DNA from: Candidatus Latescibacterota bacterium
GTDB taxonomy: Bacteria > Latescibacterota > UBA2968 > GCA-2709665
DNA length: 64,000 bases
Assembly (NCBI GenBank): GCA_965237675.1
Contig: OZ250150.1
Location: 4,864,001 to 4,928,000, forward strand
Direction of reading: 5' to 3'
Made by a program: the position numbers and the translations under genes. Shown here piece after piece: positions 1 to 64,000 of this stretch (position 1 is its first letter; every line of letters begins with the position of its first letter). The notes under the pieces were generated by a model. The model made no database searches, was not told where the DNA came from, and was given only the letters and a program-made list of their open reading frames with translations.

Positions 1-1
1 G

Positions 2-580
2 GTGGTCGCCACAAAAAACCCCGGCAAGCTCAGAGAGATCCGGGAAATACTGGGTACGGACGTCAGCGTCCGTTCACTGGCCGATTTCCCTGACATCGGG
101 GATATCGTGGAGGACGGCAGGACTTTCGAGGCCAACGCAGTCAAAAAAGCGCTTACGGTAGCCTCCCGTACCGGCCACGTGTCCCTGGCCGATGACTCCG
201 GCCTGGAGGTGGACGCACTTCACGGCGCTCCGGGCGTTTATTCCGCGCGATTCGCCGGCGAAAACGCCACCGACGAACAGAACAACCGCAAGCTCCTCCG
301 GCTCCTCGAAGGCACCTCGGACGCAGAGCGTACCGCCCGTTTCCGCTGCGTGATTGCCATCGGTGCACCCGACAGCGCGGTACGGACAGCCGAGGGCACG
401 GCCGATGGCCTGATCCTGTGCAGCCCGCGTGGAACGGGTGGATTCGGCTACGATCCCCTATTCCTGGTTTCCGGCCTCTGCCTTACGTTTGCCGAACTGC
501 CACCCGAAGAAAAAAACAGAGTCAGCCATCGGGGAAAAGCCCTGCGTGCCATGTCTCTCCTGCTGAACCAGACGCTCTGA
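2..580 (+). CDS. rdgB: dITP/XTP pyrophosphatase (Ham1 family), 5' end probably at or before window edge
   Basis: ATKNPGKLREI, EDGRTFEANAVKKA, ADDSGLEVDALHGAPGVYSAR, GFGYDPLF and EKNRVSHRGKA motifs. Confidence 0.95.
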   Translation: MVATKNPGKLREIREILGTDVSVRSLADFPDIGDIVEDGRTFEANAVKKALTVASRTGHVSLADDSGLEVDALHGAPGVYSARFAGENATDEQNNRKLLRLLEGTSDAERTARFRCVIAIGAPDSAVRTAEGTADGLILCSPRGTGGFGYDPLFLVSGLCLTFAELPPEEKNRVSHRGKALRAMSLLLNQTL

Positions 581-641
581 TCCGGGTATTCCGGCGCTCT
601 GGCAATAGCGGCACTCACTGCAATCGTGCGGGTTCAACTGT

Positions 642-857
642 TCAGCCCGTTTCCGAATCGTCCACCTTGGCACGTCTTTGATACCTCCTTACGCGCCGCG
701 CGAAGATCCAGACCAGCCCCGCCACCGCCAGATATTTCAATATTACCCACACCCATCCCTCCCATCCCAGAATCACGGGCCAAAGCGCAAGAATCGACAA
801 CAGGATGAACAAGTCCTCCAGCGCCGCCCAAATCCGCCGTTCACCGCCATTTGACAT
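642..857 (-). CDS. Small two-TM membrane protein
   Basis: GGAGG RBS upstream of ATG; two hydrophobic segments followed by a basic tail. Confidence 0.6.
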   Translation of the reverse strand: MSNGGERRIWAALEDLFILLSILALWPVILGWEGWVWVILKYLAVAGLVWIFARRVRRYQRRAKVDDSETG

Positions 858-1050
858 GGATCTATCCTCCGCTCAAGTCTTTCAGGCCTTGATCGCGGCT
901 GCCAATTCCCGGACAGACGCCGGGCCGACCTCGCCCCCGAAGCGACGTGAAGACCCCCGAATGCGGTTCCGGACCGCCCGTTGAAGAACACCGCCCTCGG
1001 ATCGTTTCCGCGTAGACACCGGGGGCACGGTTGGCCATGTCGTCGGGGGT

Positions 1051-3231
1051 CTATCCCCCCGCATCCGTTTCGTGCTGCAGATACGAATACACCTGATAAT
1101 TCCGATACACCAGCTTCACGTAATTGCGTGTTTCTCGATACGGTATGCTCTCCACGAACTCGTCCACATCATGCTCCGGGAGCCGACTCGACCACTTCCG
1201 CGCTACATCCAACCCGGCGTTATACGCGGACAACGCCAGGCCAAGCTGTCTTTCTTCGCTGCTCCTGAATGCCCTGAAGTGATCGGCCAGGTGCCGGGCC
1301 CCCAGCCGAATGGACGTCTGCGGCTCCCACAGGTCTTCCGTTGAATAGTCCCTCAGACGCAGCTTGCGCGCCATCTGCCGTCCCGTTGCCGGCATCACCT
1401 GCATCAACCCGCGGGCACCAGCCCGGGACAACGCCATTTCATCGAATGCGCTCTCCTGGCGAATGATCGCAAGGACGAGATTGGGGTCGAGGCTGAAATC
1501 CTGAGCGGTCCGGTTAATCTCGCCCCAGTAATAGGTAGGATACAATCGGCGAAATGAAGCCAGTGTCATCGGCATCCCCCGTTCACGTTCCAGATTGACG
1601 ATCAGGCCGGATAATCGAAGCGCCTGGTTCACGGCACCAATGCGCTCAAATCGTCTTTGCAGTTCACCCAGGGCGTAAATCTCCTTTCTATGCGCCCAAC
1701 CCGCGTGCCTGTATTCCTGTTCCGCTTCATCGTAAAGCCCCAGGTCCGCCAACCTGTCTCCTTTCAGCAGATAGGGAGACGGTTCATACTTCGGTTGCCG
1801 CTCGTTGGCCCCGCGCGATTTCGGCGCGGGAGGGTAGGCCCTATCCTTCAATGCCAGAATCGCCCACGCCCGGGAGGCGTAGTACGAGGTTGGAAACCCG
1901 GCTGCTGCCCGCCGAATCCAACTGGCGCCCAACTCCGTCCGTCCAGCTCGTTGAAAGGACTTGCCGGCCCAGTAGTAGCCCTGGTCCAGCATGTAGTTTT
2001 CGGACGTCTGATCCGCCAGCTTCAGAAAAACCCGTGCAGCCTCTTCGAATCGGCCCAGACCGTAGAGTGCATATCCCGCCCGCCACCTGGCGCGGTCGGC
2101 CAGATGGCTCTCGGGATATCGTGCGGCCAGATTCAGAAACCCGCCGCGCGCCTGTGTGCGCCGTCCCCTTCTCTCATAGGCCATTGCGGCCTGCCACAGC
2201 GCCTCGGCCGCCCCCGGCGTAGCAGGATTCTGGCGCGCGAACGATTGAAACTGCCCAGCCGCCTTTAAGTCGCGACCCAATCGGACAGAGCAGCGGCCCA
2301 GATGAAATAATGCCTTTGGCACCCGGTACCGGCGATGCGCCTCCTGAAACGCCCGCTCCGCCGCCCGGTAGTCCTTTCGATTGTAGTAGGCCAGTCCCAG
2401 TTCCAGTTGCGCCCGACGCTGCCACGCGGCATCACCGGACTGCTTGACGATTTGACGAAACATTCGAAGCGCCTCCCTGAAACGCCCCTGTCTTGAATAG
2501 GCTGCCGCCCCATAAAACGATTCCTGTACGGTTCGCAATTGCCCCATCGAAACCAACGCGCCGACCGCCTCCGGTGACCTCGGATGATCGCGCACAAGGC
2601 GTAGTTGAGTTCGCCGCGCCTGAACGGAATCCCCTGAGACCACCAACGCGCCTGCAAGGCCCGCCAGCGCCCTGGCCTCCTGTTGGCTCCCATCCGCCAA
2701 GCGCCGGTACATCCGGGCCGCCTCATGTGCCTGTCCCGCCCGCATATGGAGTTCGGCCGCCCGAAGCGCCGCATTCTCCAGCAGCCGTCCCGATTGCCGC
2801 TTGTCCACCACCCGTGCAAAATACACCCGTGCGCTGTCCGCACGGCCAAGCCCCTCGTGACATTCCGCTTGCCAGAAATCGACATAATCACGAATTCGCG
2901 AAAACGCCTTCCCGACTGCGCGGAACCCTGTCAATGCATCCTCGAAGCGCCCGAGCCCCTTCAAACACAACGCCCGCTGAAGTCGCGCCCTGCGAATCGC
3001 CCAATCGTCCAGTCCGGCAAGGTCCACTTCGGACAATATTCGCAATGCGTTCCGGTACGCGGCACGGGCGATCATGCCTTCGGCCTGCGCCAGCGGATCG
3101 AGGGGCAGGACCCTTGCCAGGCGCCCCGGGATCGCCAGGACAGCCGCCGTCACGAGCGCCAGGGTGATTCCGGCCAGCCAGACCTCCCCCAGCCTGACCC
3201 CCGACAGGGCGTTTTCGGAATCGGACTTCAT
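1051..3231 (-). CDS. Soluble lytic transglycosylase (Slt domain) with TPR repeats
   Basis: C-terminal IIRQESAF, GARGLMQVMPATG, AYNAG and IPYRETRNYVK; TPR-like helices; N-terminal TM. Start at MKSDSE (3231) is chosen by inference; the ORF extends to 3417. Confidence 0.9.
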   Translation of the reverse strand: MKSDSENALSGVRLGEVWLAGITLALVTAAVLAIPGRLARVLPLDPLAQAEGMIARAAYRNALRILSEVDLAGLDDWAIRRARLQRALCLKGLGRFEDALTGFRAVGKAFSRIRDYVDFWQAECHEGLGRADSARVYFARVVDKRQSGRLLENAALRAAELHMRAGQAHEAARMYRRLADGSQQEARALAGLAGALVVSGDSVQARRTQLRLVRDHPRSPEAVGALVSMGQLRTVQESFYGAAAYSRQGRFREALRMFRQIVKQSGDAAWQRRAQLELGLAYYNRKDYRAAERAFQEAHRRYRVPKALFHLGRCSVRLGRDLKAAGQFQSFARQNPATPGAAEALWQAAMAYERRGRRTQARGGFLNLAARYPESHLADRARWRAGYALYGLGRFEEAARVFLKLADQTSENYMLDQGYYWAGKSFQRAGRTELGASWIRRAAAGFPTSYYASRAWAILALKDRAYPPAPKSRGANERQPKYEPSPYLLKGDRLADLGLYDEAEQEYRHAGWAHRKEIYALGELQRRFERIGAVNQALRLSGLIVNLERERGMPMTLASFRRLYPTYYWGEINRTAQDFSLDPNLVLAIIRQESAFDEMALSRAGARGLMQVMPATGRQMARKLRLRDYSTEDLWEPQTSIRLGARHLADHFRAFRSSEERQLGLALSAYNAGLDVARKWSSRLPEHDVDEFVESIPYRETRNYVKLVYRNYQVYSYLQHETDAGG

Positions 3232-3495
3232 GGTTGGTGGACAATCGGCGTCATCTGAAGTGTGGGCGAAGTTATCGGTGTGTCGGGTGCAAGAGTCAAG
3301 AACCGGAGCAACCGGGATCAGACCCGCCATGACACATACCCGGCACCCGGACCCGCTTCCAAAAATCGGACTTCGGCAAGTTCGCTGAAGCCCGGCAAGA
3401 GTAGGTAGAAATACCAATATCGTGGAGATCCGAAACGCGGCTTCTCTGCCGTCACGGCCCCAAAAGAACCGGCCCGCTCCAACGCACGACCTTCG

Positions 3496-4968
3496 CTATC
3501 GGAAAAACGGCTTCAAATCCTCAGCGACGGCCAGAACGCCAAAGCAGGTAAACACGAGGCCGCAAAGAATATTGAGCGCGACGAGGAAAGAACTCATCCG
3601 GAACGGTTTGGGGAGGTATTTCCGATCGATCCATACCATGGCGAAGCACCAGGGCCCGGCCAACAACACCCCCGTAATATGGAGTGGAATCGTCATCATT
3701 GAAATCGGGTTCCATCCCACACCCCTCGGATCGCGGGTTGCCGTCCACCAGGCGTAGATGACGAATCCGATCGCCCCGATGCCGGAATAGAGAAGCGTCC
3801 ACAGCCGCATTTTATCCAGGGTCAGATTCCGCCATTTCACCGCCATGGACCGGACGCATTCGTGCGCCGTTCGCACGTAGAGTTCAAATGCGCCGTAGAC
3901 CGTGCCGAATATTGCGAAGAATACACCGGCCTTGTAAAGCGCCGACAACAGTATTTGCGCGGTCCTTCCGGGATGCAGTCGCGTGAGAAAGACCACCTGT
4001 TTGTTGTAGAGATCCATTCCCGTAGGGACGATCCGATTCGTATGTAGAAGCGTTGCCCCGAGGATGAGAAACGTCGCGGTGAACACGAGCACACTGCCGA
4101 ACGACACCGTACAATCGATAAGGGGTGCCTTCAGCCACCTCAGCCCCAGTTGGACATTCTTCTCATCCACGGCCAGCGGCGGCTTCCGGCTACCGCCCGT
4201 CACCCTTCCGATCAGCCCCCAGGCCTTCTCTCTCATCATGCCCACGTAACCCACGTAGTCCTGCACACCACCACCCATAACGCCCATATACGCGACCATC
4301 TCCACGATCAGCGTACGATCGGCGAATGCCGGGTTCGCCTTGACCCATTGCGGGTAATCCGGCAGTGCAGGCGTAACCGCGCCGGCGAGTACAGCAAGCC
4401 AGTCCGGATTCACCGCAAACGTCGCGACAAGCATCACCACCAGCATCGAGCCAACCAGCGCCAACTGCATCCGTTCCAAAAACCCGTAACTCTGCATCAG
4501 GGTCAGCGCGGCAAGCAGCACGATGAACACAATCGCTATCGCATGCGGGTACAACCCCGGGTTTCCGAACACCACCCAGGACGTGATCGTGCCGAGCATA
4601 ATTGGCAGACTCGAAAGATAGAACGGAAATGCCACGATAACCACCACCCCGATGACGCCCGGAAACAGCCCGCGCGGACCGGGTAGAGTCGCCCACCGTT
4701 CCATCGGATGTTCGCCCGTCAGCGTCATGTACCGCGCCGCGGTATAGACCTGCAGCCCCTTCGTGAGACAGAATAGACTGAACGCCCAGAACATCGCATA
4801 GCCAAAGATCGCTCCGCTGCGCGACGCCCACACCGTTTCCCCGCTTCCAATGGTCACCGACGCGATGACGGCGCCGGGTCCGAAGAACTTCAGGAAGTCC
4901 ATCGCTTTTCGGGAGCGCAACGCCGGTGCCAATTCGGGAAAACGCTGCTGCTCTTCCTCAGAATTCAC
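3496..4968 (-). CDS. NRAMP/APC-like membrane transporter
   Basis: FFGPGAVIASVTIGSGE motif; about 11 hydrophobic segments. Confidence 0.75.
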   Translation of the reverse strand: MNSEEEQQRFPELAPALRSRKAMDFLKFFGPGAVIASVTIGSGETVWASRSGAIFGYAMFWAFSLFCLTKGLQVYTAARYMTLTGEHPMERWATLPGPRGLFPGVIGVVVIVAFPFYLSSLPIMLGTITSWVVFGNPGLYPHAIAIVFIVLLAALTLMQSYGFLERMQLALVGSMLVVMLVATFAVNPDWLAVLAGAVTPALPDYPQWVKANPAFADRTLIVEMVAYMGVMGGGVQDYVGYVGMMREKAWGLIGRVTGGSRKPPLAVDEKNVQLGLRWLKAPLIDCTVSFGSVLVFTATFLILGATLLHTNRIVPTGMDLYNKQVVFLTRLHPGRTAQILLSALYKAGVFFAIFGTVYGAFELYVRTAHECVRSMAVKWRNLTLDKMRLWTLLYSGIGAIGFVIYAWWTATRDPRGVGWNPISMMTIPLHITGVLLAGPWCFAMVWIDRKYLPKPFRMSSFLVALNILCGLVFTCFGVLAVAEDLKPFFR

Positions 4969-5065
4969 AATAGCCCCCTGCAGGTCTGTGCTCTCACGAG
5001 CAAAAAAGGACTCAGCTTCTATTCCCGGCGCGAACGCCGGAGTCCGTCGTCGATTCGTGAGTGGA

Positions 5066-6031
5066 TTACCTGATTGCGAATGGATTTCCCGGCGATCCGG
5101 TGGCGCCCTTCAGCCGCAGCGGCGCAAAGACGAACGCGAACTCAAACACGCCGTCTGCCGCCAGTCCGTCCAGGTCGAGATTCTCTATAATATGTACGCC
5201 GTTACGCTGGATCAGCAACTCGTGGACCTCGAACGCCCTGTCCGGATCTTCTCCCGGCACGGCCTCGACCGCCCACGTATCGGCGCCGACCATAACGATT
5301 TTCCTTTTCAGCAGCCACCGCGCGGCTTCCAGCCCGATGCCCGGCTGACCCGAGTTGTAGGTCTCGTTGTCCACTTTCCATAAACTTCCATGGCCGGTAC
5401 GGAACAGTACGACGTCCCCTTCCGTGACCTCGACACCCTGTTTTTTCAAGGCCCCCTCGATGTCGGCCGCGGTAATCACATACCCCACCTCCAACCGCGC
5501 CAGCCCCTTGTGGCCCGCCACGTCGACCAGAACGCCTCGGGTGAAAAACACCCCCACGTTTTCAACGCCCAGTTTCTCCAGTCCGTAGGCCGTGCCAACC
5601 TCCGAACGCGTAAATCCATTGTAAAAGATGTCCACATCGCCGTTACGCGTACCGATGTGCCCCAATCCATCGAATTGGGTTCCCACCTGTCCGATCTCGC
5701 CGCTGAACATTTCGTCGTACCAGATCAGCTGGTTCTCTCCGACGGGCCCTCCGGTTGGCGAACCGGGAATGGTCAGACTGTAATGCCGGTTGCCGAAGAG
5801 CGGGATTCCCGGCTCGTAAACCCGTCCAAGCTGGTAGGTCTTGCCCGCTTTGATCAATCCCGCCGCACGCAGCACATTCTGCGGCGTCAGCCGGTTCATC
5901 GCGCCTCTCTGATCTCCCGCCCCCCACTCGGATGGCCACCATTTATCGCCGCCGCCCCCCTCTTGCGCAAGGGCCGGAGTCATCACGATCAGGCCTCCGA
6001 CAAACATCGCACATAGATATCTATTTTGCAT
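5066..6031 (-). CDS. Secreted cyclase-family (kynurenine formamidase-like) metal hydrolase
   Basis: Signal peptide; GTQFDGLGH, GDVVLFRTG, VGADTWAVE, IIENLDL and GATGSPGNPFAIR motifs. Confidence 0.88.
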   Translation of the reverse strand: MQNRYLCAMFVGGLIVMTPALAQEGGGGDKWWPSEWGAGDQRGAMNRLTPQNVLRAAGLIKAGKTYQLGRVYEPGIPLFGNRHYSLTIPGSPTGGPVGENQLIWYDEMFSGEIGQVGTQFDGLGHIGTRNGDVDIFYNGFTRSEVGTAYGLEKLGVENVGVFFTRGVLVDVAGHKGLARLEVGYVITAADIEGALKKQGVEVTEGDVVLFRTGHGSLWKVDNETYNSGQPGIGLEAARWLLKRKIVMVGADTWAVEAVPGEDPDRAFEVHELLIQRNGVHIIENLDLDGLAADGVFEFAFVFAPLRLKGATGSPGNPFAIR

Positions 6032-6254
6032 TCCGGCCTCCTCTCAGGCGTAGGGTTGACACGGCATGGGCACGTACCGGGATTATGATAATGCCCCGAG
6101 TGATCAAAGGCAAGCGCGGATTGCCTGTATATGCCCAACGAACAGAAGGGTATTGCGCCCGGACCATGCGCATGCTATTTTAGAAACTGTCTTTGACGCC
6201 GACCGGTAAGCGTGGCGCCGCTACTGCACTCCGAGTCTTTTCCGAGGCCCGCCA

Positions 6255-7274
6255 TTGAAGACCAAAACGCTAGGCAGGACCGGCCTGGAGATCCCCATTG
6301 TGGGTCTGGGTACCGGCTTTATCGGCATCGCGGATCCTAACCGCGCGGCAGCGGAATACGACTTCATGGACGCGTCGACCTGGGGACGGCCGGGACCTTC
6401 CGCCGAAGGCGCCGGGCGGACCAGCCATATGGATATCGAACTGGGAATGGCAACGGTGCACGCGGCCATCGAAGCGGGCTCTACGCTGATCGATACCGCC
6501 CCGCTGTACGGTTCGGGCAACAGCGAATCCATCATCGGCCGGGCCCTCGGGCAACGTTCCGACCTTGCGAAACGGTGCATCGTCACCACAAAAGTCGGGC
6601 AGACGGCCGACGGACGGGACTATTCCTACGACGCCGTTATGCGGCAGGTCGAGGAGAGCCAGGACCGGCTGGGCGTCGACGCCTTCGAAGTTCTCTACAT
6701 CCACGACGCCATGGACATACCCGTCGAAGACGTTATGGGAAAGAACCGCGCCCTCGGCGCCCTTCGAAAACTCCAGGATACGGGCGTCACACGTTGTGTC
6801 GGCACCGCCGCCAACGACCCCCACACCAACGCCTGGTACATCGAAACGGGGGAATTCGATGCCGCCGTCGTTCCGGAGGCGCTCAGCCTGATCAACCAGC
6901 TTGCCGCCGACCGCATCCTGCCAGCGGCGGTCAGACACGACGTGGGCCTCGTGATCGCCACACCCGTAGAACGGGGGCTGCTCGCCACCGGTCCCGTGGC
7001 TGGCATCGACTACCTGGCCCGAAACTTCAGCCAGACCTGCCTGGACCACGTCGCCACAATACAGGCCGTTTGCGCGAGCTACGGCGTCCCGATGGTTGCG
7101 GCCGCCCTTCAATGGTGCACCCGCCATCCACAGGTAGCCGCTACCATTCCCGGGGCCCGGATTCCCGCTGAAGCCCGAGCCAACGCCAACGCCGGCGCCA
7201 CCGATATACCTGAGGCATTCTGGGAAGAACTCGCCCCGCTCATCCGCCACTTTGAAGTCGACGTGGACCGGTAG
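6255..7274 (+). CDS. Aldo/keto reductase
   Basis: LGRTGLEI..VGLGT, IDTAPLYG.G.SE, VTTKVG, LYIHD and TIPGAR motifs. Confidence 0.92.
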   Translation: MKTKTLGRTGLEIPIVGLGTGFIGIADPNRAAAEYDFMDASTWGRPGPSAEGAGRTSHMDIELGMATVHAAIEAGSTLIDTAPLYGSGNSESIIGRALGQRSDLAKRCIVTTKVGQTADGRDYSYDAVMRQVEESQDRLGVDAFEVLYIHDAMDIPVEDVMGKNRALGALRKLQDTGVTRCVGTAANDPHTNAWYIETGEFDAAVVPEALSLINQLAADRILPAAVRHDVGLVIATPVERGLLATGPVAGIDYLARNFSQTCLDHVATIQAVCASYGVPMVAAALQWCTRHPQVAATIPGARIPAEARANANAGATDIPEAFWEELAPLIRHFEVDVDR

Positions 7275-7327
7275 GACCGAATCGCGCCGGCGCCGCACGC
7301 AATTGAAGTATCAGGGCTCTCCATCTT

Positions 7328-8218
7328 ATGTCTCTAAAACTGACCCTCCTGGGCACCGGAACCCCCACCCCTCTTTTCCACCGCGCAGGTTCCGGCTACC
7401 TCGTCACCTTCGACGAGGAAGTCCTGCTGTTCGACTGCGGCCCGGGTGTCGCACGACGCCTCCTCGAAGAGGCGGTCCCGCCACAGGCGTTGACGCGCCT
7501 CTTCCTTACCCACCTCCACTACGATCACTGCGTGGACTACGCGTGTATCGTACTCACCCGCTGGGACCAGGGTGCGGGAAAGATCCCAGAGCTTGAGGTA
7601 TACGGTCCGGCTCCGTTGAAACGCATGACCGAAAGGCTCTTGGGCTCTGACGGCGCCTTCGGGCCGGACCTCGACGCGAGAACACAGCACCCCGGCAGCG
7701 AGTTCGTCTACGAACGGCGGGGCGGAATTCTGCCCCGGAAACGCCCCGACCCCCTCGTCACCGAAGTTGCAGACGGCTCATGCATTCCGGGTGGAAACTG
7801 GCGAGTCGAAACCGCCGAAGTCATCCATGTTCAACCGCAGCTCACTTGCCTGGCCTACCGGCTGGACACACCCTACGGGACCATCGTCTTCGGAGGAGAC
7901 ACGGCGCCGACCCGCCGCCTGACGGACCTGGCGCGGAATGCGGACATCCTGATCCACATGTGCCACTTCATCAACGATGTGGAACTCGACCCGCGCATTA
8001 CAGGCTGCTGCTCCGGACACCTGGACGCCGCCCGGACCGCCAGAGAAGCAGACGTCGGCACCCTGATCCTGACCCACGTTACCGAACAATTGGAACCGCC
8101 CGGCGTCCGCGAGCGCCTCGTGGCCGAAGCCGCGCGCATATTCGGCGGCCACATCGTCTTCGCGGAGGACCTCACGGATGTGCCCGTGGGTCCCATCGAT
8201 CCGGAGCCCATTCAGTAG
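7328..8218 (+). CDS. MBL-fold metallo-hydrolase (RNase Z/arylsulfatase-like)
   Basis: LLGTGTP, FDCGPG, THLHYDH, FGGDT and LILTH motifs. Confidence 0.88.
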   Translation: MSLKLTLLGTGTPTPLFHRAGSGYLVTFDEEVLLFDCGPGVARRLLEEAVPPQALTRLFLTHLHYDHCVDYACIVLTRWDQGAGKIPELEVYGPAPLKRMTERLLGSDGAFGPDLDARTQHPGSEFVYERRGGILPRKRPDPLVTEVADGSCIPGGNWRVETAEVIHVQPQLTCLAYRLDTPYGTIVFGGDTAPTRRLTDLARNADILIHMCHFINDVELDPRITGCCSGHLDAARTAREADVGTLILTHVTEQLEPPGVRERLVAEAARIFGGHIVFAEDLTDVPVGPIDPEPIQ

Positions 8219-8299
8219 CCGGTGTCGGGCGCGCGGCGTCCGCCCCGCTTCGCGAATTCCCGCTTTCAGACTCACGATTTACACTCCAGGAGTTTCCAG

Positions 8300-9664
8300 G
8301 TGAAAGCCATTATCCTGGCCGCCGGGAAAGGCGACCGATTCTACCCCTTCAACCACTACCGGCCCAAACCCATGTTTCCCGTATGCAACCGGCCCCTTCT
8401 GGAGTGGATCGTGGATCGCATCGTTGCCGTGGGCATCACAGACGTCGGCATCGTCGTCGGCCATCGACAGGGTCGGATACGAAACCACTTTTCCGACGGC
8501 CGCCGGTTTGGATGCAGAATTACTTATATTGAACAGTCGGAGCAACTCGGCACGGCCCACGCCGTCTGCGCCGCAGACGCCTTTATCGGCAACGACGACT
8601 TTCTGGTCATATACGGCGACCTCTTCTTCGAAACGATAGTCCTTTCACAACTCCTGGGTGCATTCTCCGACCGCTCCGTTGCCGCGGTACACCATAGCGA
8701 GCAGCTCAACCGGCGCATTCGCGTGGAAACCGATGGCCGCGAAAACATCGTCAACTACACGTGGAAGCCCCGGTCATCCACGGGCACGGCGCTGTCAGGC
8801 CTTTTCATATTCAGGAACGACGCGCTTCAGGACCTGGCCAGTACGTCCGATTTTGTAACGAATGTACAAAACGGTGTCACACCGCCCGAGGGCCACGAAA
8901 TCGCCGATGCCCTGCCGCTCATGTTCCGGGAAGGCCGGCCCGCCGCCGCCGTCCGCACGGACGGCGCCTGTTTCGACATGGACATGCCCTGGGAACCCCT
9001 GGCTGGCTGTCGTCTGGCCTTGCGTGAAATGGCCGGTGGCCTGCAGGACTCTCAGATAGCCGACACCGCGCGGGTCGATCCCAACGCGCATATCGACGGT
9101 CCGGTGTTTGTCGACGATGGCGCGACAATCTCAGCCGGAGCCCGTATCAGCGGACCGGTCTGGATCGGCAGAAACACGCATGTTTTCGAAGGCTCCCAGA
9201 TCGCGTCGGGCACTGTCATCGGAGACGAGTGCCGGATTGGGCCCTTCGCGAAGGTCTCCGGTTTCGTCGACCGCGACAACCACATCACCTTTCTCGGAGA
9301 ATTCAGTGGCGTCATTCTGGCGGGTGGCCGGATCACACACCAGATGCAAATTGCCGGTATCTACGGGGAAGGTGCGGAATTCGGCGCCGGCACCCAGGTG
9401 GGCACGCTCCGATTCGACGATGGACCCACGCAGGTGGAAGTGAAGGGTATCCGTCATCCGGCGCCCGGTTTCTCCGGCGCCCTCTTCGGCGACTACGCGC
9501 GCACCGGTGTGGGAACCATCCTCATGCCCGGCCGTATTGTCGGCCCTGGCGCCATGGTCGGTCCCGGCGTCGTTCTGATGAACAACGCGCCAGCTCACAA
9601 GGCCGTGATCCTGAAGCAGGAGCATCAGGAAATCGACTGGGGGCCGGAAATCTACGATCGTTAA
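8300..9664 (+). CDS. GlmU-like bifunctional sugar-phosphate nucleotidyltransferase/acetyltransferase
   Basis: KAIILAAGKGDRF..RPKPM, EQLGTAHAV and C-terminal hexapeptide repeats; GTG start at 8300 after AGGAG. Confidence 0.85.
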   Translation: MKAIILAAGKGDRFYPFNHYRPKPMFPVCNRPLLEWIVDRIVAVGITDVGIVVGHRQGRIRNHFSDGRRFGCRITYIEQSEQLGTAHAVCAADAFIGNDDFLVIYGDLFFETIVLSQLLGAFSDRSVAAVHHSEQLNRRIRVETDGRENIVNYTWKPRSSTGTALSGLFIFRNDALQDLASTSDFVTNVQNGVTPPEGHEIADALPLMFREGRPAAAVRTDGACFDMDMPWEPLAGCRLALREMAGGLQDSQIADTARVDPNAHIDGPVFVDDGATISAGARISGPVWIGRNTHVFEGSQIASGTVIGDECRIGPFAKVSGFVDRDNHITFLGEFSGVILAGGRITHQMQIAGIYGEGAEFGAGTQVGTLRFDDGPTQVEVKGIRHPAPGFSGALFGDYARTGVGTILMPGRIVGPGAMVGPGVVLMNNAPAHKAVILKQEHQEIDWGPEIYDR

Positions 9665-9670
9665 AGTGGA

Positions 9671-11428
9671 GTGTCGATGCAACGGGACCAAATCGAAACC
9701 GAGATTCGGCGGCGCGCCGATGGTTACAAGCCCCAGACCCATCTGATTGCCGACTATTACAGGATTCGGCGGAAAATCGCCTACCCCCTTCCGGTCCGCA
9801 AGATCGATCTGCCCGGACTGCCGATCCCCGGCATCGCTGCGTATCCATGGTCCATTTGGATGACCTGGAGCCTGGAAGAGCGAATCCTCAGCCTCGGTTG
9901 GGCGGGGTCCTGGTTCCGCGACGAACAGGCGCGCCGGTTGGCCGTTTCCGACCTGGACGCCCTGGCCGAATGGCCGTGCTACCGCCAGTTTCCGATGCCC
10001 GACCTGAGTTCGGGTCACGCACTGCGCATCCTGTGGCTGGCCTGCACCCGGTGGGACTGGCTGCCCCGGAGCCTGCCGGGGAAGATCGAACGGGCGTTTC
10101 ACCGCCACATTGAAGACACGCTCCCGCTGTCCGACGCCAGGCACGGCGCGTTTGAGAGCAAGGACGATATCCTCGCCCTGGACGAACCCCACACCGTGCT
10201 CCACAACATCCCGTTTATCGGCACGGTCGGCCTCGCCCTGGCCGCCAACTGCGTTTCACATCCCGCCGCTGAATCGTTGAACCGCAGGCTGGAGGCGCTC
10301 CTTGGCGCGATCCTGGACCTGCGCGAAACCGGTCATTCGGAGGGGATCGGTTACGACGGGTACACCCTGGACTTCGCCGCCGATTGGCTGGGGACACTTT
10401 CCGGGACCAGACGGACGGCCCTTATGGACCATCCGCGCTTCGGCGACGTCCTGGATGAGTCCATCGCGCTCGGAGCTCCCGGCAACATCGCAAATGTAGC
10501 CCAGTTAAGCGACGCGGAACCCCGGGAGATGCCGTTCCACGTCTCCTGCCACGCCAAACTTTACCCATACGGGCCCTCGCCCCGTATGGGCTGGTACCTG
10601 AAACGCTGCCGCCCGCCCTGGTTGCGCGCCGACGCCCTGGGTGCGCTCCACGAGGTAGCCGAAGATCTTAAATGTGAGCCGCCGGAAGCCGGAGCTATCG
10701 ATGCGCACTATGCGGTCGTGCTCAGGAGCGGATGGGAGCCGGACGACCTGGCGGCGGCCATGGCGGCAAGCAACTCGAAGATGAGCCACGTCCACAACGA
10801 CAACGGCTCCATCGTCGTCGGCGCCGGAGGCCGCTGGCCGATATCCGACCCCGGCTATCAACAGTATATGAAGAAAAGGGAACGTGAATTCACCCTGGGG
10901 CTCACGGCACACAATGCGCCGGTCATCAATGGTATGGCACAGACAGGGAAGCCGGCGGATCGCCCGATCGCCCTGCGGCAATGCGACGGAACCACGCATA
11001 TGGCCGAACTGGACCTGACCGGGTGTTATCCCGCCAGGCTGGCGTTGAAACGGGTCGTTCGAACGCTATGGCTTTCGGAAAAAAACCTGGTTGTCCTCGC
11101 CGACCGCGTGCGAGGCGCCTCCGTCGAGTCTATCACCTATCACTGGCACGGGCACCCCGACGCCGCCTGGTGGGTGGAGGACGACATGGCCCGGATCTAC
11201 GCGCCCGACCTTACCCTCTGGCTTGGCTCGCCGCAGGCCCGGATCACAGACGAAAATGTAGACCGGCTCCCCGGTTCCAGGGGCCATCTCACGCTTCGCG
11301 CGAGCGCCGATTCATCCGCGCCTTTCGTCTGGTGGATATTCGCGAAAGGCGATACCCGGCCCAACGTGACTTTGCACGAACGGGGGTGCGAGATTCGCGT
11401 GGACGGCCGCAGTTTTCAGGTTTCATGA
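9671..11428 (+). CDS. Heparinase II/III family protein
   Basis: SEGIGYDGY, VVLRSGW, HVHNDNGS, SDPGYQQY and AHNAPVING motifs. Confidence 0.8.
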   Translation: MSMQRDQIETEIRRRADGYKPQTHLIADYYRIRRKIAYPLPVRKIDLPGLPIPGIAAYPWSIWMTWSLEERILSLGWAGSWFRDEQARRLAVSDLDALAEWPCYRQFPMPDLSSGHALRILWLACTRWDWLPRSLPGKIERAFHRHIEDTLPLSDARHGAFESKDDILALDEPHTVLHNIPFIGTVGLALAANCVSHPAAESLNRRLEALLGAILDLRETGHSEGIGYDGYTLDFAADWLGTLSGTRRTALMDHPRFGDVLDESIALGAPGNIANVAQLSDAEPREMPFHVSCHAKLYPYGPSPRMGWYLKRCRPPWLRADALGALHEVAEDLKCEPPEAGAIDAHYAVVLRSGWEPDDLAAAMAASNSKMSHVHNDNGSIVVGAGGRWPISDPGYQQYMKKREREFTLGLTAHNAPVINGMAQTGKPADRPIALRQCDGTTHMAELDLTGCYPARLALKRVVRTLWLSEKNLVVLADRVRGASVESITYHWHGHPDAAWWVEDDMARIYAPDLTLWLGSPQARITDENVDRLPGSRGHLTLRASADSSAPFVWWIFAKGDTRPNVTLHERGCEIRVDGRSFQVS

Positions 11429-11548
11429 TCGTACGCATCGGACACAAACCTAAGCCAGCCGTCCCGCTACGGGACGCGGTTACCGGCCAGGACCGATTCC
11501 AGGATATATCCAGGCCTCCGTCAGCGCTCGAATGGAAGGAACTTTGGA

Positions 11549-13480
11549 ATGAACGCTTCCAAAATCTGCGACGTCCCTTTCCTGGCGCCCTCCAATTCCC
11601 CGGGGGAACTCATCTTCGACCCCAAACTGGGCCGCCGTGTGCTTTACCAATCCATGTTCTCCGCGGTTCCGGGGCGTCCGCCCGCCCTGGTACGCACCGA
11701 CTTCGAACGCCACGAATACGCGTCATTCGCCCAGCCGGACGGCCGCGGGACCTGGAAGGTCCGTCTTCTGTCCGACAACAAAATCTGGTTCGGCATGAAC
11801 GGACCGGGGCAACTCGCCTGTTTCAACCCGGTCACCGAGTCCTACGAAGACGTCCCGCCCCATAACCCGGCAACGAAAAACTCCCACCTCACGGACGTCG
11901 TCGAAGGACCGGACGGACGGCTGTACATGCCCGGCTTTCCCTCCGGCGACTGTGTGGCCTACGACCGGGACACCGGCGAATACGGGGAAGTCGCGGTCGA
12001 GGAGAGAAACCACCAGCTTTTCGCCGCCTGTCTCACCGACGGCGGACACATCGGCATTCTGAACGGCCTTCAGCACGGCGTCTACGCCCTCGACCCGCGC
12101 ACCGACGAAGTTAACGTGGTGTCACCGTCCCACCTTACCGGTCGGCCGGACGCTTACAGCGGCTTCCTGCGCATTGGCGATCAGTTCCTGGCCACCCTCG
12201 GGCATCCCGAAGGCGGCATTGAAGTCTGTCGTTTCTCCGCGCTCGACCTCAGCTTTCTCGGTTCCTTCGTTGTCACGACCGTGGTTACCTCCGGACGAAA
12301 CCTCATGGCCTCGCCGGGCGGACGCGTTTATATGAGCGTGGACGACGGCTACATTTACGCCATTGACCTGGAAACGGAAACCGCCGAACTGGCCTGCCGT
12401 ATCCATGGCGTTCCCAGCCGGGGCCACTACCACTTTCTGGACGAGAATCGGGCTATCTTCGCCGGCCATTCCCAGTATTACGGCATCTGCGACATCCGGA
12501 CCGCCGAAATCGACCTCCACCGGACCGAGATCGAAAACCCCCCTATCGGCATCTTCTCCATCCTGCAGGCCTCTTCCGGAGATATATACTGCTCGGCCCA
12601 TCTGGGCCTTTCCCTCTCACGCGTGGATCCGAAATCAGGACGGGAGGATATATTGGGCCTGACGTACAACGGATCCGGCGAAATCTACGGCAGCGCCGAA
12701 GCCTGCGGCAACATCTACAGTATCTCCTACACCCACAACGTCCTAACCGTATACAATCCGAATCGACCCTGGCGCCCAGGCCCCGACGCCGGCGACAACC
12801 CCCGGAATCTCGGACCAGTGGGAGACGAACAGTACCGCCCCGTCACCGGCATTCTCAACGGACCGGGAGAAAGACTCTACATCGGATCCATGCCGGAGTA
12901 TGGGTCCCGGGGCGGCGCGCTTACCGTTGTCGATCCTGCCGACAACAGTCAGAGATCTTACCGCCACCTGGTCCCGGACCATTCCATTCTGGGCCTGGCC
13001 GTCGGCCCCGAACACGTGTATCTCGGCACCAGCATCATTGCCGACGGCTTTATCCGGCCCGCCGAAGGCGACGCCTGTTTTCTGATTTTCGATCCCGAAT
13101 GCGAAAGCGTTCTGTTCGAACAGGAAATCGAGGGCGCCCGCAGCCTCGTTACAATGGGATACAGCACGGACCGTGTCTTTTTCTGGACCGACGACCACGC
13201 AGGCGGCAACCGCTTTTTCGTCTGCCGCCTTGCGGACCGCGCCTTCCGCACGCCCAACACCTCGCTCACCGGCGGCAGACCGCACAACCGGCCCATGGTA
13301 ACCGGAGCGGACGGCAACCTCTACTTCACCCACGGAAACCGCATAGTTCGCCTCGATCCCCAAACCGAAGCGCTCGCCATTGCCCACACCGCGGTCCCTG
13401 GCGAGACGCCGATTCTGGCCGCGATCGGCAACGGTATCCTGTTCTCCCAACGCCACGAACTCTGGCTTGGTACTATATAG
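11549..13480 (+). CDS. Hypothetical beta-propeller protein
   Basis: 643-aa ORF in the operon; repeated GPDGRLY-type blade motifs. Confidence 0.7.
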   Translation: MNASKICDVPFLAPSNSPGELIFDPKLGRRVLYQSMFSAVPGRPPALVRTDFERHEYASFAQPDGRGTWKVRLLSDNKIWFGMNGPGQLACFNPVTESYEDVPPHNPATKNSHLTDVVEGPDGRLYMPGFPSGDCVAYDRDTGEYGEVAVEERNHQLFAACLTDGGHIGILNGLQHGVYALDPRTDEVNVVSPSHLTGRPDAYSGFLRIGDQFLATLGHPEGGIEVCRFSALDLSFLGSFVVTTVVTSGRNLMASPGGRVYMSVDDGYIYAIDLETETAELACRIHGVPSRGHYHFLDENRAIFAGHSQYYGICDIRTAEIDLHRTEIENPPIGIFSILQASSGDIYCSAHLGLSLSRVDPKSGREDILGLTYNGSGEIYGSAEACGNIYSISYTHNVLTVYNPNRPWRPGPDAGDNPRNLGPVGDEQYRPVTGILNGPGERLYIGSMPEYGSRGGALTVVDPADNSQRSYRHLVPDHSILGLAVGPEHVYLGTSIIADGFIRPAEGDACFLIFDPECESVLFEQEIEGARSLVTMGYSTDRVFFWTDDHAGGNRFFVCRLADRAFRTPNTSLTGGRPHNRPMVTGADGNLYFTHGNRIVRLDPQTEALAIAHTAVPGETPILAAIGNGILFSQRHELWLGTI

Positions 13481-13521
13481 GTTGGGTCACACGCACCGTA
13501 CTCTCAAGAACGGAACCCGAC

Positions 13522-15648
13522 GTGAAAGGCAATCCCCATTGGAAAAACCGGATACGCCCCGACCACCCCCGGCTGTTCCTTAACGGCGATACGTTGCCGG
13601 CGATCCGCGCCCGCGCGTTGAGCGTCTGCAACGACCACTACCTCGAGGTCAAGTCGTTCGCCGAGGCGTCTCCACCCGACCTCGAATGGGCCGTTGTCAA
13701 CCGGCCGCCACCGATGCCCGACGGCACGGAAGTGCGCGATTGGGGCCATCGGATGATGGGCTCGGCCATCGTCTATCTCGTGGAACCCACCGCCGCACGC
13801 CTGGCCCGACTCACATCGGAACTGCACGCAAGCGCTGAATACTACCACGCCTGTTACGCCGAGAACGAATCCGTCAACTGGTACGCCGCCAGTCGCGCCG
13901 CCTGCCTGGTTGCCCTGGACTGGATCTGGAATGAATTATCCGCGGAAGACCGCCGCGTGATTGCCCTCCGCCTGCTCGACCACGTGGACGAAGCCCTTCA
14001 TAAGCCCGGCATCCGTCGCCGCAACGGTTCCGACCACCGCAGCGGATTCTACGGCGCGCCCAGCCTGGCCTGGTTCGCGGGGCTCCTGCTCCACGGGGAA
14101 GGTATCGACGATAGCCGGGCGGACCGTTTTCTCGAACGGGGCTACGACGACCACGTAAAGCTGCTGGTTCACCGCGCGTCCGCGTGCGGCGACGACGGCG
14201 GCGAAGCCTCGCCCACGCTCGGGTACGCGTTCGGCGAATACCCGCTCGCGCAATGGAACTTCATCCATACGTTCCGATCGGCAACCGGCGAAGACATTTC
14301 CGCGAACTGGCCGCACATCCGGATGTTTCCCAACTACGTTATCTGGAACTGGCTTCCTGGCGACCTCGAGTTCGGTTATGGCGACAACACGCATACGGAC
14401 AACAGCATGCGGACAAACTGGATGTACACCCATATGTCCCACATTATGCACTTTTTCGGTCAATCCCATCCCGAGTGGGCCGGACTGGCGCGATATATCC
14501 GGAACATGGCCGGCGGCGGCTTTCCGCTGGACAAGTGGCCCATCTACCCGTTTCTGCTCGACGGACTCGACAGCGCGCCGCAGGCTGCGGGCCCGGACGT
14601 CCTGCCGCCCGCGCGCCACTTCGAAAACCTGGGTCAGATATTCATGCGTTCCGGCTCCGGCGACGACGATACGTATGCCCTGTTTTGCGGCGGCGGGAGC
14701 CTGAGAAGCCACCGCCACTACGACGCCACGCACTTCACCATCTACAAGAAGGGCTTCCTTGCCCTTGACAGCGGCACCCGCATGGGCAACACCGACAACC
14801 TGCAGAACTACTACGCGCAGACCGTCGCCCACAATTGTATATTGATCAAGATGCCCGGCGAGGCGCCATCGCCTTACTGGAACGGCGAGGTCTACGGGCA
14901 GGCCGGCGGCCAGAATAAAACCATCGGCTCAGACATTATCGCCTTCGAAACCAACCCCCACTTCACCTACGTCGCCGCTGACGCCACCCCAGTCTACAAT
15001 GCCGAAAAATGCGCCTTCATGGTCCGCCAGTTCATTTTCGTGCCGCCGGATCATTTCGTCGTGTTCGACAGAGTCGCAGCAACCAGCCCCGACTACGCCA
15101 AAACCTGGCTCATGCACCATGCCAACGAACCCTGGGTTGAGGACCGCACATGGAGGTCGGATCAGGACCGGGGACGCATTTTCGTCCGGACACTCTTACC
15201 CGAAGACGCCGTTCTCGACAGGGTTGGCGGACCCGGTAAGGAGTTCCTCGCCGACGGCGTCAACTATGCGATCGACGCCGGTCCTTCGAAGCTCATCGTT
15301 GAGAACAAATATCCGATCGGAAGGATGCACTACGAAGAGGTTCCCGAGTTTATGGGCCGCTGGCGCATGGAAATCAGACCGGGCGCGGCCCGGAAAGAGG
15401 ATCTCTTCCTGCACCTCATACAGGTCGGCGATCAATCGCTCTGCGCGATGAGCGACGCAAACGTCACCGTGAAAGGGGCTCAAGTCGAACTCAGCTTCAG
15501 CGGAACCGATGAGGAGACTTTCGTCTCATTCGCGGCAAGAGGTGAGGCTGGCGGCCACATCAGGCGCGTTCGGAAGGGAGAACCGGTCGTCGACAAAAGC
15601 CTCGCCCGGGATGTTCAGGCCCAGGCCGGTCTTGCCAGATCCGAATAG
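13522..15648 (+). CDS. Heparinase II/III family polysaccharide lyase (heparinase II-like)
   Basis: PDHPRLFL N-terminus, IFMRSG, HRHYDATHFTIYKKGFLALDSG and YYAQTVAHN motifs; GTG start at 13522 inferred to avoid overlap with the upstream gene. Confidence 0.82.
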   Translation: MKGNPHWKNRIRPDHPRLFLNGDTLPAIRARALSVCNDHYLEVKSFAEASPPDLEWAVVNRPPPMPDGTEVRDWGHRMMGSAIVYLVEPTAARLARLTSELHASAEYYHACYAENESVNWYAASRAACLVALDWIWNELSAEDRRVIALRLLDHVDEALHKPGIRRRNGSDHRSGFYGAPSLAWFAGLLLHGEGIDDSRADRFLERGYDDHVKLLVHRASACGDDGGEASPTLGYAFGEYPLAQWNFIHTFRSATGEDISANWPHIRMFPNYVIWNWLPGDLEFGYGDNTHTDNSMRTNWMYTHMSHIMHFFGQSHPEWAGLARYIRNMAGGGFPLDKWPIYPFLLDGLDSAPQAAGPDVLPPARHFENLGQIFMRSGSGDDDTYALFCGGGSLRSHRHYDATHFTIYKKGFLALDSGTRMGNTDNLQNYYAQTVAHNCILIKMPGEAPSPYWNGEVYGQAGGQNKTIGSDIIAFETNPHFTYVAADATPVYNAEKCAFMVRQFIFVPPDHFVVFDRVAATSPDYAKTWLMHHANEPWVEDRTWRSDQDRGRIFVRTLLPEDAVLDRVGGPGKEFLADGVNYAIDAGPSKLIVENKYPIGRMHYEEVPEFMGRWRMEIRPGAARKEDLFLHLIQVGDQSLCAMSDANVTVKGAQVELSFSGTDEETFVSFAARGEAGGHIRRVRKGEPVVDKSLARDVQAQAGLARSE

Positions 15649-15708
15649 GTCCGTTTGCACGCGTGGCGCGCGGATTCCCGCCTATTGGATTTAACGGAGA
15701 AACATCAA

Positions 15709-16611
15709 ATGAACGAATTTCGCGGCATCTACCCCGCGCTGATCACACCGATGACGCGTCAAGGCGACTTTAACGAAGATGCCTTCCGTCGGCTCGTGGA
15801 ATACAATATAAAATCGGGCGCCCACGGTTTCTGGGTTGCCGGCGGCGCCGGTGAAAGCGTTCTGCTGGAAGACGAAGAAAATGCCCGCATTGCCGAAGCC
15901 GCCGCCGACCAGGCCGCCGACCGCGCCAGAATCATCATGCACGTGGGGGCGGCCACCACCGTACGTGCCGCCAGAATGGCCGAGAACGCCGCAAAGGCCG
16001 GGGTTGATGCCATCTGCGCCGTACCTCCCTTCTTCTATCGGACCGGACCGGACGAAATCGCCGAACACTACCGGGTCATCGGCGCAGCGGCAGACCTTCC
16101 CCTGTTCATCTATAACCTTCCAGGCGCCACGGGTGTAGAGATCACCCTCGAATTGGCCGAGAAGATCCGGGAGCACGTACCGCAACTCGCCGGACTGAAA
16201 CATTCCGCTCCGGCATTCGCGAACACGCGCCACTTCACCAGGATGGGCCTTTCGTGCCTCATCGGCAGCGCCGCGCTGCTCCTCCCCGCGCTCACCATTG
16301 GCGCATCAGGCTGCGTGGACGGCCCCCTTTCACTGTCTCCGGATGTGTGGGTTAATATCTGGTCGGCGTACCACGCCGGCGACATTAAGTCTGCCGAAGC
16401 GGAACAGGAACGGGCCGCAGAGCTCTATACGATCTTCAACCGAGCCGGATATATCGCGTCCATGAAGGCCCTGCTATCCGAGAAACTCGGCATCGACTGC
16501 GGCGACCCCCGCCTCCCGCAACGTCCGCTTACCCGCGAGGAGAGAGACTTCGTCATCCGGACGGCGACGGCACTGGGGATGATGGAAATCGATAGTCGGG
16601 ATGGCCGCTGA
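15709..16611 (+). CDS. DHDPS/N-acetylneuraminate lyase family aldolase
   Basis: GIYPALITP, GGAGES, FIYNLPGATG and AGLKHS motifs; lacks the canonical GTTGE, so probably not dapA. Confidence 0.85.
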   Translation: MNEFRGIYPALITPMTRQGDFNEDAFRRLVEYNIKSGAHGFWVAGGAGESVLLEDEENARIAEAAADQAADRARIIMHVGAATTVRAARMAENAAKAGVDAICAVPPFFYRTGPDEIAEHYRVIGAAADLPLFIYNLPGATGVEITLELAEKIREHVPQLAGLKHSAPAFANTRHFTRMGLSCLIGSAALLLPALTIGASGCVDGPLSLSPDVWVNIWSAYHAGDIKSAEAEQERAAELYTIFNRAGYIASMKALLSEKLGIDCGDPRLPQRPLTREERDFVIRTATALGMMEIDSRDGR

Positions 16612-16688
16612 CCGTTCCGGCCCATGCCGATATCCATTGCCGACGCTTTGTGCGGCACCTTTGAACCCTTTTAACGGAGAACGCCCGT

Positions 16689-17597
16689 ATGATTCCCTTA
16701 CTCAGCAGCCTTTGCTACGGACCGCTTGAAGTCTGCCATCTTCCCAGGACCTGGTGGAAAGTCCTGCTTCGGAACGCGGGCCTGCTCGACGAAGAATACC
16801 CCGACGTCAGCGAAGGCCTGGACAAATCCGTCCTGGAAGTGCTGAACCTGGACAGAGAGACGACCCTGGCGTATTTGCGTGAGAATATGCCCGGCTACCT
16901 CCAGTTCGAAGCCTGGGTCCTCAGACAAAACCACGGAAAGCTCGATCGAAGGGCAATCGATACCTGGAATGAATCCGTGCGCACGCGCGTTCACACCCGG
17001 CCCGATAAGCTGCAGGAAACCACGAGTGACATCGGCATTCCCAACGACGGTACGATCACTTCAGCCGTGATCCTCAACAGCCTCCAGGACTGGTCGCTTT
17101 TCTACAGGCGGGACGTGATGGGGGGATTCGCAACCCTGGGCGGTCGTGTGGTACCCCTCGTCTCCAGCCTGGACTACGGACCACTCAACGTCTGCCAACT
17201 CCCGCGTACCTGGCTGAAGATACTGCTCAGAGCCCGAAATCTGCTTCATCCCGACTATCCCGACATGACCGATAACGGCCTGGATCCCCTGGCGCTGCGC
17301 GCTGTCAACATCCAGCCGCATGACGCCGTTTGTTTCGTCCGGGAAAACGCGCCCTCATATCTTGACTTCGAAGCCTGGATTCTGCGACAGAACGACGGAT
17401 GTGTCGACCCCGGCCCCGTCGACGAATGGAACACATTCGTGCGAACCCGAATCCATTCAAATGAAAAAATCGTGGATATTCACAATACACTCGGCCTGGA
17501 AAACGACGGCAGCCTGACCTCCGCCGTCGTCCTCAATCACGTTGAAGACTGGCACTTCGCGCATGCCGACCTGACGGGCGGGGGCGACAGTTCGTGA
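16689..17597 (+). CDS. Internally duplicated DUF5069-like protein
   Basis: Two copies of PL.SSL.YGPL.VC.LPRTW.K.LLR...YL.FEAW.L...TSAV.LN...DW. Confidence 0.75.
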   Translation: MIPLLSSLCYGPLEVCHLPRTWWKVLLRNAGLLDEEYPDVSEGLDKSVLEVLNLDRETTLAYLRENMPGYLQFEAWVLRQNHGKLDRRAIDTWNESVRTRVHTRPDKLQETTSDIGIPNDGTITSAVILNSLQDWSLFYRRDVMGGFATLGGRVVPLVSSLDYGPLNVCQLPRTWLKILLRARNLLHPDYPDMTDNGLDPLALRAVNIQPHDAVCFVRENAPSYLDFEAWILRQNDGCVDPGPVDEWNTFVRTRIHSNEKIVDIHNTLGLENDGSLTSAVVLNHVEDWHFAHADLTGGGDSS

Positions 17598-17640
17598 ACA
17601 CCGCCCGAAAATCCGGACTCTCTACGAGTCGATTTAATTA

Positions 17641-17669
17641 TTGACATAACGCGAGCCATGGATTAAACT
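17641..17669 (+). promoter_or_regulatory. sigma70-type promoter at the head of the WD40 array
   Basis: TTGACA-17 nt-TAAACT in an AT-rich patch. Confidence 0.6.
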
Positions 17670-17855
17670 ACCACTAAAGTTACGTATTAGTATACATCTT
17701 CCGTAAATAGAACCGGCGTCGCCGATCTTCCAGGTGCAGCCAGGAGCCCCAACGCCACCCGTGGTCACGCGAAGGCGCCAGGCCCTGAATGAGGCCGCAA
17801 GAGGGGATCCGCTTAGCCTGTGGTTGACGCCATTCTCAAACCCGTTAGCGTTTGA

Positions 17856-18036
17856 AAAGGAGGTGATACCGGAATCCACGTCGCCAAACGTTTTGCCGCT
17901 GTAGATGTACATGAGAAACTGTAGTTCGGGACAAGTGCTGAATTGATACGTTGCGCTGTGTGAGTGATCAAGCGAGGCCGCCGGAAACCGTACATCTGGT
18001 TTCGTCATTTCGCCATCACACCCTCCAGATCAATCC
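17856..18036 (+). repeat. Intergenic cassette unit B (SD, degenerate micro-ORF, structured tail), first copy
   Basis: AAAGGAGGTGAT, then a frame with CCG start, TAG at codon 12 and the conserved TGA at codon 26. Confidence 0.7.
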
Positions 18037-18040
18037 CCAA

Positions 18041-18353
18041 CAGTCCGTTGATAAAGTTGCTCTGCAGGCGGGACTCAGTGTCCCGTCCCGGAACATCGTC
18101 ACCGTTCATCCGGCGATTCACGCCGTCTCGCTCCGTTGCTTGCGCTGTTTGTGCTGAGCCTGTCGAAGGATGCCAGCCGGGCGACTAGGCGGCCGAATTT
18201 CGGCAATCTATTTCCGGGACGGAACACTTGCCAATGTGACCGAAGACAAGGCGTGCGTCCGAGCCGAATCGGTGGATTCGGCGAGGGAGCGCGACAAAGT
18301 AACTCGGCTACAAGAGCCGGTCGCACGACCGGATGGGCATTTTCGATGGGCTG
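18041..18353. mobile_element. Nested MITE-like insertion in the leader
   Basis: Absent from the paralogous leader at ~20545. Imperfect outer IRs CAGTCCGTTGATAAA / TTTTCGATGGGCTG; inner 17-bp IR at 18077-18093 / 18212-18228. Confidence 0.6.
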
Positions 18354-18389
18354 CCAGGTCCCATCAAGCACAGTCTCTTCCTACAGAAT

Positions 18390-18796
18390 CTTCACAGTAA
18401 TTCACCCCGTAATCACGTGAATCACAGTCCGTGGTATGGCTGGGCGGCGCGCCCTGCGCCTTAGTCTCAGTCAGTCACGGTAATCACGTGAACCGCAGTC
18501 CGGGGTGTGGTTGTGCGACGTGCCTTCCGCTTTAATCTCCCAGTTAAACACTGTAATCATATGAATCACAGTCCGGGTGTGGTTGGCCGGCGCGCTTTGC
18601 GGTTTAATCACGGTCAATCCCTGCAATCATAGTTAATCACAGTCCGGGTGTGGTTGGCCGGCGTGCCTTTCGGTATAGTCACCGCTAATCCCTGCAATCA
18701 TAGTTAATCACAGTCCGGGGCGGTGGCGGGGAAGTGCGCCCTGCGTTCTTAATCACAGTTCATCCCTGTAATCACAGTTAATCCTAGTCCGGGGGG
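18390..18796 (+). repeat. About 6 tandem copies of a 71-74-bp unit
   Basis: (C/T)AGTCC anchors at 18425, 18496, 18569, 18640, 18711 and 18785. Confidence 0.85.
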
Positions 18797-18802
18797 ATTC
18801 AG

Positions 18803-20101
18803 ATGAAAGGGTCAACGGTTTCGAGCCTCATTCTTCTTTCTACAGCTGTCTTGTGTGCACAGTTCGCCCACGCGCAGGACTACAATCGCTGGCGCTTGCC
18901 CGAAGGGGCCCTATTGCGGCTGGGCAAGGGAGACGTTCGCGCCGTGGTCTGGTCGCCGGACGGCTCGCGCCTGGCCGTGGGGGGCACCGCCGGCATCTGG
19001 CTCTACGACCCCCTCACCGGGGCCGAAGTTTCACTGATCACGGGCCATACGAGAAGAGTCAATTCAATGGTATATTCGACGGATGGGACGATGCTGGCAA
19101 GCGCCGGTCACGACGGTACGTTGCGGTTGTGGGACGTGGCCACAGGACAGGAAAGGAGCACCATCAAAGCCCATTTCGGGTCCGTCACTTCGGTGGCGTT
19201 TTCGCCGGATGGGATGACGGTGGCAAGCGCTGGTTATGAAGGTCCGGTGCGGTTGTGGGACGTGGCCACAGGGCAGGAGAAAAGCACCCTGGAAGGACAT
19301 ACCAATTGGGTCTTGTCGGTCACGTTTTCGCAGGATGGGACAATGCTGGCAAGCGCCAGTCGTGACAGTACGATGCGGTTGTGGGACGTGGCCACAGGGC
19401 AGGAAAAACACACCCTCACAGGACATTCCGCTGGGGTCAGGTCGGTGGCGTTTTCGCCGGATGGGACGACGCTGGTAAGCGGCAGTTACGACCATATGGT
19501 GCGGTTGTGGGACGCGGCCACAGGGCAGGAAAAACACACCCTCACAGGACATACCGCCGGGGTCTATTCGGTGGCGTTCTCGCCGGATGGGACGACGGTG
19601 GCCAGCGCCGGTCGTGACCGTACGGTGCGGTTGTGGGACGCGGCCACCGGGCAGGAAGAAAGGACCCTCACAGGACATATACGGACTGTCGAGTCGGTGG
19701 CGTTTTCGCCGGATGGTAGGACGCTGGTAAGCGGCAGCCCCTACAACAGGATGCTGCTGTGGGACGTGGACACCTGGCAGGAAAAAGGCGCCCTGACAGG
19801 ACATACGTGGTATCTCGTGACGGTGGCGTTTTCGCCGGATGGGAGGACGCTGGCCAGCGGCAGTTACGACGGCACGATTCTGCTGTGGGATGTGTCGCCG
19901 TATGTCGCACATCCCACGCTTGCCGCAGATTTCGACGGTGACGGGATCGTGGGTTTTCCCGACTTTCTGCGGTTCGCGCCGCAGTTCGGTCAGACCCAGG
20001 GTGATGCCGGATTTGACGCGCGATTCGATCTGGACGGAGACGGTACTGTCGGATTCAGCGATTTTGTGATCTTCGCACGCAGCTTCGGCCTGGGTGGATG
20101 A
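18803..20101 (+). CDS. Secreted WD40 protein (8 repeats) with C-terminal paired EF-hand/dockerin-like domain
   Basis: Signal peptide AHA-QD; GH..V.SVAFSPDG..LAS...D..VRLWD repeats; DFDGDG..GF.DF twice. Confidence 0.92.
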   Translation: MKGSTVSSLILLSTAVLCAQFAHAQDYNRWRLPEGALLRLGKGDVRAVVWSPDGSRLAVGGTAGIWLYDPLTGAEVSLITGHTRRVNSMVYSTDGTMLASAGHDGTLRLWDVATGQERSTIKAHFGSVTSVAFSPDGMTVASAGYEGPVRLWDVATGQEKSTLEGHTNWVLSVTFSQDGTMLASASRDSTMRLWDVATGQEKHTLTGHSAGVRSVAFSPDGTTLVSGSYDHMVRLWDAATGQEKHTLTGHTAGVYSVAFSPDGTTVASAGRDRTVRLWDAATGQEERTLTGHIRTVESVAFSPDGRTLVSGSPYNRMLLWDVDTWQEKGALTGHTWYLVTVAFSPDGRTLASGSYDGTILLWDVSPYVAHPTLAADFDGDGIVGFPDFLRFAPQFGQTQGDAGFDARFDLDGDGTVGFSDFVIFARSFGLGG

Positions 20102-20264
20102 CACGAAAGCACCATGGCAGAAACTGGTCGCTCAAGGTCTGCATGATTGCCGGGAACCCGCCGCTCGTGCGTGATCGCGGCTCGCCAATGGTACCGTTGG
20201 CGGATATCTGTATTGACATTCTATCGATCTCCTGATAAGACGGCCCCTGAGAAGGAGGTGATAA

Positions 20265-20339
20265 CTGAAATCAACACTGATAAACGTCTGGCAGTCGTAC
20301 GTCTACTTCAATGCGATGACCGGTTGTACAGTTCGTTAA
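20265..20339 (+). CDS. Putative 24-aa micro-peptide type A (LKSTLINVWQSYVYFNAMTGCTVR)
   Basis: GAAGGAGGTGAT SD, CTG start; six synonymous changes versus the copy at 27625. Confidence 0.5.
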   Translation: MKSTLINVWQSYVYFNAMTGCTVR

Positions 20340-20365
20340 CGCCGGTCTACTGCGTGTTCGCGTTA

Positions 20366-20545
20366 GAAAGGTGGTGATATTCGGATCCACGTCGCTAAAC
20401 GTATTGCCGCTGTACATCTACGTGAGAAACTGTGACTCGGGGCAAGTTGCTGCAATGAACCTTGCGCTGTGCAAGTGATCGAGCGATATATCTGAAATAT
20501 CTTCACAAGGTCTCTACATATCGCCATCACCCTCCAGGTCAATTC
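20366..20545 (+). repeat. Cassette unit B, degenerate copy
   Basis: GAAAGGTGGTGAT followed by a GSTSLNVLPLYIYVRNCDSGQV frame and the conserved tail. Confidence 0.7.
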
Positions 20546-20574
20546 CTGAATTCCATCAAGCACAGTCTCTTCAT

Positions 20575-21120
20575 ACGTTTAATCAAACGTTCCACTCCGT
20601 AACCACGTGAATCCCGGGGCTGAGTGTGAATGGGCGGCGCGCCTTGCGCCACGATTCCGGTCATTCACGCTGCTCTCGTGAATCGACGCCCGGGGTGTGG
20701 CTGCATAGTGTGCCTTGAGCGTAAATCACAGTTAATCATTGGTACCATACGTTTTCCACAGTCCCGGGTGTGGTGGGTCGGCGCGCCCTGCGCCTTCACC
20801 ACAGTCTGTCCCCTGTAATATGTGATTCGCAGTCCGTGTGTGTGGCCGAGCGGCGCGCCCTGCGCCTGATGCCCGGCCAGGTACGGGAATCACGTGAGCC
20901 ACTGTTCGGGGTGTGGTTCGGCGACGTGTCTTCCGCTTCAATTTCCCAGTAGTACAACATAATCACGGGCGTTACGTTCCGGGTACGGCCGAGCGGCGTG
21001 TCTTGCGCTCGATTCCGCCGGCTGATGCCGTTAAATGCGAGAACTACAGTCCCGGGTATGGCAGTGCGGTTTGATTGATGTCAATACGTTCAGTCACAGT
21101 CATTCCTGGTCTGGGAGGGT
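20575..21120 (+). repeat. About 7 degenerate copies of the ~71-bp unit
   Basis: Recurrent CCGGGTGTGG...GGCGCGCCCTGCGCC at ~71-73-bp spacing. Confidence 0.75.
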
Positions 21121-21126
21121 ATCCAG

Positions 21127-23178
21127 ATGAAAAGATCTACAATTCTGAGCCTCACTTTTGTATTTACCACCGTCTTATTTTCGGATGAAATCCACGCACA
21201 GGACTACAATCGCTGGAGCCTGCCTGAACGCGCCACGATGCGTCTGGGCAAAGGATACGTGCGCGACGTGGCCTGGTCGCCGGACGGAACGCGCCTGGCG
21301 GTTGGCACGAGCCCCGGCATCTGGCTCTACGATGCCGACACCGGCGCCGAAATTTCCCTGATCACGGGTCATACGGGAAGACTCAATTCGATGGTGTTTT
21401 CGCCGGACGGGACCACACTGGCAAGTGCAGGTCGCGACGGAACGTTGCGATTGTGGGACGTGGCCACCGGGCAGGAAAAAGGCAATATCAGAGCACATCC
21501 GCGGTCTGTCGAAACGGTGGCGTTTTCGCCGGATGGAACGACGCTGGCAAGCGACAGTTACGACGATAAGGTGCGGGTGTGGGACGTGGCCACCGGGCAG
21601 GAGAAAAGCAGCCTGGGGGGACATACGAGGGCTGTCCGTTCGGTGGTGTTTTCTCCGGATGGTCTGACGCTGGCAAGCGCGGGTTACGACAGTACGGTGC
21701 GGATGTGGGACGTGGCCACCGGACAGGAAAAACACATCCTCACAGAACACACGAATCGGGTCAATTCGGTGGTGTTTTCGCCGGATGGCCTGACGCTGGC
21801 AAGCGCCAGTCAGGACAGTACGGTACGGGTGTGGGACGTGGCCACCGGACAGGAAAAACACATCCTCACGGGAGGTACCGGGACGGTCTATTCGGTGACG
21901 TTCTCGCCTGACGGCATGACGCTGGCAAGCGGCTGCGGCGACGATACGGTGCGGCTGTGGGACGTGGCGGCAGGACGGGAGAAGGGCATCCTGGAAGGAC
22001 ATACCGGTTCGGTCATCTCGGTGGCGTTTTCGCCGGACGGGACGACGCTCGCAACCGGCAGTTACGACAGTACGGTGCGTGTGTGGGACGTGGCCACCAG
22101 GCAGGAAAAGCACACCCTCACAGGATATACGTCGCTGGTCAATTCTGTTGCGTTTTCGCCGGATGGGGCGACGCTGGCAAGCGGCATCAGCCGTACGGTG
22201 CGGTTGTGGAACGTGGAAACCGGACAGGAGAAGAGCACCCTTTCAGGACATAAGAATCGCGTCAGGTCGGTGGCGTATTCTCCGGATGGTCAGTCCCTGG
22301 CCAGTGGCGGCGATGATCGTACGGTGCGGGTCTGGGACGTCGCCACGGGGCAAGAAAAACACATCCTCACTGGAGACACCGGCCGCGTCTATTCGATCGT
22401 GTTTTCTCCGGACGGTCAGTTCTTGGCCAGTGGCGGCGATGATCGTACGGTGCGGATTTGGGACGTAGCTACGGGGGAGGAAGAACAAACCCTTACGGGA
22501 CATACCCAATGGGTCTTGTCGGTGGCGTTTTCTCCGGATGGGAAGATGCTGGCAAGTGGCAGTTGGGACGGTGCCGTTCTGCTGTGGGACGTGGCCACCG
22601 GCCAGCAGATAGACATCCTCACGGGACATACCCGTCCGGTCTGGTCACTGTCGTTTACGCTGGATGGGACAACGCTGGCAAGCGCCAGTTCTGACCGTAC
22701 GGTTCGGGTGTGGGACGTGGCCACCGGGCAGGAGATAAGCAGCCTGGAAGGACATAAGTTATTTGTCCGATCCGTGGCGTTTTCGCCAGATGGGACGACC
22801 CTTGCAAGCGGTAGCGACGACGGTACAGTTCGGGTGTGGGGCGTGGCCGCGGGGCAGGAAATAGGCGTCCTCGCTGGACATACCGATATTGTCTATTCGG
22901 TGGCGTTTTCGCCGGACGGGACGACCCTTGCAAGCGGCAGTAACGACGGCACGATTCTGCTGTGGGATGTGTCTCAGTATGTCGCACCTCAACCCCTTGT
23001 TACGGACTTCGATGGCGACGGAACCGTGGCTTTTCCCGACTTTCTGCAGTTCGCGGCGCAGTTCGGGCAAAGCCAGGGGAATGTGGGGTTTGATACCCGA
23101 TTCGATCTGGACGACGACGGTACCGTCGGGTTCAGCGATTTCGTTATCTTCGCACGCAGCTTCGGCCAGGGTGGATGA
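21127..23178 (+). CDS. Secreted WD40 protein (14 repeats) with EF-hand/dockerin-like tail
   Basis: Same architecture as 18803. Confidence 0.93.
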   Translation: MKRSTILSLTFVFTTVLFSDEIHAQDYNRWSLPERATMRLGKGYVRDVAWSPDGTRLAVGTSPGIWLYDADTGAEISLITGHTGRLNSMVFSPDGTTLASAGRDGTLRLWDVATGQEKGNIRAHPRSVETVAFSPDGTTLASDSYDDKVRVWDVATGQEKSSLGGHTRAVRSVVFSPDGLTLASAGYDSTVRMWDVATGQEKHILTEHTNRVNSVVFSPDGLTLASASQDSTVRVWDVATGQEKHILTGGTGTVYSVTFSPDGMTLASGCGDDTVRLWDVAAGREKGILEGHTGSVISVAFSPDGTTLATGSYDSTVRVWDVATRQEKHTLTGYTSLVNSVAFSPDGATLASGISRTVRLWNVETGQEKSTLSGHKNRVRSVAYSPDGQSLASGGDDRTVRVWDVATGQEKHILTGDTGRVYSIVFSPDGQFLASGGDDRTVRIWDVATGEEEQTLTGHTQWVLSVAFSPDGKMLASGSWDGAVLLWDVATGQQIDILTGHTRPVWSLSFTLDGTTLASASSDRTVRVWDVATGQEISSLEGHKLFVRSVAFSPDGTTLASGSDDGTVRVWGVAAGQEIGVLAGHTDIVYSVAFSPDGTTLASGSNDGTILLWDVSQYVAPQPLVTDFDGDGTVAFPDFLQFAAQFGQSQGNVGFDTRFDLDDDGTVGFSDFVIFARSFGQGG

Positions 23179-23366
23179 GGCGGCGCACGGTCGGTGCCTC
23201 CCACTTGCCGATTTTGTTACCGTTGGGGAAACACGATGCGGAAGCAGTTGGAGTGCAAGAAGAGGGACACCAGGGCTAAGCGGGAGAGCAATGCCGCCTA
23301 ACGACGTCCACAAAGTCTCTCCATGCTGTTTAATCGGAGTTTATCGCAGTCAGGGAGGGCATTCAG

Positions 23367-24960
23367 ATGAAAAGGTCTACGATTTCGAGCGTGATTTTTG
23401 TTTTGACGGCTGTCTTGTTCGCCCAGGACAGCCGCGCACAGGAGTACAATCGCTGGCGCTTGCCCGAAGGCGCCATTATGCGTCTGGGCAAAGGATACGT
23501 GTGGGACGTGGCCTGGTCGCCGGATCGCACGCGCCTGGCCGTCGGGGGCACCGTCGGCATCTGGGTCTACGATGCCAGCACCGGAGCGGAAGTTTCCCTG
23601 ATCACCGGACATTCCTTCAGAGTCAATGCGGTTGCATTTTCACCCGATGGTCTGACGCTGGCAAGCGGCAGTCGGGACCATACGGTGCGGTTGTGGGACG
23701 TGGCCACCGGAGAGGAAAAAAGCATCCTCACGGGACACAGGTACGACGTCGAGGCGGTGGCATTTTCGCCGGATGGGACAATGCTGGCAAGCGGCAGTCG
23801 CGACGGCACGGGTGTGGGACGTGGCCACAGGCCAGCAAAAACACAGGCTTATCAATGAAAAGTACCCGGATAGGTTGATTAATCCATGGGTCAGGGCGGT
23901 GGCATTCTCGCCGGATGGTCTGACACTGGCCAGCGCCGGAAACGACTCTACGGTGCGGGTGTGGGACGTGGAAACGGGACGGGAAAAGAGCACCCTGGAT
24001 GAACATACCCATTGGGTGTATTCGGTGGCGTTTTCTCCCGATGGGTTGACGCTGGCAAGCGCCAGCCGGGACAGTACCGTGCGGGTGTGGGACGTGGACA
24101 CAGGGCAGGAGAAGAGTACCCTCATAGGACATACGTCCGGCGTCCGATCGGTTGTGTATTCGCAGGATGGGGTGACGCTGGCAACCCGCAGTTTCGACAC
24201 CTCCGCGCGGGCGTGGACGGTGCGGGAGTGGGATTTGGAAACGGGGCGGGAGCAAAGCACCCTCACCCTCACAGGGCATACGTGGTCTGCCAATTCGGTC
24301 GTGTATTCGCCGGATGGGACAATGCTGGCAAGCGGCAGTAACGATCGTACGGTGCGGTTGTGGGACGTGGCCACAGGGCAGCATATACGCACCTTCGCAG
24401 GACATACCCGTGGGGTCGGTCCGGTGGCGTTTTCGCCGGATGGGACAACTGTGGCAGGCGGTGGCGGCTATCGGGACGCAACGGTGCGGTTGTGGGACGT
24501 GGCCACAGGGCAGGAGAAACACACCCTCACAGTACGTGGAGAGAATTTCTTTTCGGTGGCGTTTTCGCCGGATGGCATGACGCTGGCAACCAGCAGTCCG
24601 TACAAGGCGGTTTGGCTGTGGGACGTGGCCACAGGGAGAAACATACGCGCCCTCAAAGGACATACCGATCCAATCTGGTCGGTAGCGTTTTCGCCGGACG
24701 GCAGGACGCTGGCAAGCGCCAGCTACGACTGCACGATTCTGCTATGGGATGTCTCCTCACGTGACGCGTTGCAACCTCTTGCTGCCGACTTCGACGGCGA
24801 CGGGGTCGTGGGCTTTTCCGATTACCTGCAATTCGTCGCGAAGTACGGGCTGCGCTGGGGAGATCCGGGATATGACGCGCGCTTCGATCTGGACGGGGAC
24901 GGTGAAATCGGGTCCCGCGATTGGTGGATCTTCGGGAAAAGCTTCGGCCGGGGTACCTGA
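23367..24960 (+). pseudogene. WD40/EF-hand gene (~10 repeats) split by a 5-bp deletion at ~23810
   Basis: GACGGCACG-GGTGTGGGAC versus paralog GACGGCACGGTGCGGGTGTGGGAC (~25820); ORFs 23367-23858 and 23773-24960. Confidence 0.85.
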
Positions 24961-25122
24961 GGCGAACGAACGGTGTCGGAAACAGGTTGCGCCCAGTCCA
25001 AAAAAGGCCGGGAATCCACCCCCTACGGCGGGTTCCCGCGATGAGAGTTGATGCCTTGACGGACATCTGTTATAACACCCCATCGATCACCCGATTTGAC
25101 CGCGTCTGTGAAGGAGGTGATA

Positions 25123-25200
25123 TTGGAATCAACGTCGAGAAAAGTCAGGCCGCGGTATGTTTACGTGAGAAGCTATGGCTCGGGGCAAGTGCCGAAATGA
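25123..25200 (+). CDS. Putative 25-aa micro-peptide type B (MESTSRKVRPRYVYVRSYGSGQVPK)
   Basis: GAAGGAGGTGAT, TTG start, conserved TGA at codon 26. Confidence 0.5.
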   Translation: MESTSRKVRPRYVYVRSYGSGQVPK

Positions 25201-25384
25201 CACGACGCGCAATGGGAGCAGTCCCACGTCGCCGTCGATCAATGCACACAACGTCTCTTCATATCTACATCACTCGCTTCAAGTCACAAAAAAAGGGTCA
25301 CATCAATCACAGTCTCATCACGCGATTAATTCACAGTTAATCCCTGTGATCATAAGTTAATCGCTGTACGAGGAGGATTTACAA

Positions 25385-27460
25385 ATGAAAAGATCTGCGA
25401 TTTTGAGCCTCACTCTTATTTTGACCGCTAGCCTGTATGTACAGAACAGCCACGCGCAGGACTACAATCGCTGGAGTCTGCCCGAAGGCGCCCGCATGCG
25501 TCTGGGCAAAGGAAACGTGCTCGACGTGGCCTGGTCGCCGGACGGCACGCTCCTGGCCGCGGGGGGCACTGCCGGCATCTGGGTCTACGATGCCCACACC
25601 GGCGCGGAAATTTCCCTGATCACAGGACATTCGTTCAGAGTCAATGCGGTTGCGTTTTCACCCGATGGTCTGACGCTGGCAAGTGGCAGTCGGGATGATA
25701 CGGTGCGGTTGTGGGACGTGGAAACGGGACAGGAAAAGAGCATCCTCACGGGACATAGGTACGACGTCGAGGCGGTGGCATTCTCGCAGGATGGAACGAC
25801 GCTGGCAAGCGGCAGTCGCGACGGCACGGTGCGGGTGTGGGACGTGGCCACCGGGCAGGAAAAACATACCCTCCTGAATGAAAAGTACCGGGGATTGCTG
25901 AATAAGCCCTGGGTGTATTCGGTTGCGTTTTCGGCCGATGGTCTGACGCTGGCAAGCGCCAATCGGGACAGTACCGTGCGGGTGTGGGACATCGCCACCG
26001 GACAGGAAAAGCATACGCTCACCGGACACACCCATCGGGTCTGGTCGGTGGCGTTTTCGCCCGACGGTAAGACACTTGCCAGTGCAAGTCTGGACAGTAC
26101 GGTGCGGCTGTGGGACCTGGAAACGGGGCAGGAAAAGAGCACCCTCGAAGGACATACTCATCGGGTGTATTCGGTGGCTTTTTCGCCCGATGGTCTGACG
26201 CTGGCAAGCGCCGGTCGGGACAGTACCGTGCGGGTGTGGGACGTGGCCACCGGGCAGGAGAAACACACCCTCACAGGACATACTCATCGGGTGTATTCCG
26301 TGGTGTTTTCGCAGGACGGGATGATGCTGGCAAGCCGCAGTTACGACAATACGGTCCGGACATGGGACGTGGAAACGGGGCAGGAGAGTAGCATCCTACG
26401 CCTTACAGGGCATACACAATCTGTAAACTCGCTGGCGTTCTCGCCGGACGGGCAGACCCTTGCAAGCAGCGGTAACGACCCCGGCATCCGGTTGTGGGAC
26501 GTGGCCACAGGACAGGTAAAAAGCACTTTCGCAGGACATGGGTCGGTGGCGTTCTCGCCGGATGGGACCACGCTGGCAACCGCCGGCGGCCGGGACGGAC
26601 CGATGCGGTTATGGGACGCGGCCACAGGACAGGAGAAACACACCCTCACAGGACATACGTCACCTGTAGAGTCGGTGGCGTTCTCGCCGGATGGGACCAC
26701 GCTGGCAAGCGCCGACGGTCACGACGAAACGGTGCGGTTGTGGAACGTGACCACAGGGAAGGAGAGACACACCCTCGTAGGACATATTGATAGAGTTGGG
26801 ACGGTGGCGTATTCGCCGGATGGATCGACGCTCGCAAGCGCTGGTGGAGACAGCACGGTGCGGTTGTGGAACCCAGCCACAGGGCAAGAGAAAAACACGC
26901 TCACAGTACATGCCTATTGGATCCACGAGTTGGCGTTTTCGCCCGATGGGGCGACGCTTGCAGGCTCCGATTCTCGGGGTACGTTGCGGTTGTGGGACGC
27001 GGCCACAGGGCAGGAGAAAAACACCCTCACAGTACGTGGCGAGAATTTCTTCTCGGTGGCGTTTTCGCCCGATGGGACGACACTGGCAACCAGCAGTCCG
27101 TACAGGGCGGTATGGCTGTGGGACGTGGCCACCGGGCAGAATATACGCGCCCTCAGAGGACATACAGCTCCGATCTGGTCGGTGGCGTTTTCACCGGACC
27201 GCAGAACGCTGGCAAGCGCCAGTTACGACGGTACGATTCTGCTGTGGGATGTCTCGTCACGTGACGCGCTGCAACCCCTTGCCGCCGACTATGATGGCGA
27301 CGGAACCGTGGGCTTTTCCGACTTTCTGCAATTCGTCGCGAAGTACGGGCTGAGCTGGGGAGATGCGGGATATGACGCGCGCTTCGACCTGGACGGGGAC
27401 GGTGAAATCGGGTCCCGCGATTGGTGGATCTTCGGGAAAAGCTTTGGCCGGGGTAACTGA
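25385..27460 (+). CDS. Secreted WD40 protein (14 repeats) with EF-hand/dockerin-like tail
   Basis: GHSFRV subfamily; tail nearly identical to 24700-24960. Confidence 0.93.
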   Translation: MKRSAILSLTLILTASLYVQNSHAQDYNRWSLPEGARMRLGKGNVLDVAWSPDGTLLAAGGTAGIWVYDAHTGAEISLITGHSFRVNAVAFSPDGLTLASGSRDDTVRLWDVETGQEKSILTGHRYDVEAVAFSQDGTTLASGSRDGTVRVWDVATGQEKHTLLNEKYRGLLNKPWVYSVAFSADGLTLASANRDSTVRVWDIATGQEKHTLTGHTHRVWSVAFSPDGKTLASASLDSTVRLWDLETGQEKSTLEGHTHRVYSVAFSPDGLTLASAGRDSTVRVWDVATGQEKHTLTGHTHRVYSVVFSQDGMMLASRSYDNTVRTWDVETGQESSILRLTGHTQSVNSLAFSPDGQTLASSGNDPGIRLWDVATGQVKSTFAGHGSVAFSPDGTTLATAGGRDGPMRLWDAATGQEKHTLTGHTSPVESVAFSPDGTTLASADGHDETVRLWNVTTGKERHTLVGHIDRVGTVAYSPDGSTLASAGGDSTVRLWNPATGQEKNTLTVHAYWIHELAFSPDGATLAGSDSRGTLRLWDAATGQEKNTLTVRGENFFSVAFSPDGTTLATSSPYRAVWLWDVATGQNIRALRGHTAPIWSVAFSPDRRTLASASYDGTILLWDVSSRDALQPLAADYDGDGTVGFSDFLQFVAKYGLSWGDAGYDARFDLDGDGEIGSRDWWIFGKSFGRGN

Positions 27461-27624
27461 AGCGAACAAACGGTGTAGGAAACAGGTAGCGCAAGTTCTG
27501 CATTAAGGCGGGGAACCCATCCCATTGGTCGGGTTCTCCGCATGAGAGTCAAAGCCTTGACCGACCTCTGTTTTGACATTCCGTCGTTCAACCAATCTGG
27601 CCGCGTCTGGAAAGGAGGTGATAA

Positions 27625-27699
27625 CTGGCATCCACGCTGATAAACCTCTGGGCGTCGTACGGCTATTTTAACGCGATGATCTCCTGCACAAGTGGCTAA
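27625..27699 (+). CDS. Putative 24-aa micro-peptide type A (LASTLINLWASYGYFNAMISCTSG)
   Basis: GAAAGGAGGTGAT, CTG start; same length and TAA stop as 20265. Confidence 0.5.
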   Translation: MASTLINLWASYGYFNAMISCTSG

Positions 27700-27740
27700 T
27701 ACCGGCCACGGATCTGATCGCATTCTGAAAGGAGGTGATA

Positions 27741-27818
27741 TTGGAATCAACGTCGAGAAAAGTCAGACCGTGGTATGTTTACGTGAGTAGCTATGGCTCG
27801 GGGCAGGTGCCGAAATGA
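27741..27818 (+). CDS. Putative 25-aa micro-peptide type B (MESTSRKVRPWYVYVSSYGSGQVPK)
   Basis: GAAAGGAGGTGAT, TTG start; AGG/AGA and CAA/CAG synonymous versus 25123. Confidence 0.5.
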   Translation: MESTSRKVRPWYVYVSSYGSGQVPK

Positions 27819-27980
27819 CACGACGCGCAATTGGAGGGGTCGCACGTTGCCGTCGATCAATACACACAACGTCTCTCCATATCTAAATCAATCGCCTCAA
27901 GTCACAAAGAGTGTCACATCAGTCAGAGTCTCATCACGCGATTAATTCATAGTTAATCGCTGCACGGGGAGGATTTACAA

Positions 27981-28919
27981 ATGAAAAAGCGAACGATATT
28001 TGGCACCCTCATTCTGTTGACGGCCGTCTTGATCGCCCAGGACAGCCTCGCGCAGGATTATAATCGCTGGAATCTGCCCCAAGGAGCCCGCATGCGTCTG
28101 GGCAAGGGAAACGTGCTCGACTTGGCCTGGTCGCCGGACCGCACGCGCCTGGCCGCGGGGGGCACCGCCGGCATCTGGCTCTACGATGCCCACACCGGCG
28201 CGGAAATTTCCCTGATCACTGGACATTCGTTCAGGGTCAATGCGGTTGCGTTTTCGCCCGATGGTCTGACGCTGGCAAGTGGCAGTCAGGACGATACGGT
28301 GCGGTTGTGGGACGTGGCCACCGGAGAGGAGAAAAGCATCCTTACGGGACACAGGTACGACGTCGAGGCGGTGGCATTCTCGCATGATGGGACATTGCTG
28401 GCAAGCGGCAGTCGCGACGGCACGGTGCGGGTGTGGGACGTGGCCACAGGGCAGGAAAAAAGTACCCTCGTCAATGAAAAGTACCAGGGTAGGTTTAATA
28501 ACCCCTGGGTCGTGTCGGTTGCGTATTCGCAGGACGGGATAAGCCGCAGCTTCGACAATGCGGTGCGACAGTGGGACGTGGAAACCGGGCTGGAGACGGG
28601 CACCCTCAGACTTCCAGGGCATACCTCCGCCGTCCAGTCGGTTGTGTATTCGCCGGACGGGAAGATGCTGGCAAGCGGCGGTAGCGACGGTACGATTCTG
28701 CTGTGGGATGTCTCGTCACGTGCCGCGCTGCAACCCCTTGCTGCCGATTTCGATGGCGACGGGACCGTGGGCTTTACCGACTTTCTGCAATTCGCCGCGA
28801 AGTTCGGGCTGAACTGGGGAGATGCGGGATATGACTCCCGCTTTGATCTGGACAACGACGGGGATATCGGGTATCCCGATTGGTCCATCTTGCGAAAAAG
28901 CTTTGGCCGGGGTTCCTGA
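27981..28919 (+). CDS. Short secreted WD40 protein (5 repeats) with EF-hand tail; internally deleted paralog
   Basis: GHSFRV subfamily; one repeat shortened (YSQDGISRSFD). Confidence 0.85.
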   Translation: MKKRTIFGTLILLTAVLIAQDSLAQDYNRWNLPQGARMRLGKGNVLDLAWSPDRTRLAAGGTAGIWLYDAHTGAEISLITGHSFRVNAVAFSPDGLTLASGSQDDTVRLWDVATGEEKSILTGHRYDVEAVAFSHDGTLLASGSRDGTVRVWDVATGQEKSTLVNEKYQGRFNNPWVVSVAYSQDGISRSFDNAVRQWDVETGLETGTLRLPGHTSAVQSVVYSPDGKMLASGGSDGTILLWDVSSRAALQPLAADFDGDGTVGFTDFLQFAAKFGLNWGDAGYDSRFDLDNDGDIGYPDWSILRKSFGRGS

Positions 28920-29083
28920 AGCGAACAAACCGTGTCGGAAACCGGTCGCGCCAATTATCTCCACGAATCCATCACTCGGTGCAGGTCGTCAACAGACTCA
29001 CATCAATCACTGTCTTTTCGGGCCGTTAAATCATAGTTAATCCCTCGTAATCAAAGTTTATCATAGACAGGGAGGGCATTCAG

Positions 29084-31270
29084 ATGAAAAGGTCAACGAT
29101 TTTCGGCCTCATTCTTCTCTCGACATCTTTCTTGCTTGCACAGGACTCCCTCGCACAGGATTACACTCGCTGGGGACTGCCCGAAGGGGCCCTCATGCGT
29201 CTGGGCAAAGGAGACGTGCGCGCGGTGGTCTGGTCGCCGGACGGCACGCGCCTGGCGGTGGGCAGCAGCCTCGGCATCTGGCTCTACGATCCGCGCACCG
29301 GGGCCGAAGTTTCCCTGATTACGGGCCAGATGTCCATAGTCGGGCCGGTGGTGTTTTCGCCGGATGGGTCGACCCTGGCAAGCAACGGTGCGGACAATAC
29401 GGTGCGGTTGTGGGACGTGGCAACCGGGCAGGAAAAACATATGCTCACAGGACATACGGATAGGGTTCAGTCGGTGGTGATTTCACCGGACGGGATGACG
29501 CTGGCAAGCAGCGGTTCGGACAATACGGTGCGGTTGTGGGACGTGGCCACGGGGCAGGAAAAACACACGCTTACAGGACATACCCGTGGGGTCGGCCCAG
29601 TGGCGTTTTCGCCGGATGGGATCACGCTGGCAAGCGGCAGTAGCGACCATACGGTGCGGTTGTGGGACGTGGCCACAGGCCAGGAAAAACACACCCTCAC
29701 AGGACATACCTGGTTTGTCATTTCGATGGCGTTTTCGCCGGATGGGACCACGCTGGCAAGCGGCAGTTACGACCATACGGTGCGGTTGTGGGACGTGGCC
29801 ACAGGCAACGCAAAGGCAACCCTCGAAGGCCATACGGATTTTGTTACACCGCTGGTGTTTTCTCCGGATGGTCAGACTCTGGCCAGTGCAGCTCAAGGTC
29901 GGGGTAATGACCAAACGGTACGGTTGTGGAACGTGGCCAGCGGCCGGGAAAGACACACCCTCATTGGACATACTGAAACTGTCAACTCGGTGGTGTTTTC
30001 ACCGGATGGGCTGACGCTGGCAAGCGGCAGTCGTGACGATACGGTACGGTTGTGGGACGTGGCCACAGGGCAGGAAAAAATCACCCTCACAGGACATACC
30101 GGTAATGTCGGCTCCGTGGTGTTTTCGCCGGATGGGACCACGCTGGCAAGCGGCAGCAGAAACGATGCGGTGCGGTTGTGGGACGCGGCCACCGGCGAGG
30201 AAAAAAACGTCTTCACCGGACATTCGCCTTTGATCAATTCGGTGGCGTATTCGCCGGATGGGACGACCCTGGCCAGCGGCGGTAATGACCGTACGTTGCT
30301 GTTGTGGGACATCGCTACGGCACAGGTAAGACACACCCTCACTGGACATACCAGTACTGTTGTTGCTTCCGTGGCATTTTCACCGGATGGGACGACGCTG
30401 GCAAGCGGCAGTTGGGACAAAACGGTACGTTTGTGGGACGTGGCCGAGGCGCAGGAGAATATCACCCTGACGGAACATACGAATAGGGTCCAATCGGTGG
30501 CGTTTTCGCCGGATGGGACGACCCTGGCCAGCGGGAGTTGGGACCATACGGTGCGGTTGTGGGACGTGGCAAGCGGCCGGGAAAGACACACCCTCACAGA
30601 ACATACCGATGTCGCCACTTCGGTGGTGTTTTCACCTGACGGGATGACGTTGGCAAGCGGAAGTCGGGACCATACGGTGCGGTTGTGGGACGTGACCACG
30701 GGAGAGATAAGATCCACCCTGACGGGACATTCCCACTGGGTCAATCCGGTGGCGTTATCGCCGGATGGGACGATGCTGGCAAGCGGCGGCCCGGACAATA
30801 CGTTGCTGTTGTGGGACGTGGCTACCGGGCAGGTGAGACACACCCTCGCTGGACATACCTTCTTCGTCGACTCCGTGGCGTTTTCGCCGGATGGGACGAC
30901 GCTGGCAAGCGGCGGCTCGGACAGTACGGTGCGGTTGTGGGACGTGGCCACGGGAGAGGAGAAAGGCATCCTGCCAAGTGGGGCCAAGTCGGTGGTGTTT
31001 TCACCGGACGGGAGGACCCTTGCCAGCGGCAGTTACGACGGCGCGATTCTGTTGTGGGATATATCGCCGTATGTCGCGCCTCCAACCCTTGCTGCCGACT
31101 TCGACGGCGACGGGACCGTGGGTTTTCCAGACTTTCTGCAATTCGCGGCGCAAGTCGGGCTGAGCCAAAGCGATGCCGGGTATGACGCGCGCTTCGATCT
31201 GAACGGCGACGATACCGTCGGGTTCAGCGATTTCGTGATCTTTGCACGCAGCTTCGGTCAAAGTGCATGA
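29084..31270 (+). CDS. Secreted WD40 protein (15 repeats) with EF-hand/dockerin-like tail
   Basis: Same architecture. Confidence 0.93.
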   Translation: MKRSTIFGLILLSTSFLLAQDSLAQDYTRWGLPEGALMRLGKGDVRAVVWSPDGTRLAVGSSLGIWLYDPRTGAEVSLITGQMSIVGPVVFSPDGSTLASNGADNTVRLWDVATGQEKHMLTGHTDRVQSVVISPDGMTLASSGSDNTVRLWDVATGQEKHTLTGHTRGVGPVAFSPDGITLASGSSDHTVRLWDVATGQEKHTLTGHTWFVISMAFSPDGTTLASGSYDHTVRLWDVATGNAKATLEGHTDFVTPLVFSPDGQTLASAAQGRGNDQTVRLWNVASGRERHTLIGHTETVNSVVFSPDGLTLASGSRDDTVRLWDVATGQEKITLTGHTGNVGSVVFSPDGTTLASGSRNDAVRLWDAATGEEKNVFTGHSPLINSVAYSPDGTTLASGGNDRTLLLWDIATAQVRHTLTGHTSTVVASVAFSPDGTTLASGSWDKTVRLWDVAEAQENITLTEHTNRVQSVAFSPDGTTLASGSWDHTVRLWDVASGRERHTLTEHTDVATSVVFSPDGMTLASGSRDHTVRLWDVTTGEIRSTLTGHSHWVNPVALSPDGTMLASGGPDNTLLLWDVATGQVRHTLAGHTFFVDSVAFSPDGTTLASGGSDSTVRLWDVATGEEKGILPSGAKSVVFSPDGRTLASGSYDGAILLWDISPYVAPPTLAADFDGDGTVGFPDFLQFAAQVGLSQSDAGYDARFDLNGDDTVGFSDFVIFARSFGQSA

Positions 31271-31352
31271 GGCGACGGCGCCTTGCCAGAAAGAGGTCGC
31301 GCCAGGCGATCGGCCGCGCAAGCGGTTTGCGTTTCTCACGGACCAAACTGAC

Positions 31353-31665
31353 TTCGGAAAGGAGGTGATATTGGAATCCATGTCGTTAAGTGTCGGACCG
31401 CAGTACATCTACGTGAGAAACTACGGCCCGGGGCAAGTGCTGAACGGCAAGTTGCGCAATGGGAGCGGTCGAGCAATGCCGCCGACCAACGTACACCAGG
31501 TCTCTTCATTTCGCCTTCACTCGCTCAGGTCATTTCAAGAATCACATCAATCACAGTCTCTCCATTTGGGTTTAATCACAGTCCATCATCGTAATCATAG
31601 TTAATCACAGTCAATCTTAGTCCGGGGGGTATTCAGATGATCAAGTTAACGTTTTCGAGCCTCAT
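31353..31665 (+). repeat. Cassette B plus WD40 gene start, identical by eye to 41916-42228
   Basis: 313-bp direct repeat at offset 10563; includes a B ORF extended to 77 aa (31371-31604). Confidence 0.85.
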
Positions 31666-33685
31666 TCTTCTTTTTGCTTCATTCCTGTTTGCACACGACA
31701 GCCGCGCACAGGATTACCTTCGCTGGGGGCTACCCGAAGGGGCCCTCTTGCGGCTGGGCAAGGGAGACGTGCGCGCCGTGGCCTGGTCGCCGGACGGCAC
31801 GCGTCTGGCCGTGGGGGGCACCGCCGGCATCTGGCTCTACGACCCCCTCACCGGGGCCGAAGTTTCCTTGCTCACGGGTCATACGAGGAGAGTCAATCTG
31901 GTGGTGTATTCGCCGGATGGGACGATGCTGGCAAGCGCCGGTCACGACGGTACGTTGCGGTTGTGGGACGTTGCTATGGGAAAGGAAATAAGCACCATCA
32001 AAGCCCATTTCGGGTCTGTCACGTCGGTGGCATTTTCGCCGGATGGGATGACGGTGGCAAGCGTCGGTTATACGAATCAGGTGAGGTTGTGGGACGTGGC
32101 CACCGGGCAGGAAAAACACGCCCTGGAAGGACATACCCGCAGGCTCTGGTCGGTAGCGTTTTCGCCGGACGGGACGACGCTTGCAAGCGCCAGTGAAGAC
32201 AGTACCGTGCGGTTGTGGGACGTGGCCACTGTGCAGGAAAAACACATCCTGACAGGACATACGCGGACCGTCACGTCGGTGGCGTTTTCGCCGGATGGTC
32301 AGACCCTGGCAAGTGCCAGCTCGGACAGTACGGTGCGGTTGTGGGACGTGGCTACCGGGCAGGAAAAACACACCCTCACAGGACATCTCCAAAGGGTCTA
32401 TTCGGTGGCGTTTTCGCCGGATGGGAGGACGCTGGCAAGCGCCAGTCGTGACCGTACTGTGCGGTTGTGGGACGTGGCCACGGGGCACGAAAAAAGCACC
32501 CTCACAGGACATAGCGGGAGTGTCAATTCGGTGGCGTTCTCGCCGGATGGTCAGACCCTGGCCACCGGCAGTTACGACGAGACGGTGCGAGTGTGGGACG
32601 TGGACACTGGGCAGGAAAAAGTCACCATCACAGGACATACGCCTTATGTCCTGCAGGTGGCGTTTTCGCCGGATGGGACGACGGTGGCAGGCGCCTATAA
32701 TGACAGTACGGTACGGTTGTGGGACGTGGACACGGGGCAGAAAACAAGCACAATCACAGGAGATATTCGTGGGCTCAGGTCGGTAGCGTTTTCGCCGGAT
32801 GGTCAGACCCTGGCCACCGGCAGTGGTGATGTGCGGTTGTGGGACGCGGCCACTGGGCAGGAAATAGGCGCCCTTACAGGACATGAGCGGACTGTCGAGT
32901 CGGTAGTGTTTTCGCCGGATGGATCGACGCTGGCAAGCGGCAGTTACGACAAAACGGTGCGGTTGTGGGACGAGGCCACAGGCCAGGAAAAACACACCCT
33001 CACGGGACATACCGATGGGGTCAGGTCGGTGGCGTTTTCGCCGGATGGATCGACGCTGGCAAGCGGCAGTTACGACAAAACGGTGCGGTTGTGGGACGTG
33101 GCCACAGGGCAGGAAAAACACACCCTCACAGGACACTCCGCTGGGGTTTATTCGGTGGCGTTTTCGCCGGATGGGAGGACGCTGGCAAGCGCCAGTCGTG
33201 ACCGCACGGTGCGGGTGTGGGACGTGGCCACAGGGCAGGAAAAACACACCCTCACAGGACATGACAGGTTTGTCGAGTCGGTGGCGTTCTCGCCGGATGG
33301 CAGGACGCTGGTAAGTGGCAGCCCCTACAACAAAATGCTGGTGTGGGACGCCGCCACGTGGGAGGAAAAAGGCACCCTGATTGGACATACGTGGATTCTC
33401 ACGTCGGTGGCGTTTTCGCCGGACGGGATGACCCTGGCCAGCGGCAGTTACGACGGTACGATTCTACTGTGGGATATGTCGCCATATGTCGCACCTCAAC
33501 CCCTTACTGCGGACTTCGACGGCGACGGGACCGTGGGCTTTCCCGACTTTCTGCAATTCGCGGCGCAGGTCGGGCTGCGCCAGAGCGATGCCGGGTATGA
33601 CGCGCGCTTCGACCTAGACGGTGACGGCGCCGTCGAATTCAGCGACTTTCTCATCTTCGCGCGCAGCTTCGGCCAGGGTTCATGA
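31637..33685 (+). CDS. Secreted WD40 protein (14 repeats) with EF-hand/dockerin-like tail
   Basis: GHTRRV subfamily. Confidence 0.93.
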   Translation: MIKLTFSSLILLFASFLFAHDSRAQDYLRWGLPEGALLRLGKGDVRAVAWSPDGTRLAVGGTAGIWLYDPLTGAEVSLLTGHTRRVNLVVYSPDGTMLASAGHDGTLRLWDVAMGKEISTIKAHFGSVTSVAFSPDGMTVASVGYTNQVRLWDVATGQEKHALEGHTRRLWSVAFSPDGTTLASASEDSTVRLWDVATVQEKHILTGHTRTVTSVAFSPDGQTLASASSDSTVRLWDVATGQEKHTLTGHLQRVYSVAFSPDGRTLASASRDRTVRLWDVATGHEKSTLTGHSGSVNSVAFSPDGQTLATGSYDETVRVWDVDTGQEKVTITGHTPYVLQVAFSPDGTTVAGAYNDSTVRLWDVDTGQKTSTITGDIRGLRSVAFSPDGQTLATGSGDVRLWDAATGQEIGALTGHERTVESVVFSPDGSTLASGSYDKTVRLWDEATGQEKHTLTGHTDGVRSVAFSPDGSTLASGSYDKTVRLWDVATGQEKHTLTGHSAGVYSVAFSPDGRTLASASRDRTVRVWDVATGQEKHTLTGHDRFVESVAFSPDGRTLVSGSPYNKMLVWDAATWEEKGTLIGHTWILTSVAFSPDGMTLASGSYDGTILLWDMSPYVAPQPLTADFDGDGTVGFPDFLQFAAQVGLRQSDAGYDARFDLDGDGAVEFSDFLIFARSFGQGS

Positions 33686-33785
33686 GGCCAACACGCCCTT
33701 TCTGAAAGAAATCGCGCCAGGCGATCGGCTTCACAATGGGTTTAGGGCGTTCACAGACCGGTCCGCGTTTGGAAAGGAGGAGGTA

Positions 33786-33860
33786 TTGGAATCCATATCG
33801 TTAGACGTCAGGCCGTTGAATGTCTACTTGCGGACAATGATCGGCCGCAAGATTGGTTAA
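33786..33860 (+). CDS. Putative 24-aa micro-peptide type A' (MESISLDVRPLNVYLRTMIGRKIG)
   Basis: GAAAGGAGGAGGT, TTG start; same length and TAA position as the other A units. Confidence 0.5.
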   Translation: MESISLDVRPLNVYLRTMIGRKIG

Positions 33861-33901
33861 CGCCGGTCACGGACCTGTTCACATTCGGGAAGGAGGTGAT
33901 A

Positions 33902-33979
33902 TTGGAAGCCATGTCGTTAAGTGTCTGGCCGCAGTACATCTACGTGAGAAACTACGGCCCGGGGCAAGTGCTGATCTGA
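33902..33979 (+). CDS. Putative 25-aa micro-peptide type B (MEAMSLSVWPQYIYVRNYGPGQVLI)
   Basis: GAAGGAGGTGAT, TTG start, TGA at codon 26. Confidence 0.5.
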   Translation: MEAMSLSVWPQYIYVRNYGPGQVLI

Positions 33980-34167
33980 CACGTTCCACAGTGGGAACGG
34001 TCGAGCAATGCCGCAGACCAATGTTCACCAGGTCTCCACATATCGCCGTCACTCGCTCCAGGTCATAATAAAATCGCATCAGTCACAGTCTCTCCATGCC
34101 GTTTAATCAGAGTTAATCCCTCGTAATCATAGTCAATCACAGTCAATCTTAGTCCGGGGGGGTACAG

Positions 34168-36231
34168 ATGAAAAAGCTCACGATTTTGAGCCTCATTCTT
34201 CTTTTGACGACGGTCTTGTTTGCACAGTACGCCCACGCACAGGATTACCTTCGCTGGGGGCTGCCCGAAGGGGCCCTCGTGAGGCTGGGCAAGGGAGACG
34301 TCCGCGCCGTGGCCTGGTCGCCGGACGGCACGCGCCTGGCCGTGGGGGGCACCGTCGGCATCTGGCTATACGATGCCCGCACCGGGGTCGAAGTTTCTCT
34401 GATCACGGGCCATACGAGGAGAGTCAATACGATGGTGTTTTCGCCGGACGGGACCACACTGGCAAGCGCCGGTCACGACGGCACGGCACGGTTGTGGGAC
34501 GTGGCCACCGGACAGGAAATAGGCAGTTTCACAGGACATACGAAGAATGTCAATTCGGTGGCGTTTTCGCCGAATGGGACGACACTGGCAACCGGCGGTT
34601 ATACGGGTAACTTGCCTCCGGTGCGGCTGTGGGACGTGGCCACCGGACAGGAAATAGGCAGTTTCACAGGACATACGAAGAATGTCAATTCGGTGGCGTT
34701 CTCTCCGGACGGAACTGCGCTGGCAAGCGCCAGTAGTGACAATACAGTCCGGTTGTGGGACGTCGCTGCCGGACAGGAGAAACACACACTGACTGGGCAT
34801 ACCCGTGCGGTCAGACAGGTGACGTTTTCACCGGATGGGACCACGCTGGCAAGCGCCAGTCAGGACAGTACGGCGCGGCTGTGGGACGTGGCCACCGGGC
34901 AGGAGAAACACACCCTCACAGGACATACGTCCAGCGTCTATTGGGTGGTGTATTCACCGGATGGGACCACGCTGGCAAGCGCCAGTCTTGACAAAACCGT
35001 GCGCCTTTGGGACGTAGCCGCCGGGCAGGAAAACGTCACCATCACTGGACATACCGGTCAGGTCTATTCGGTGGTGTATTCACCGGACGGGAACACGCTG
35101 GCAAGCGCCAGTCTTGACAAGACTGTGCGGCTGTGGGACGTGGACACCGGGGAGGAAAAACACACCCTCACAGGACATACGTCCAGCGTCAGGTCGGTTG
35201 TGTATTCGCCGGACGGGACCACGCTGGCCAGCCGCAGTGGCGACAATACGGTGCGGTTGTGGGACGTGGCCACGGGACAGGAAAAAGTAAACATCACAGG
35301 ATATACGCCTTATGTCCTGTCGGTCGTGTTTTCACCCGATGGGACTACGCTGGCCAGCGCCAATAACGATGGTACGGTACCGTTGTGGGACGTGGCGAAA
35401 GGACAGATAAAAAGCACACTCGGAGGGGACGTCAGTAGGCTCAGGTCGGTGGCGTTTTCGCCCGATGGGACTATGCTGGCAAGCGGCGGTAGTGATGTGC
35501 GGCTATGGGACGTGGCCACGGGGCAGGAAATAAGCATCCTTACAGGACATACGCGGAATGTCTTGTCGGTGGCGTTTTCGCCGGATGGGACCACGCTGGC
35601 AACCGGCAGCGATGACGATACGGTGCGGTTATGGGACGTGGCCCCGGGGCAGGAAAAATACACCCTTACAGGACATACCAATGGGGTCTATGCCGTTGCG
35701 TTTTCGCCGGATGGGATGACAGTGGCAAGCGGCAGTCGTGACAATACGGTGCGGTTGTGGAACGTGACCACAGGGCACGAAAAAATCACCCTCACAGTCT
35801 CAGAACATACCAACTGGGTCGAGTCGGTGGCGTTTTCGCCGGATGGCAGGACGCTGGTAGGCGGCAGCCCCTACAACAAAATGCTGCTGTGGGTCGTGGC
35901 CACGGGTCAGGAAATAGGCACATTGACAGGACATACATGGTATCTCGTGACGTTGGCGTTTTCGCCGGACGGGATGACCCTGGCCAGCGGCAGTTACGAC
36001 GGCACGATTCTGCTGTGGGATATGTCACCTTATGTTACAACTCAACCCCTTGCTAGCGACTTCGACGGCGACGGGACCGTGGGTTTTCCCGATTTTCTGC
36101 AATTCGCGGCGCAGGTCGGGCTGAGCCAGGGAGACGCCGGGTTTGACGCGCGGTTCGATCTGAACGGCGACGGAACCGTCGAGTTCGGCGATTTTGTGAT
36201 CTTTGCACGCAGCTTCGGCCAGGGTTCATGA
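34168..36231 (+). CDS. Secreted WD40 protein (14 repeats) with EF-hand/dockerin-like tail
   Basis: GHTRRV subfamily. Confidence 0.93.
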   Translation: MKKLTILSLILLLTTVLFAQYAHAQDYLRWGLPEGALVRLGKGDVRAVAWSPDGTRLAVGGTVGIWLYDARTGVEVSLITGHTRRVNTMVFSPDGTTLASAGHDGTARLWDVATGQEIGSFTGHTKNVNSVAFSPNGTTLATGGYTGNLPPVRLWDVATGQEIGSFTGHTKNVNSVAFSPDGTALASASSDNTVRLWDVAAGQEKHTLTGHTRAVRQVTFSPDGTTLASASQDSTARLWDVATGQEKHTLTGHTSSVYWVVYSPDGTTLASASLDKTVRLWDVAAGQENVTITGHTGQVYSVVYSPDGNTLASASLDKTVRLWDVDTGEEKHTLTGHTSSVRSVVYSPDGTTLASRSGDNTVRLWDVATGQEKVNITGYTPYVLSVVFSPDGTTLASANNDGTVPLWDVAKGQIKSTLGGDVSRLRSVAFSPDGTMLASGGSDVRLWDVATGQEISILTGHTRNVLSVAFSPDGTTLATGSDDDTVRLWDVAPGQEKYTLTGHTNGVYAVAFSPDGMTVASGSRDNTVRLWNVTTGHEKITLTVSEHTNWVESVAFSPDGRTLVGGSPYNKMLLWVVATGQEIGTLTGHTWYLVTLAFSPDGMTLASGSYDGTILLWDMSPYVTTQPLASDFDGDGTVGFPDFLQFAAQVGLSQGDAGFDARFDLNGDGTVEFGDFVIFARSFGQGS

Positions 36232-36519
36232 GGCCAACACGCCCTTTCTGAAAGAAATCGCGCCAGGCGATCGGCTTCACAATGGGTTTAGGGCGTTCAC
36301 AGACCGGTCCGCGTTTGGAAAGGAGGAGGTATTGGAATCCATATCGTTGGACGTCAGGCCGTTGAATGTCTACTTGCGGACAATGATCGGCCGCAAGATT
36401 GGTTAACGCCGGTCACGGACCTGTTCACATTCGGGAAGGAGGTGATATTGGAAGCCATGTCGTTAAGTGTCTGGCCGCAGTACATCTACGTGAGAAACTA
36501 CGGCCCGGGGCAAGTGCTG
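36209..36519 (+). repeat. Near-identical copy of 33663-33973 (WD40 3' end plus A' and B cassette)
   Basis: Offset 2546; A' ORF at 36332-36406 (TTA/TTG synonymous change); B ORF from 36448 extended to 36681. Confidence 0.85.
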
Positions 36520-36712
36520 AACGGCAAGTTGCGCAATGGGAGCGGTCGAGCAATGCCGCCGATCAATGCACACAAGGTCTCTCCATATCTACATCACTCG
36601 CACCAAGTCATGACAAAATTCACATCAATCACAGTCTCTTCATGTGGTTTAATCACAGTCCATCATCGTAATCATAGTTAATCACAGTCAATCTTAGTCC
36701 GGGGGGGTTCAG

Positions 36713-37921
36713 ATGAAAAGGTTAACGTTTTCGAGCCTAATTCTTCTCATTGTTTCATTCTTATTTGCACAGAACAGCCACGCGCAGGACTACAATCGCT
36801 GGAGCTTGCCCGAAGGCGCCCGCATGCGTCTGGGCAAAGGAAACGTGCGCGACGTGGCCTGGTCGCCGGACCGCGCGCTCCTGGCCGCGGGGGGCACCGC
36901 CGGCATCTGGCTCTACGATGCCAGTACAGGAGCGGAAGTTTCCTTGATCACTGGACATTCGTTCAGGGTCAATGCCGTTGCATTTTCGCCCGACGGTATG
37001 ACGCTGGCAAGTGGCAGCCGGGACGATACGGTGCGGTTGTGGGATGTGGCCACCGGGAAGGAAAAAAGCATCCTCACGGGACACACCTACGATGTCGAGG
37101 CGGTGGCATTCTCGCTGGATGGGACGACGCTGGCAAGCGGCAGTCGCGACGGTACGGTGCGGCTGTGGGACGTGGCCACCGGACAGGAAATAGGCAGTTT
37201 CACAGGACATACGAAGAATGTCAATTCGGTGGCGTTCTCTCCGGACGGAACTGCGCTGGCAAGCGCCAGTAGTGACAATACAGTCCGGTTGTGGGACGTC
37301 GCTGCCGGACAGGAGAAACACACACTGACTGGGCATACCCGTGCGGTCAGACAGGTGACGTTTTCACCGGATGGGACCACGCTGGCAAGCGCCAGTCAGG
37401 ACAGTACGGCGCGGCTGTGGGACGTGGCCACCGGGCAGGAGAAACACACCCTCACAGGACATACGTCCAGCGTCTATTGGGTGGTGTATTCACCGGATGG
37501 GACGACGCTGGCAAGCGCCAGTCTTGACAAAACCGTGCGGCTGTGGAACGTGGCCGCCGGGCAGGAAAACGTCACCATCACTGGACATGCCGGTCAGGTC
37601 TATTCGGTGGTGTATTCACCGGACGGGAACACGCTGGCAAGCGCCAGTCTTGACAAGACTGTGCGGCTGTGGGACGCGGACACCGGGGAGGAAAAACACA
37701 CCCTCACAGGACATACGTCCAGCGTCAGGTCGGTTGTGTATTCGCCGGACGGGACCACGCTGGCCAGCCGCAGTGGCGACAATACGGTGCGGTTGTGGGA
37801 CGTGGCCACGGGACAGGAAAAAGTAAACATCACAGGATATACGCCTTATGTCCTGTCGGTCGTGTTTTCACCCGATGGGACTACGCTGGCCAGCGCCAAT
37901 AACGATGGTACGGTACCGTTG
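36713..37921 (+). pseudogene. Chimeric WD40 gene truncated by the IS (no EF-hand tail)
   Basis: Homology to the 34168 gene stops at 37921; the ORF runs into the IS end and stops at 37939. Confidence 0.85.
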
Positions 37922-37999
37922 CCCTACGTGCCAATATAGAGTGAGACAACTCCCCATCCGAGTTTAGTGTAGGTTTGAGGGCGGAGAGGAGAGCAAGAG

Positions 38000-38467
38000 A
38001 TGATGAGTATGGACAACGGCCGACAGGAGCAGGTGTCGGTAGCAGTCCCGGAGCGGAGCGAAGGGACTGCTACCGAGGCGCCCCGCCCTGACCCGGAAGT
38101 GCCAGAGAAGGCGAAGCGCCGGCGGTTCACTGCGCGGTACAAGCTTCGGGTCCTCCAAGAGGCGGAGGCGTGTCGAGAGCCGGGTCAGCTCGGCGCATTG
38201 CTGCGACGAGAGGGGCTATACTCCTCGCACCTGGCACAATGGCGTCGCGCCCGGCGTGAAGGATCGTTGAAGGCGCTTTCCAAGCAGCGCGGTCCCAAGG
38301 GCCGTCGTCGCGAACCGGTGGCCGTCGAGAACGAGCAGCTACGCAAAGAAAACGCTCGGTTGCGACGACGCCTGGAGCAGGCGCAGATGGTCCTTGAGAT
38401 CCAAAAAAAAGCCTCGGAGATCCTGGGCATCCCCCTGAACCCGCCGCCGAGCGACGACGACGCATGA
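38000..38467 (+). CDS. IS transposase OrfA (HTH and coiled coil)
   Basis: KRRRFTARYKLRVL..LLRREGLYSSHL..WR; ENEQLRKENARLRRRL; EIQKKAS. Confidence 0.88.
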   Translation: MMSMDNGRQEQVSVAVPERSEGTATEAPRPDPEVPEKAKRRRFTARYKLRVLQEAEACREPGQLGALLRREGLYSSHLAQWRRARREGSLKALSKQRGPKGRRREPVAVENEQLRKENARLRRRLEQAQMVLEIQKKASEILGIPLNPPPSDDDA

Positions 38468-39477
38468 AAGCCGCCGCCGAACAATTGGCCCCGACCGTCG
38501 GCTTGGCTTCGGCGTGCCGCGCGTTGGGTGTGGCTCGGGCCTCGGTCTACCGGCAGCGCAAGCCCCCTGTGTCGAGACGCCGTCCCTGTTGCCGGCCTTC
38601 GCCGCGTGCGCTGGCCCCGCCGGAGCGAGCCCACGTGCTGGACGTGCTGCACGAGGACCGCTTCGTAGACCGAGCCCCGGCGGCAGTATACGCCATCCTG
38701 CTGGAGCAAGGACGGTATCTGTGCTCGATACGAACGATGTATCGCCTGCTCCACAATGCCAAAGAGGTGCACGAGCGACGACGACAGCGGCGCCACCCGC
38801 ATCGGGAACCGCCGCGCTTGGTGGCCACCGCCCCAAACCAGGTGTGGACTTGGGACATCACGCGCCTGCCGGGTCCGCGCAAGTGGGTGACCTATCCCCT
38901 CTATGTGGTGCTGGATCTGTTCTCGCGCTACGTCGTGGCTTGGATGGTGGCCACGCGCGAGAGCGCCACCCGGGCGCAGCGGTTAATCCACAGCGCCTGC
39001 CAAAAGCAGGACATCGAGCCCGGACAACTCACCCTGCACCAGGACCGGGGTGGGCCCATGACGGCTAAGACGTTTTCGCAGTTGTTGATCGATCTGGACA
39101 TCCTGGCCAGCTACTCGAGGCCGCGCGTGTCCGATGATAATCCGTACTCGGAAAGCCAATTCAAGACGCTCAAATACGCACCGACGTACCCGGGGCGCTT
39201 TTCCAGTACTCACAACGCGCGCACCTATTTCCAGACGTTTTTCCCCTGGTACAACACCCAACACCGTCACAGTGGATTGGGGCTGCTCACACCGGACAAA
39301 GTGCACTACGGCCTGGCCGACGAGATTCAGACGGCACGACAGCACGTGCTCCACAAGGCCTTTGCAAACCATCCTGAACGCTTCGTCAACGGCCCGCCTC
39401 GACCACCACGGGTTCCTCGTGTAGTCTGGATCAATCAGCCACCAAACTCCATCGAATGCGACCGTATGCGTCATTGA
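38464..39477 (+). CDS. IS transposase OrfB (rve DDE integrase core)
   Basis: PNQVWTWDIT, LDLFSRYVV, HQDRG, DDNPYSESQFKTLKY and WYNTQHRHSGL motifs; ATGA overlap with OrfA. Confidence 0.92.
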   Translation: MKAAAEQLAPTVGLASACRALGVARASVYRQRKPPVSRRRPCCRPSPRALAPPERAHVLDVLHEDRFVDRAPAAVYAILLEQGRYLCSIRTMYRLLHNAKEVHERRRQRRHPHREPPRLVATAPNQVWTWDITRLPGPRKWVTYPLYVVLDLFSRYVVAWMVATRESATRAQRLIHSACQKQDIEPGQLTLHQDRGGPMTAKTFSQLLIDLDILASYSRPRVSDDNPYSESQFKTLKYAPTYPGRFSSTHNARTYFQTFFPWYNTQHRHSGLGLLTPDKVHYGLADEIQTARQHVLHKAFANHPERFVNGPPRPPRVPRVVWINQPPNSIECDRMRH

Positions 39478-39658
39478 ATTCTCACGCGAGGTGTCTCATT
39501 CCTATTGACATGTTCCGGACCAATGTACACCGGGGCTCTCCATAAATCCATCACTCGCTCCAGGCCATTACAAAAATCACATCAATCACAGTCTCTTCAT
39601 GCGGTTTAATCACAGTTAATCCCTCGTAATCAAAGTTAATCACAGTCAGGGGGTACAG

Positions 39659-41833
39659 ATGAATAGGTCAACGATTTTGAGCCTCACACTTATTTTGACG
39701 GCTGTCTTGTCTTCACAGGACAGCCGCGCACAGGATTACACACGCTTGGGACTGCCCCACGGGGCCCTCATGCGCCTGGGTAAAGGAGAATCACGCCTGG
39801 TGGCCTGGTCGCGGGACGGCACGCGACTGGCGGTTGGGGGCACCATTGGCATCTGGGTTTACGATACCGAAACCGGGGCCGAGGTTTCCCTGCTCACGGG
39901 TCATAGATCTGGCGTGGTATCTATGGCGTTATCGCCGGATGGGACGATCCTGGCAAGCGCCAGTGGCGACTATACGGTGCGGTTGTGGGACGTGGCCACG
40001 TGGGAGGGAAAAAGCACCTTGACAGGACATACCCATCGGGTCAATTCGGTTGCATTTTCGCCCGATGGCACGACGCTGGCAAGCGCCAGTTGGGACAAAA
40101 CGGTGCGGCTGTGGGACATGGCCACAGGGCACGAGAAAAACACCCTCACAGGACATACGGGCATTGTCAATTCGGTGGCGTTTTCGCCCGATGGTCTCAC
40201 GCTGGCAAGTGGCAGTCGGGACGAAACGGTGCGGCTATGGGACGCGGCCACAGGGCACGAGAAAAACACCCTCACAGGACATGCGTCGTCTGTCACGTCC
40301 GTGGTGTTTTCGCCGGATGGGAAGACACTGGCCGGCGCCAGTGGTGATCGTACGGTGCGGTTGTGGGACGTGTCCACGGGCGAGCAAAAAGGCGCCGTGA
40401 CAGAACAAAACTGGTGGCCCGGATCGGTGGCGTTTTCGCCGGATGGGACGATGCTGGCCAGCGGCGGTTACGACAATACGGTGCGATTGTGGGACGTGGC
40501 AACAGGGCAAGTCGATCACACCCTCAAAGGACATACGGCGACAGTCAGGTCGGTAGCGTTTTCGCCGGATGGGACGATGCTGGCCAGTGGCAGTTCGGAC
40601 AATACGGTGCGGTTGTGGGACGCGGCCACGCAAAAGGAAAAAAACACCCTGACAGGACATTCGGGGACGATCAGGACGATAGCGTTTTCGCCGGACGGGA
40701 CATCGCTGGCAAGTGCCAGTTGGGACTATACGGCGCGGTTGTGGGACGTGGCTACCGGGCAGGCAAAAACCACCCTGACAGGACATTCCAGTTTTACAAG
40801 GTCGGTAGCGTTTTCGCCGGACGGGAAAACGCTGGCCAGCGGCGATTCTGACAATACGGCGCGGTTGTGGGACGTGGCCACAGGGCACGTAAAACGCACT
40901 TTCACAGGATATACCCGCGATGTCAGTTCGGTAGCGTTTTCGCCGGATGGGACCACGCTGGCCGGCGGCAGCTGGGACGGGACTGTACGGTTGTGGGACG
41001 AGGCCACAGGCCAGGTAAAACACACCCTCACAGGACATACCCGCGGGGTCGAGTCGGTGGCGTTTTCGCCGGATGGGACGACGCTGGCCAGCGGAGGTGC
41101 GGACGAGACGGTGCGGTTGTGGGACGTAGCTACGGGGCAGGAGCAAGGCACCTTGACAGGACATTTCGGTTGGGTCCTTTCGGTAGCGTTTTCACCGGAT
41201 GGGACGACACTGGCAAGCGCCAGTCGGGACGAAACCGTCCGGTTGTGGGACGTGGCTACCGGGCAGGAAAAAAGCACCCTGACAGGACATTCCAGTTTTA
41301 CCAGGTCGGTAGCGTTTTCGCCGGATGGGACCACGCTGGCGAGCTCCAGTCAGGACAGTACGGTGCGGTTGTGGAACGTGGCTACCGGGCAGGAAGAAAA
41401 CATCCTCACAGGACATACAGATTGGGTCTTTTCGGTGGTGTTTTCGCCGGATGGGACGACGCTGGCCAGCAGCAGCTGGGACGGTACGGTTCGGTTGTGG
41501 AACGCGGACACGGGGAGGGGAAAAAACACCTTCACGGCGCATACATATTGGGTCCCAACGGTTGCGTTTTCGCCGGATGGAAGCGCGCTGGCAAGCGGCG
41601 GCAGCGCGATTTTATTATGGGATGTCTCACCGTATGTCGCGCCTCAATCCCTTGTTGCCGACTTCGACGGCGACGGCACTGTGGGTTTCCCCGACTTCCT
41701 GCAGTTTGCGTCGCAGTTCGGGCAGAGCCAGGGTGACGCCGGATTTGACGCGCGTTTCGATCTGGACAGCGACGGCACCGTCGGGTTCAACGATTTCGTG
41801 ATCTTCGCACGCAGCTTCGGCCGGGGTACGTGA
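39659..41833 (+). CDS. Secreted WD40 protein (15 repeats) with EF-hand/dockerin-like tail
   Basis: Same architecture. Confidence 0.93.
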   Translation: MNRSTILSLTLILTAVLSSQDSRAQDYTRLGLPHGALMRLGKGESRLVAWSRDGTRLAVGGTIGIWVYDTETGAEVSLLTGHRSGVVSMALSPDGTILASASGDYTVRLWDVATWEGKSTLTGHTHRVNSVAFSPDGTTLASASWDKTVRLWDMATGHEKNTLTGHTGIVNSVAFSPDGLTLASGSRDETVRLWDAATGHEKNTLTGHASSVTSVVFSPDGKTLAGASGDRTVRLWDVSTGEQKGAVTEQNWWPGSVAFSPDGTMLASGGYDNTVRLWDVATGQVDHTLKGHTATVRSVAFSPDGTMLASGSSDNTVRLWDAATQKEKNTLTGHSGTIRTIAFSPDGTSLASASWDYTARLWDVATGQAKTTLTGHSSFTRSVAFSPDGKTLASGDSDNTARLWDVATGHVKRTFTGYTRDVSSVAFSPDGTTLAGGSWDGTVRLWDEATGQVKHTLTGHTRGVESVAFSPDGTTLASGGADETVRLWDVATGQEQGTLTGHFGWVLSVAFSPDGTTLASASRDETVRLWDVATGQEKSTLTGHSSFTRSVAFSPDGTTLASSSQDSTVRLWNVATGQEENILTGHTDWVFSVVFSPDGTTLASSSWDGTVRLWNADTGRGKNTFTAHTYWVPTVAFSPDGSALASGGSAILLWDVSPYVAPQSLVADFDGDGTVGFPDFLQFASQFGQSQGDAGFDARFDLDSDGTVGFNDFVIFARSFGRGT

Positions 41834-42199
41834 GGCGAACCCGCCCTGTCAGAAACAGGTCGCGCCAGGCGATCGGCTGAACATGTGTTTGACGCCGTTC
41901 ATGGACCTGCACGCGTTCGGAAAGGAGGTGATATTGGAATCCATGTCGTTAAGTGTCGGACCGCAGTACATCTACGTGAGAAACTACGGCCCGGGGCAAG
42001 TGCTGAACGGCAAGTTGCGCAATGGGAGCGGTCGAGCAATGCCGCCGACCAACGTACACCAGGTCTCTTCATTTCGCCTTCACTCGCTCAGGTCATTTCA
42101 AGAATCACATCAATCACAGTCTCTCCATTTGGGTTTAATCACAGTCCATCATCGTAATCATAGTTAATCACAGTCAATCTTAGTCCGGGGGGTATTCAG

Positions 42200-44248
42200 A
42201 TGATCAAGTTAACGTTTTCGAGCCTCATGCTCTTTTTTACGACTGTCTTGTTTGCACAGAACATCCGCGCACAGGACTACAATCGCTGGAGCTTGCCCGA
42301 AGGAGCGCTCGTGCGGCTGGGCAAAGGAGACGTGCGCGACGTCACCTGGTCGCAGGACGGCACGCGCCTGGCCGTGGGGGGCACCGCCGGCATCTGGCTC
42401 TACGATGCCCAGACAGGTGATGAAATTTCGCTGCTCACAGGCCATACGAGAAGAGTCAATCATGTGGTGTATTCGACGGATGGGTCGATGCTGGCCAGCG
42501 CCGGTCACGATGGTACCATGCGGTTGTGGGACGCGGCCACCGGACAGGAAAAAAGCACCATCGAAGCCCATCGCGGGTCTGTCACGTCGGTGGCGTTTTC
42601 ACCGGATGGAACGACGGTGGCAAGCGTCGGTTATACGAACGAGGTGCGGTTGTGGGACGTGGCCACAGGGCAGGAGAAAAGCACTCTGAGCGGGCATACC
42701 CGGAGGCTCAGGTCGGTGGTGTTCTCGCCGGATGGGACGACATTGGCAAGCGCCAGTGAAGACAGTACGGCGCGGCTGTGGGACGTGGCCACAGGGCAGG
42801 CAAAACACACCCTGACGGGACATAGGTGGTTTGTCAATTCTGTGGCGTTTTCGCCGGATGGGACGACATTGGCAAGCGCCAGCAATGACAGTACGGTGCG
42901 GTTGTGGGACGTGGCCACAGGGCAGGTAAGACACACCCTCACAGGACATCCCCATTGGGTCCGTTCGGTGGTGTTTTCGCCCGACGGGACCACGCTGGCA
43001 AGCGGCAGTACAGACCGTACGGTGTGGTTGTGGGATATGGCCACCCGACAGAAGAAAGGCATCCTCACAGGCCACACAGGTGGGGTCATCTCGGTGGCGT
43101 TTTCGCCGGATGGGATGACCCTGGCAAGCGGCAGCTCGGACAATACGGTGCGGGTGTGGGACGTCGCAACGGGGCAGGAAAAAGGCACTATCACGGGACA
43201 CACGCCTTTTGTCTGGTCGGTGGCGTTTTCGCCGGATGGGACCACGGTGGCAGGCGCCAATAGCGACGGTACGATACGACTGTGGGACGTGACCACCTGG
43301 CAGAAAAAAAGCACACTCGGAGGGGACATGCGCAGGCTCAGGTCGGTGGCGTTTTCGCCCGATGGGACGATGCTGGCAAGCGGCGGCACTGATGTGCGGT
43401 TGTGGGACGTGGCGACGGGGGAGGGAAAAAGCACTCTCACAGGACATACCCGTGCTGTCGGTTCGGTGGTGTTTTCGCCGGATGGGACCACCCTGGCAAG
43501 CGGCAGTGATGATGATACGGTGCGGTTGTGGGACGTGGCCACAGGGCAGGTAAAACGCGCCCTGACAGGACATACCCATGATGTCAGGTCGGTGGCGTTT
43601 TCGCCGGATGGGACCACCCTGGCAAGCGGCAGTTACGACCACACGGTGCGGTTGTGGGACGTGGCCACCGGACAGGAACAAAGCACCCTCACAGGACATA
43701 CGTCCTGGGTCACTTCCGTGGTGTTTTCGCCGGATGGGATGACAGTGGCAAGCGGCAGTCGTGACAATACGGTGCGGTTGTGGAACGTGACCACAGGGCG
43801 GGAAAAACACACCCTCACAGGACATGAGCGGAATGTCGAGTCGGTGGCGTTCTCACCTGATGGGAGAACGCTGGTAAGCGCCAGTCACGACAACAAAATG
43901 CTGCTTTGGGACGTGGACACCTGGCAGGAAATAGGCGTTCTTACAGGACATACGTGGATAATCGCTTCGGTGGCGTTCTCGCCGGATGGGCAGATCCTGG
44001 CAAGCTGCAGTTACGACGGCACGATTCTACTGTGGAATGTCTCCCCGTATGTCGCACCTCAATCCCTTGTTGCCGACTTCGACGGCGACGGGACCGTGGG
44101 TTTTCCCGACTTCTTGCAGTTTGCGTCGCAGTTCGGTCAGAGCCAGGACGACGCCGGATTTGACGCGCGCTTCGATCTGGACAGCGACGGCACCGTCGGG
44201 TTCAACGATTTCGTGATCTTCACACGCAGCTTCGGCAACGGTACGTGA
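42200..44248 (+). CDS. Secreted WD40 protein (14 repeats) with EF-hand/dockerin-like tail
   Basis: GHTRRV subfamily; tail nearly identical to that of 39659. Confidence 0.93.
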   Translation: MIKLTFSSLMLFFTTVLFAQNIRAQDYNRWSLPEGALVRLGKGDVRDVTWSQDGTRLAVGGTAGIWLYDAQTGDEISLLTGHTRRVNHVVYSTDGSMLASAGHDGTMRLWDAATGQEKSTIEAHRGSVTSVAFSPDGTTVASVGYTNEVRLWDVATGQEKSTLSGHTRRLRSVVFSPDGTTLASASEDSTARLWDVATGQAKHTLTGHRWFVNSVAFSPDGTTLASASNDSTVRLWDVATGQVRHTLTGHPHWVRSVVFSPDGTTLASGSTDRTVWLWDMATRQKKGILTGHTGGVISVAFSPDGMTLASGSSDNTVRVWDVATGQEKGTITGHTPFVWSVAFSPDGTTVAGANSDGTIRLWDVTTWQKKSTLGGDMRRLRSVAFSPDGTMLASGGTDVRLWDVATGEGKSTLTGHTRAVGSVVFSPDGTTLASGSDDDTVRLWDVATGQVKRALTGHTHDVRSVAFSPDGTTLASGSYDHTVRLWDVATGQEQSTLTGHTSWVTSVVFSPDGMTVASGSRDNTVRLWNVTTGREKHTLTGHERNVESVAFSPDGRTLVSASHDNKMLLWDVDTWQEIGVLTGHTWIIASVAFSPDGQILASCSYDGTILLWNVSPYVAPQSLVADFDGDGTVGFPDFLQFASQFGQSQDDAGFDARFDLDSDGTVGFNDFVIFTRSFGNGT

Positions 44249-44620
44249 GGCGCCGTCGACCCGCTGATCGGTGTATAAACCGGCAGTCTGAACCCGCTGC
44301 CGGATCAATACGGCCAGAACCGAAACATTCTCAATCCGTCCTCCGCCATCCGCTATCAGCCTTCAGAGGCGGGGCCTGCCCGGGCAGGCCATCTATAATG
44401 TGCCGGACCGGGAGGTGTGCGTTCCGGTGGACGCGACGACGGACGCGGGTCTTGCTGTCATCTGCCTTGGTCGCGGACCTGCCGCGCCAACCGCTCGCTC
44501 CGGAAGAACGGCGCCGTCCGGCTCCCGCGACCTGACCCTGGCAAGGCGGCCTTCGCCGAGACTTCCCCGCGTGGAATAACACGTGCTCCCGCCCGGCATG
44601 ACCCGCTGCCGCTGGACCGC

Positions 44621-45360
44621 CTATTCAACGGCCCCGATCCGGTAGCCGACCCCCGGCTCGTTGAAGATGTAGGTGGGGTTGCCCGCGTCGTCTCCCAACT
44701 TGCGTCTCAGGCTCTTTACCGCCGAGCGCAATGGCCTCGTATCACCGTCGCTTCTCTTGCGCCATACCCTTTGCAACAGATGATCGCGCGTCATGATCAC
44801 GCCAGCATTCAACGAGAGTTCCACCAGCAGCCGATACTCGAAAACCGTCAGCCCTACCGTCCGGTCGTCAACGGCAACTCTCCGCCTGGCGTAGTCAATG
44901 GTCAATCGTCCCATCACAAAGGGTTCTTCCGGCTCCTTCTGATCGGACGGCGTCGCCTTGCGCAGCGCCGCCCGGATCCTGGCCACCAGTTCCGTAGGCG
45001 AAAAGGGCTTGACCACGTAGTCGGCGGCGCCGGCTTCGAACGCCCGCGCAATCGCATCGTCGTGGCCGTATGCGGAAAGAAACACGACCGGCACCTCTGC
45101 GTCCTTGAAAATGGCCTGCATAATCTCGATGCCGTCGGTCCCCGGCAATACGAGGTCCAGCAAAACCAATTGGGGGCAGTGCTCTTCCAGAAGCCTGGGC
45201 ACCTCGTCCGGGTCGTCTGTGGCCACCAGCGCGTAGCCGGCATTCGATAGAGCTTCCCGTACATTCCGCAACGTCTGCGGGTCGTCGTCCACAACCAGGA
45301 TGGGCGTTCGCCCCGGCCGGCTCCTTCTTACACCGCCTGCGTCCGAATCTGCCGCTCCGT
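44621..45360 (-). pseudogene. 5'-truncated REC/OmpR-type wHTH remnant of a hybrid kinase (paralog of 61018-63405)
   Basis: Very similar to the C-terminal ~240 aa of the 61018 gene; homology ends at ~45360. Confidence 0.8.
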
Positions 45361-45412
45361 CGCGTTCAGCGATTTTGTGATCTTCGCACGCAGCTTCGGC
45401 CAGAGTACGTGA
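45357..45412 (+). pseudogene. 3' stub of a deleted WD40/EF-hand gene (VAFSDFVIFARSFGQST*)
   Basis: TTCAGCGATTTTGTGATCTTCGCACGCAGCTTCGGCCAGAGTACGTGA matches WD40 gene ends. Confidence 0.8.
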
Positions 45413-45444
45413 GGCGCCGACACCGTGTCAGAACGAGACCGCGG

Positions 45445-45681
45445 CAGGTGATAGTTGGAATCCACGTCGTTTAACTTCTGGCCGCTGTAGGTCTACGTGA
45501 GAAACTATGGCTCGGGGCAAGTGCTGAAATGACACGTGGCGCTGTGTGAGTGTTCGAGCGATGCCACCGAAAAACGTATACCATTTCTCTTCATATCGCC
45601 ATCACTCGCTCCAGGTCATTAAAAAAATCACATCAATCACAGTCTCTGCATCCGGTTTAATCACAGTTAATCATAGTCCAG
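45445..45681 (+). repeat. Cassette unit B, last copy, with TAATCACAGT boxes
   Basis: TTG at 45455, TAG at codon 12, TGA at codon 26 (45530-45532), conserved tail. Confidence 0.75.
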
Positions 45682-46280
45682 AGTTGACATTGTCGGAACT
45701 GTGGATTGATCTACCGATTAATTTACGTATTTGACTTTTATATTTTCTATATTATCTTCACTGTCCATAACATTGAAGCACAGCAGGAGCAGTCAAACGG
45801 TGTCGCCAGGGGCGTGTGTCCTCCACCGCAACGGCATCCCGCCGTCGGTAGAAGTGGTAACCGAATTGCCGGTGTCGCTCTACCGCTGCTACTCCGCAAA
45901 ACTCAAGACGGACAATACCGGAAGTACGGAAAAGAGCCAACGACCGCGGGTCCGATGCCTGGCGCCTGGCGAAACATCGTGCGAAGCAGATCATAACCCG
46001 CTTGGATAGCCAATACAAGCAGGGGCTGCTGAACCGGATGTTGAGATGACCCACGCCGAACCGTAGAGGTGCAAGTGCACCGATTTCGAATTAGGGCAAG
46101 CGCGCTGAATAGTCAGCCCGATTTGTTTCCACGTCAGGACCGTATAACCAACGGGAGTACCCGGCCTGGAGAGCCAGCGACCAGGGACGCCCGTCACAAG
46201 CGGATGTATCGCAAATCATCCAGGGAGGATATCCAGATGAAGAAGCGTTCGACGTTCAATATGGCCTTGTTGTTGGGGGG

Positions 46281-48146
46281 GTGAGAAATATCAATCACGT
46301 GATCCGCGCACAAAGAGTCCTGTCACCCGGCGGCGTGACCGCTCCCAAGGCGCTGTCGGCGGCCCTGATCGTGACGTTCGTGCTGGCGGGCGCGGCTTTC
46401 GCACAGACCGTTCAGGAAGTACTGGACCTGAACCCAATCGACCAGATCGTCGACACCCACAATCTCGAGCTTAAGGGCGCCCGCAATATTGCCATCTTCA
46501 AGATAGGCGAGCGGACCTACGCGGCCGTCACGGGCTACTACGACGATGGCGTCCAGATACTCGACCTGACCGACCCTGCCAATATCGAAGCGAGTGGCCA
46601 GATCACCGATACCAGCCGCCTGGAGCTTAGGGGCCCACGCGGCATCACGACCTCCAAGATAGGCGACGGCACCTACGCGGCCGTCGCAGGACACAAAGAC
46701 CACGGCGTCCAGATACTCGACCTGACCGACCCTGCCAATATCAGAGCGAGCGGCCGGATCACCGACGATGACGTTCGCGAGCTTGAAGGCCCAGCTGATA
46801 TCGCCACATTCAAAAAAGACGGGCGCACCTACGCGGCAGTAGCAGCCACCGACGACAACGGCGTCCAGATACTCGACCTGACCAATCCTAGCGAACCTGA
46901 GTGGTCCGGCCAGATTCCAGACAATCCAGACTTGGTGCTTTTTGCCGCAACTGGCATCACCACCTTCAAGATAGGCGAGCGCACCTACGCAGCCGTCGCC
47001 GCATTGCTCGACGACGGCATACAGATACTCGACCTGACCGACCCTGCCAATATCAGAGCCGCCGGCCAGATTACCGACAGCGACATTCGCGAGCTTGACG
47101 GCGCATTGGATGTTGACCCTTTCGAGATAGGCGGGCACACCTATCTGGCCGTCGCGGCACACGACGACAACGGCGTCCAGATAATCCATCTGACCGGGGA
47201 ATCTCGACTCAACCGCCCGCCGACTGCCGACGCCAGTCCAGACCAGACAGTCCAGGAGGGGTCGTCAGTGACGTTGTCCGGAACGGCCTCCGATCCGGAC
47301 GGCGATAATCTGTCCTACCAGTGGACCCACGACCGGGACGACCTGGGCGTCTCACTTGACGACACGGCGGCCCTCTCGACGACATTTACTGCGCTCCAGG
47401 TGGACTCTGATGCCGCCATCACCTTCACGCTTACTGCCACCGACGAACACGGCGCCCAGGGCTCTGACACAGTTGCCGTCACCGTCCAAGACGTTCCTTC
47501 CGACCCGCCTCAGGAGAATACCGTCGTCCTGGAACCGCCCGAGCAGCGCGGCTCCCGCGACATAGGAACGATCACCCTGGTCAGCTCCCGGCCGGGAACC
47601 ATCCAGGCCAGCTGGGAGGCGCCAACCGAGAATCCGGCCAACTACCGCATATCATGGGGTAAGGCAGGAGAGAACTTCCGCACCTGGACCGACCCCTCCT
47701 GCAACGCCTTCCCCACCGAACCCTCCTACACCATCGCCGGCCTGGAAGGGGGCGAGGAATACAAGGTGAAGGTCCGCGCCTCATATAGCGGCACTGCCGG
47801 CGACTGGAGCGGCCAGGCCACCATCACCGTCGCAGACGTTGCGGCGTCTAAGCCCGTCGTGCCGAGTCTGACCTTCGGGCTCGGGGCGAATTTTCCCAAT
47901 CCGTTTAATCCCGATACTTAGATCGGCTACACCCTATCCACAGCCGGTCTCGTGGAGTTGGCGATTTACAATATCCTGGGACAGCGGGTACGCATCCTGG
48001 TGCAGGAGATTCAGGCCGCTGGTAGCCATCAGGTTGTCTGGAATGGGCGCAACGACAATGGTACGCGAGTTGCCAGCGGGATATATCTGTATCGGTTGTC
48101 CAGTGCACAGGAGGTGCAGGTGCGGCGTCTGTTGCTGCTGAAATAG
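46281..48146 (+). pseudogene. Secreted LVIVD-like repeat, PKD-like and Fn3 protein with FlgD-Ig C-terminal domain interrupted by an in-frame TAG (47919-47921)
   Basis: Five TYAAV...DDGVQILDLTDP repeats; NRPPTADA; NFPNPFNPDT*IGYTL continues in frame to IYNILGQRV..ASGIYLYRL. Confidence 0.8.
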
Positions 48147-48170
48147 CGCGTCCGAAGGGGTGCGATGATT

Positions 48171-48215
48171 CAAGGACTGTCCAGTATCTGATGGGGGACA
48201 GCCCTTGTTTTTCTT
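48171..48215 (+). terminator. Rho-independent terminator
   Basis: CAAGGACTGTCC...GGACAGCCCTTG followed by TTTTTCTT. Confidence 0.65.
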
Positions 48216-48470
48216 ACGGTTGAAAAATGAGTTAAATCTGGTTTGGGATGTCCTGTGTGACATATCAGGTGAGATGTAAACGTGAGACGTTACAGGCACT
48301 CCGCATCGCAGCTGGTCATCTGCCGAATGCGAACACGGGCGGCGGCGCGAAACGGGTGATTTGTTCCATCAACATGCGCTCGTCCGTATCACAGCCCGCT
48401 GAACGGCCAGGATTCCGCGTCCACGATACCGGTTCGAGACGCAATTAACCGAATCGCAGGGAAACTTGAC

Positions 48471-48710
48471 GTGTCGGTTCTGACGTCCAATCCGGTCTTC
48501 GGCCAGGGCCCCGGCGAACGCGTTCGCATTACAACCTCAGGCGGAAAGATGATCGGAACCGTCTCGGAGAAGAGCGGAGAGGCATTTAACATCAGGCTCC
48601 AGGGCGGCAGATTTCGCTCCGTCGCATTAAGCGACATTCGCAATCCGGAGCGCAGCCTCGAAAAACGGAACAACGCGAAAAAGGGATGCCTGATCGGAGG
48701 TAGCACCTGA
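48471..48710 (+). pseudogene. Possible gene fragment
   Basis: Protein-like GERVRITT..IGTV..RSVALSDIR..ERSL..KKGCLIG that stops abruptly. Confidence 0.3.
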
Positions 48711-48777
48711 GGGGAGGGGCTGCCGGTCACTACGCTCAGCCACGACCAAAACTGAAAGACTCCAGGGAGGAAATCCG

Positions 48778-51700
48778 ATGAAAACGTCTTCGTCGTTCGG
48801 CCTCGTTCTTCTGTCAATCGGTGTCCTATCAGCACAGGATGCACGTACACAGGACCATACTCGCTGGGGCCTGCCCGAAGGGGCCGTCTCACGACTGGGC
48901 AAAGGAAACATCGGCACTGGCGACCGCGCGATTGCCTATTCGCCGGACGGCAGGCGGATCGCTGTGGCCGGTAATATAGGGATCTGGCTCTACGATGCCC
49001 ACACCGGGGCCGAATTGGCCCTGCTCACGGGTCATGCGTCTTCGGTAACTTCGGTGGCGTTTTCGCCCGACGGAACCACACTGGCAAGTGGCAGCTGGAA
49101 GGAGATTCGGTTGTGGGACGTGGACACCGGGCAGATAAAATACACGCTCACAGAAGGTATTTCGCGTGTGACATCCGTGGTGTTTTCACCGGATGGAACC
49201 GTCCTGGCAGGCGCCGGCGGATTGCGGATTCGTTTGTGGGACGTGGACAGCGGCCAGGGAAAACACACTTTCACAGGACATGCTGATGTGGTCCGTTCGG
49301 TGGCGTTTTCGCCCGACGGAAACACCCTGGCCAGCGCCGGCGGGTCACGGATCCTGTTGACGGACATACATACGGCTCAGGAAAAACGCATCCTCACGGG
49401 ACATACTGATGCGGTCCGTTCGGTGGCATTTTCGCCCGACGGAAACACCCTGGCCAGCGCCGGCGCCGACAATACAGTGCGATTTTGGGACGTGGACACC
49501 GGGCAGATTAATCACACGCTACGAGGACACTGGCTGCCTGTTACTTCGGTGGCGTTTTCGCCCGATGGAAATACCCTGGCAAGTGGTGGTGGAGACAACA
49601 CCGTGCGGTTGTGGGACGCCCGCACCGCACAGGAGACAGACTCCCTCTCAGAACACACGTCCGCAGTGACTTCGGTGGCGTTTTCGCCCGATGGAAACAC
49701 CCTGGCAAGCGCCGGTGGTTCGGGGATCCGGTTGTGGGACTTGGGCACAAGACGGGTAAGACACACCCTTGCGGAACATCTGGTAAACGTTTCTTCGGTG
49801 GCGTTTTCGCCTGATGGAAATACCCTGGCAAGTGGTGGTGAAAACCCGGTGTTGTGGGACCTGGCCACTGGCCAGGTGAAATCCCGCCTGGTTGGACATA
49901 TATCGTCTGTTACTTCGGTTGCGTTTTCGCCTGATGGGAACACCCTGGCAAGCGCCAGTACGGACACGACGGTGCGTTTGTGGGACGTGCATACCGGGCA
50001 GGTAAAACACACCCTGCGAGGGCACAGGTGGAATGTCAGATCGGTGGCGTTTTCGCCCGATGGGAACACGCTGGCGAGCGGAAGTGACGACCGCACGATA
50101 CGGCTATGGGACGTCGCCACAGGCACGGAAAAACATGTACTGACATTACAATGGGGGTCTGTTACTTCGGTGGTGTTTTCTCCCGGTGGGAACACGCTGG
50201 CAAGCGGAAATGACAACCGTACGATACGGCTATGGGACGTCGCCACAGGCACGGAAAAACATGTACTAACGGGCCATGGAAGCGACGTCTCTTCACTGGC
50301 GTTCTCACCCGACGGAAGGACACTGGCCAGTGGGGGCGGGAGGGCGATTCGGTTGTGGAACGTGGACACCGGCGAGTTGGAATACACACTCACGGAACAG
50401 ACGTCCTCGGTCCATTCGATCGCGTTTTCGTCGAATGGGAAGACCCTGGCAAGCGGCAGTTTCGACAATCAGGTGCGGTTGTGGGACGTGGACACGGGCA
50501 AGGAAACAGACACGCTCACAGGACATAGAGGCAGCGTGCTTTCGGTATCGTTTTCGCCCGATGGAACCACCCTGGCAAGCGGCAGCGTCGACGGTACGAT
50601 TCTCGTCTGGCAAAAGTCCGAGTGGGCGGGGGCCGATCCCGACGGACCCACGGACGGGTTAACACCGGCCGGAATCTCACGATGGGGATTGCCCGAAGGC
50701 GCTATCGCCCGCTTCGGCAAAGGCGGGATTGGCAGTGGCGACCGGGCGGCTGCCTGGTCGCCGGACGGCGCGCTGCTGGCCGCGGCCAGCAGCATCGGTA
50801 TCTGGCTCTACGATGCCCACACCGGGGTCGAAGTCGCCCTGCTCGCGGACCATAATTATTGGGTCAATGCGGTAGCGTTTTCGCCTGATGGAAATACCCT
50901 GGCAAGTGGTGGTGAAAACGCGGTGTTGTGGGACCTGGCCACTGGCCAGGTGATATACCGCCTGGATGGACATATATCGTCTGTTACTTCGGTTACGTTT
51001 TCGCCCGATGGACGTACGCTGGCCAGCGGGAGCAGGGACAATACGATTCGGTTGTGGGACGTGACCACGGGACAGGAAAAACACACCCTCGCAGGGCATT
51101 CGGATCCGGTCCGATCGGTGGCCTTTTCGCCCGATGGACGTACGCTGGCCAGCGGGAGCAGGGACGCAACGGTGGGGTTGTGGAACGTCTTCACGGGACA
51201 GGAAAAACACACCCTTACAGGACATACGTCTTCGGTTATTTCGGTGGCTTTTTCGCCTGATGGAAGCACGCTGGCCAGTGGAGGCGGCGACGCCGTGTTG
51301 TGGGAAGTGGCCACCGGCGAGAAAAAACACATTCTCGAACATCGTCTGGGTGTCACTTCGGTCGCGTACTCCCCCGATGGACGTACACTGGCCAGTGCAT
51401 CCTTTAGCGACACCCCCGGAGAAAATACGATACGGTTGTGGGACACGGCCACCGGGCGGAAGAAATCCAACTTCACGGGACCTACGTGGGAAGTCAATTC
51501 GGTGGCGTTCTCGCCCGATGGACGCACACTGGTCAGTGCCAGTCAGTCCGACAGGATTCGGCTGTGGGACGTGGCCACCGTACGGGAGAAAAACGCCATC
51601 ACTGGACATGGGTCTTTCGTTACTTCGGTGGCGTTGTCACCCGACGGGAACACCGTGGCCTACAGCGATAACAGCCCCACGGTGCGGGTGTGGGACGTGG

Positions 51701-53277
51701 CCACCGGTAGGGGCAAAAACATCCTCACAGGACATACGGCTCCGGTGAATTCGGTGGCGTTCTCGCCCGATGGAACCACCCTGGCGAGCGCCAGCTGGGA
51801 GGAGATTCGCTTGTGGGACATGGCCATAGGACAAGTAAAAAACATCCTCACAGGGCATACGTACTCGGTCAATGCAGTGGCGTTTTCGCCCAATGGGATC
51901 ACTTTAGCCAGCGCCGGTCGGGACGGGACCGTACGTTTGTGGGACGTGGCCACAGGACAGGCAAAAAACATCCTCACAGGCCATTCGAATGATGTCCTTT
52001 CGTTGGCGTTCTCACGCGATGGACGCACACTGGCAAGCGGCGGTTATGATAGGAAAATCCTGCTTTGGGACGTTGTCACCGGGCGAAAAAACGCTCTTCC
52101 GGAACATCAGAGTGCGGTCCGTTCCTTGGCCTTTTCCCCCGATGGAAGCACGCTGGCCAGCGCAAGCGGCGGGAATATGGTGTTGTTGCGGAACCTTGAC
52201 ACCGGGCAGGAAAGACACACCCTCACGGGACATTCCTGGTACGTTATCTCGGTGTCTTTCTCGCCCGATGGAACCACCCTGGCCAGCGCCGCCAAGGACG
52301 ACGAGACCGTGCGCTTGTGGGACACGGCCACTGGAGAGGAGAAAAACACCCTTACAGGACATAGGAGGGGTGTCTCTTCGGTGGTGTTTTCGCCCGGTGG
52401 AACCACACTGGCAAGCGGCAGTGAAGACGGTACAGTCCTCCTTTGGGATACATCGGTTAGTGGGAGGACCGATCCGGACAAACCCACGGACGTGGAAAAG
52501 CCGGGTGAGCTCAGCGGGGTCCGGCCGGATGAACTCGTCGGAAAGTGGAAAGCGGTCATATCCGGCAGCGGAGCGGATACGACCCGTGTCTTCGAGTTCC
52601 TCGCCGACGGCCGATTCACCGGTAGCGAAAAGGCCGCTGCCCACGAATCCATGAAACAGTTTCTTATTCTGGAATGGGGGGCCGACCCGGGACGGGTCGA
52701 GTACGTGGCAGACTCGCTGGCGACGAAAGCGTCCAGGTTCTACGATGCACTCGTTGCTGACAAGCGGGTGTCTACCACCGAGATGACAGGAACCTGGGGC
52801 GTGGACGGTAACGTCATCCAAGCCGTCGTCGACAGCTTTTCGCTTTCGATTAACGCCCTTCATGGGAACGACGTATTCGATTTTTATGAAGAAATCATTC
52901 CGCTGGTCGTCCCGGCCGAGAATGCCGGGTTGGCAGGCTTTGCCCTACTGGCTTTCTCTCGCCTTCAACAGAGTCTGGATACCCTCGTTGAAGAGCGCGT
53001 GGTCTTCAAAATTGGCAGGTATACCGTCGAGAACGAAAATCTGGTCGTAGTTCAGGATCAGAACCCGGTTCGATATACGCGTGTGTCGGAAACGACAACG
53101 CCCGACTTCGACGGCGACGGGTCTGTGGGATTTTCCGACTTTTTATTGTTTGTGGGGCAGTTCGGGCTGCGCCAGGGTGATGCGGGGTATGACGGGCGTT
53201 ACGACCTGGACGGTGACGGTGCCATCGGGTTCAGCGACTTTCTGATCTTTGTCGGCAGCTTCGGCAATAGCGCCTGA
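48778..53277 (+). CDS. Double WD40-module protein (~28 repeats) with unknown domain and EF-hand/dockerin-like tail
   Basis: Second N-cap ISRWGLPEGAIARFGKG at ~50680; non-WD domain at ~52530-53090; DFDGDG pair. Confidence 0.92.
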   Translation: MKTSSSFGLVLLSIGVLSAQDARTQDHTRWGLPEGAVSRLGKGNIGTGDRAIAYSPDGRRIAVAGNIGIWLYDAHTGAELALLTGHASSVTSVAFSPDGTTLASGSWKEIRLWDVDTGQIKYTLTEGISRVTSVVFSPDGTVLAGAGGLRIRLWDVDSGQGKHTFTGHADVVRSVAFSPDGNTLASAGGSRILLTDIHTAQEKRILTGHTDAVRSVAFSPDGNTLASAGADNTVRFWDVDTGQINHTLRGHWLPVTSVAFSPDGNTLASGGGDNTVRLWDARTAQETDSLSEHTSAVTSVAFSPDGNTLASAGGSGIRLWDLGTRRVRHTLAEHLVNVSSVAFSPDGNTLASGGENPVLWDLATGQVKSRLVGHISSVTSVAFSPDGNTLASASTDTTVRLWDVHTGQVKHTLRGHRWNVRSVAFSPDGNTLASGSDDRTIRLWDVATGTEKHVLTLQWGSVTSVVFSPGGNTLASGNDNRTIRLWDVATGTEKHVLTGHGSDVSSLAFSPDGRTLASGGGRAIRLWNVDTGELEYTLTEQTSSVHSIAFSSNGKTLASGSFDNQVRLWDVDTGKETDTLTGHRGSVLSVSFSPDGTTLASGSVDGTILVWQKSEWAGADPDGPTDGLTPAGISRWGLPEGAIARFGKGGIGSGDRAAAWSPDGALLAAASSIGIWLYDAHTGVEVALLADHNYWVNAVAFSPDGNTLASGGENAVLWDLATGQVIYRLDGHISSVTSVTFSPDGRTLASGSRDNTIRLWDVTTGQEKHTLAGHSDPVRSVAFSPDGRTLASGSRDATVGLWNVFTGQEKHTLTGHTSSVISVAFSPDGSTLASGGGDAVLWEVATGEKKHILEHRLGVTSVAYSPDGRTLASASFSDTPGENTIRLWDTATGRKKSNFTGPTWEVNSVAFSPDGRTLVSASQSDRIRLWDVATVREKNAITGHGSFVTSVALSPDGNTVAYSDNSPTVRVWDVATGRGKNILTGHTAPVNSVAFSPDGTTLASASWEEIRLWDMAIGQVKNILTGHTYSVNAVAFSPNGITLASAGRDGTVRLWDVATGQAKNILTGHSNDVLSLAFSRDGRTLASGGYDRKILLWDVVTGRKNALPEHQSAVRSLAFSPDGSTLASASGGNMVLLRNLDTGQERHTLTGHSWYVISVSFSPDGTTLASAAKDDETVRLWDTATGEEKNTLTGHRRGVSSVVFSPGGTTLASGSEDGTVLLWDTSVSGRTDPDKPTDVEKPGELSGVRPDELVGKWKAVISGSGADTTRVFEFLADGRFTGSEKAAAHESMKQFLILEWGADPGRVEYVADSLATKASRFYDALVADKRVSTTEMTGTWGVDGNVIQAVVDSFSLSINALHGNDVFDFYEEIIPLVVPAENAGLAGFALLAFSRLQQSLDTLVEERVVFKIGRYTVENENLVVVQDQNPVRYTRVSETTTPDFDGDGSVGFSDFLLFVGQFGLRQGDAGYDGRYDLDGDGAIGFSDFLIFVGSFGNSA

Positions 53278-53398
53278 GGCCACCGCGCCGCCTCAAACCA
53301 CCGCCGGTATAGTGCACCACCTGGTTTCGACGATTCCACCGTCTCTGGCCACGGGGAACAAGCAGGTTTGCGCCTTCCTTTTCGGGAGTGTCTGAAGC

Positions 53399-56300
53399 AT
53401 GACGAAGACAATGTTGTATCTCGCGCTCGGATGGATGTTCATCGTGTGCGACGCTTCTGCCCGACCTGGTGACAGCGTGCTCGCCCTCAGCGTGTCCGCG
53501 TTGCTCCTCGATACCCGAATCGAAAGTCCGGCGGCGAACAACGATGTTCGTGCGGTGGCCCCAGGTCAACCCGGGGATACAATTCGCTTTCAGCTTTTCG
53601 CGCCGGACGAGGCGGGCGTGCGGATCAATGGATGGACGGTTGAACTCTCGCTGCCGGGCAGGACGTTCGACAGCTACGTCGGCGGCGTCTCCGGTACGGC
53701 ATGGACGGGTGCGGATCTTATCTTGAGCGACGAGTCAGGCAGGCCGTCGCTGTCCATGCTTTCCGTCTCGGCGGTGGCAGTGCCGAGTACCGGATACCTG
53801 GGCGAAATCACACTGACGGTGAGCCGTGCCCTGCCGTTGGATGCCACACTAATCGTTCGCTCGGCATCGCTGGGAAACGTGGGCGGGCAGTGGCAACTGG
53901 ACGTTTCGGACGCGGTGATCTCGTTCGACCTTGCGGAGTGTCCGGGCGACGTCAACCATAGCGGGCGCGTCGACTTCGCCGATTTTCTGTTGTTCGTGGC
54001 GGCGTTTGGCGCGTCTACAGGCGCCTCTAACTATAACGCGCTGATCGATCTGGACGGCAGCGGCGGGATTGATTTCGCCGATTTTCTGTTGTTCGTGCCT
54101 TTTTTCGGGACCACCTGCGAAGTGCCGCCTATCTCCGGCGGCGGCGGCGGCGGTACGGTTGCGGACCGCGATATCCTCGTGGCGCTGTATAACGCGACGA
54201 ACGGCCTCAACTGGTCGGACAGGACGAACTGGTCGAGCGATCGGCCTTTGGGAGACTGGCACGGCGTGACCGTCGACACCGATCGACGGGTGACACGGTT
54301 GAATCTTTCGGGTAACGGATTACGTGGCGAGCTACCGTCAGATCTCGGCAACCTGAACAACCTTCAAAGGCTGGAACTGAACAATAACGGGCTAACAGGT
54401 GCGATCCCGCCATCGTTGGGCGATCTGAGCAACCTGCAGTTGCTGTATCTCCACGTGAACGGGTTGACGGGGGAGATCCCGTCGTCGCTGGGCAATCTGG
54501 GCGACCTGCAGTGGTTGTATCTCTATACCAATCGGTTGTCAGGTGAGATCCCGCCGTCCCTGGGCAATTTGGGCAGTCTCGGCTACCTTGACGTCCACAA
54601 CAACGGGTTGCGCGGCGGAGTCCCCGTATCGCTGGGCAACTTGAGCAACCTGCAAGCACTTAGTCTGTCCGAAAACCCGTTAACGGGCGCCTTGCCGGTT
54701 AGCCTGACGGGTCTTGAAAATCTCACCAACCTGTATCTGGATGAAACGGAGTTGTGCGCGCCGACAGACGCGGCTTTCCAGGCGTGGCTGCAGGGTATTG
54801 CGAACACGAGCGGCGTGGTCAACTGCGGCGCGGGCGGAACCGTGGACAGGGAAGCGCTGGTGGCGCTGTACATCGCCACGGATGGACCGAACTGGGCGAA
54901 CAAGACCAACTGGCTCAGCACCAGACCGCATGGTCAATGGCACGGCGTCACCGTCAACGACAGCGGGCGGGTGACGGAGTTACGCCTTTCCAACAATCAA
55001 TTAAACGGAAAGATCCCTGAGGAATTGGGTAATCTGCCCGACTTGAAGCGGCTGTATTTGAATTACAACCCGGACCTTTCCGGGCCGCTGCCCGGTTCGA
55101 TGACCGCCCTCAATTCACTGGAGGTCCTGAACCTTTCGGGCACGCAGTTATGCGCACCCATGACGGCCGCGTACCGAACGTGGTTGAAGGGCATTGCAGA
55201 CACAACCGGTGTCATCAGCTGCGGCGTGTCGGACAGAGAAGCGCTGGTGGCGCTGTACAACGCCACGGACGGACCGCATTGGGCGAACAAAACCAACTGG
55301 CTCAGCGCCAGACCGCTCGGCGAATGGCACGGCGTTACGGTTGACGGCATTGGACGGGTCACGAGACTGAACCTCTACAACAATCGGATGAGCGGGGACA
55401 TCCCGGCGGAACTGGGCAACCTGACCGGCCTGGAATGGCTTTACCTCAACAACAACCTGTTGAGCGGGGACATCCCGGCGGAACTGGGACGCCTGGCCAG
55501 CCTGCGGCACCTTTACCTGCACACGAACCAGTTCCGCGGCCAGATCCCCGCGGCGCTGGGCAGTCTGGCCGGCCTGGAACGGCTGTTCCTGTCCAATAAC
55601 CAGTTGAGCGGCGGGATCCCGGCGGAACTGGGCAACCTGACCGGCCTGCAGTGGCTGTACCTCGACAACAACGCCGATCTTTCCGGTTCGCTGCCAGGTT
55701 CGATGACCGGCATGGATTCGCTCAGAGTCCTCAGCATGTCTGGCACGAAGTTATGTGCGCCGGTGGACGCCGCGTTCCAGACGTGGCTCCAGGGCATCGT
55801 AACCAGGACCGGCGTTGTCAACTGTGTTGAGACAACCGCAGACTACGATCAGGACGATGACGGGCTTATCGAGGTCGGCAGCCTCGCGCAGTTGGATGCC
55901 ATCCGCTGGGATCTGGACGGTAACGGGCAGGCTGACAACGCTGCCGCCGGATACGCAGCCGCCTTTCCCGACGCCGCCGCGGCAATGGGCTGCCCCACTG
56001 CCGGCTGTATTGGCTACGAACTGGTTGCCGATCTGAACTTCGATACCAATAATAGCGGCGGCGCGGACGCGGGCGACGATTACTGGAACAACGGCCGGGG
56101 TTGGGCGCCCATCGGAAGCGGCGATGGCGGAAGCCACGCATTCATGTTCAGAGCCACGTTCGAGGGCAATTCCCACGTCATATCCGGCCTCTTTATCAAT
56201 CACCCCGGAGAACGGCAGGTTGGCTTCTTCGGTTATCTGGTCGAAGATGCCGAGATACGGAACCTGGGGCTGGAAGACGTCTCTGTTACCAGTGGTGGAC

Positions 56301-59300
56301 GTTTTGTCGGCGGGTTGGCAGGGTCCATTACCGGCAGATCCGCAATAATCAGCGACAGCCATGTCACCGGCTCGGTCTCGGGTACGCTGGCCGTCGGCGG
56401 CTTGGCCGGGTATATCCTGGGCAACATCAGATACAGCTATTTCTCCGGTTCTGTCACCGGTACGGGCAGTAATGTCGGTGGTCTGGTCGGCGAAAGCGCC
56501 GGCAACGTCAAAGCCAGTGTCGCTGCCGGCTCTGTCACCGGCACTGGCACAGGTATCGGTGGGCTCGTGGGAAGGAACGACGGAGGCATAAGCGCCAGCT
56601 ACGCTACCGGTTCCGTATCGGCGACAGATGGAGGATCTCAAGCCGGCGGGTTGGTTGGGAGCAACTACGGCACCGTTAGCGCGAGTTACGCCATTGGTCC
56701 GGTTAGCGGCAGCAATTCAGGCGGGTTCGCCGCGACAAACTTCAACGGAACCATCACCGCCAGTTACTGGGACACCCAGACCTCCGGTCAGTCCACGAGT
56801 GCCGGAGGGGTTGGGAAGACCACCAGCGAATTGCAGTCACCCACGGGTTATACCGGCATCTACGCAACGTGGAATCTGGATCTGGATGCCGACGGCACGC
56901 CCGACGATCCGTGGAACTTCGGGTCGTCGAGCCAGTACCCTGTACTGAAGAGGACCGACGCGCCCGCGATCCTGCCTCCGGTTGTAACCCAGCCTTCGGA
57001 CCGCGATGCCTTGGTCGCACTGTACAACGCCACGGACGGACCGAACTGGGCGAACAAGACCAACTGGCTCAGCGACAAACCCACCGGCCAATGGCATGGC
57101 GTCACCGCCAACGCCAGCGGACGGGTGACGGGACTGAGCCTCGGCGAGAATCAGCTGAGCGGGCAGATTCCTGCGGCATTGGGCAGCCTGGCCAACCTGC
57201 GGAATCTGTACCTCTACAGCAACCAGCTGACCGGGCAGATTCCAGCGGCACTGGGCGGCCTGGCAAACCTGCGAAACCTCTACCTCTACAGCAACCAGCT
57301 GACCGGGCAGATCCCCGCGGAACTGGGCGGCCTGTCAAACCTCCGGAACCTGTACCTCAAAAACAACCGGTTGAGCGGCCAGATCCCTGAGACACTGGGC
57401 AGCCTGGCAAATCTGGAATCCCTGTGGCTCGACTTCAACCAGTTGGGCGGTGAAATCCCTGCGGCCCTGGGCAGCCTGGCCAACCTGCAACAGCTGTTGC
57501 TCAATGACAACCAGTTAAGCGGTGCTATCCCTGCGGCACTTGGCGAACCGGCCAACCTGGGAGTGTTGTCCCTCAACGGCAACCAGTTAAGCGGGCAGAT
57601 CCCTCCCACACTCGGCAGTCTGGCCAATCTGCAGAACCTGGCCCTTAACAACAACCGGTTAAGCGGACAGATCCCTCTCACACTCGGCAGCCTGGCCAAT
57701 CTGCGGTTCCTGCGCCTCCAGGACAACCAGTTGAGCGGGCAGATCCCCTCGGCACTGGGCAGCCTGGCCAACCTCGAATGGTTCTTCCTCGGCGACAATC
57801 GGTTGAGCGGTGCTGTCCCCGAGGCACTGGGCAACTTGACCCACGTGGAAAGGTTGGATTTAAATGACAACGCCGGTCTTTCCGGCCCGTTGCCGGGTTC
57901 GATGACAGCCCTCGATTCCCTTGAATCTCTGAACCTGTCAGGCACGGTGTTGTGTGCGCCGGTGGACGCCGCCTTCCAGGCGTGGCTGCAGGGCATCGCA
58001 GACAAAACTGGTGTCACTAACTGTGCTTCGGACTACGATCAGGACGACGACGGGCTTATCGAGGTTGCCAGTCTGGCGCAGTTGAACGCCATCCGCTGGG
58101 ACCTGGATGGTAACGGCCAGGCTGACAACGCCGCCGCGGGATACCCGGCCGCATTCCCAGATGCCGCTAAGGGCATGGGCTGTCCCGACAGCGGCGGCTG
58201 TACGGGCTACGAACTCGTTGCCGACCTGAACTTCGACACCAACAATAGCGGCAGCCAGGACGAGGGTGATGCCTACTGGAACAACGGCCAGGGCTGGGCG
58301 CCCGTTGGAAGCGGCGAGGGTGAAAGCCAGTCAACCCGGTTCAGCGCCCGGTTCGAGGGCAATTCCCACGTCATATCCGGCCTCTATATCGATCACCCAG
58401 GCGGACAGAACCAATTGGTTGCTGCTGGCTTCTTCCGCTATCTCGGCCAGAATGCCGAAATACGCAACCTGGGGTTGGGAGATGTCTCTGTTTCCAACCG
58501 CGGAGGTAAAGCCGGCGGGCTGGCTGGCTACAACAAGGGTACGATCAGCGACAGTTATGTCACCGGCTTTGTCACGGGTTCGCTCGGTACAATCGGCGGG
58601 TTCGTTGGAAAGAACGAGGGCAACGTCAGATACAGCTATTTCTCGGGCTCCATCACGGGTACGGGCGGTGATATCGGCGGGTTGGTCGGACGCAACACCG
58701 GCACCATCAGTACCAGCGCCGCCACTGGCTCTGTCGCCGGCACCGGTCAGGCAATCGGCGGGCTTGTGGGGAGAAACGGGTTGAACATCAGCGCCAGCTA
58801 TGCCATCGGTTCGGTCTCCGGTGGGTCGGACGTTGGCGGGCTGGTCGGGATTACCCGGGGCACCGTCAATGCCAGTTTCGCCGCTGGCGCTGTCACCGGT
58901 ACAGGCGCCAATGTCAGAGGGCTGGTAGGGATTAGCTACGATGCCACGATCAGTAACAGCTACTGGGACACCGAGACTTCCAGTCAGTCCTCGAGTGCCG
59001 GCGGTGTTGGCAAGACGACCAGCGAATTGCGGTCGCCCACAGGGTATACGGGCATCTATGCCGGGTGGAACCTGGATGTGGATGGCGACGGCACCCCCGA
59101 CGATCCCTGGGACTTCGGAACGTCGAACGAATACCCCGTACTGAAGAGGACCGGGGCGCCCGTTATTCCCGCCCCGGTCGCTAACCCCAACCCGGACCGC
59201 GTTGCGCTGGTGGCTCTCTACAACGCAACCAGCGGATCGAACTGGTTTTATAACGACAACTGGCTGAGCGTTAGACCGATTGGCGAATGGCATGGCGTCA

Positions 59301-60796
59301 CCGCGAACGACAGCGGACAGGTGACGGGTCTGAGTCTCCAGGACAACCATTTGATCGGTGCGATCCCCGTGGATCTGGGCAACCTGGCCAACCTGGAAAC
59401 GCTGGACCTCAGCGACAACCACTTAAGCGGTCAGATACCGTCGACACTGGGCAGCCCGGCTAGTTTGGTACATCTAAACCTCGCAGAAAACCAGTTGAGC
59501 GGACAGATCCCTGCGGCATTGGGCAGCATGTCCAACCTGCAATATCTGTCGCTCCAGAACAATCAGTTGAGCGGGCAGATCCCCGCGACGCTGGGCAACC
59601 TGACCAACCTGGAACAGCTGTTCCTTGACGTTAACCAGTTGAGCGGGCAGATCCCCGCGGCGCTGGGCAACTTGACGCACCTCGAATGGCTGTATCTCAA
59701 TGACAACCCCGGTCTTTCAGGTTCCTTGCCGGGCTCAATGACAGGCCTTAGTTCACTTGATGTCCTGCAACTGTCAGGCACCCAGTTGTGTGCGCCGTCG
59801 GATGGCGCCTTCCAAGCGTGGCTGCAGGAGATTGCAACCAGAACCGGTGTCATCAATTGTCCAGACTACGATCAGGACGATGACGGGCTTATCGAGGTTG
59901 CAAGTCTGGCGCAGTTGAACGCCATCCGCTGGGACCTGGACGGTGGCGGCCAAGCTTTAAGCGCCGCCACGGGATACGGGGACGCATTCCCCGACGCTAC
60001 TACGGGCATGGGCTGTCCCGACAGCGGCGGCTGTACGGGCTACGAGCTCGTTACTGACCTGAACTTCGACACCAACGATAGCGGCAGCGCGGACGCGGGT
60101 GACGCCTTCTGGAATAATGGCCAGGGCTGGGCTCCCATAGGAATATCCTATGGTGCCACGTTTGAGGGGAATTCCCACGCAATATCTGGCCTCTACATCA
60201 ATAATTTTTCCGGAAATAGTATTGGTCTCTTCCGTGTGCTCGGCAGCGATGCCAAGATACGCAACCTAGTGTTGCAAGATGTCTCTGTCAGCGGTTCGGG
60301 CAATGATGTCGGCGGGCTGGTCGGGACCAACAGGGGCACCATCAGCGCCAGCTACGCCACTGGCTCTGTCAGCGGTTCGCGCAATGATGTCGGCGGGCTG
60401 GTCGGGACCAACAGGGGCACCATCAGCGCCAGCTACGCCACTGGCTCTGTCAGCGGTTCGCGCAATGATGTCGGCGGGCTGGTCGGGACCAACAGGGGCA
60501 CCATCAGCGCCAGCTACGCCACTGGCTCTGTCAGCGGTTCGCGCGGTGATGTCGGCGGGCTGGTCGGGACCAACAGGGGCACCATCAGTGCCAGTTACTG
60601 GGACACCCAGACCTCCGGTGTGTCCACGAGCGGGGGCGGCGAAGGTAAAACAACCAGGGAATTGCAGGCGCCCACGGGGTATACGGGCATTTACGCAGAC
60701 TGGAATCTGGACCTGGATGGCGACGGTACGCCCGACGATCCGTGGGACTTCGGCACGTCTGCCCAGTATCCCGTATTGAGAGGAACGGACCGTTAA
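53399..60796 (+). CDS. Giant secreted protein: cohesin-like, dockerin-like, five plant-type LRR modules and three GLUG modules
   Basis: DREALVALYNATDGPNW caps; LxLxxNQLSGQIPxxLGxLxxL repeats; VGGLVG motifs; DYDQDDDGLIEV. Confidence 0.9.
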   Translation: MTKTMLYLALGWMFIVCDASARPGDSVLALSVSALLLDTRIESPAANNDVRAVAPGQPGDTIRFQLFAPDEAGVRINGWTVELSLPGRTFDSYVGGVSGTAWTGADLILSDESGRPSLSMLSVSAVAVPSTGYLGEITLTVSRALPLDATLIVRSASLGNVGGQWQLDVSDAVISFDLAECPGDVNHSGRVDFADFLLFVAAFGASTGASNYNALIDLDGSGGIDFADFLLFVPFFGTTCEVPPISGGGGGGTVADRDILVALYNATNGLNWSDRTNWSSDRPLGDWHGVTVDTDRRVTRLNLSGNGLRGELPSDLGNLNNLQRLELNNNGLTGAIPPSLGDLSNLQLLYLHVNGLTGEIPSSLGNLGDLQWLYLYTNRLSGEIPPSLGNLGSLGYLDVHNNGLRGGVPVSLGNLSNLQALSLSENPLTGALPVSLTGLENLTNLYLDETELCAPTDAAFQAWLQGIANTSGVVNCGAGGTVDREALVALYIATDGPNWANKTNWLSTRPHGQWHGVTVNDSGRVTELRLSNNQLNGKIPEELGNLPDLKRLYLNYNPDLSGPLPGSMTALNSLEVLNLSGTQLCAPMTAAYRTWLKGIADTTGVISCGVSDREALVALYNATDGPHWANKTNWLSARPLGEWHGVTVDGIGRVTRLNLYNNRMSGDIPAELGNLTGLEWLYLNNNLLSGDIPAELGRLASLRHLYLHTNQFRGQIPAALGSLAGLERLFLSNNQLSGGIPAELGNLTGLQWLYLDNNADLSGSLPGSMTGMDSLRVLSMSGTKLCAPVDAAFQTWLQGIVTRTGVVNCVETTADYDQDDDGLIEVGSLAQLDAIRWDLDGNGQADNAAAGYAAAFPDAAAAMGCPTAGCIGYELVADLNFDTNNSGGADAGDDYWNNGRGWAPIGSGDGGSHAFMFRATFEGNSHVISGLFINHPGERQVGFFGYLVEDAEIRNLGLEDVSVTSGGRFVGGLAGSITGRSAIISDSHVTGSVSGTLAVGGLAGYILGNIRYSYFSGSVTGTGSNVGGLVGESAGNVKASVAAGSVTGTGTGIGGLVGRNDGGISASYATGSVSATDGGSQAGGLVGSNYGTVSASYAIGPVSGSNSGGFAATNFNGTITASYWDTQTSGQSTSAGGVGKTTSELQSPTGYTGIYATWNLDLDADGTPDDPWNFGSSSQYPVLKRTDAPAILPPVVTQPSDRDALVALYNATDGPNWANKTNWLSDKPTGQWHGVTANASGRVTGLSLGENQLSGQIPAALGSLANLRNLYLYSNQLTGQIPAALGGLANLRNLYLYSNQLTGQIPAELGGLSNLRNLYLKNNRLSGQIPETLGSLANLESLWLDFNQLGGEIPAALGSLANLQQLLLNDNQLSGAIPAALGEPANLGVLSLNGNQLSGQIPPTLGSLANLQNLALNNNRLSGQIPLTLGSLANLRFLRLQDNQLSGQIPSALGSLANLEWFFLGDNRLSGAVPEALGNLTHVERLDLNDNAGLSGPLPGSMTALDSLESLNLSGTVLCAPVDAAFQAWLQGIADKTGVTNCASDYDQDDDGLIEVASLAQLNAIRWDLDGNGQADNAAAGYPAAFPDAAKGMGCPDSGGCTGYELVADLNFDTNNSGSQDEGDAYWNNGQGWAPVGSGEGESQSTRFSARFEGNSHVISGLYIDHPGGQNQLVAAGFFRYLGQNAEIRNLGLGDVSVSNRGGKAGGLAGYNKGTISDSYVTGFVTGSLGTIGGFVGKNEGNVRYSYFSGSITGTGGDIGGLVGRNTGTISTSAATGSVAGTGQAIGGLVGRNGLNISASYAIGSVSGGSDVGGLVGITRGTVNASFAAGAVTGTGANVRGLVGISYDATISNSYWDTETSSQSSSAGGVGKTTSELRSPTGYTGIYAGWNLDVDGDGTPDDPWDFGTSNEYPVLKRTGAPVIPAPVANPNPDRVALVALYNATSGSNWFYNDNWLSVRPIGEWHGVTANDSGQVTGLSLQDNHLIGAIPVDLGNLANLETLDLSDNHLSGQIPSTLGSPASLVHLNLAENQLSGQIPAALGSMSNLQYLSLQNNQLSGQIPATLGNLTNLEQLFLDVNQLSGQIPAALGNLTHLEWLYLNDNPGLSGSLPGSMTGLSSLDVLQLSGTQLCAPSDGAFQAWLQEIATRTGVINCPDYDQDDDGLIEVASLAQLNAIRWDLDGGGQALSAATGYGDAFPDATTGMGCPDSGGCTGYELVTDLNFDTNDSGSADAGDAFWNNGQGWAPIGISYGATFEGNSHAISGLYINNFSGNSIGLFRVLGSDAKIRNLVLQDVSVSGSGNDVGGLVGTNRGTISASYATGSVSGSRNDVGGLVGTNRGTISASYATGSVSGSRNDVGGLVGTNRGTISASYATGSVSGSRGDVGGLVGTNRGTISASYWDTQTSGVSTSGGGEGKTTRELQAPTGYTGIYADWNLDLDGDGTPDDPWDFGTSAQYPVLRGTDR
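60284..60598 (+). repeat. About four near-identical 81-bp tandem repeats (GLUG motif)
   Basis: Units start at 60284, 60365, 60446 and 60527. Confidence 0.9.
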
Positions 60797-60894
60797 CCGC
60801 TCGTGTTTCCGGGGCCGGGATGCCGGATCGCTCCGCCGATTTCGGATGGACCCTGCCCCTATTCGCCAAACGCGTCTGCGCGATAGTCCACTTA

Positions 60895-60933
60895 AAAAGG
60901 GTCGAGGCGGCTTTGTGTCGCCTCGACCCTTTT
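60895..60933. terminator. Bidirectional intrinsic terminator between convergent genes
   Basis: AAAAGGGTCGAGGCG-loop-CGCCTCGACCCTTTT. Confidence 0.85.
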
Positions 60934-61017
60934 CTGTTTCCCCTGGTTCCTCTTCCCGATTCCCCCGCCGCCAATATCCCTTGCTCACACCTACCCTCAC
61001 GCCGGCTGGTGCGCCGT

Positions 61018-63405
61018 CTACTCAGCAGCCCCCATTCGATAACCCACGCCCGGCTCGTTGAAGATGTAAGTGGGATTGGCTGCGTCGTCTCCCAACTTGC
61101 GCCGGAGGCTCTTTAAAGCCGAGCGCAACGGCCTCGTATCCCGGCCACTTCTCTTGCGCCAGACCCTTTGCAACAGATGATCGTGCGTCAATATCACGCC
61201 AGCCTTGACCGAGAGTTCCACCAGCAGTCCGTACTCGATGACGGTCAGCCTTACCGGCCGGCCGTTAACGATAACTCGTCGCCTGGGGTAGTCAATGGTC
61301 AATCCTCCCATCACAAAGGGTTCCTCCGGCTCCTTCTGAACGGACGCCGTCGCCTTGCGCAGCGCCGCCCGGATTCTGGCCACCAGTTCCGTGTCAGAAA
61401 AGGGCTTGACTACGTAGTCGGCGGCGCCGGCTTCGAAGGCACGGGCAATGGCTTCGTCGTGGCCGTACGCGGAAAGAAAGACGACCGGCACGTCTGCGTC
61501 CTTTAAGATGGACTGCATAATCTCGATGCCGTCGGTCCCCGGCAGTACCAGGTCCAGCAAGACCAGTTGGGGGCGGTGCTCCTCCAGAAGCCTGGGCACT
61601 TCGTCCGGGTCGCCTGTCGCCACAAGAACGTAGCCGACCTTCGATAGGGCTTCCCGTACCTTCCGCAGCGTCTGCGGGTCGTCGTCCACAACCAGGATGG
61701 GCGTTCGCCCCTGCCGCCTGACGCGTACCCCTCCAGCGTTCGAATCCGGCGGACCGTGGGTCACGTACCCGGCGTCCTCGGCAACGGGAATGGTAAACGT
61801 GACGCGGGTTCCCCGACCCTCTCCGTCGCTCTCGGCCCATATCCGGCCCCCGTGGGCTTCCACGATTCCCTTGCAGATGGACAGGCCCCAGCCCGATCCC
61901 TCATCCTCGCCGGTCCGATCCTCGCCGTCGAACCGCACAATATTCCGAAACATGTGTGGCAGGCGCTCGGCGGACACTCCCCGTCCATGGTCGACAACCG
62001 AGAAGGCCACGTGCACCCCCTCCTGTGACACAGTTATACGCAGCAGCGAATTCCTGGGCGAATGGCTGTCGGCGTTCGAGAGAAGGTTCACGATCACCTG
62101 GTTGATGCGCCTCCGATCCGCGTTCACCGCCGGGAGTTCGGGCGCCAGCTCGATCCGGAGGTTGTTTCTGCCCCCTCCGCTCAGAAACGTGTTCCGGGCC
62201 TGGTCCACCAGACCGGTGACCTGCGTCGGTTCGAGAGTGACCTGCAGGATTCCCGTCCTGATGCGCGCGACGTCCAGCAGGTCGTTGACCAGGCCGCTCA
62301 TCTGATCGGCGTGCTGGTTGATGATGCGGAAGAACTGGACCATTTCGGCCCTGTCCAGAGCAAGGGTGTCGCCCAGCACGGTGGCAGCCGAACCCTTGAT
62401 CGCGGCCAGCGGCGCCCTCAGCTCGTGGCTTACGATGGCCAGGAAATCGGACCGCTGCCGTTCCAATTCCTCCAGGTGCGTCATGTCCTGCACCGTCACG
62501 ACGAGGGATTCCACGCCGCCGTCATCCGATCGGATAGGAGTCGCGTTGGCCAAAACGGTCACCCTGCGCCCGTCCGGACCTTCGACGACGATCTCCTCGG
62601 CCCGCACCGTCTCGCCGCTATTGAGCATCTTGGTCGCGGACAACTCTTCGAGAGAAAAATCTCGTCCGTCGGCGCGGCGGACCTTGATAGCATCGAGAAT
62701 ATCTTCAAGTGAACGATCCGGGATCCGCAAGCCATCCAGGATCCTAGCCGCCTCGCGGTTGAATGAGATGACCTCACCGGTGCTGGCCTCGAAGACCGCG
62801 ACGCCCACCTGCGAGGTCTTGACCAGCGCTTCCAGGTCCGCCCTCGCCCGCCGTTCGTCCCGGTATCGCCGCGCGTTGGTGATCACCAGTGCCGCCTGGG
62901 TTGCGAACAACACCAGCGTTTCTTCGTCTTCGGCGGTGAACTCCATGCCTCCTTCCTTCTCGGCCAGAAAGAAAGTCCCCACTCTCTCACCGCCGTGGCG
63001 GATCGGTGCGGCCAGAAAGGCAAGCGAGGGGCTAACGGGCATTGGCGGACGAAATTCCGGAAGGCCCAAAGTCCGTATATGGCTTTGCATGTCCCGCACC
63101 CGCAGTGGTTCCTCTATGAAACCGAAGTTTTCGAAGAGAACCTCATTCTCCGGCTTCCTCCAGATCCGTCTCGTTTGATTGGGAGTCAGTCCCGAGGCGA
63201 GGCAGTTCTGTACGCGTCCCCCGTCTTCCAACAGTGTCATCATCCCGTACGTCGCGTCGGTCAATGATCGCGCGCTGTCCAGGACGCCCTGAAGAACCGT
63301 CTTGAAGTCGAGGCTCTCGTTGATGCGCAGACACGCTTTGCCCATGCGGGACATGCGCTCTCGCAGCTCTTTGTTCTCCCGTTCAAGGTCCCTGCCTGGA
63401 TTCAT
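61018..63405 (-). CDS. Hybrid sensor kinase GAF-PAS-HisKA-HATPase-REC-OmpR wHTH
   Basis: SHELRAPL, NLLSNA, VVDHGRG, GWGLSICKGIVEAHGG, VDDDP..LLDL..KPF and NEPGVGYR motifs. Confidence 0.92.
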   Translation of the reverse strand: MNPGRDLERENKELRERMSRMGKACLRINESLDFKTVLQGVLDSARSLTDATYGMMTLLEDGGRVQNCLASGLTPNQTRRIWRKPENEVLFENFGFIEEPLRVRDMQSHIRTLGLPEFRPPMPVSPSLAFLAAPIRHGGERVGTFFLAEKEGGMEFTAEDEETLVLFATQAALVITNARRYRDERRARADLEALVKTSQVGVAVFEASTGEVISFNREAARILDGLRIPDRSLEDILDAIKVRRADGRDFSLEELSATKMLNSGETVRAEEIVVEGPDGRRVTVLANATPIRSDDGGVESLVVTVQDMTHLEELERQRSDFLAIVSHELRAPLAAIKGSAATVLGDTLALDRAEMVQFFRIINQHADQMSGLVNDLLDVARIRTGILQVTLEPTQVTGLVDQARNTFLSGGGRNNLRIELAPELPAVNADRRRINQVIVNLLSNADSHSPRNSLLRITVSQEGVHVAFSVVDHGRGVSAERLPHMFRNIVRFDGEDRTGEDEGSGWGLSICKGIVEAHGGRIWAESDGEGRGTRVTFTIPVAEDAGYVTHGPPDSNAGGVRVRRQGRTPILVVDDDPQTLRKVREALSKVGYVLVATGDPDEVPRLLEEHRPQLVLLDLVLPGTDGIEIMQSILKDADVPVVFLSAYGHDEAIARAFEAGAADYVVKPFSDTELVARIRAALRKATASVQKEPEEPFVMGGLTIDYPRRRVIVNGRPVRLTVIEYGLLVELSVKAGVILTHDHLLQRVWRKRSGRDTRPLRSALKSLRRKLGDDAANPTYIFNEPGVGYRMGAAE

Positions 63406-63746
63406 CTTTTTCTCCCACGTCAGCGGAAACGCTCCACGGATCTTGAGTCGTCAGGACGCGTGCCAGGAACTTTGCCGCGACAACCTCGTTGGTTTCCATA
63501 CATTCCGAAGAGGCGAAAATTCACCTATATATCACCTAAATGGAGTGATAATTCACTTCGATTTCACGCACAAATGTTTAAATTTAAGCTGGAAGTATGA
63601 GTCCGGCCTGGAGCGGTGAATTCAAAGTCTGCTCAAGCGTGGAAAATGCGTGAACATATTGTTTCGAGCAAACCGACGTTCGCCACAATAAGGTATAAAG
63701 ACCGCCTGTCCCGCATTTATTTGAAATGTAGGAAATCTCAATCGGT

Positions 63747-64000
63747 ATGTCAATTCGATCGAAACGGAGCCGTAAGAACCATACACCCGGCAGACGGGTA
63801 GAAATTCTCGTCGCCGACCCAGACCCCGAAGTCTGCGCCCGGCTTCGGAACATGCTCGAGATGCAGGCCGAGACATGGCACGTGGAAACCGTCGCGGACG
63901 GCAATGATGCGCTGAATCTCCTCTGCGATGGGTCCTTCGCCGTCGCCGTCCTGGACGTCTCCCTTCCCAATCTCACCGGCCTGGAAATTTTGCGCGCCGT
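63747..64000 (+). CDS. Response-regulator receiver domain protein (partial; not in the ORF track)
   Basis: MSIRSK..VEILVADPDP..VETVADGNDAL..AVAVLDVSLPNLTGLEILRA; open to the window end. Confidence 0.75.
   Translation, partial: MSIRSKRSRKNHTPGRRVEILVADPDPEVCARLRNMLEMQAETWHVETVADGNDALNLLCDGSFAVAVLDVSLPNLTGLEILRA

Follow-up and report, generated by a model that had tools for sequence, protein, structure and literature searches.

A tandem array of WD40 propeller genes with dockerin tails in a Latescibacterota genome, probably an inherited repertoire of binding surfaces

Organization of the array

The window analyzed here is a 64,000-nucleotide stretch of DNA from Candidatus Latescibacterota bacterium (contig OZ250150.1, positions 4,864,001 to 4,928,000). 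A scan for open reading frames (ORFs) uncovered 12 WD40 ORFs between window positions 18803 and 53277, all on the + strand, as are the other window features described below. PF00400 matches were found in all 6 of the 12 array genes that were scanned (E 1e-44 to 1e-267, 146-853 bits, cut-off 27). A repeat HMM counted 8, 14, 10, 14, 5, 15, 14, 14, 9, 15, 14, and 28 blades in G01 to G12, respectively, where the value for G03 merges 8 blades in the main ORF with 3 in an upstream ORF (23367-23858); the number of propeller genes and the repeat counts listed in a preliminary description of this DNA were thereby reproduced. A typical member starts with a predicted Sec-type signal peptide and a degenerate N-cap blade, continues with canonical 42-residue WD40 blades, usually 13 of them, and carries a dockerin at the C-terminus, with the canonical blades and the N-cap blade together amounting to two seven-bladed propellers.

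An N-cap blade, 13 blades, and a dockerin are found in G02 (21127..23178; 683 aa), G04 (25385..27460; 691 aa, with a dockerin of a second subtype), G07 (31637..33685; 682 aa), which is the structure-modeled member, G08 (34168..36231; 687 aa), and G11 (42200..44248; 682 aa), and the same arrangement with 14 blades is present in G06 (29084..31270; 728 aa) and G10 (39659..41833; 724 aa). G01 (18803..20101; 432 aa) has a signal peptide, an N-cap blade, 7 canonical blades, and a dockerin. The short form G05 (27981..28919; 312 aa), with an N-cap blade, 4 blades, and a dockerin, looks like a G04-like gene minus internal blades, and with only 5 blades its propeller may not close. G12 (48778..53277; 1499 aa), which contains the most divergent repeats of the array, comprises two modules of an N-cap blade and 13 blades each, about 215 residues without assignment, and a dockerin.

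Two of the genes are broken. The reading frame of G03 (23367..24960; about 10 blades and a dockerin) is disrupted by a 5-nt deletion near 23805-23812, leaving ORFs 23367-23858 and 23773-24960, which points to pseudogenization or to a mistake in the assembly. The mosaic gene G09 (36713..37939) lacks a dockerin and is truncated at 37921 by an IS3-type insertion sequence (37921..39517; 1598 bp; orfA, 38000-38467; orfB with an rve domain, 38464-39477), a second copy of which, 99.6% identical, resides at C1:3052250-3053847. With G03 and G09 disrupted, the array may in part be undergoing decay. Each array gene has its own GGAGG-like site ahead of the ATG, and G01 and G04-G11 share a homologous type of upstream region (e.g., 18419..18778) containing 3-7 copies of TAATCACAGT, which has 33 matches in the window against 1.5 expected.

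A conserved scaffold with variable top-face positions

All 12 genes begin alike: residues 1-6 include 1-3 K/R, a run of 14-17 residues is uncharged, and residue 25 is the first of the N-cap motif. Thus, the shared signal peptide and N-cap described previously fit every gene, the signal peptide being recognized by sequence pattern. Among 111 exact-length 42-residue repeats, entropy exceeds 3 bits only at unit positions 15, 16, 18, 34, and 36; the next values are 2.62, 2.56, 2.37, and 2.06 bits (positions 8, 27, 14, and 9, respectively), and the remainder are at most 1.86. In the same repeats, the tetrad residues occur at frequencies of 0.90 (H13), 0.90 (S31), 0.89 (D35), and 1.00 (W41), and changes in repeat length map to the loops holding the variable positions. 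At these sites, W (4.3x), N (3.9x), and Y (3.0x) are overrepresented, as are S and R, and the 147 blades of the window display 131 distinct five-residue signatures.

The AF2 model of G07 (21 sequences; pLDDT 81.9) has beta strands throughout, four per 42 residues, at unit positions 5-11, 17-22, 28-33, and 38-42, with residues 34-68 modeled as a four-stranded blade; the best PDB match of this protein is 2ymu_A (51% identical, E 3.7e-63). Predicted secondary structure combined with textbook WD40 topology places the variable positions in the D-A and B-C loops, that is, on the predicted WD40 top face. The proposed fixed scaffold with hypervariable positions is accordingly recovered, with five entropy peaks in these loops. 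At the DNA level, the repeats had been characterized as highly conserved, which is the case for two short words, found 106 and 118 times with up to 3 mismatches (16 and 25 times exactly), always on the + strand and with 0 expected, but not for the whole repeat: mean pairwise identity is 0.70 across 126 nt and 0.73 across scaffold codons.

Evolution of the array

Repeats are about as similar within genes (identity 0.756) as between genes (0.750). In the repeat tree, blade-position classes need 15 changes versus 34.5 when shuffled, and gene labels of internal blades need 43 versus 47.5. Repeats therefore group by blade position rather than by gene, which argues against the concerted evolution of the HET-E kind invoked in the preliminary description. 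Nor is the rapid turnover that it implied supported: the paralogues are old, with orthologues 79-92% identical in related genomes labeled Latescibacterota (G02, L004:2940-4991, 79%; G04, L006:5401-7488, 82%; G10, L008:4738-6912, 81%; G11, L001:3001-5046, 92%), and 49/64, 45/63, 47/68, and 38/64 variable residues (59-77%) are identical between orthologues. Individual paralogues are thus retained across species. The family N-terminus was detected in 42 of 61 related genomes, including all 14 of the same genus, and independent related genomes carry syntenic arrays of at least 9-11 such genes. The array represents the largest cluster of this lineage-wide multigene family in a genome with a total of 39 ORFs containing at least 3 WD repeats. 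The closest relatives of the window bear Latescibacterota labels.

Recombination among paralogues is real but occasional. In the G09 mosaic, G08-like parts (window 36400-36499, upstream of the gene, and 37200-37921; 94-100% identical) are combined with a G04/G05-like part (36800-37199; 85-94% identical), and in the comparison of G11 with its orthologue, blades r09-r11 form a patch with scaffold pS of 0.15-0.23, compared with 0-0.12 in the remaining ten, eight of which do not exceed 0.04. Diversification by repeat shuffling, as previously suggested, is upheld to the extent of such exchanges, but not as a continual turnover. Collectively, these results indicate that entire multi-blade genes were duplicated to form the array and then diverged, lost or gained blades in frame, and occasionally recombined with one another.

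The scaffold is under strong purifying selection, with omega of 0.25 by maximum likelihood (ML) and 0.16-0.33 by the Nei-Gojobori method. For the variable sites, ML omega based on their own synonymous rate is 0.86, 0.62, and 0.71 under three frequency models and is not distinguishable from 1 (2dlnL = 2.17). Values above 1 arise only when the variable-site dN is set against the scaffold dS. This ratio is 1.09-2.93 in the 6 pairs of G02, G07, G08, and G11, with bootstrap intervals leaving out 1 in 5 of the 6, and 2.22 for G11 against its 92% identical orthologue, in which blade r06 has 3 of 5 variable residues replaced and no scaffold replacements; it is 0.56, 0.58, and 1.00 in three other orthologue pairs and 0.15 for blades 1-2 of G04, G05, G09, and G03. 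Averaged over the variable sites, the rate of evolution is probably close to neutral.

One alternative is an arms-race repertoire, with pervasive positive selection on the top face and continual shuffling and homogenization of repeats, as in fungal HET-E/NWD proteins. The ratios above 1, the replacements confined to variable residues in r06, the G09 mosaic, and the patch of elevated scaffold pS in the G11 orthologue are consistent with this scenario. Nevertheless, we consider it unlikely, given the ML estimates at variable codons, the ratios of 1 or lower in the remaining comparisons, the share of variable residues kept between species, and the equal likeness of repeats within and between genes with their grouping by position. 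Furthermore, mean pairwise repeat identity per gene, by a simpler metric than that of Hu et al. 2017, is 0.49-0.64, far below that of freshly homogenized arrays.

The region is repetitive, short-read contigs from two studies are in pieces of at most 1402 nt with many repeat-mediated joints, and the genome is rated 8% contaminated, all of which could be taken to mean that misassembly of near-identical repeats inflated or scrambled the array and that the true locus has fewer genes. Such an artifact is nonetheless extremely improbable. The paralogues differ by 23-40% at the protein level and the repeats share only the above-mentioned scaffold identity of 0.73, and are therefore different enough to be assembled; the array lies on a 5.6-Mb contig, syntenic arrays occur in independent relatives, 30 of 30 bins are covered in two DNA runs from different studies, and 13 of 16 pieces, among those listed, have no differing letter.

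A dockerin tail and cohesins in the same genome

The same C-terminal tail of about 60 residues, with segments DFDGDGxVxFxDF and DLDGDGxVxFxDF, each followed by a helix, is carried by 11 of the 12 array genes. The observation of a common Ca-binding tail on all but the IS-truncated gene thus stands, G09 being the exception, and the tail can now be given an identity. A profile built from 27 tails matches the solved dockerin 2y3n_B across 59 positions (E 1.1e-11), and the best 17 Foldseek matches of the tail model (pLDDT 89.6) are all dockerins, the first ten with rmsd of 1.0-1.7 A and TMq of 0.65-0.76. Although the tail falls narrowly short of the curated cut-off for Pfam Dockerin_1 (22.4 vs 22.9) and scores 20.4-22.7 against NCBIfam dockerin_GC (cut-off 29), it is a dockerin by profile and fold.

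Genome-wide, the tail HMM matches 100 ORFs, 33 of which have at least 3 WD repeats. Among the 67 other tail-bearing ORFs, 20 were scanned and yielded S8 (2), LRR (4), fn3/cadherin (3), heparinase II/III (2), M10, and other domains, with 5 belonging to no recognized family. The module is located at either the N-terminal or the C-terminal end, depending on the protein. For instance, in the LRR/GLUG protein adjacent to the array (53399..60796; 2465 aa), the match lies near the N-terminus and the module ends 2225 residues ahead of the C-terminus. Potential partners are encoded in the same genome: cohesin PF00963 has 6 above-cut-off matches in 5 ORFs, all 5 of which also contain FlgD_ig matches, and 3 of the 5 contain Por_Secre_tail. 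The ratio of 6 cohesin domains to about 100 dockerin modules is very uneven.

As for export, SprA_N is encoded in the genome, and no secretin was found in this genome, rated 99.9% complete. None of the 7 Por_Secre_tail matches genome-wide falls within the WD genes of the array, and their identification as T9SS cargo was rejected.

Beta-propellers such as TolB are periplasmic, and the array proteins could likewise be structural or scaffolding propellers in the periplasm or at the inner face of the outer membrane, in which case the dockerin-like module would be a calcium-stabilized domain or an intra-periplasmic tether. The Sec-type N-terminus as the sole export signal, the WD genes without a T9SS C-terminal domain, the lack of a secretin match in the genome, and the weak match of the N-terminus to TolB (E 0.0035) all agree with such a location. 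We deem it improbable, however: the T9SS-type C-termini of the cohesin proteins imply a surface location, the same module is present on proteins of typically extracellular kinds (proteases, polysaccharide lyases, and adhesin-like fn3/cadherin/LRR proteins), and 131 top faces in 147 blades fit poorly with a housekeeping role in the envelope.

A panel of inherited binders

We favor, with a probability of roughly 0.6, the reading that the array encodes exported propellers that form an inherited repertoire and probably dock to cohesin scaffolds. Each propeller would carry its own, largely stable binding surface, and its dockerin would tether it, via calcium, to a cohesin-bearing protein, of which the genome encodes few. 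If these carriers, as their T9SS-type C-terminal domains suggest, sit on the cell surface, the cell would therefore expose a fixed set of inherited binders, next to the LRR, fn3/cadherin, protease, and lyase proteins that likewise bear a dockerin tag. The array looks like a slowly evolving set of this kind rather than an antibody-like, actively diversifying system; the earlier analogy needs correction because the paralogues are ancient, are preserved in other species, and have variable sites that are probably about neutral on average. More generally, neither concerted evolution nor an arms race follows from hypervariable top-face positions alone in a repetitive WD40 protein.

A bolder extension, possible though doubtful, is a "bindosome", in which the cohesin-dockerin system has been repurposed from enzyme assembly to a general display platform for recognition in symbiosis. 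In this scheme, a small number of T9SS-anchored cohesin carriers would receive about 100 dockerin-tagged proteins. About 33 of these are WD40 propellers, which between them present more than 100 different top faces, and others contribute LRR, fn3/cadherin, and protease modules; the resulting panel would serve to recognize molecules of a host or of prey. Given the SprA translocon, the lack of a secretin match, and cargo without T9SS C-terminal domains, it is conceivable that the dockerin might let cargo leave through the T9SS while bound to a cohesin carrier.

If the docking model is true, it would provide a clear case of dockerin-cohesin pairs displaying binding modules instead of enzymes, and for the "eukaryote-like" WD40 proteins of symbionts it would specify how they are built, where in the cell they belong, and which partner to test. 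The family also constitutes a natural library, with one rigid scaffold and its many five-residue surfaces, useful for studying how propellers encode specificity.

Comparison with known systems

Prokaryotic repetitive WD40 proteins have repeats that are conserved save for hotspot sites predicted on the top face (Hu et al. 2017, PMC5587647). The array shares with these proteins and with the solved Nostoc 14-blade protein 2YMU its blade consensus, its build from several propellers, and the placement of the DHSW-type tetrad, and adds a signal peptide, an N-cap blade, a C-terminal dockerin, and tandem arrays of paralogues; the terms "signal peptide" and "secreted" are absent from Hu et al. 2017 (PMC5587647). 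Judged against the published bands (highly repetitive, at least 0.7 identity; moderately repetitive, 0.4-0.7), our simpler metric puts the array in the moderately repetitive band and not in the "Highly-Repetitive WD40" class (PMC5587647).

The array was also considered as a target of a diversity-generating retroelement, a candidate that was rejected: the genome has 4 RVT_1 matches, with 0 in the window; the nearest, at C1:4792506, is separated from the array by about 90 kb.

Fungal HET-E/HET-D/NWD proteins likewise have WD repeats of 42 residues, in which a small number of hypervariable positions occupy the same loops as in the array. These fungal proteins are cytoplasmic NLRs with NACHT and effector domains, and their repeats are homogenized within genes. 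By contrast, the array proteins have no nucleotide-binding domain, are predicted to be exported, and show no within-gene homogenization; their ML omega at the variable sites is not distinguishable from 1. An N-terminal NACHT/NB-ARC domain of the HET-E/NWD type was rejected, since blades begin at residue 34, after a 24-residue signal-like segment, which leaves no room for it. The fungal WD40 NLRs are treated in PMC12222747 and PMC13449251.

Sponge-associated genomes, among them those of Latescibacterota, are reported to be enriched in WD40, LRR, fn3, and related domains (PMC12993501, PMC10947273). In the available parts of these reports, such eukaryote-like proteins (ankyrin, LRR, TPR, and WD40) are given as domain counts, and the architecture of signal peptide, N-cap, propellers, and dockerin, the arrays, and the variable-site pattern are not described there.

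Cellulosome-affiliated enzymes of Latescibacteria are mentioned in PMC7081726, citing Farag 2017. The array tail resembles solved dockerins in profile and fold, and cohesins are present in the same genome. Unlike in cellulosomes, the cargo is mostly repeat and adhesion domains and proteases rather than cellulases, the cohesin carriers end in T9SS-type C-termini rather than SLH anchors, and the dockerin module, whose binding to cohesin is predicted, occurs at either end of the protein. Finally, exported WD40 propellers sorted by the T9SS are suggested by one database match named "T9SS type A sorting domain-containing protein" and by several others listing PF13860 among their Pfam domains; the array genes end in a dockerin in place of the T9SS C-terminal domain.

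Twelve WD40 genes with a common architecture

Between positions 18803 and 53277, twelve plus-strand open reading frames (ORFs), numbered G01 to G12 in order, translate into WD40 proteins (Pfam PF00400, E from 1e-44 to 1e-267 in the 6 of the 12 array genes scanned). A repeat HMM trained on 90 seed units counts 8, 14, 8, 14, 5, 15, 14, 14, 9, 15, 14, and 28 blades in G01 to G12. In G03, a 5-nt deletion near 23805-23812 separates off an upstream ORF (23367-23858) that adds blades and the signal peptide, giving a total of 10, so that all blade counts of the preliminary description are reproduced. Its common N-terminus and tail are likewise recovered. All 12 proteins carry 1 to 3 K/R residues at the start and then 14-17 residues without charge, and the N-cap motif Q[DE][YH]xR[WL]xLPx[GR]AxxR[LF]GKG starts at exactly residue 25 in each, a pattern that suggests a Sec signal peptide with cleavage behind A24 (T24 in G12). 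A common tail of roughly 60 residues closes 11 genes; G09 is cut before it by an IS3-type element (37921-39517, 1598 bp), which begins where identity to G08 ends and has a second, 99.6% identical genomic copy. In the two-module G12, some 215 residues (about 1225-1440, window 52450-53097) separate the last blade from the tail, and Pfam gave weak matches only for this stretch (GH43_C lipocalin-like, E 0.026).

Downstream of the window, C1:4929643-4973147 on the same contig holds more ORFs combining WD40 repeats with the tail module, a dockerin (see below), as well as dockerin-tagged leucine-rich repeat (LRR) proteins; the cluster thus runs on past the window as a dockerin-tagged repeat-protein island of about 90 kb. 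Contigs from the two short-read DNA runs cover every bin, each being at most 1402 nt long, with many repeat-mediated joints, and therefore neither confirm nor refute the gene order. The two RNA runs gave no evidence for transcription of the array: their shares are 0.07 and 0.06, the matching pieces lie mostly on the IS, and one 303-nt piece at the 3' end of G07 has 5 differing letters.

The tail is a dockerin

The tail scores just under the curated dockerin cut-offs (22.4 versus 22.9 in Pfam; 20.4-22.7 versus 29 in NCBIfam). Nevertheless, 27 tails combined into a profile align with the solved dockerin 2y3n_B over one 59-position stretch (E 1.1e-11), the matches of this profile to calmodulin being partial and confined to EF-hand loops. 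Folded alone, the tail reaches a pLDDT of 89.6, and the 17 best Foldseek matches of the model are all dockerins from cohesin-dockerin complexes, the first ten with an rmsd of 1.0-1.7 A. The array tail is therefore a dockerin. It comes in two subtypes, ..AKYGLSWGD..GEIGSRDWWIFGKSFGRG.. in G03, G04, and G05 and ..AQFGQSQGD..GTVGFSDFVIFARSFGQG.. in the other genes, which might address different cohesins.

Variation is concentrated at five blade positions

At an E-value threshold of 1e-8, the array yields 147 canonical repeats, 111 of them exactly 42 residues long in the register V1-A-T-G-Q ... W41-D42. Among the latter, only positions 15, 16, 18, 34, and 36 have an entropy above 3 bits (3.56, 3.60, 3.49, 3.51, and 3.08, respectively); entropy is intermediate at positions 8, 27, 14, and 9 (2.62-2.06) and at most 1.86 at the rest. 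Indels fall in the two loops that hold these five positions; G03, G04, and G05, for instance, have 7 inserted residues in blade 3. At the variable positions, R (16.7%), N, S, G, Y, and W are common and A, L, I, and V scarce, with W, N, and Y at 4.3, 3.9, and 3.0 times their level in the long ORFs of the genome, and 131 distinct five-residue signatures occur among the 147 blades.

An AlphaFold model of G07, built on an alignment of 21 family members (pLDDT 81.9), places strands at unit positions 5-11, 17-22, 28-33, and 38-42, which puts positions 15, 16, and 18 at the D-A loop or the start of strand A and positions 34 and 36 in the B-C loop. In the established WD40 topology, the D-A and B-C loops form the top face. 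Judged from secondary structure and this topology, the variable positions would thus lie on the top face. Residues 34-68 of the model, described earlier as an N-cap, form a separate four-stranded blade, so that the 14 repeats comprise this cap blade and 13 canonical ones, which would be enough for two seven-bladed propellers. The best solved match to G07 is the 'highly repetitive propeller' 2ymu_A (51% identity, E 3.7e-63).

Whole-gene duplication and recombination

The preliminary description had likened the array to fungal HET-E genes, in which WD repeats evolve in concert. Scaffold identity between repeats averages 0.73, and repeats are as similar between genes as within them (0.750 versus 0.756, G12 left out). 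On a FastTree phylogeny of all 147 repeats, built from scaffold codons only, the gene label changes 91 times compared with 107.8 when shuffled, far from the 11 changes of strict grouping by gene, while position class (first, second, internal, penultimate, or last) is the stronger signal, with 15 changes versus 34.5. Among internal blades of nine genes, the gene label changes 43 times versus 47.5 when shuffled. Within-gene homogenisation is absent, and the analogy with HET-E is not supported on this point. Grouping of the repeats by position class rather than by gene indicates that the ancestor was already a multi-blade gene, which was duplicated whole.

Upstream regions were duplicated along with the array genes. 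The 10-nt word TAATCACAGT stands upstream of most WD40 genes in 3-7 copies each (18419-18778, 31548-31611, 36626-36688, 39583-39646, 42111-42174, and 45634-45677), with 33 matches in the window versus 1.5 expected. A WD-specific operator was considered and rejected, since 12 of its 19 genomic clusters lie away from WD40 genes, the largest (21 copies) being at C1:1582310-1583068; the word is a dispersed intergenic repeat.

Recombination does occur in the family. Over 36400-36499 and 37200-37921, G09 shares 94-100% identity with G08, but over 36800-37199 it is closer to G04 and G05 (85-94%) than to G08 (72-84%). Similarly, comparison of G11 with its 92% identical orthologue reveals a patch at blades r09-r11 with a scaffold pS of 0.15-0.23, whereas the remaining ten blades have 0-0.12, eight of them no more than 0.04; 4 of the 5 variable residues are changed in each of r09 and r10. 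G01, G03, and G05 appear to have arisen from G07-like and G04-like genes by in-frame loss of blades. In G04, one short-read contig joins positions 26541 and 26671, skipping 129 nt (43 codons, about one blade) at a joint where 38 letters are common to both sides; it stems either from a population variant with one blade deleted in frame or from a de Bruijn artefact.

Orthologues and selection

The closest relatives among species-representative genomes are labelled Candidatus Latescibacterota, and some Gemmatimonadota, and carry the same architecture in tandem arrays. Of 61 related genomes, 42 encode the family N-terminus, from signal peptide through cap to first blade, among them all 14 genomes of the same genus; a homologue search with residues 1-111 returned mostly summed repeat matches to long WD40 proteins, few of them named, and did not help to delimit the family. 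Acquisition from a eukaryotic host was set aside because the nearest relatives in both sequence and structure are bacterial. Tandem WD40 genes with a different signal-peptide-like N-terminus also occur in genomes labelled Rhodothermales or Rhodothermaceae (loci L013, L015, L017, L019, L021, L022, L026-L028, L039, and L053-L055), where pattern searches found no N-cap and no dockerin; exported propellers may thus have expanded in parallel in this other lineage.

G11, G04, G10, and G02 have one-to-one orthologues (92%, 82%, 81%, and 79% identity), each closer than any paralogue in the window (best pair G07/G11, 77%), and 49 of 64, 45 of 63, 47 of 68, and 38 of 64 variable residues, respectively, are identical. 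Scaffold codons are under purifying selection (omega 0.16-0.33 by Nei-Gojobori and 0.25 by maximum likelihood). For the variable sites, the answer depends on the yardstick used for the synonymous rate. Relative to scaffold dS, the variable-site ratio is 1.09-2.93 in the six pairs among G02, G07, G08, and G11, with 1 outside the blade-bootstrap interval for 5 of these 6 non-independent pairs; the ratio is 2.22, 0.56, 0.58, and 1.00 in the four orthologue pairs, 0.15 in blades 1-2 of G04, G05, G09, and G03, and 0 in the recent G08/G09 copy. The dS of the non-repeat N-terminus and tail (0.19-0.82) is similar to or above that of the scaffold, so this yardstick is not obviously depressed. A GY94 model was also fitted to 21 collinear 14-blade genes on one fixed tree, with a separate synonymous rate for each site class; recombination in the family violates its single-tree assumption. 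The model gives variable-site omegas of 0.86 (F1X4), 0.62 (F3X4), and 0.71 (MG), and fixing omega at 1 costs 2dlnL = 2.17; semi-variable sites, scaffold, and non-repeat parts score 0.80, 0.25, and 0.37. Per-position fits, with 12-13 codons each, often did not move from the starting value and were set aside; at the five variable positions they range from 0.36 to 1.05.

On average, then, the variable sites are under almost no constraint, and the likelihood estimates do not demonstrate pervasive positive selection. Many blades keep all five variable residues across species and others are replaced wholesale, the per-blade variance of changes exceeding the binomial expectation in 4 of 4 orthologue pairs (e.g., 2.52 versus 0.89); episodic selection may still act at these sites.

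Dockerins, cohesins, and secretion in the genome

The contig holding the window measures 5.6 Mb, in a genome rated 99.9% complete and 8% contaminated. In a six-frame census, three or more WD repeats occur in 39 ORFs, and the tail HMM matches 100 ORFs, 65 of them at most 12 residues from the C-terminus; 33 ORFs combine both features. Many non-WD proteins instead carry the module directly behind the signal peptide. Another 67 ORFs have the tail but fewer than 3 WD repeats, and a scan of 20 of them turned up subtilases (2), LRR (4), fn3/cadherin (3), and heparinase II/III-like (2) proteins, and one each of an M10 protease with a propeller, an LDL-receptor-B propeller, a further WD40, and an Ig-like protein; an EF-hand match alone was found in 1 and no family in 4.

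Across the genome, 6 cohesin matches above the Pfam cut-off fall in 5 ORFs, all with a C-terminal FlgD_ig match and 3 with a Por_Secre_tail match, C-termini of the type IX secretion system (T9SS) sorting-domain type. A SprA_N match (96.9 bits) is also present, and a search across the genome for a secretin found none. Por_Secre_tail has only 7 matches genome-wide, beside about 100 dockerin-module ORFs with Sec-type N-termini. One cohesin-bearing protein (L086, C1:4145323-4146120) is a minimal 266 residues, composed of signal peptide, cohesin, and T9SS-like C-terminal domain, and is a candidate surface anchor. Another ORF (L085, C1:3572434-3574830) unites WD40 blades, cohesin, and dockerin. Within the window, the ORF at 46281-47921 encodes a secreted PKD/fn3 protein with choice-of-anchor-like repeats, and a T9SS-type Por_Secre_tail match (24.8 bits) at 47892-48131 continues it past one TAG; the stop codon seems to cut off the sorting domain.

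Comparison with known systems

Collectively, these results confirm and sharpen the array observation. The proposed repertoire persists as a set of putatively exported propellers that differ on the predicted binding face, but the mechanism proposed for it goes too far: concerted evolution is absent, positive selection is not demonstrated, and no diversification machinery was seen; a DGR-type mechanism was rejected, no reverse transcriptase being found within the window. The new element is the dockerin, which, on domain matches, would link the WD40 family to about 100 dockerin-tagged proteins and a few T9SS-type cohesin carriers. In the literature outside subscription journals on sponge symbionts with dockerins and cohesins, or with signal-peptide-bearing WD40 propellers, no account of dockerin-tagged WD40 arrays was found. 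Cellulosome-affiliated enzymes are on record for Latescibacteria (PMC7081726), and WD40 domains feature in published counts of eukaryote-like proteins, both for Latescibacterota associated with sponges (PMC12993501) and for other sponge symbionts (PMC10947273). Genome labels and this literature suggest a sponge habitat for the present genome. A survey of thousands of prokaryotic WD40 proteins reports that the highly repetitive ones are conserved at most sites but diverse at the predicted hotspots (Hu et al. 2017, PMC5587647); by the cut-offs given there, the array family, at 0.49-0.64, is 'moderately repetitive'.
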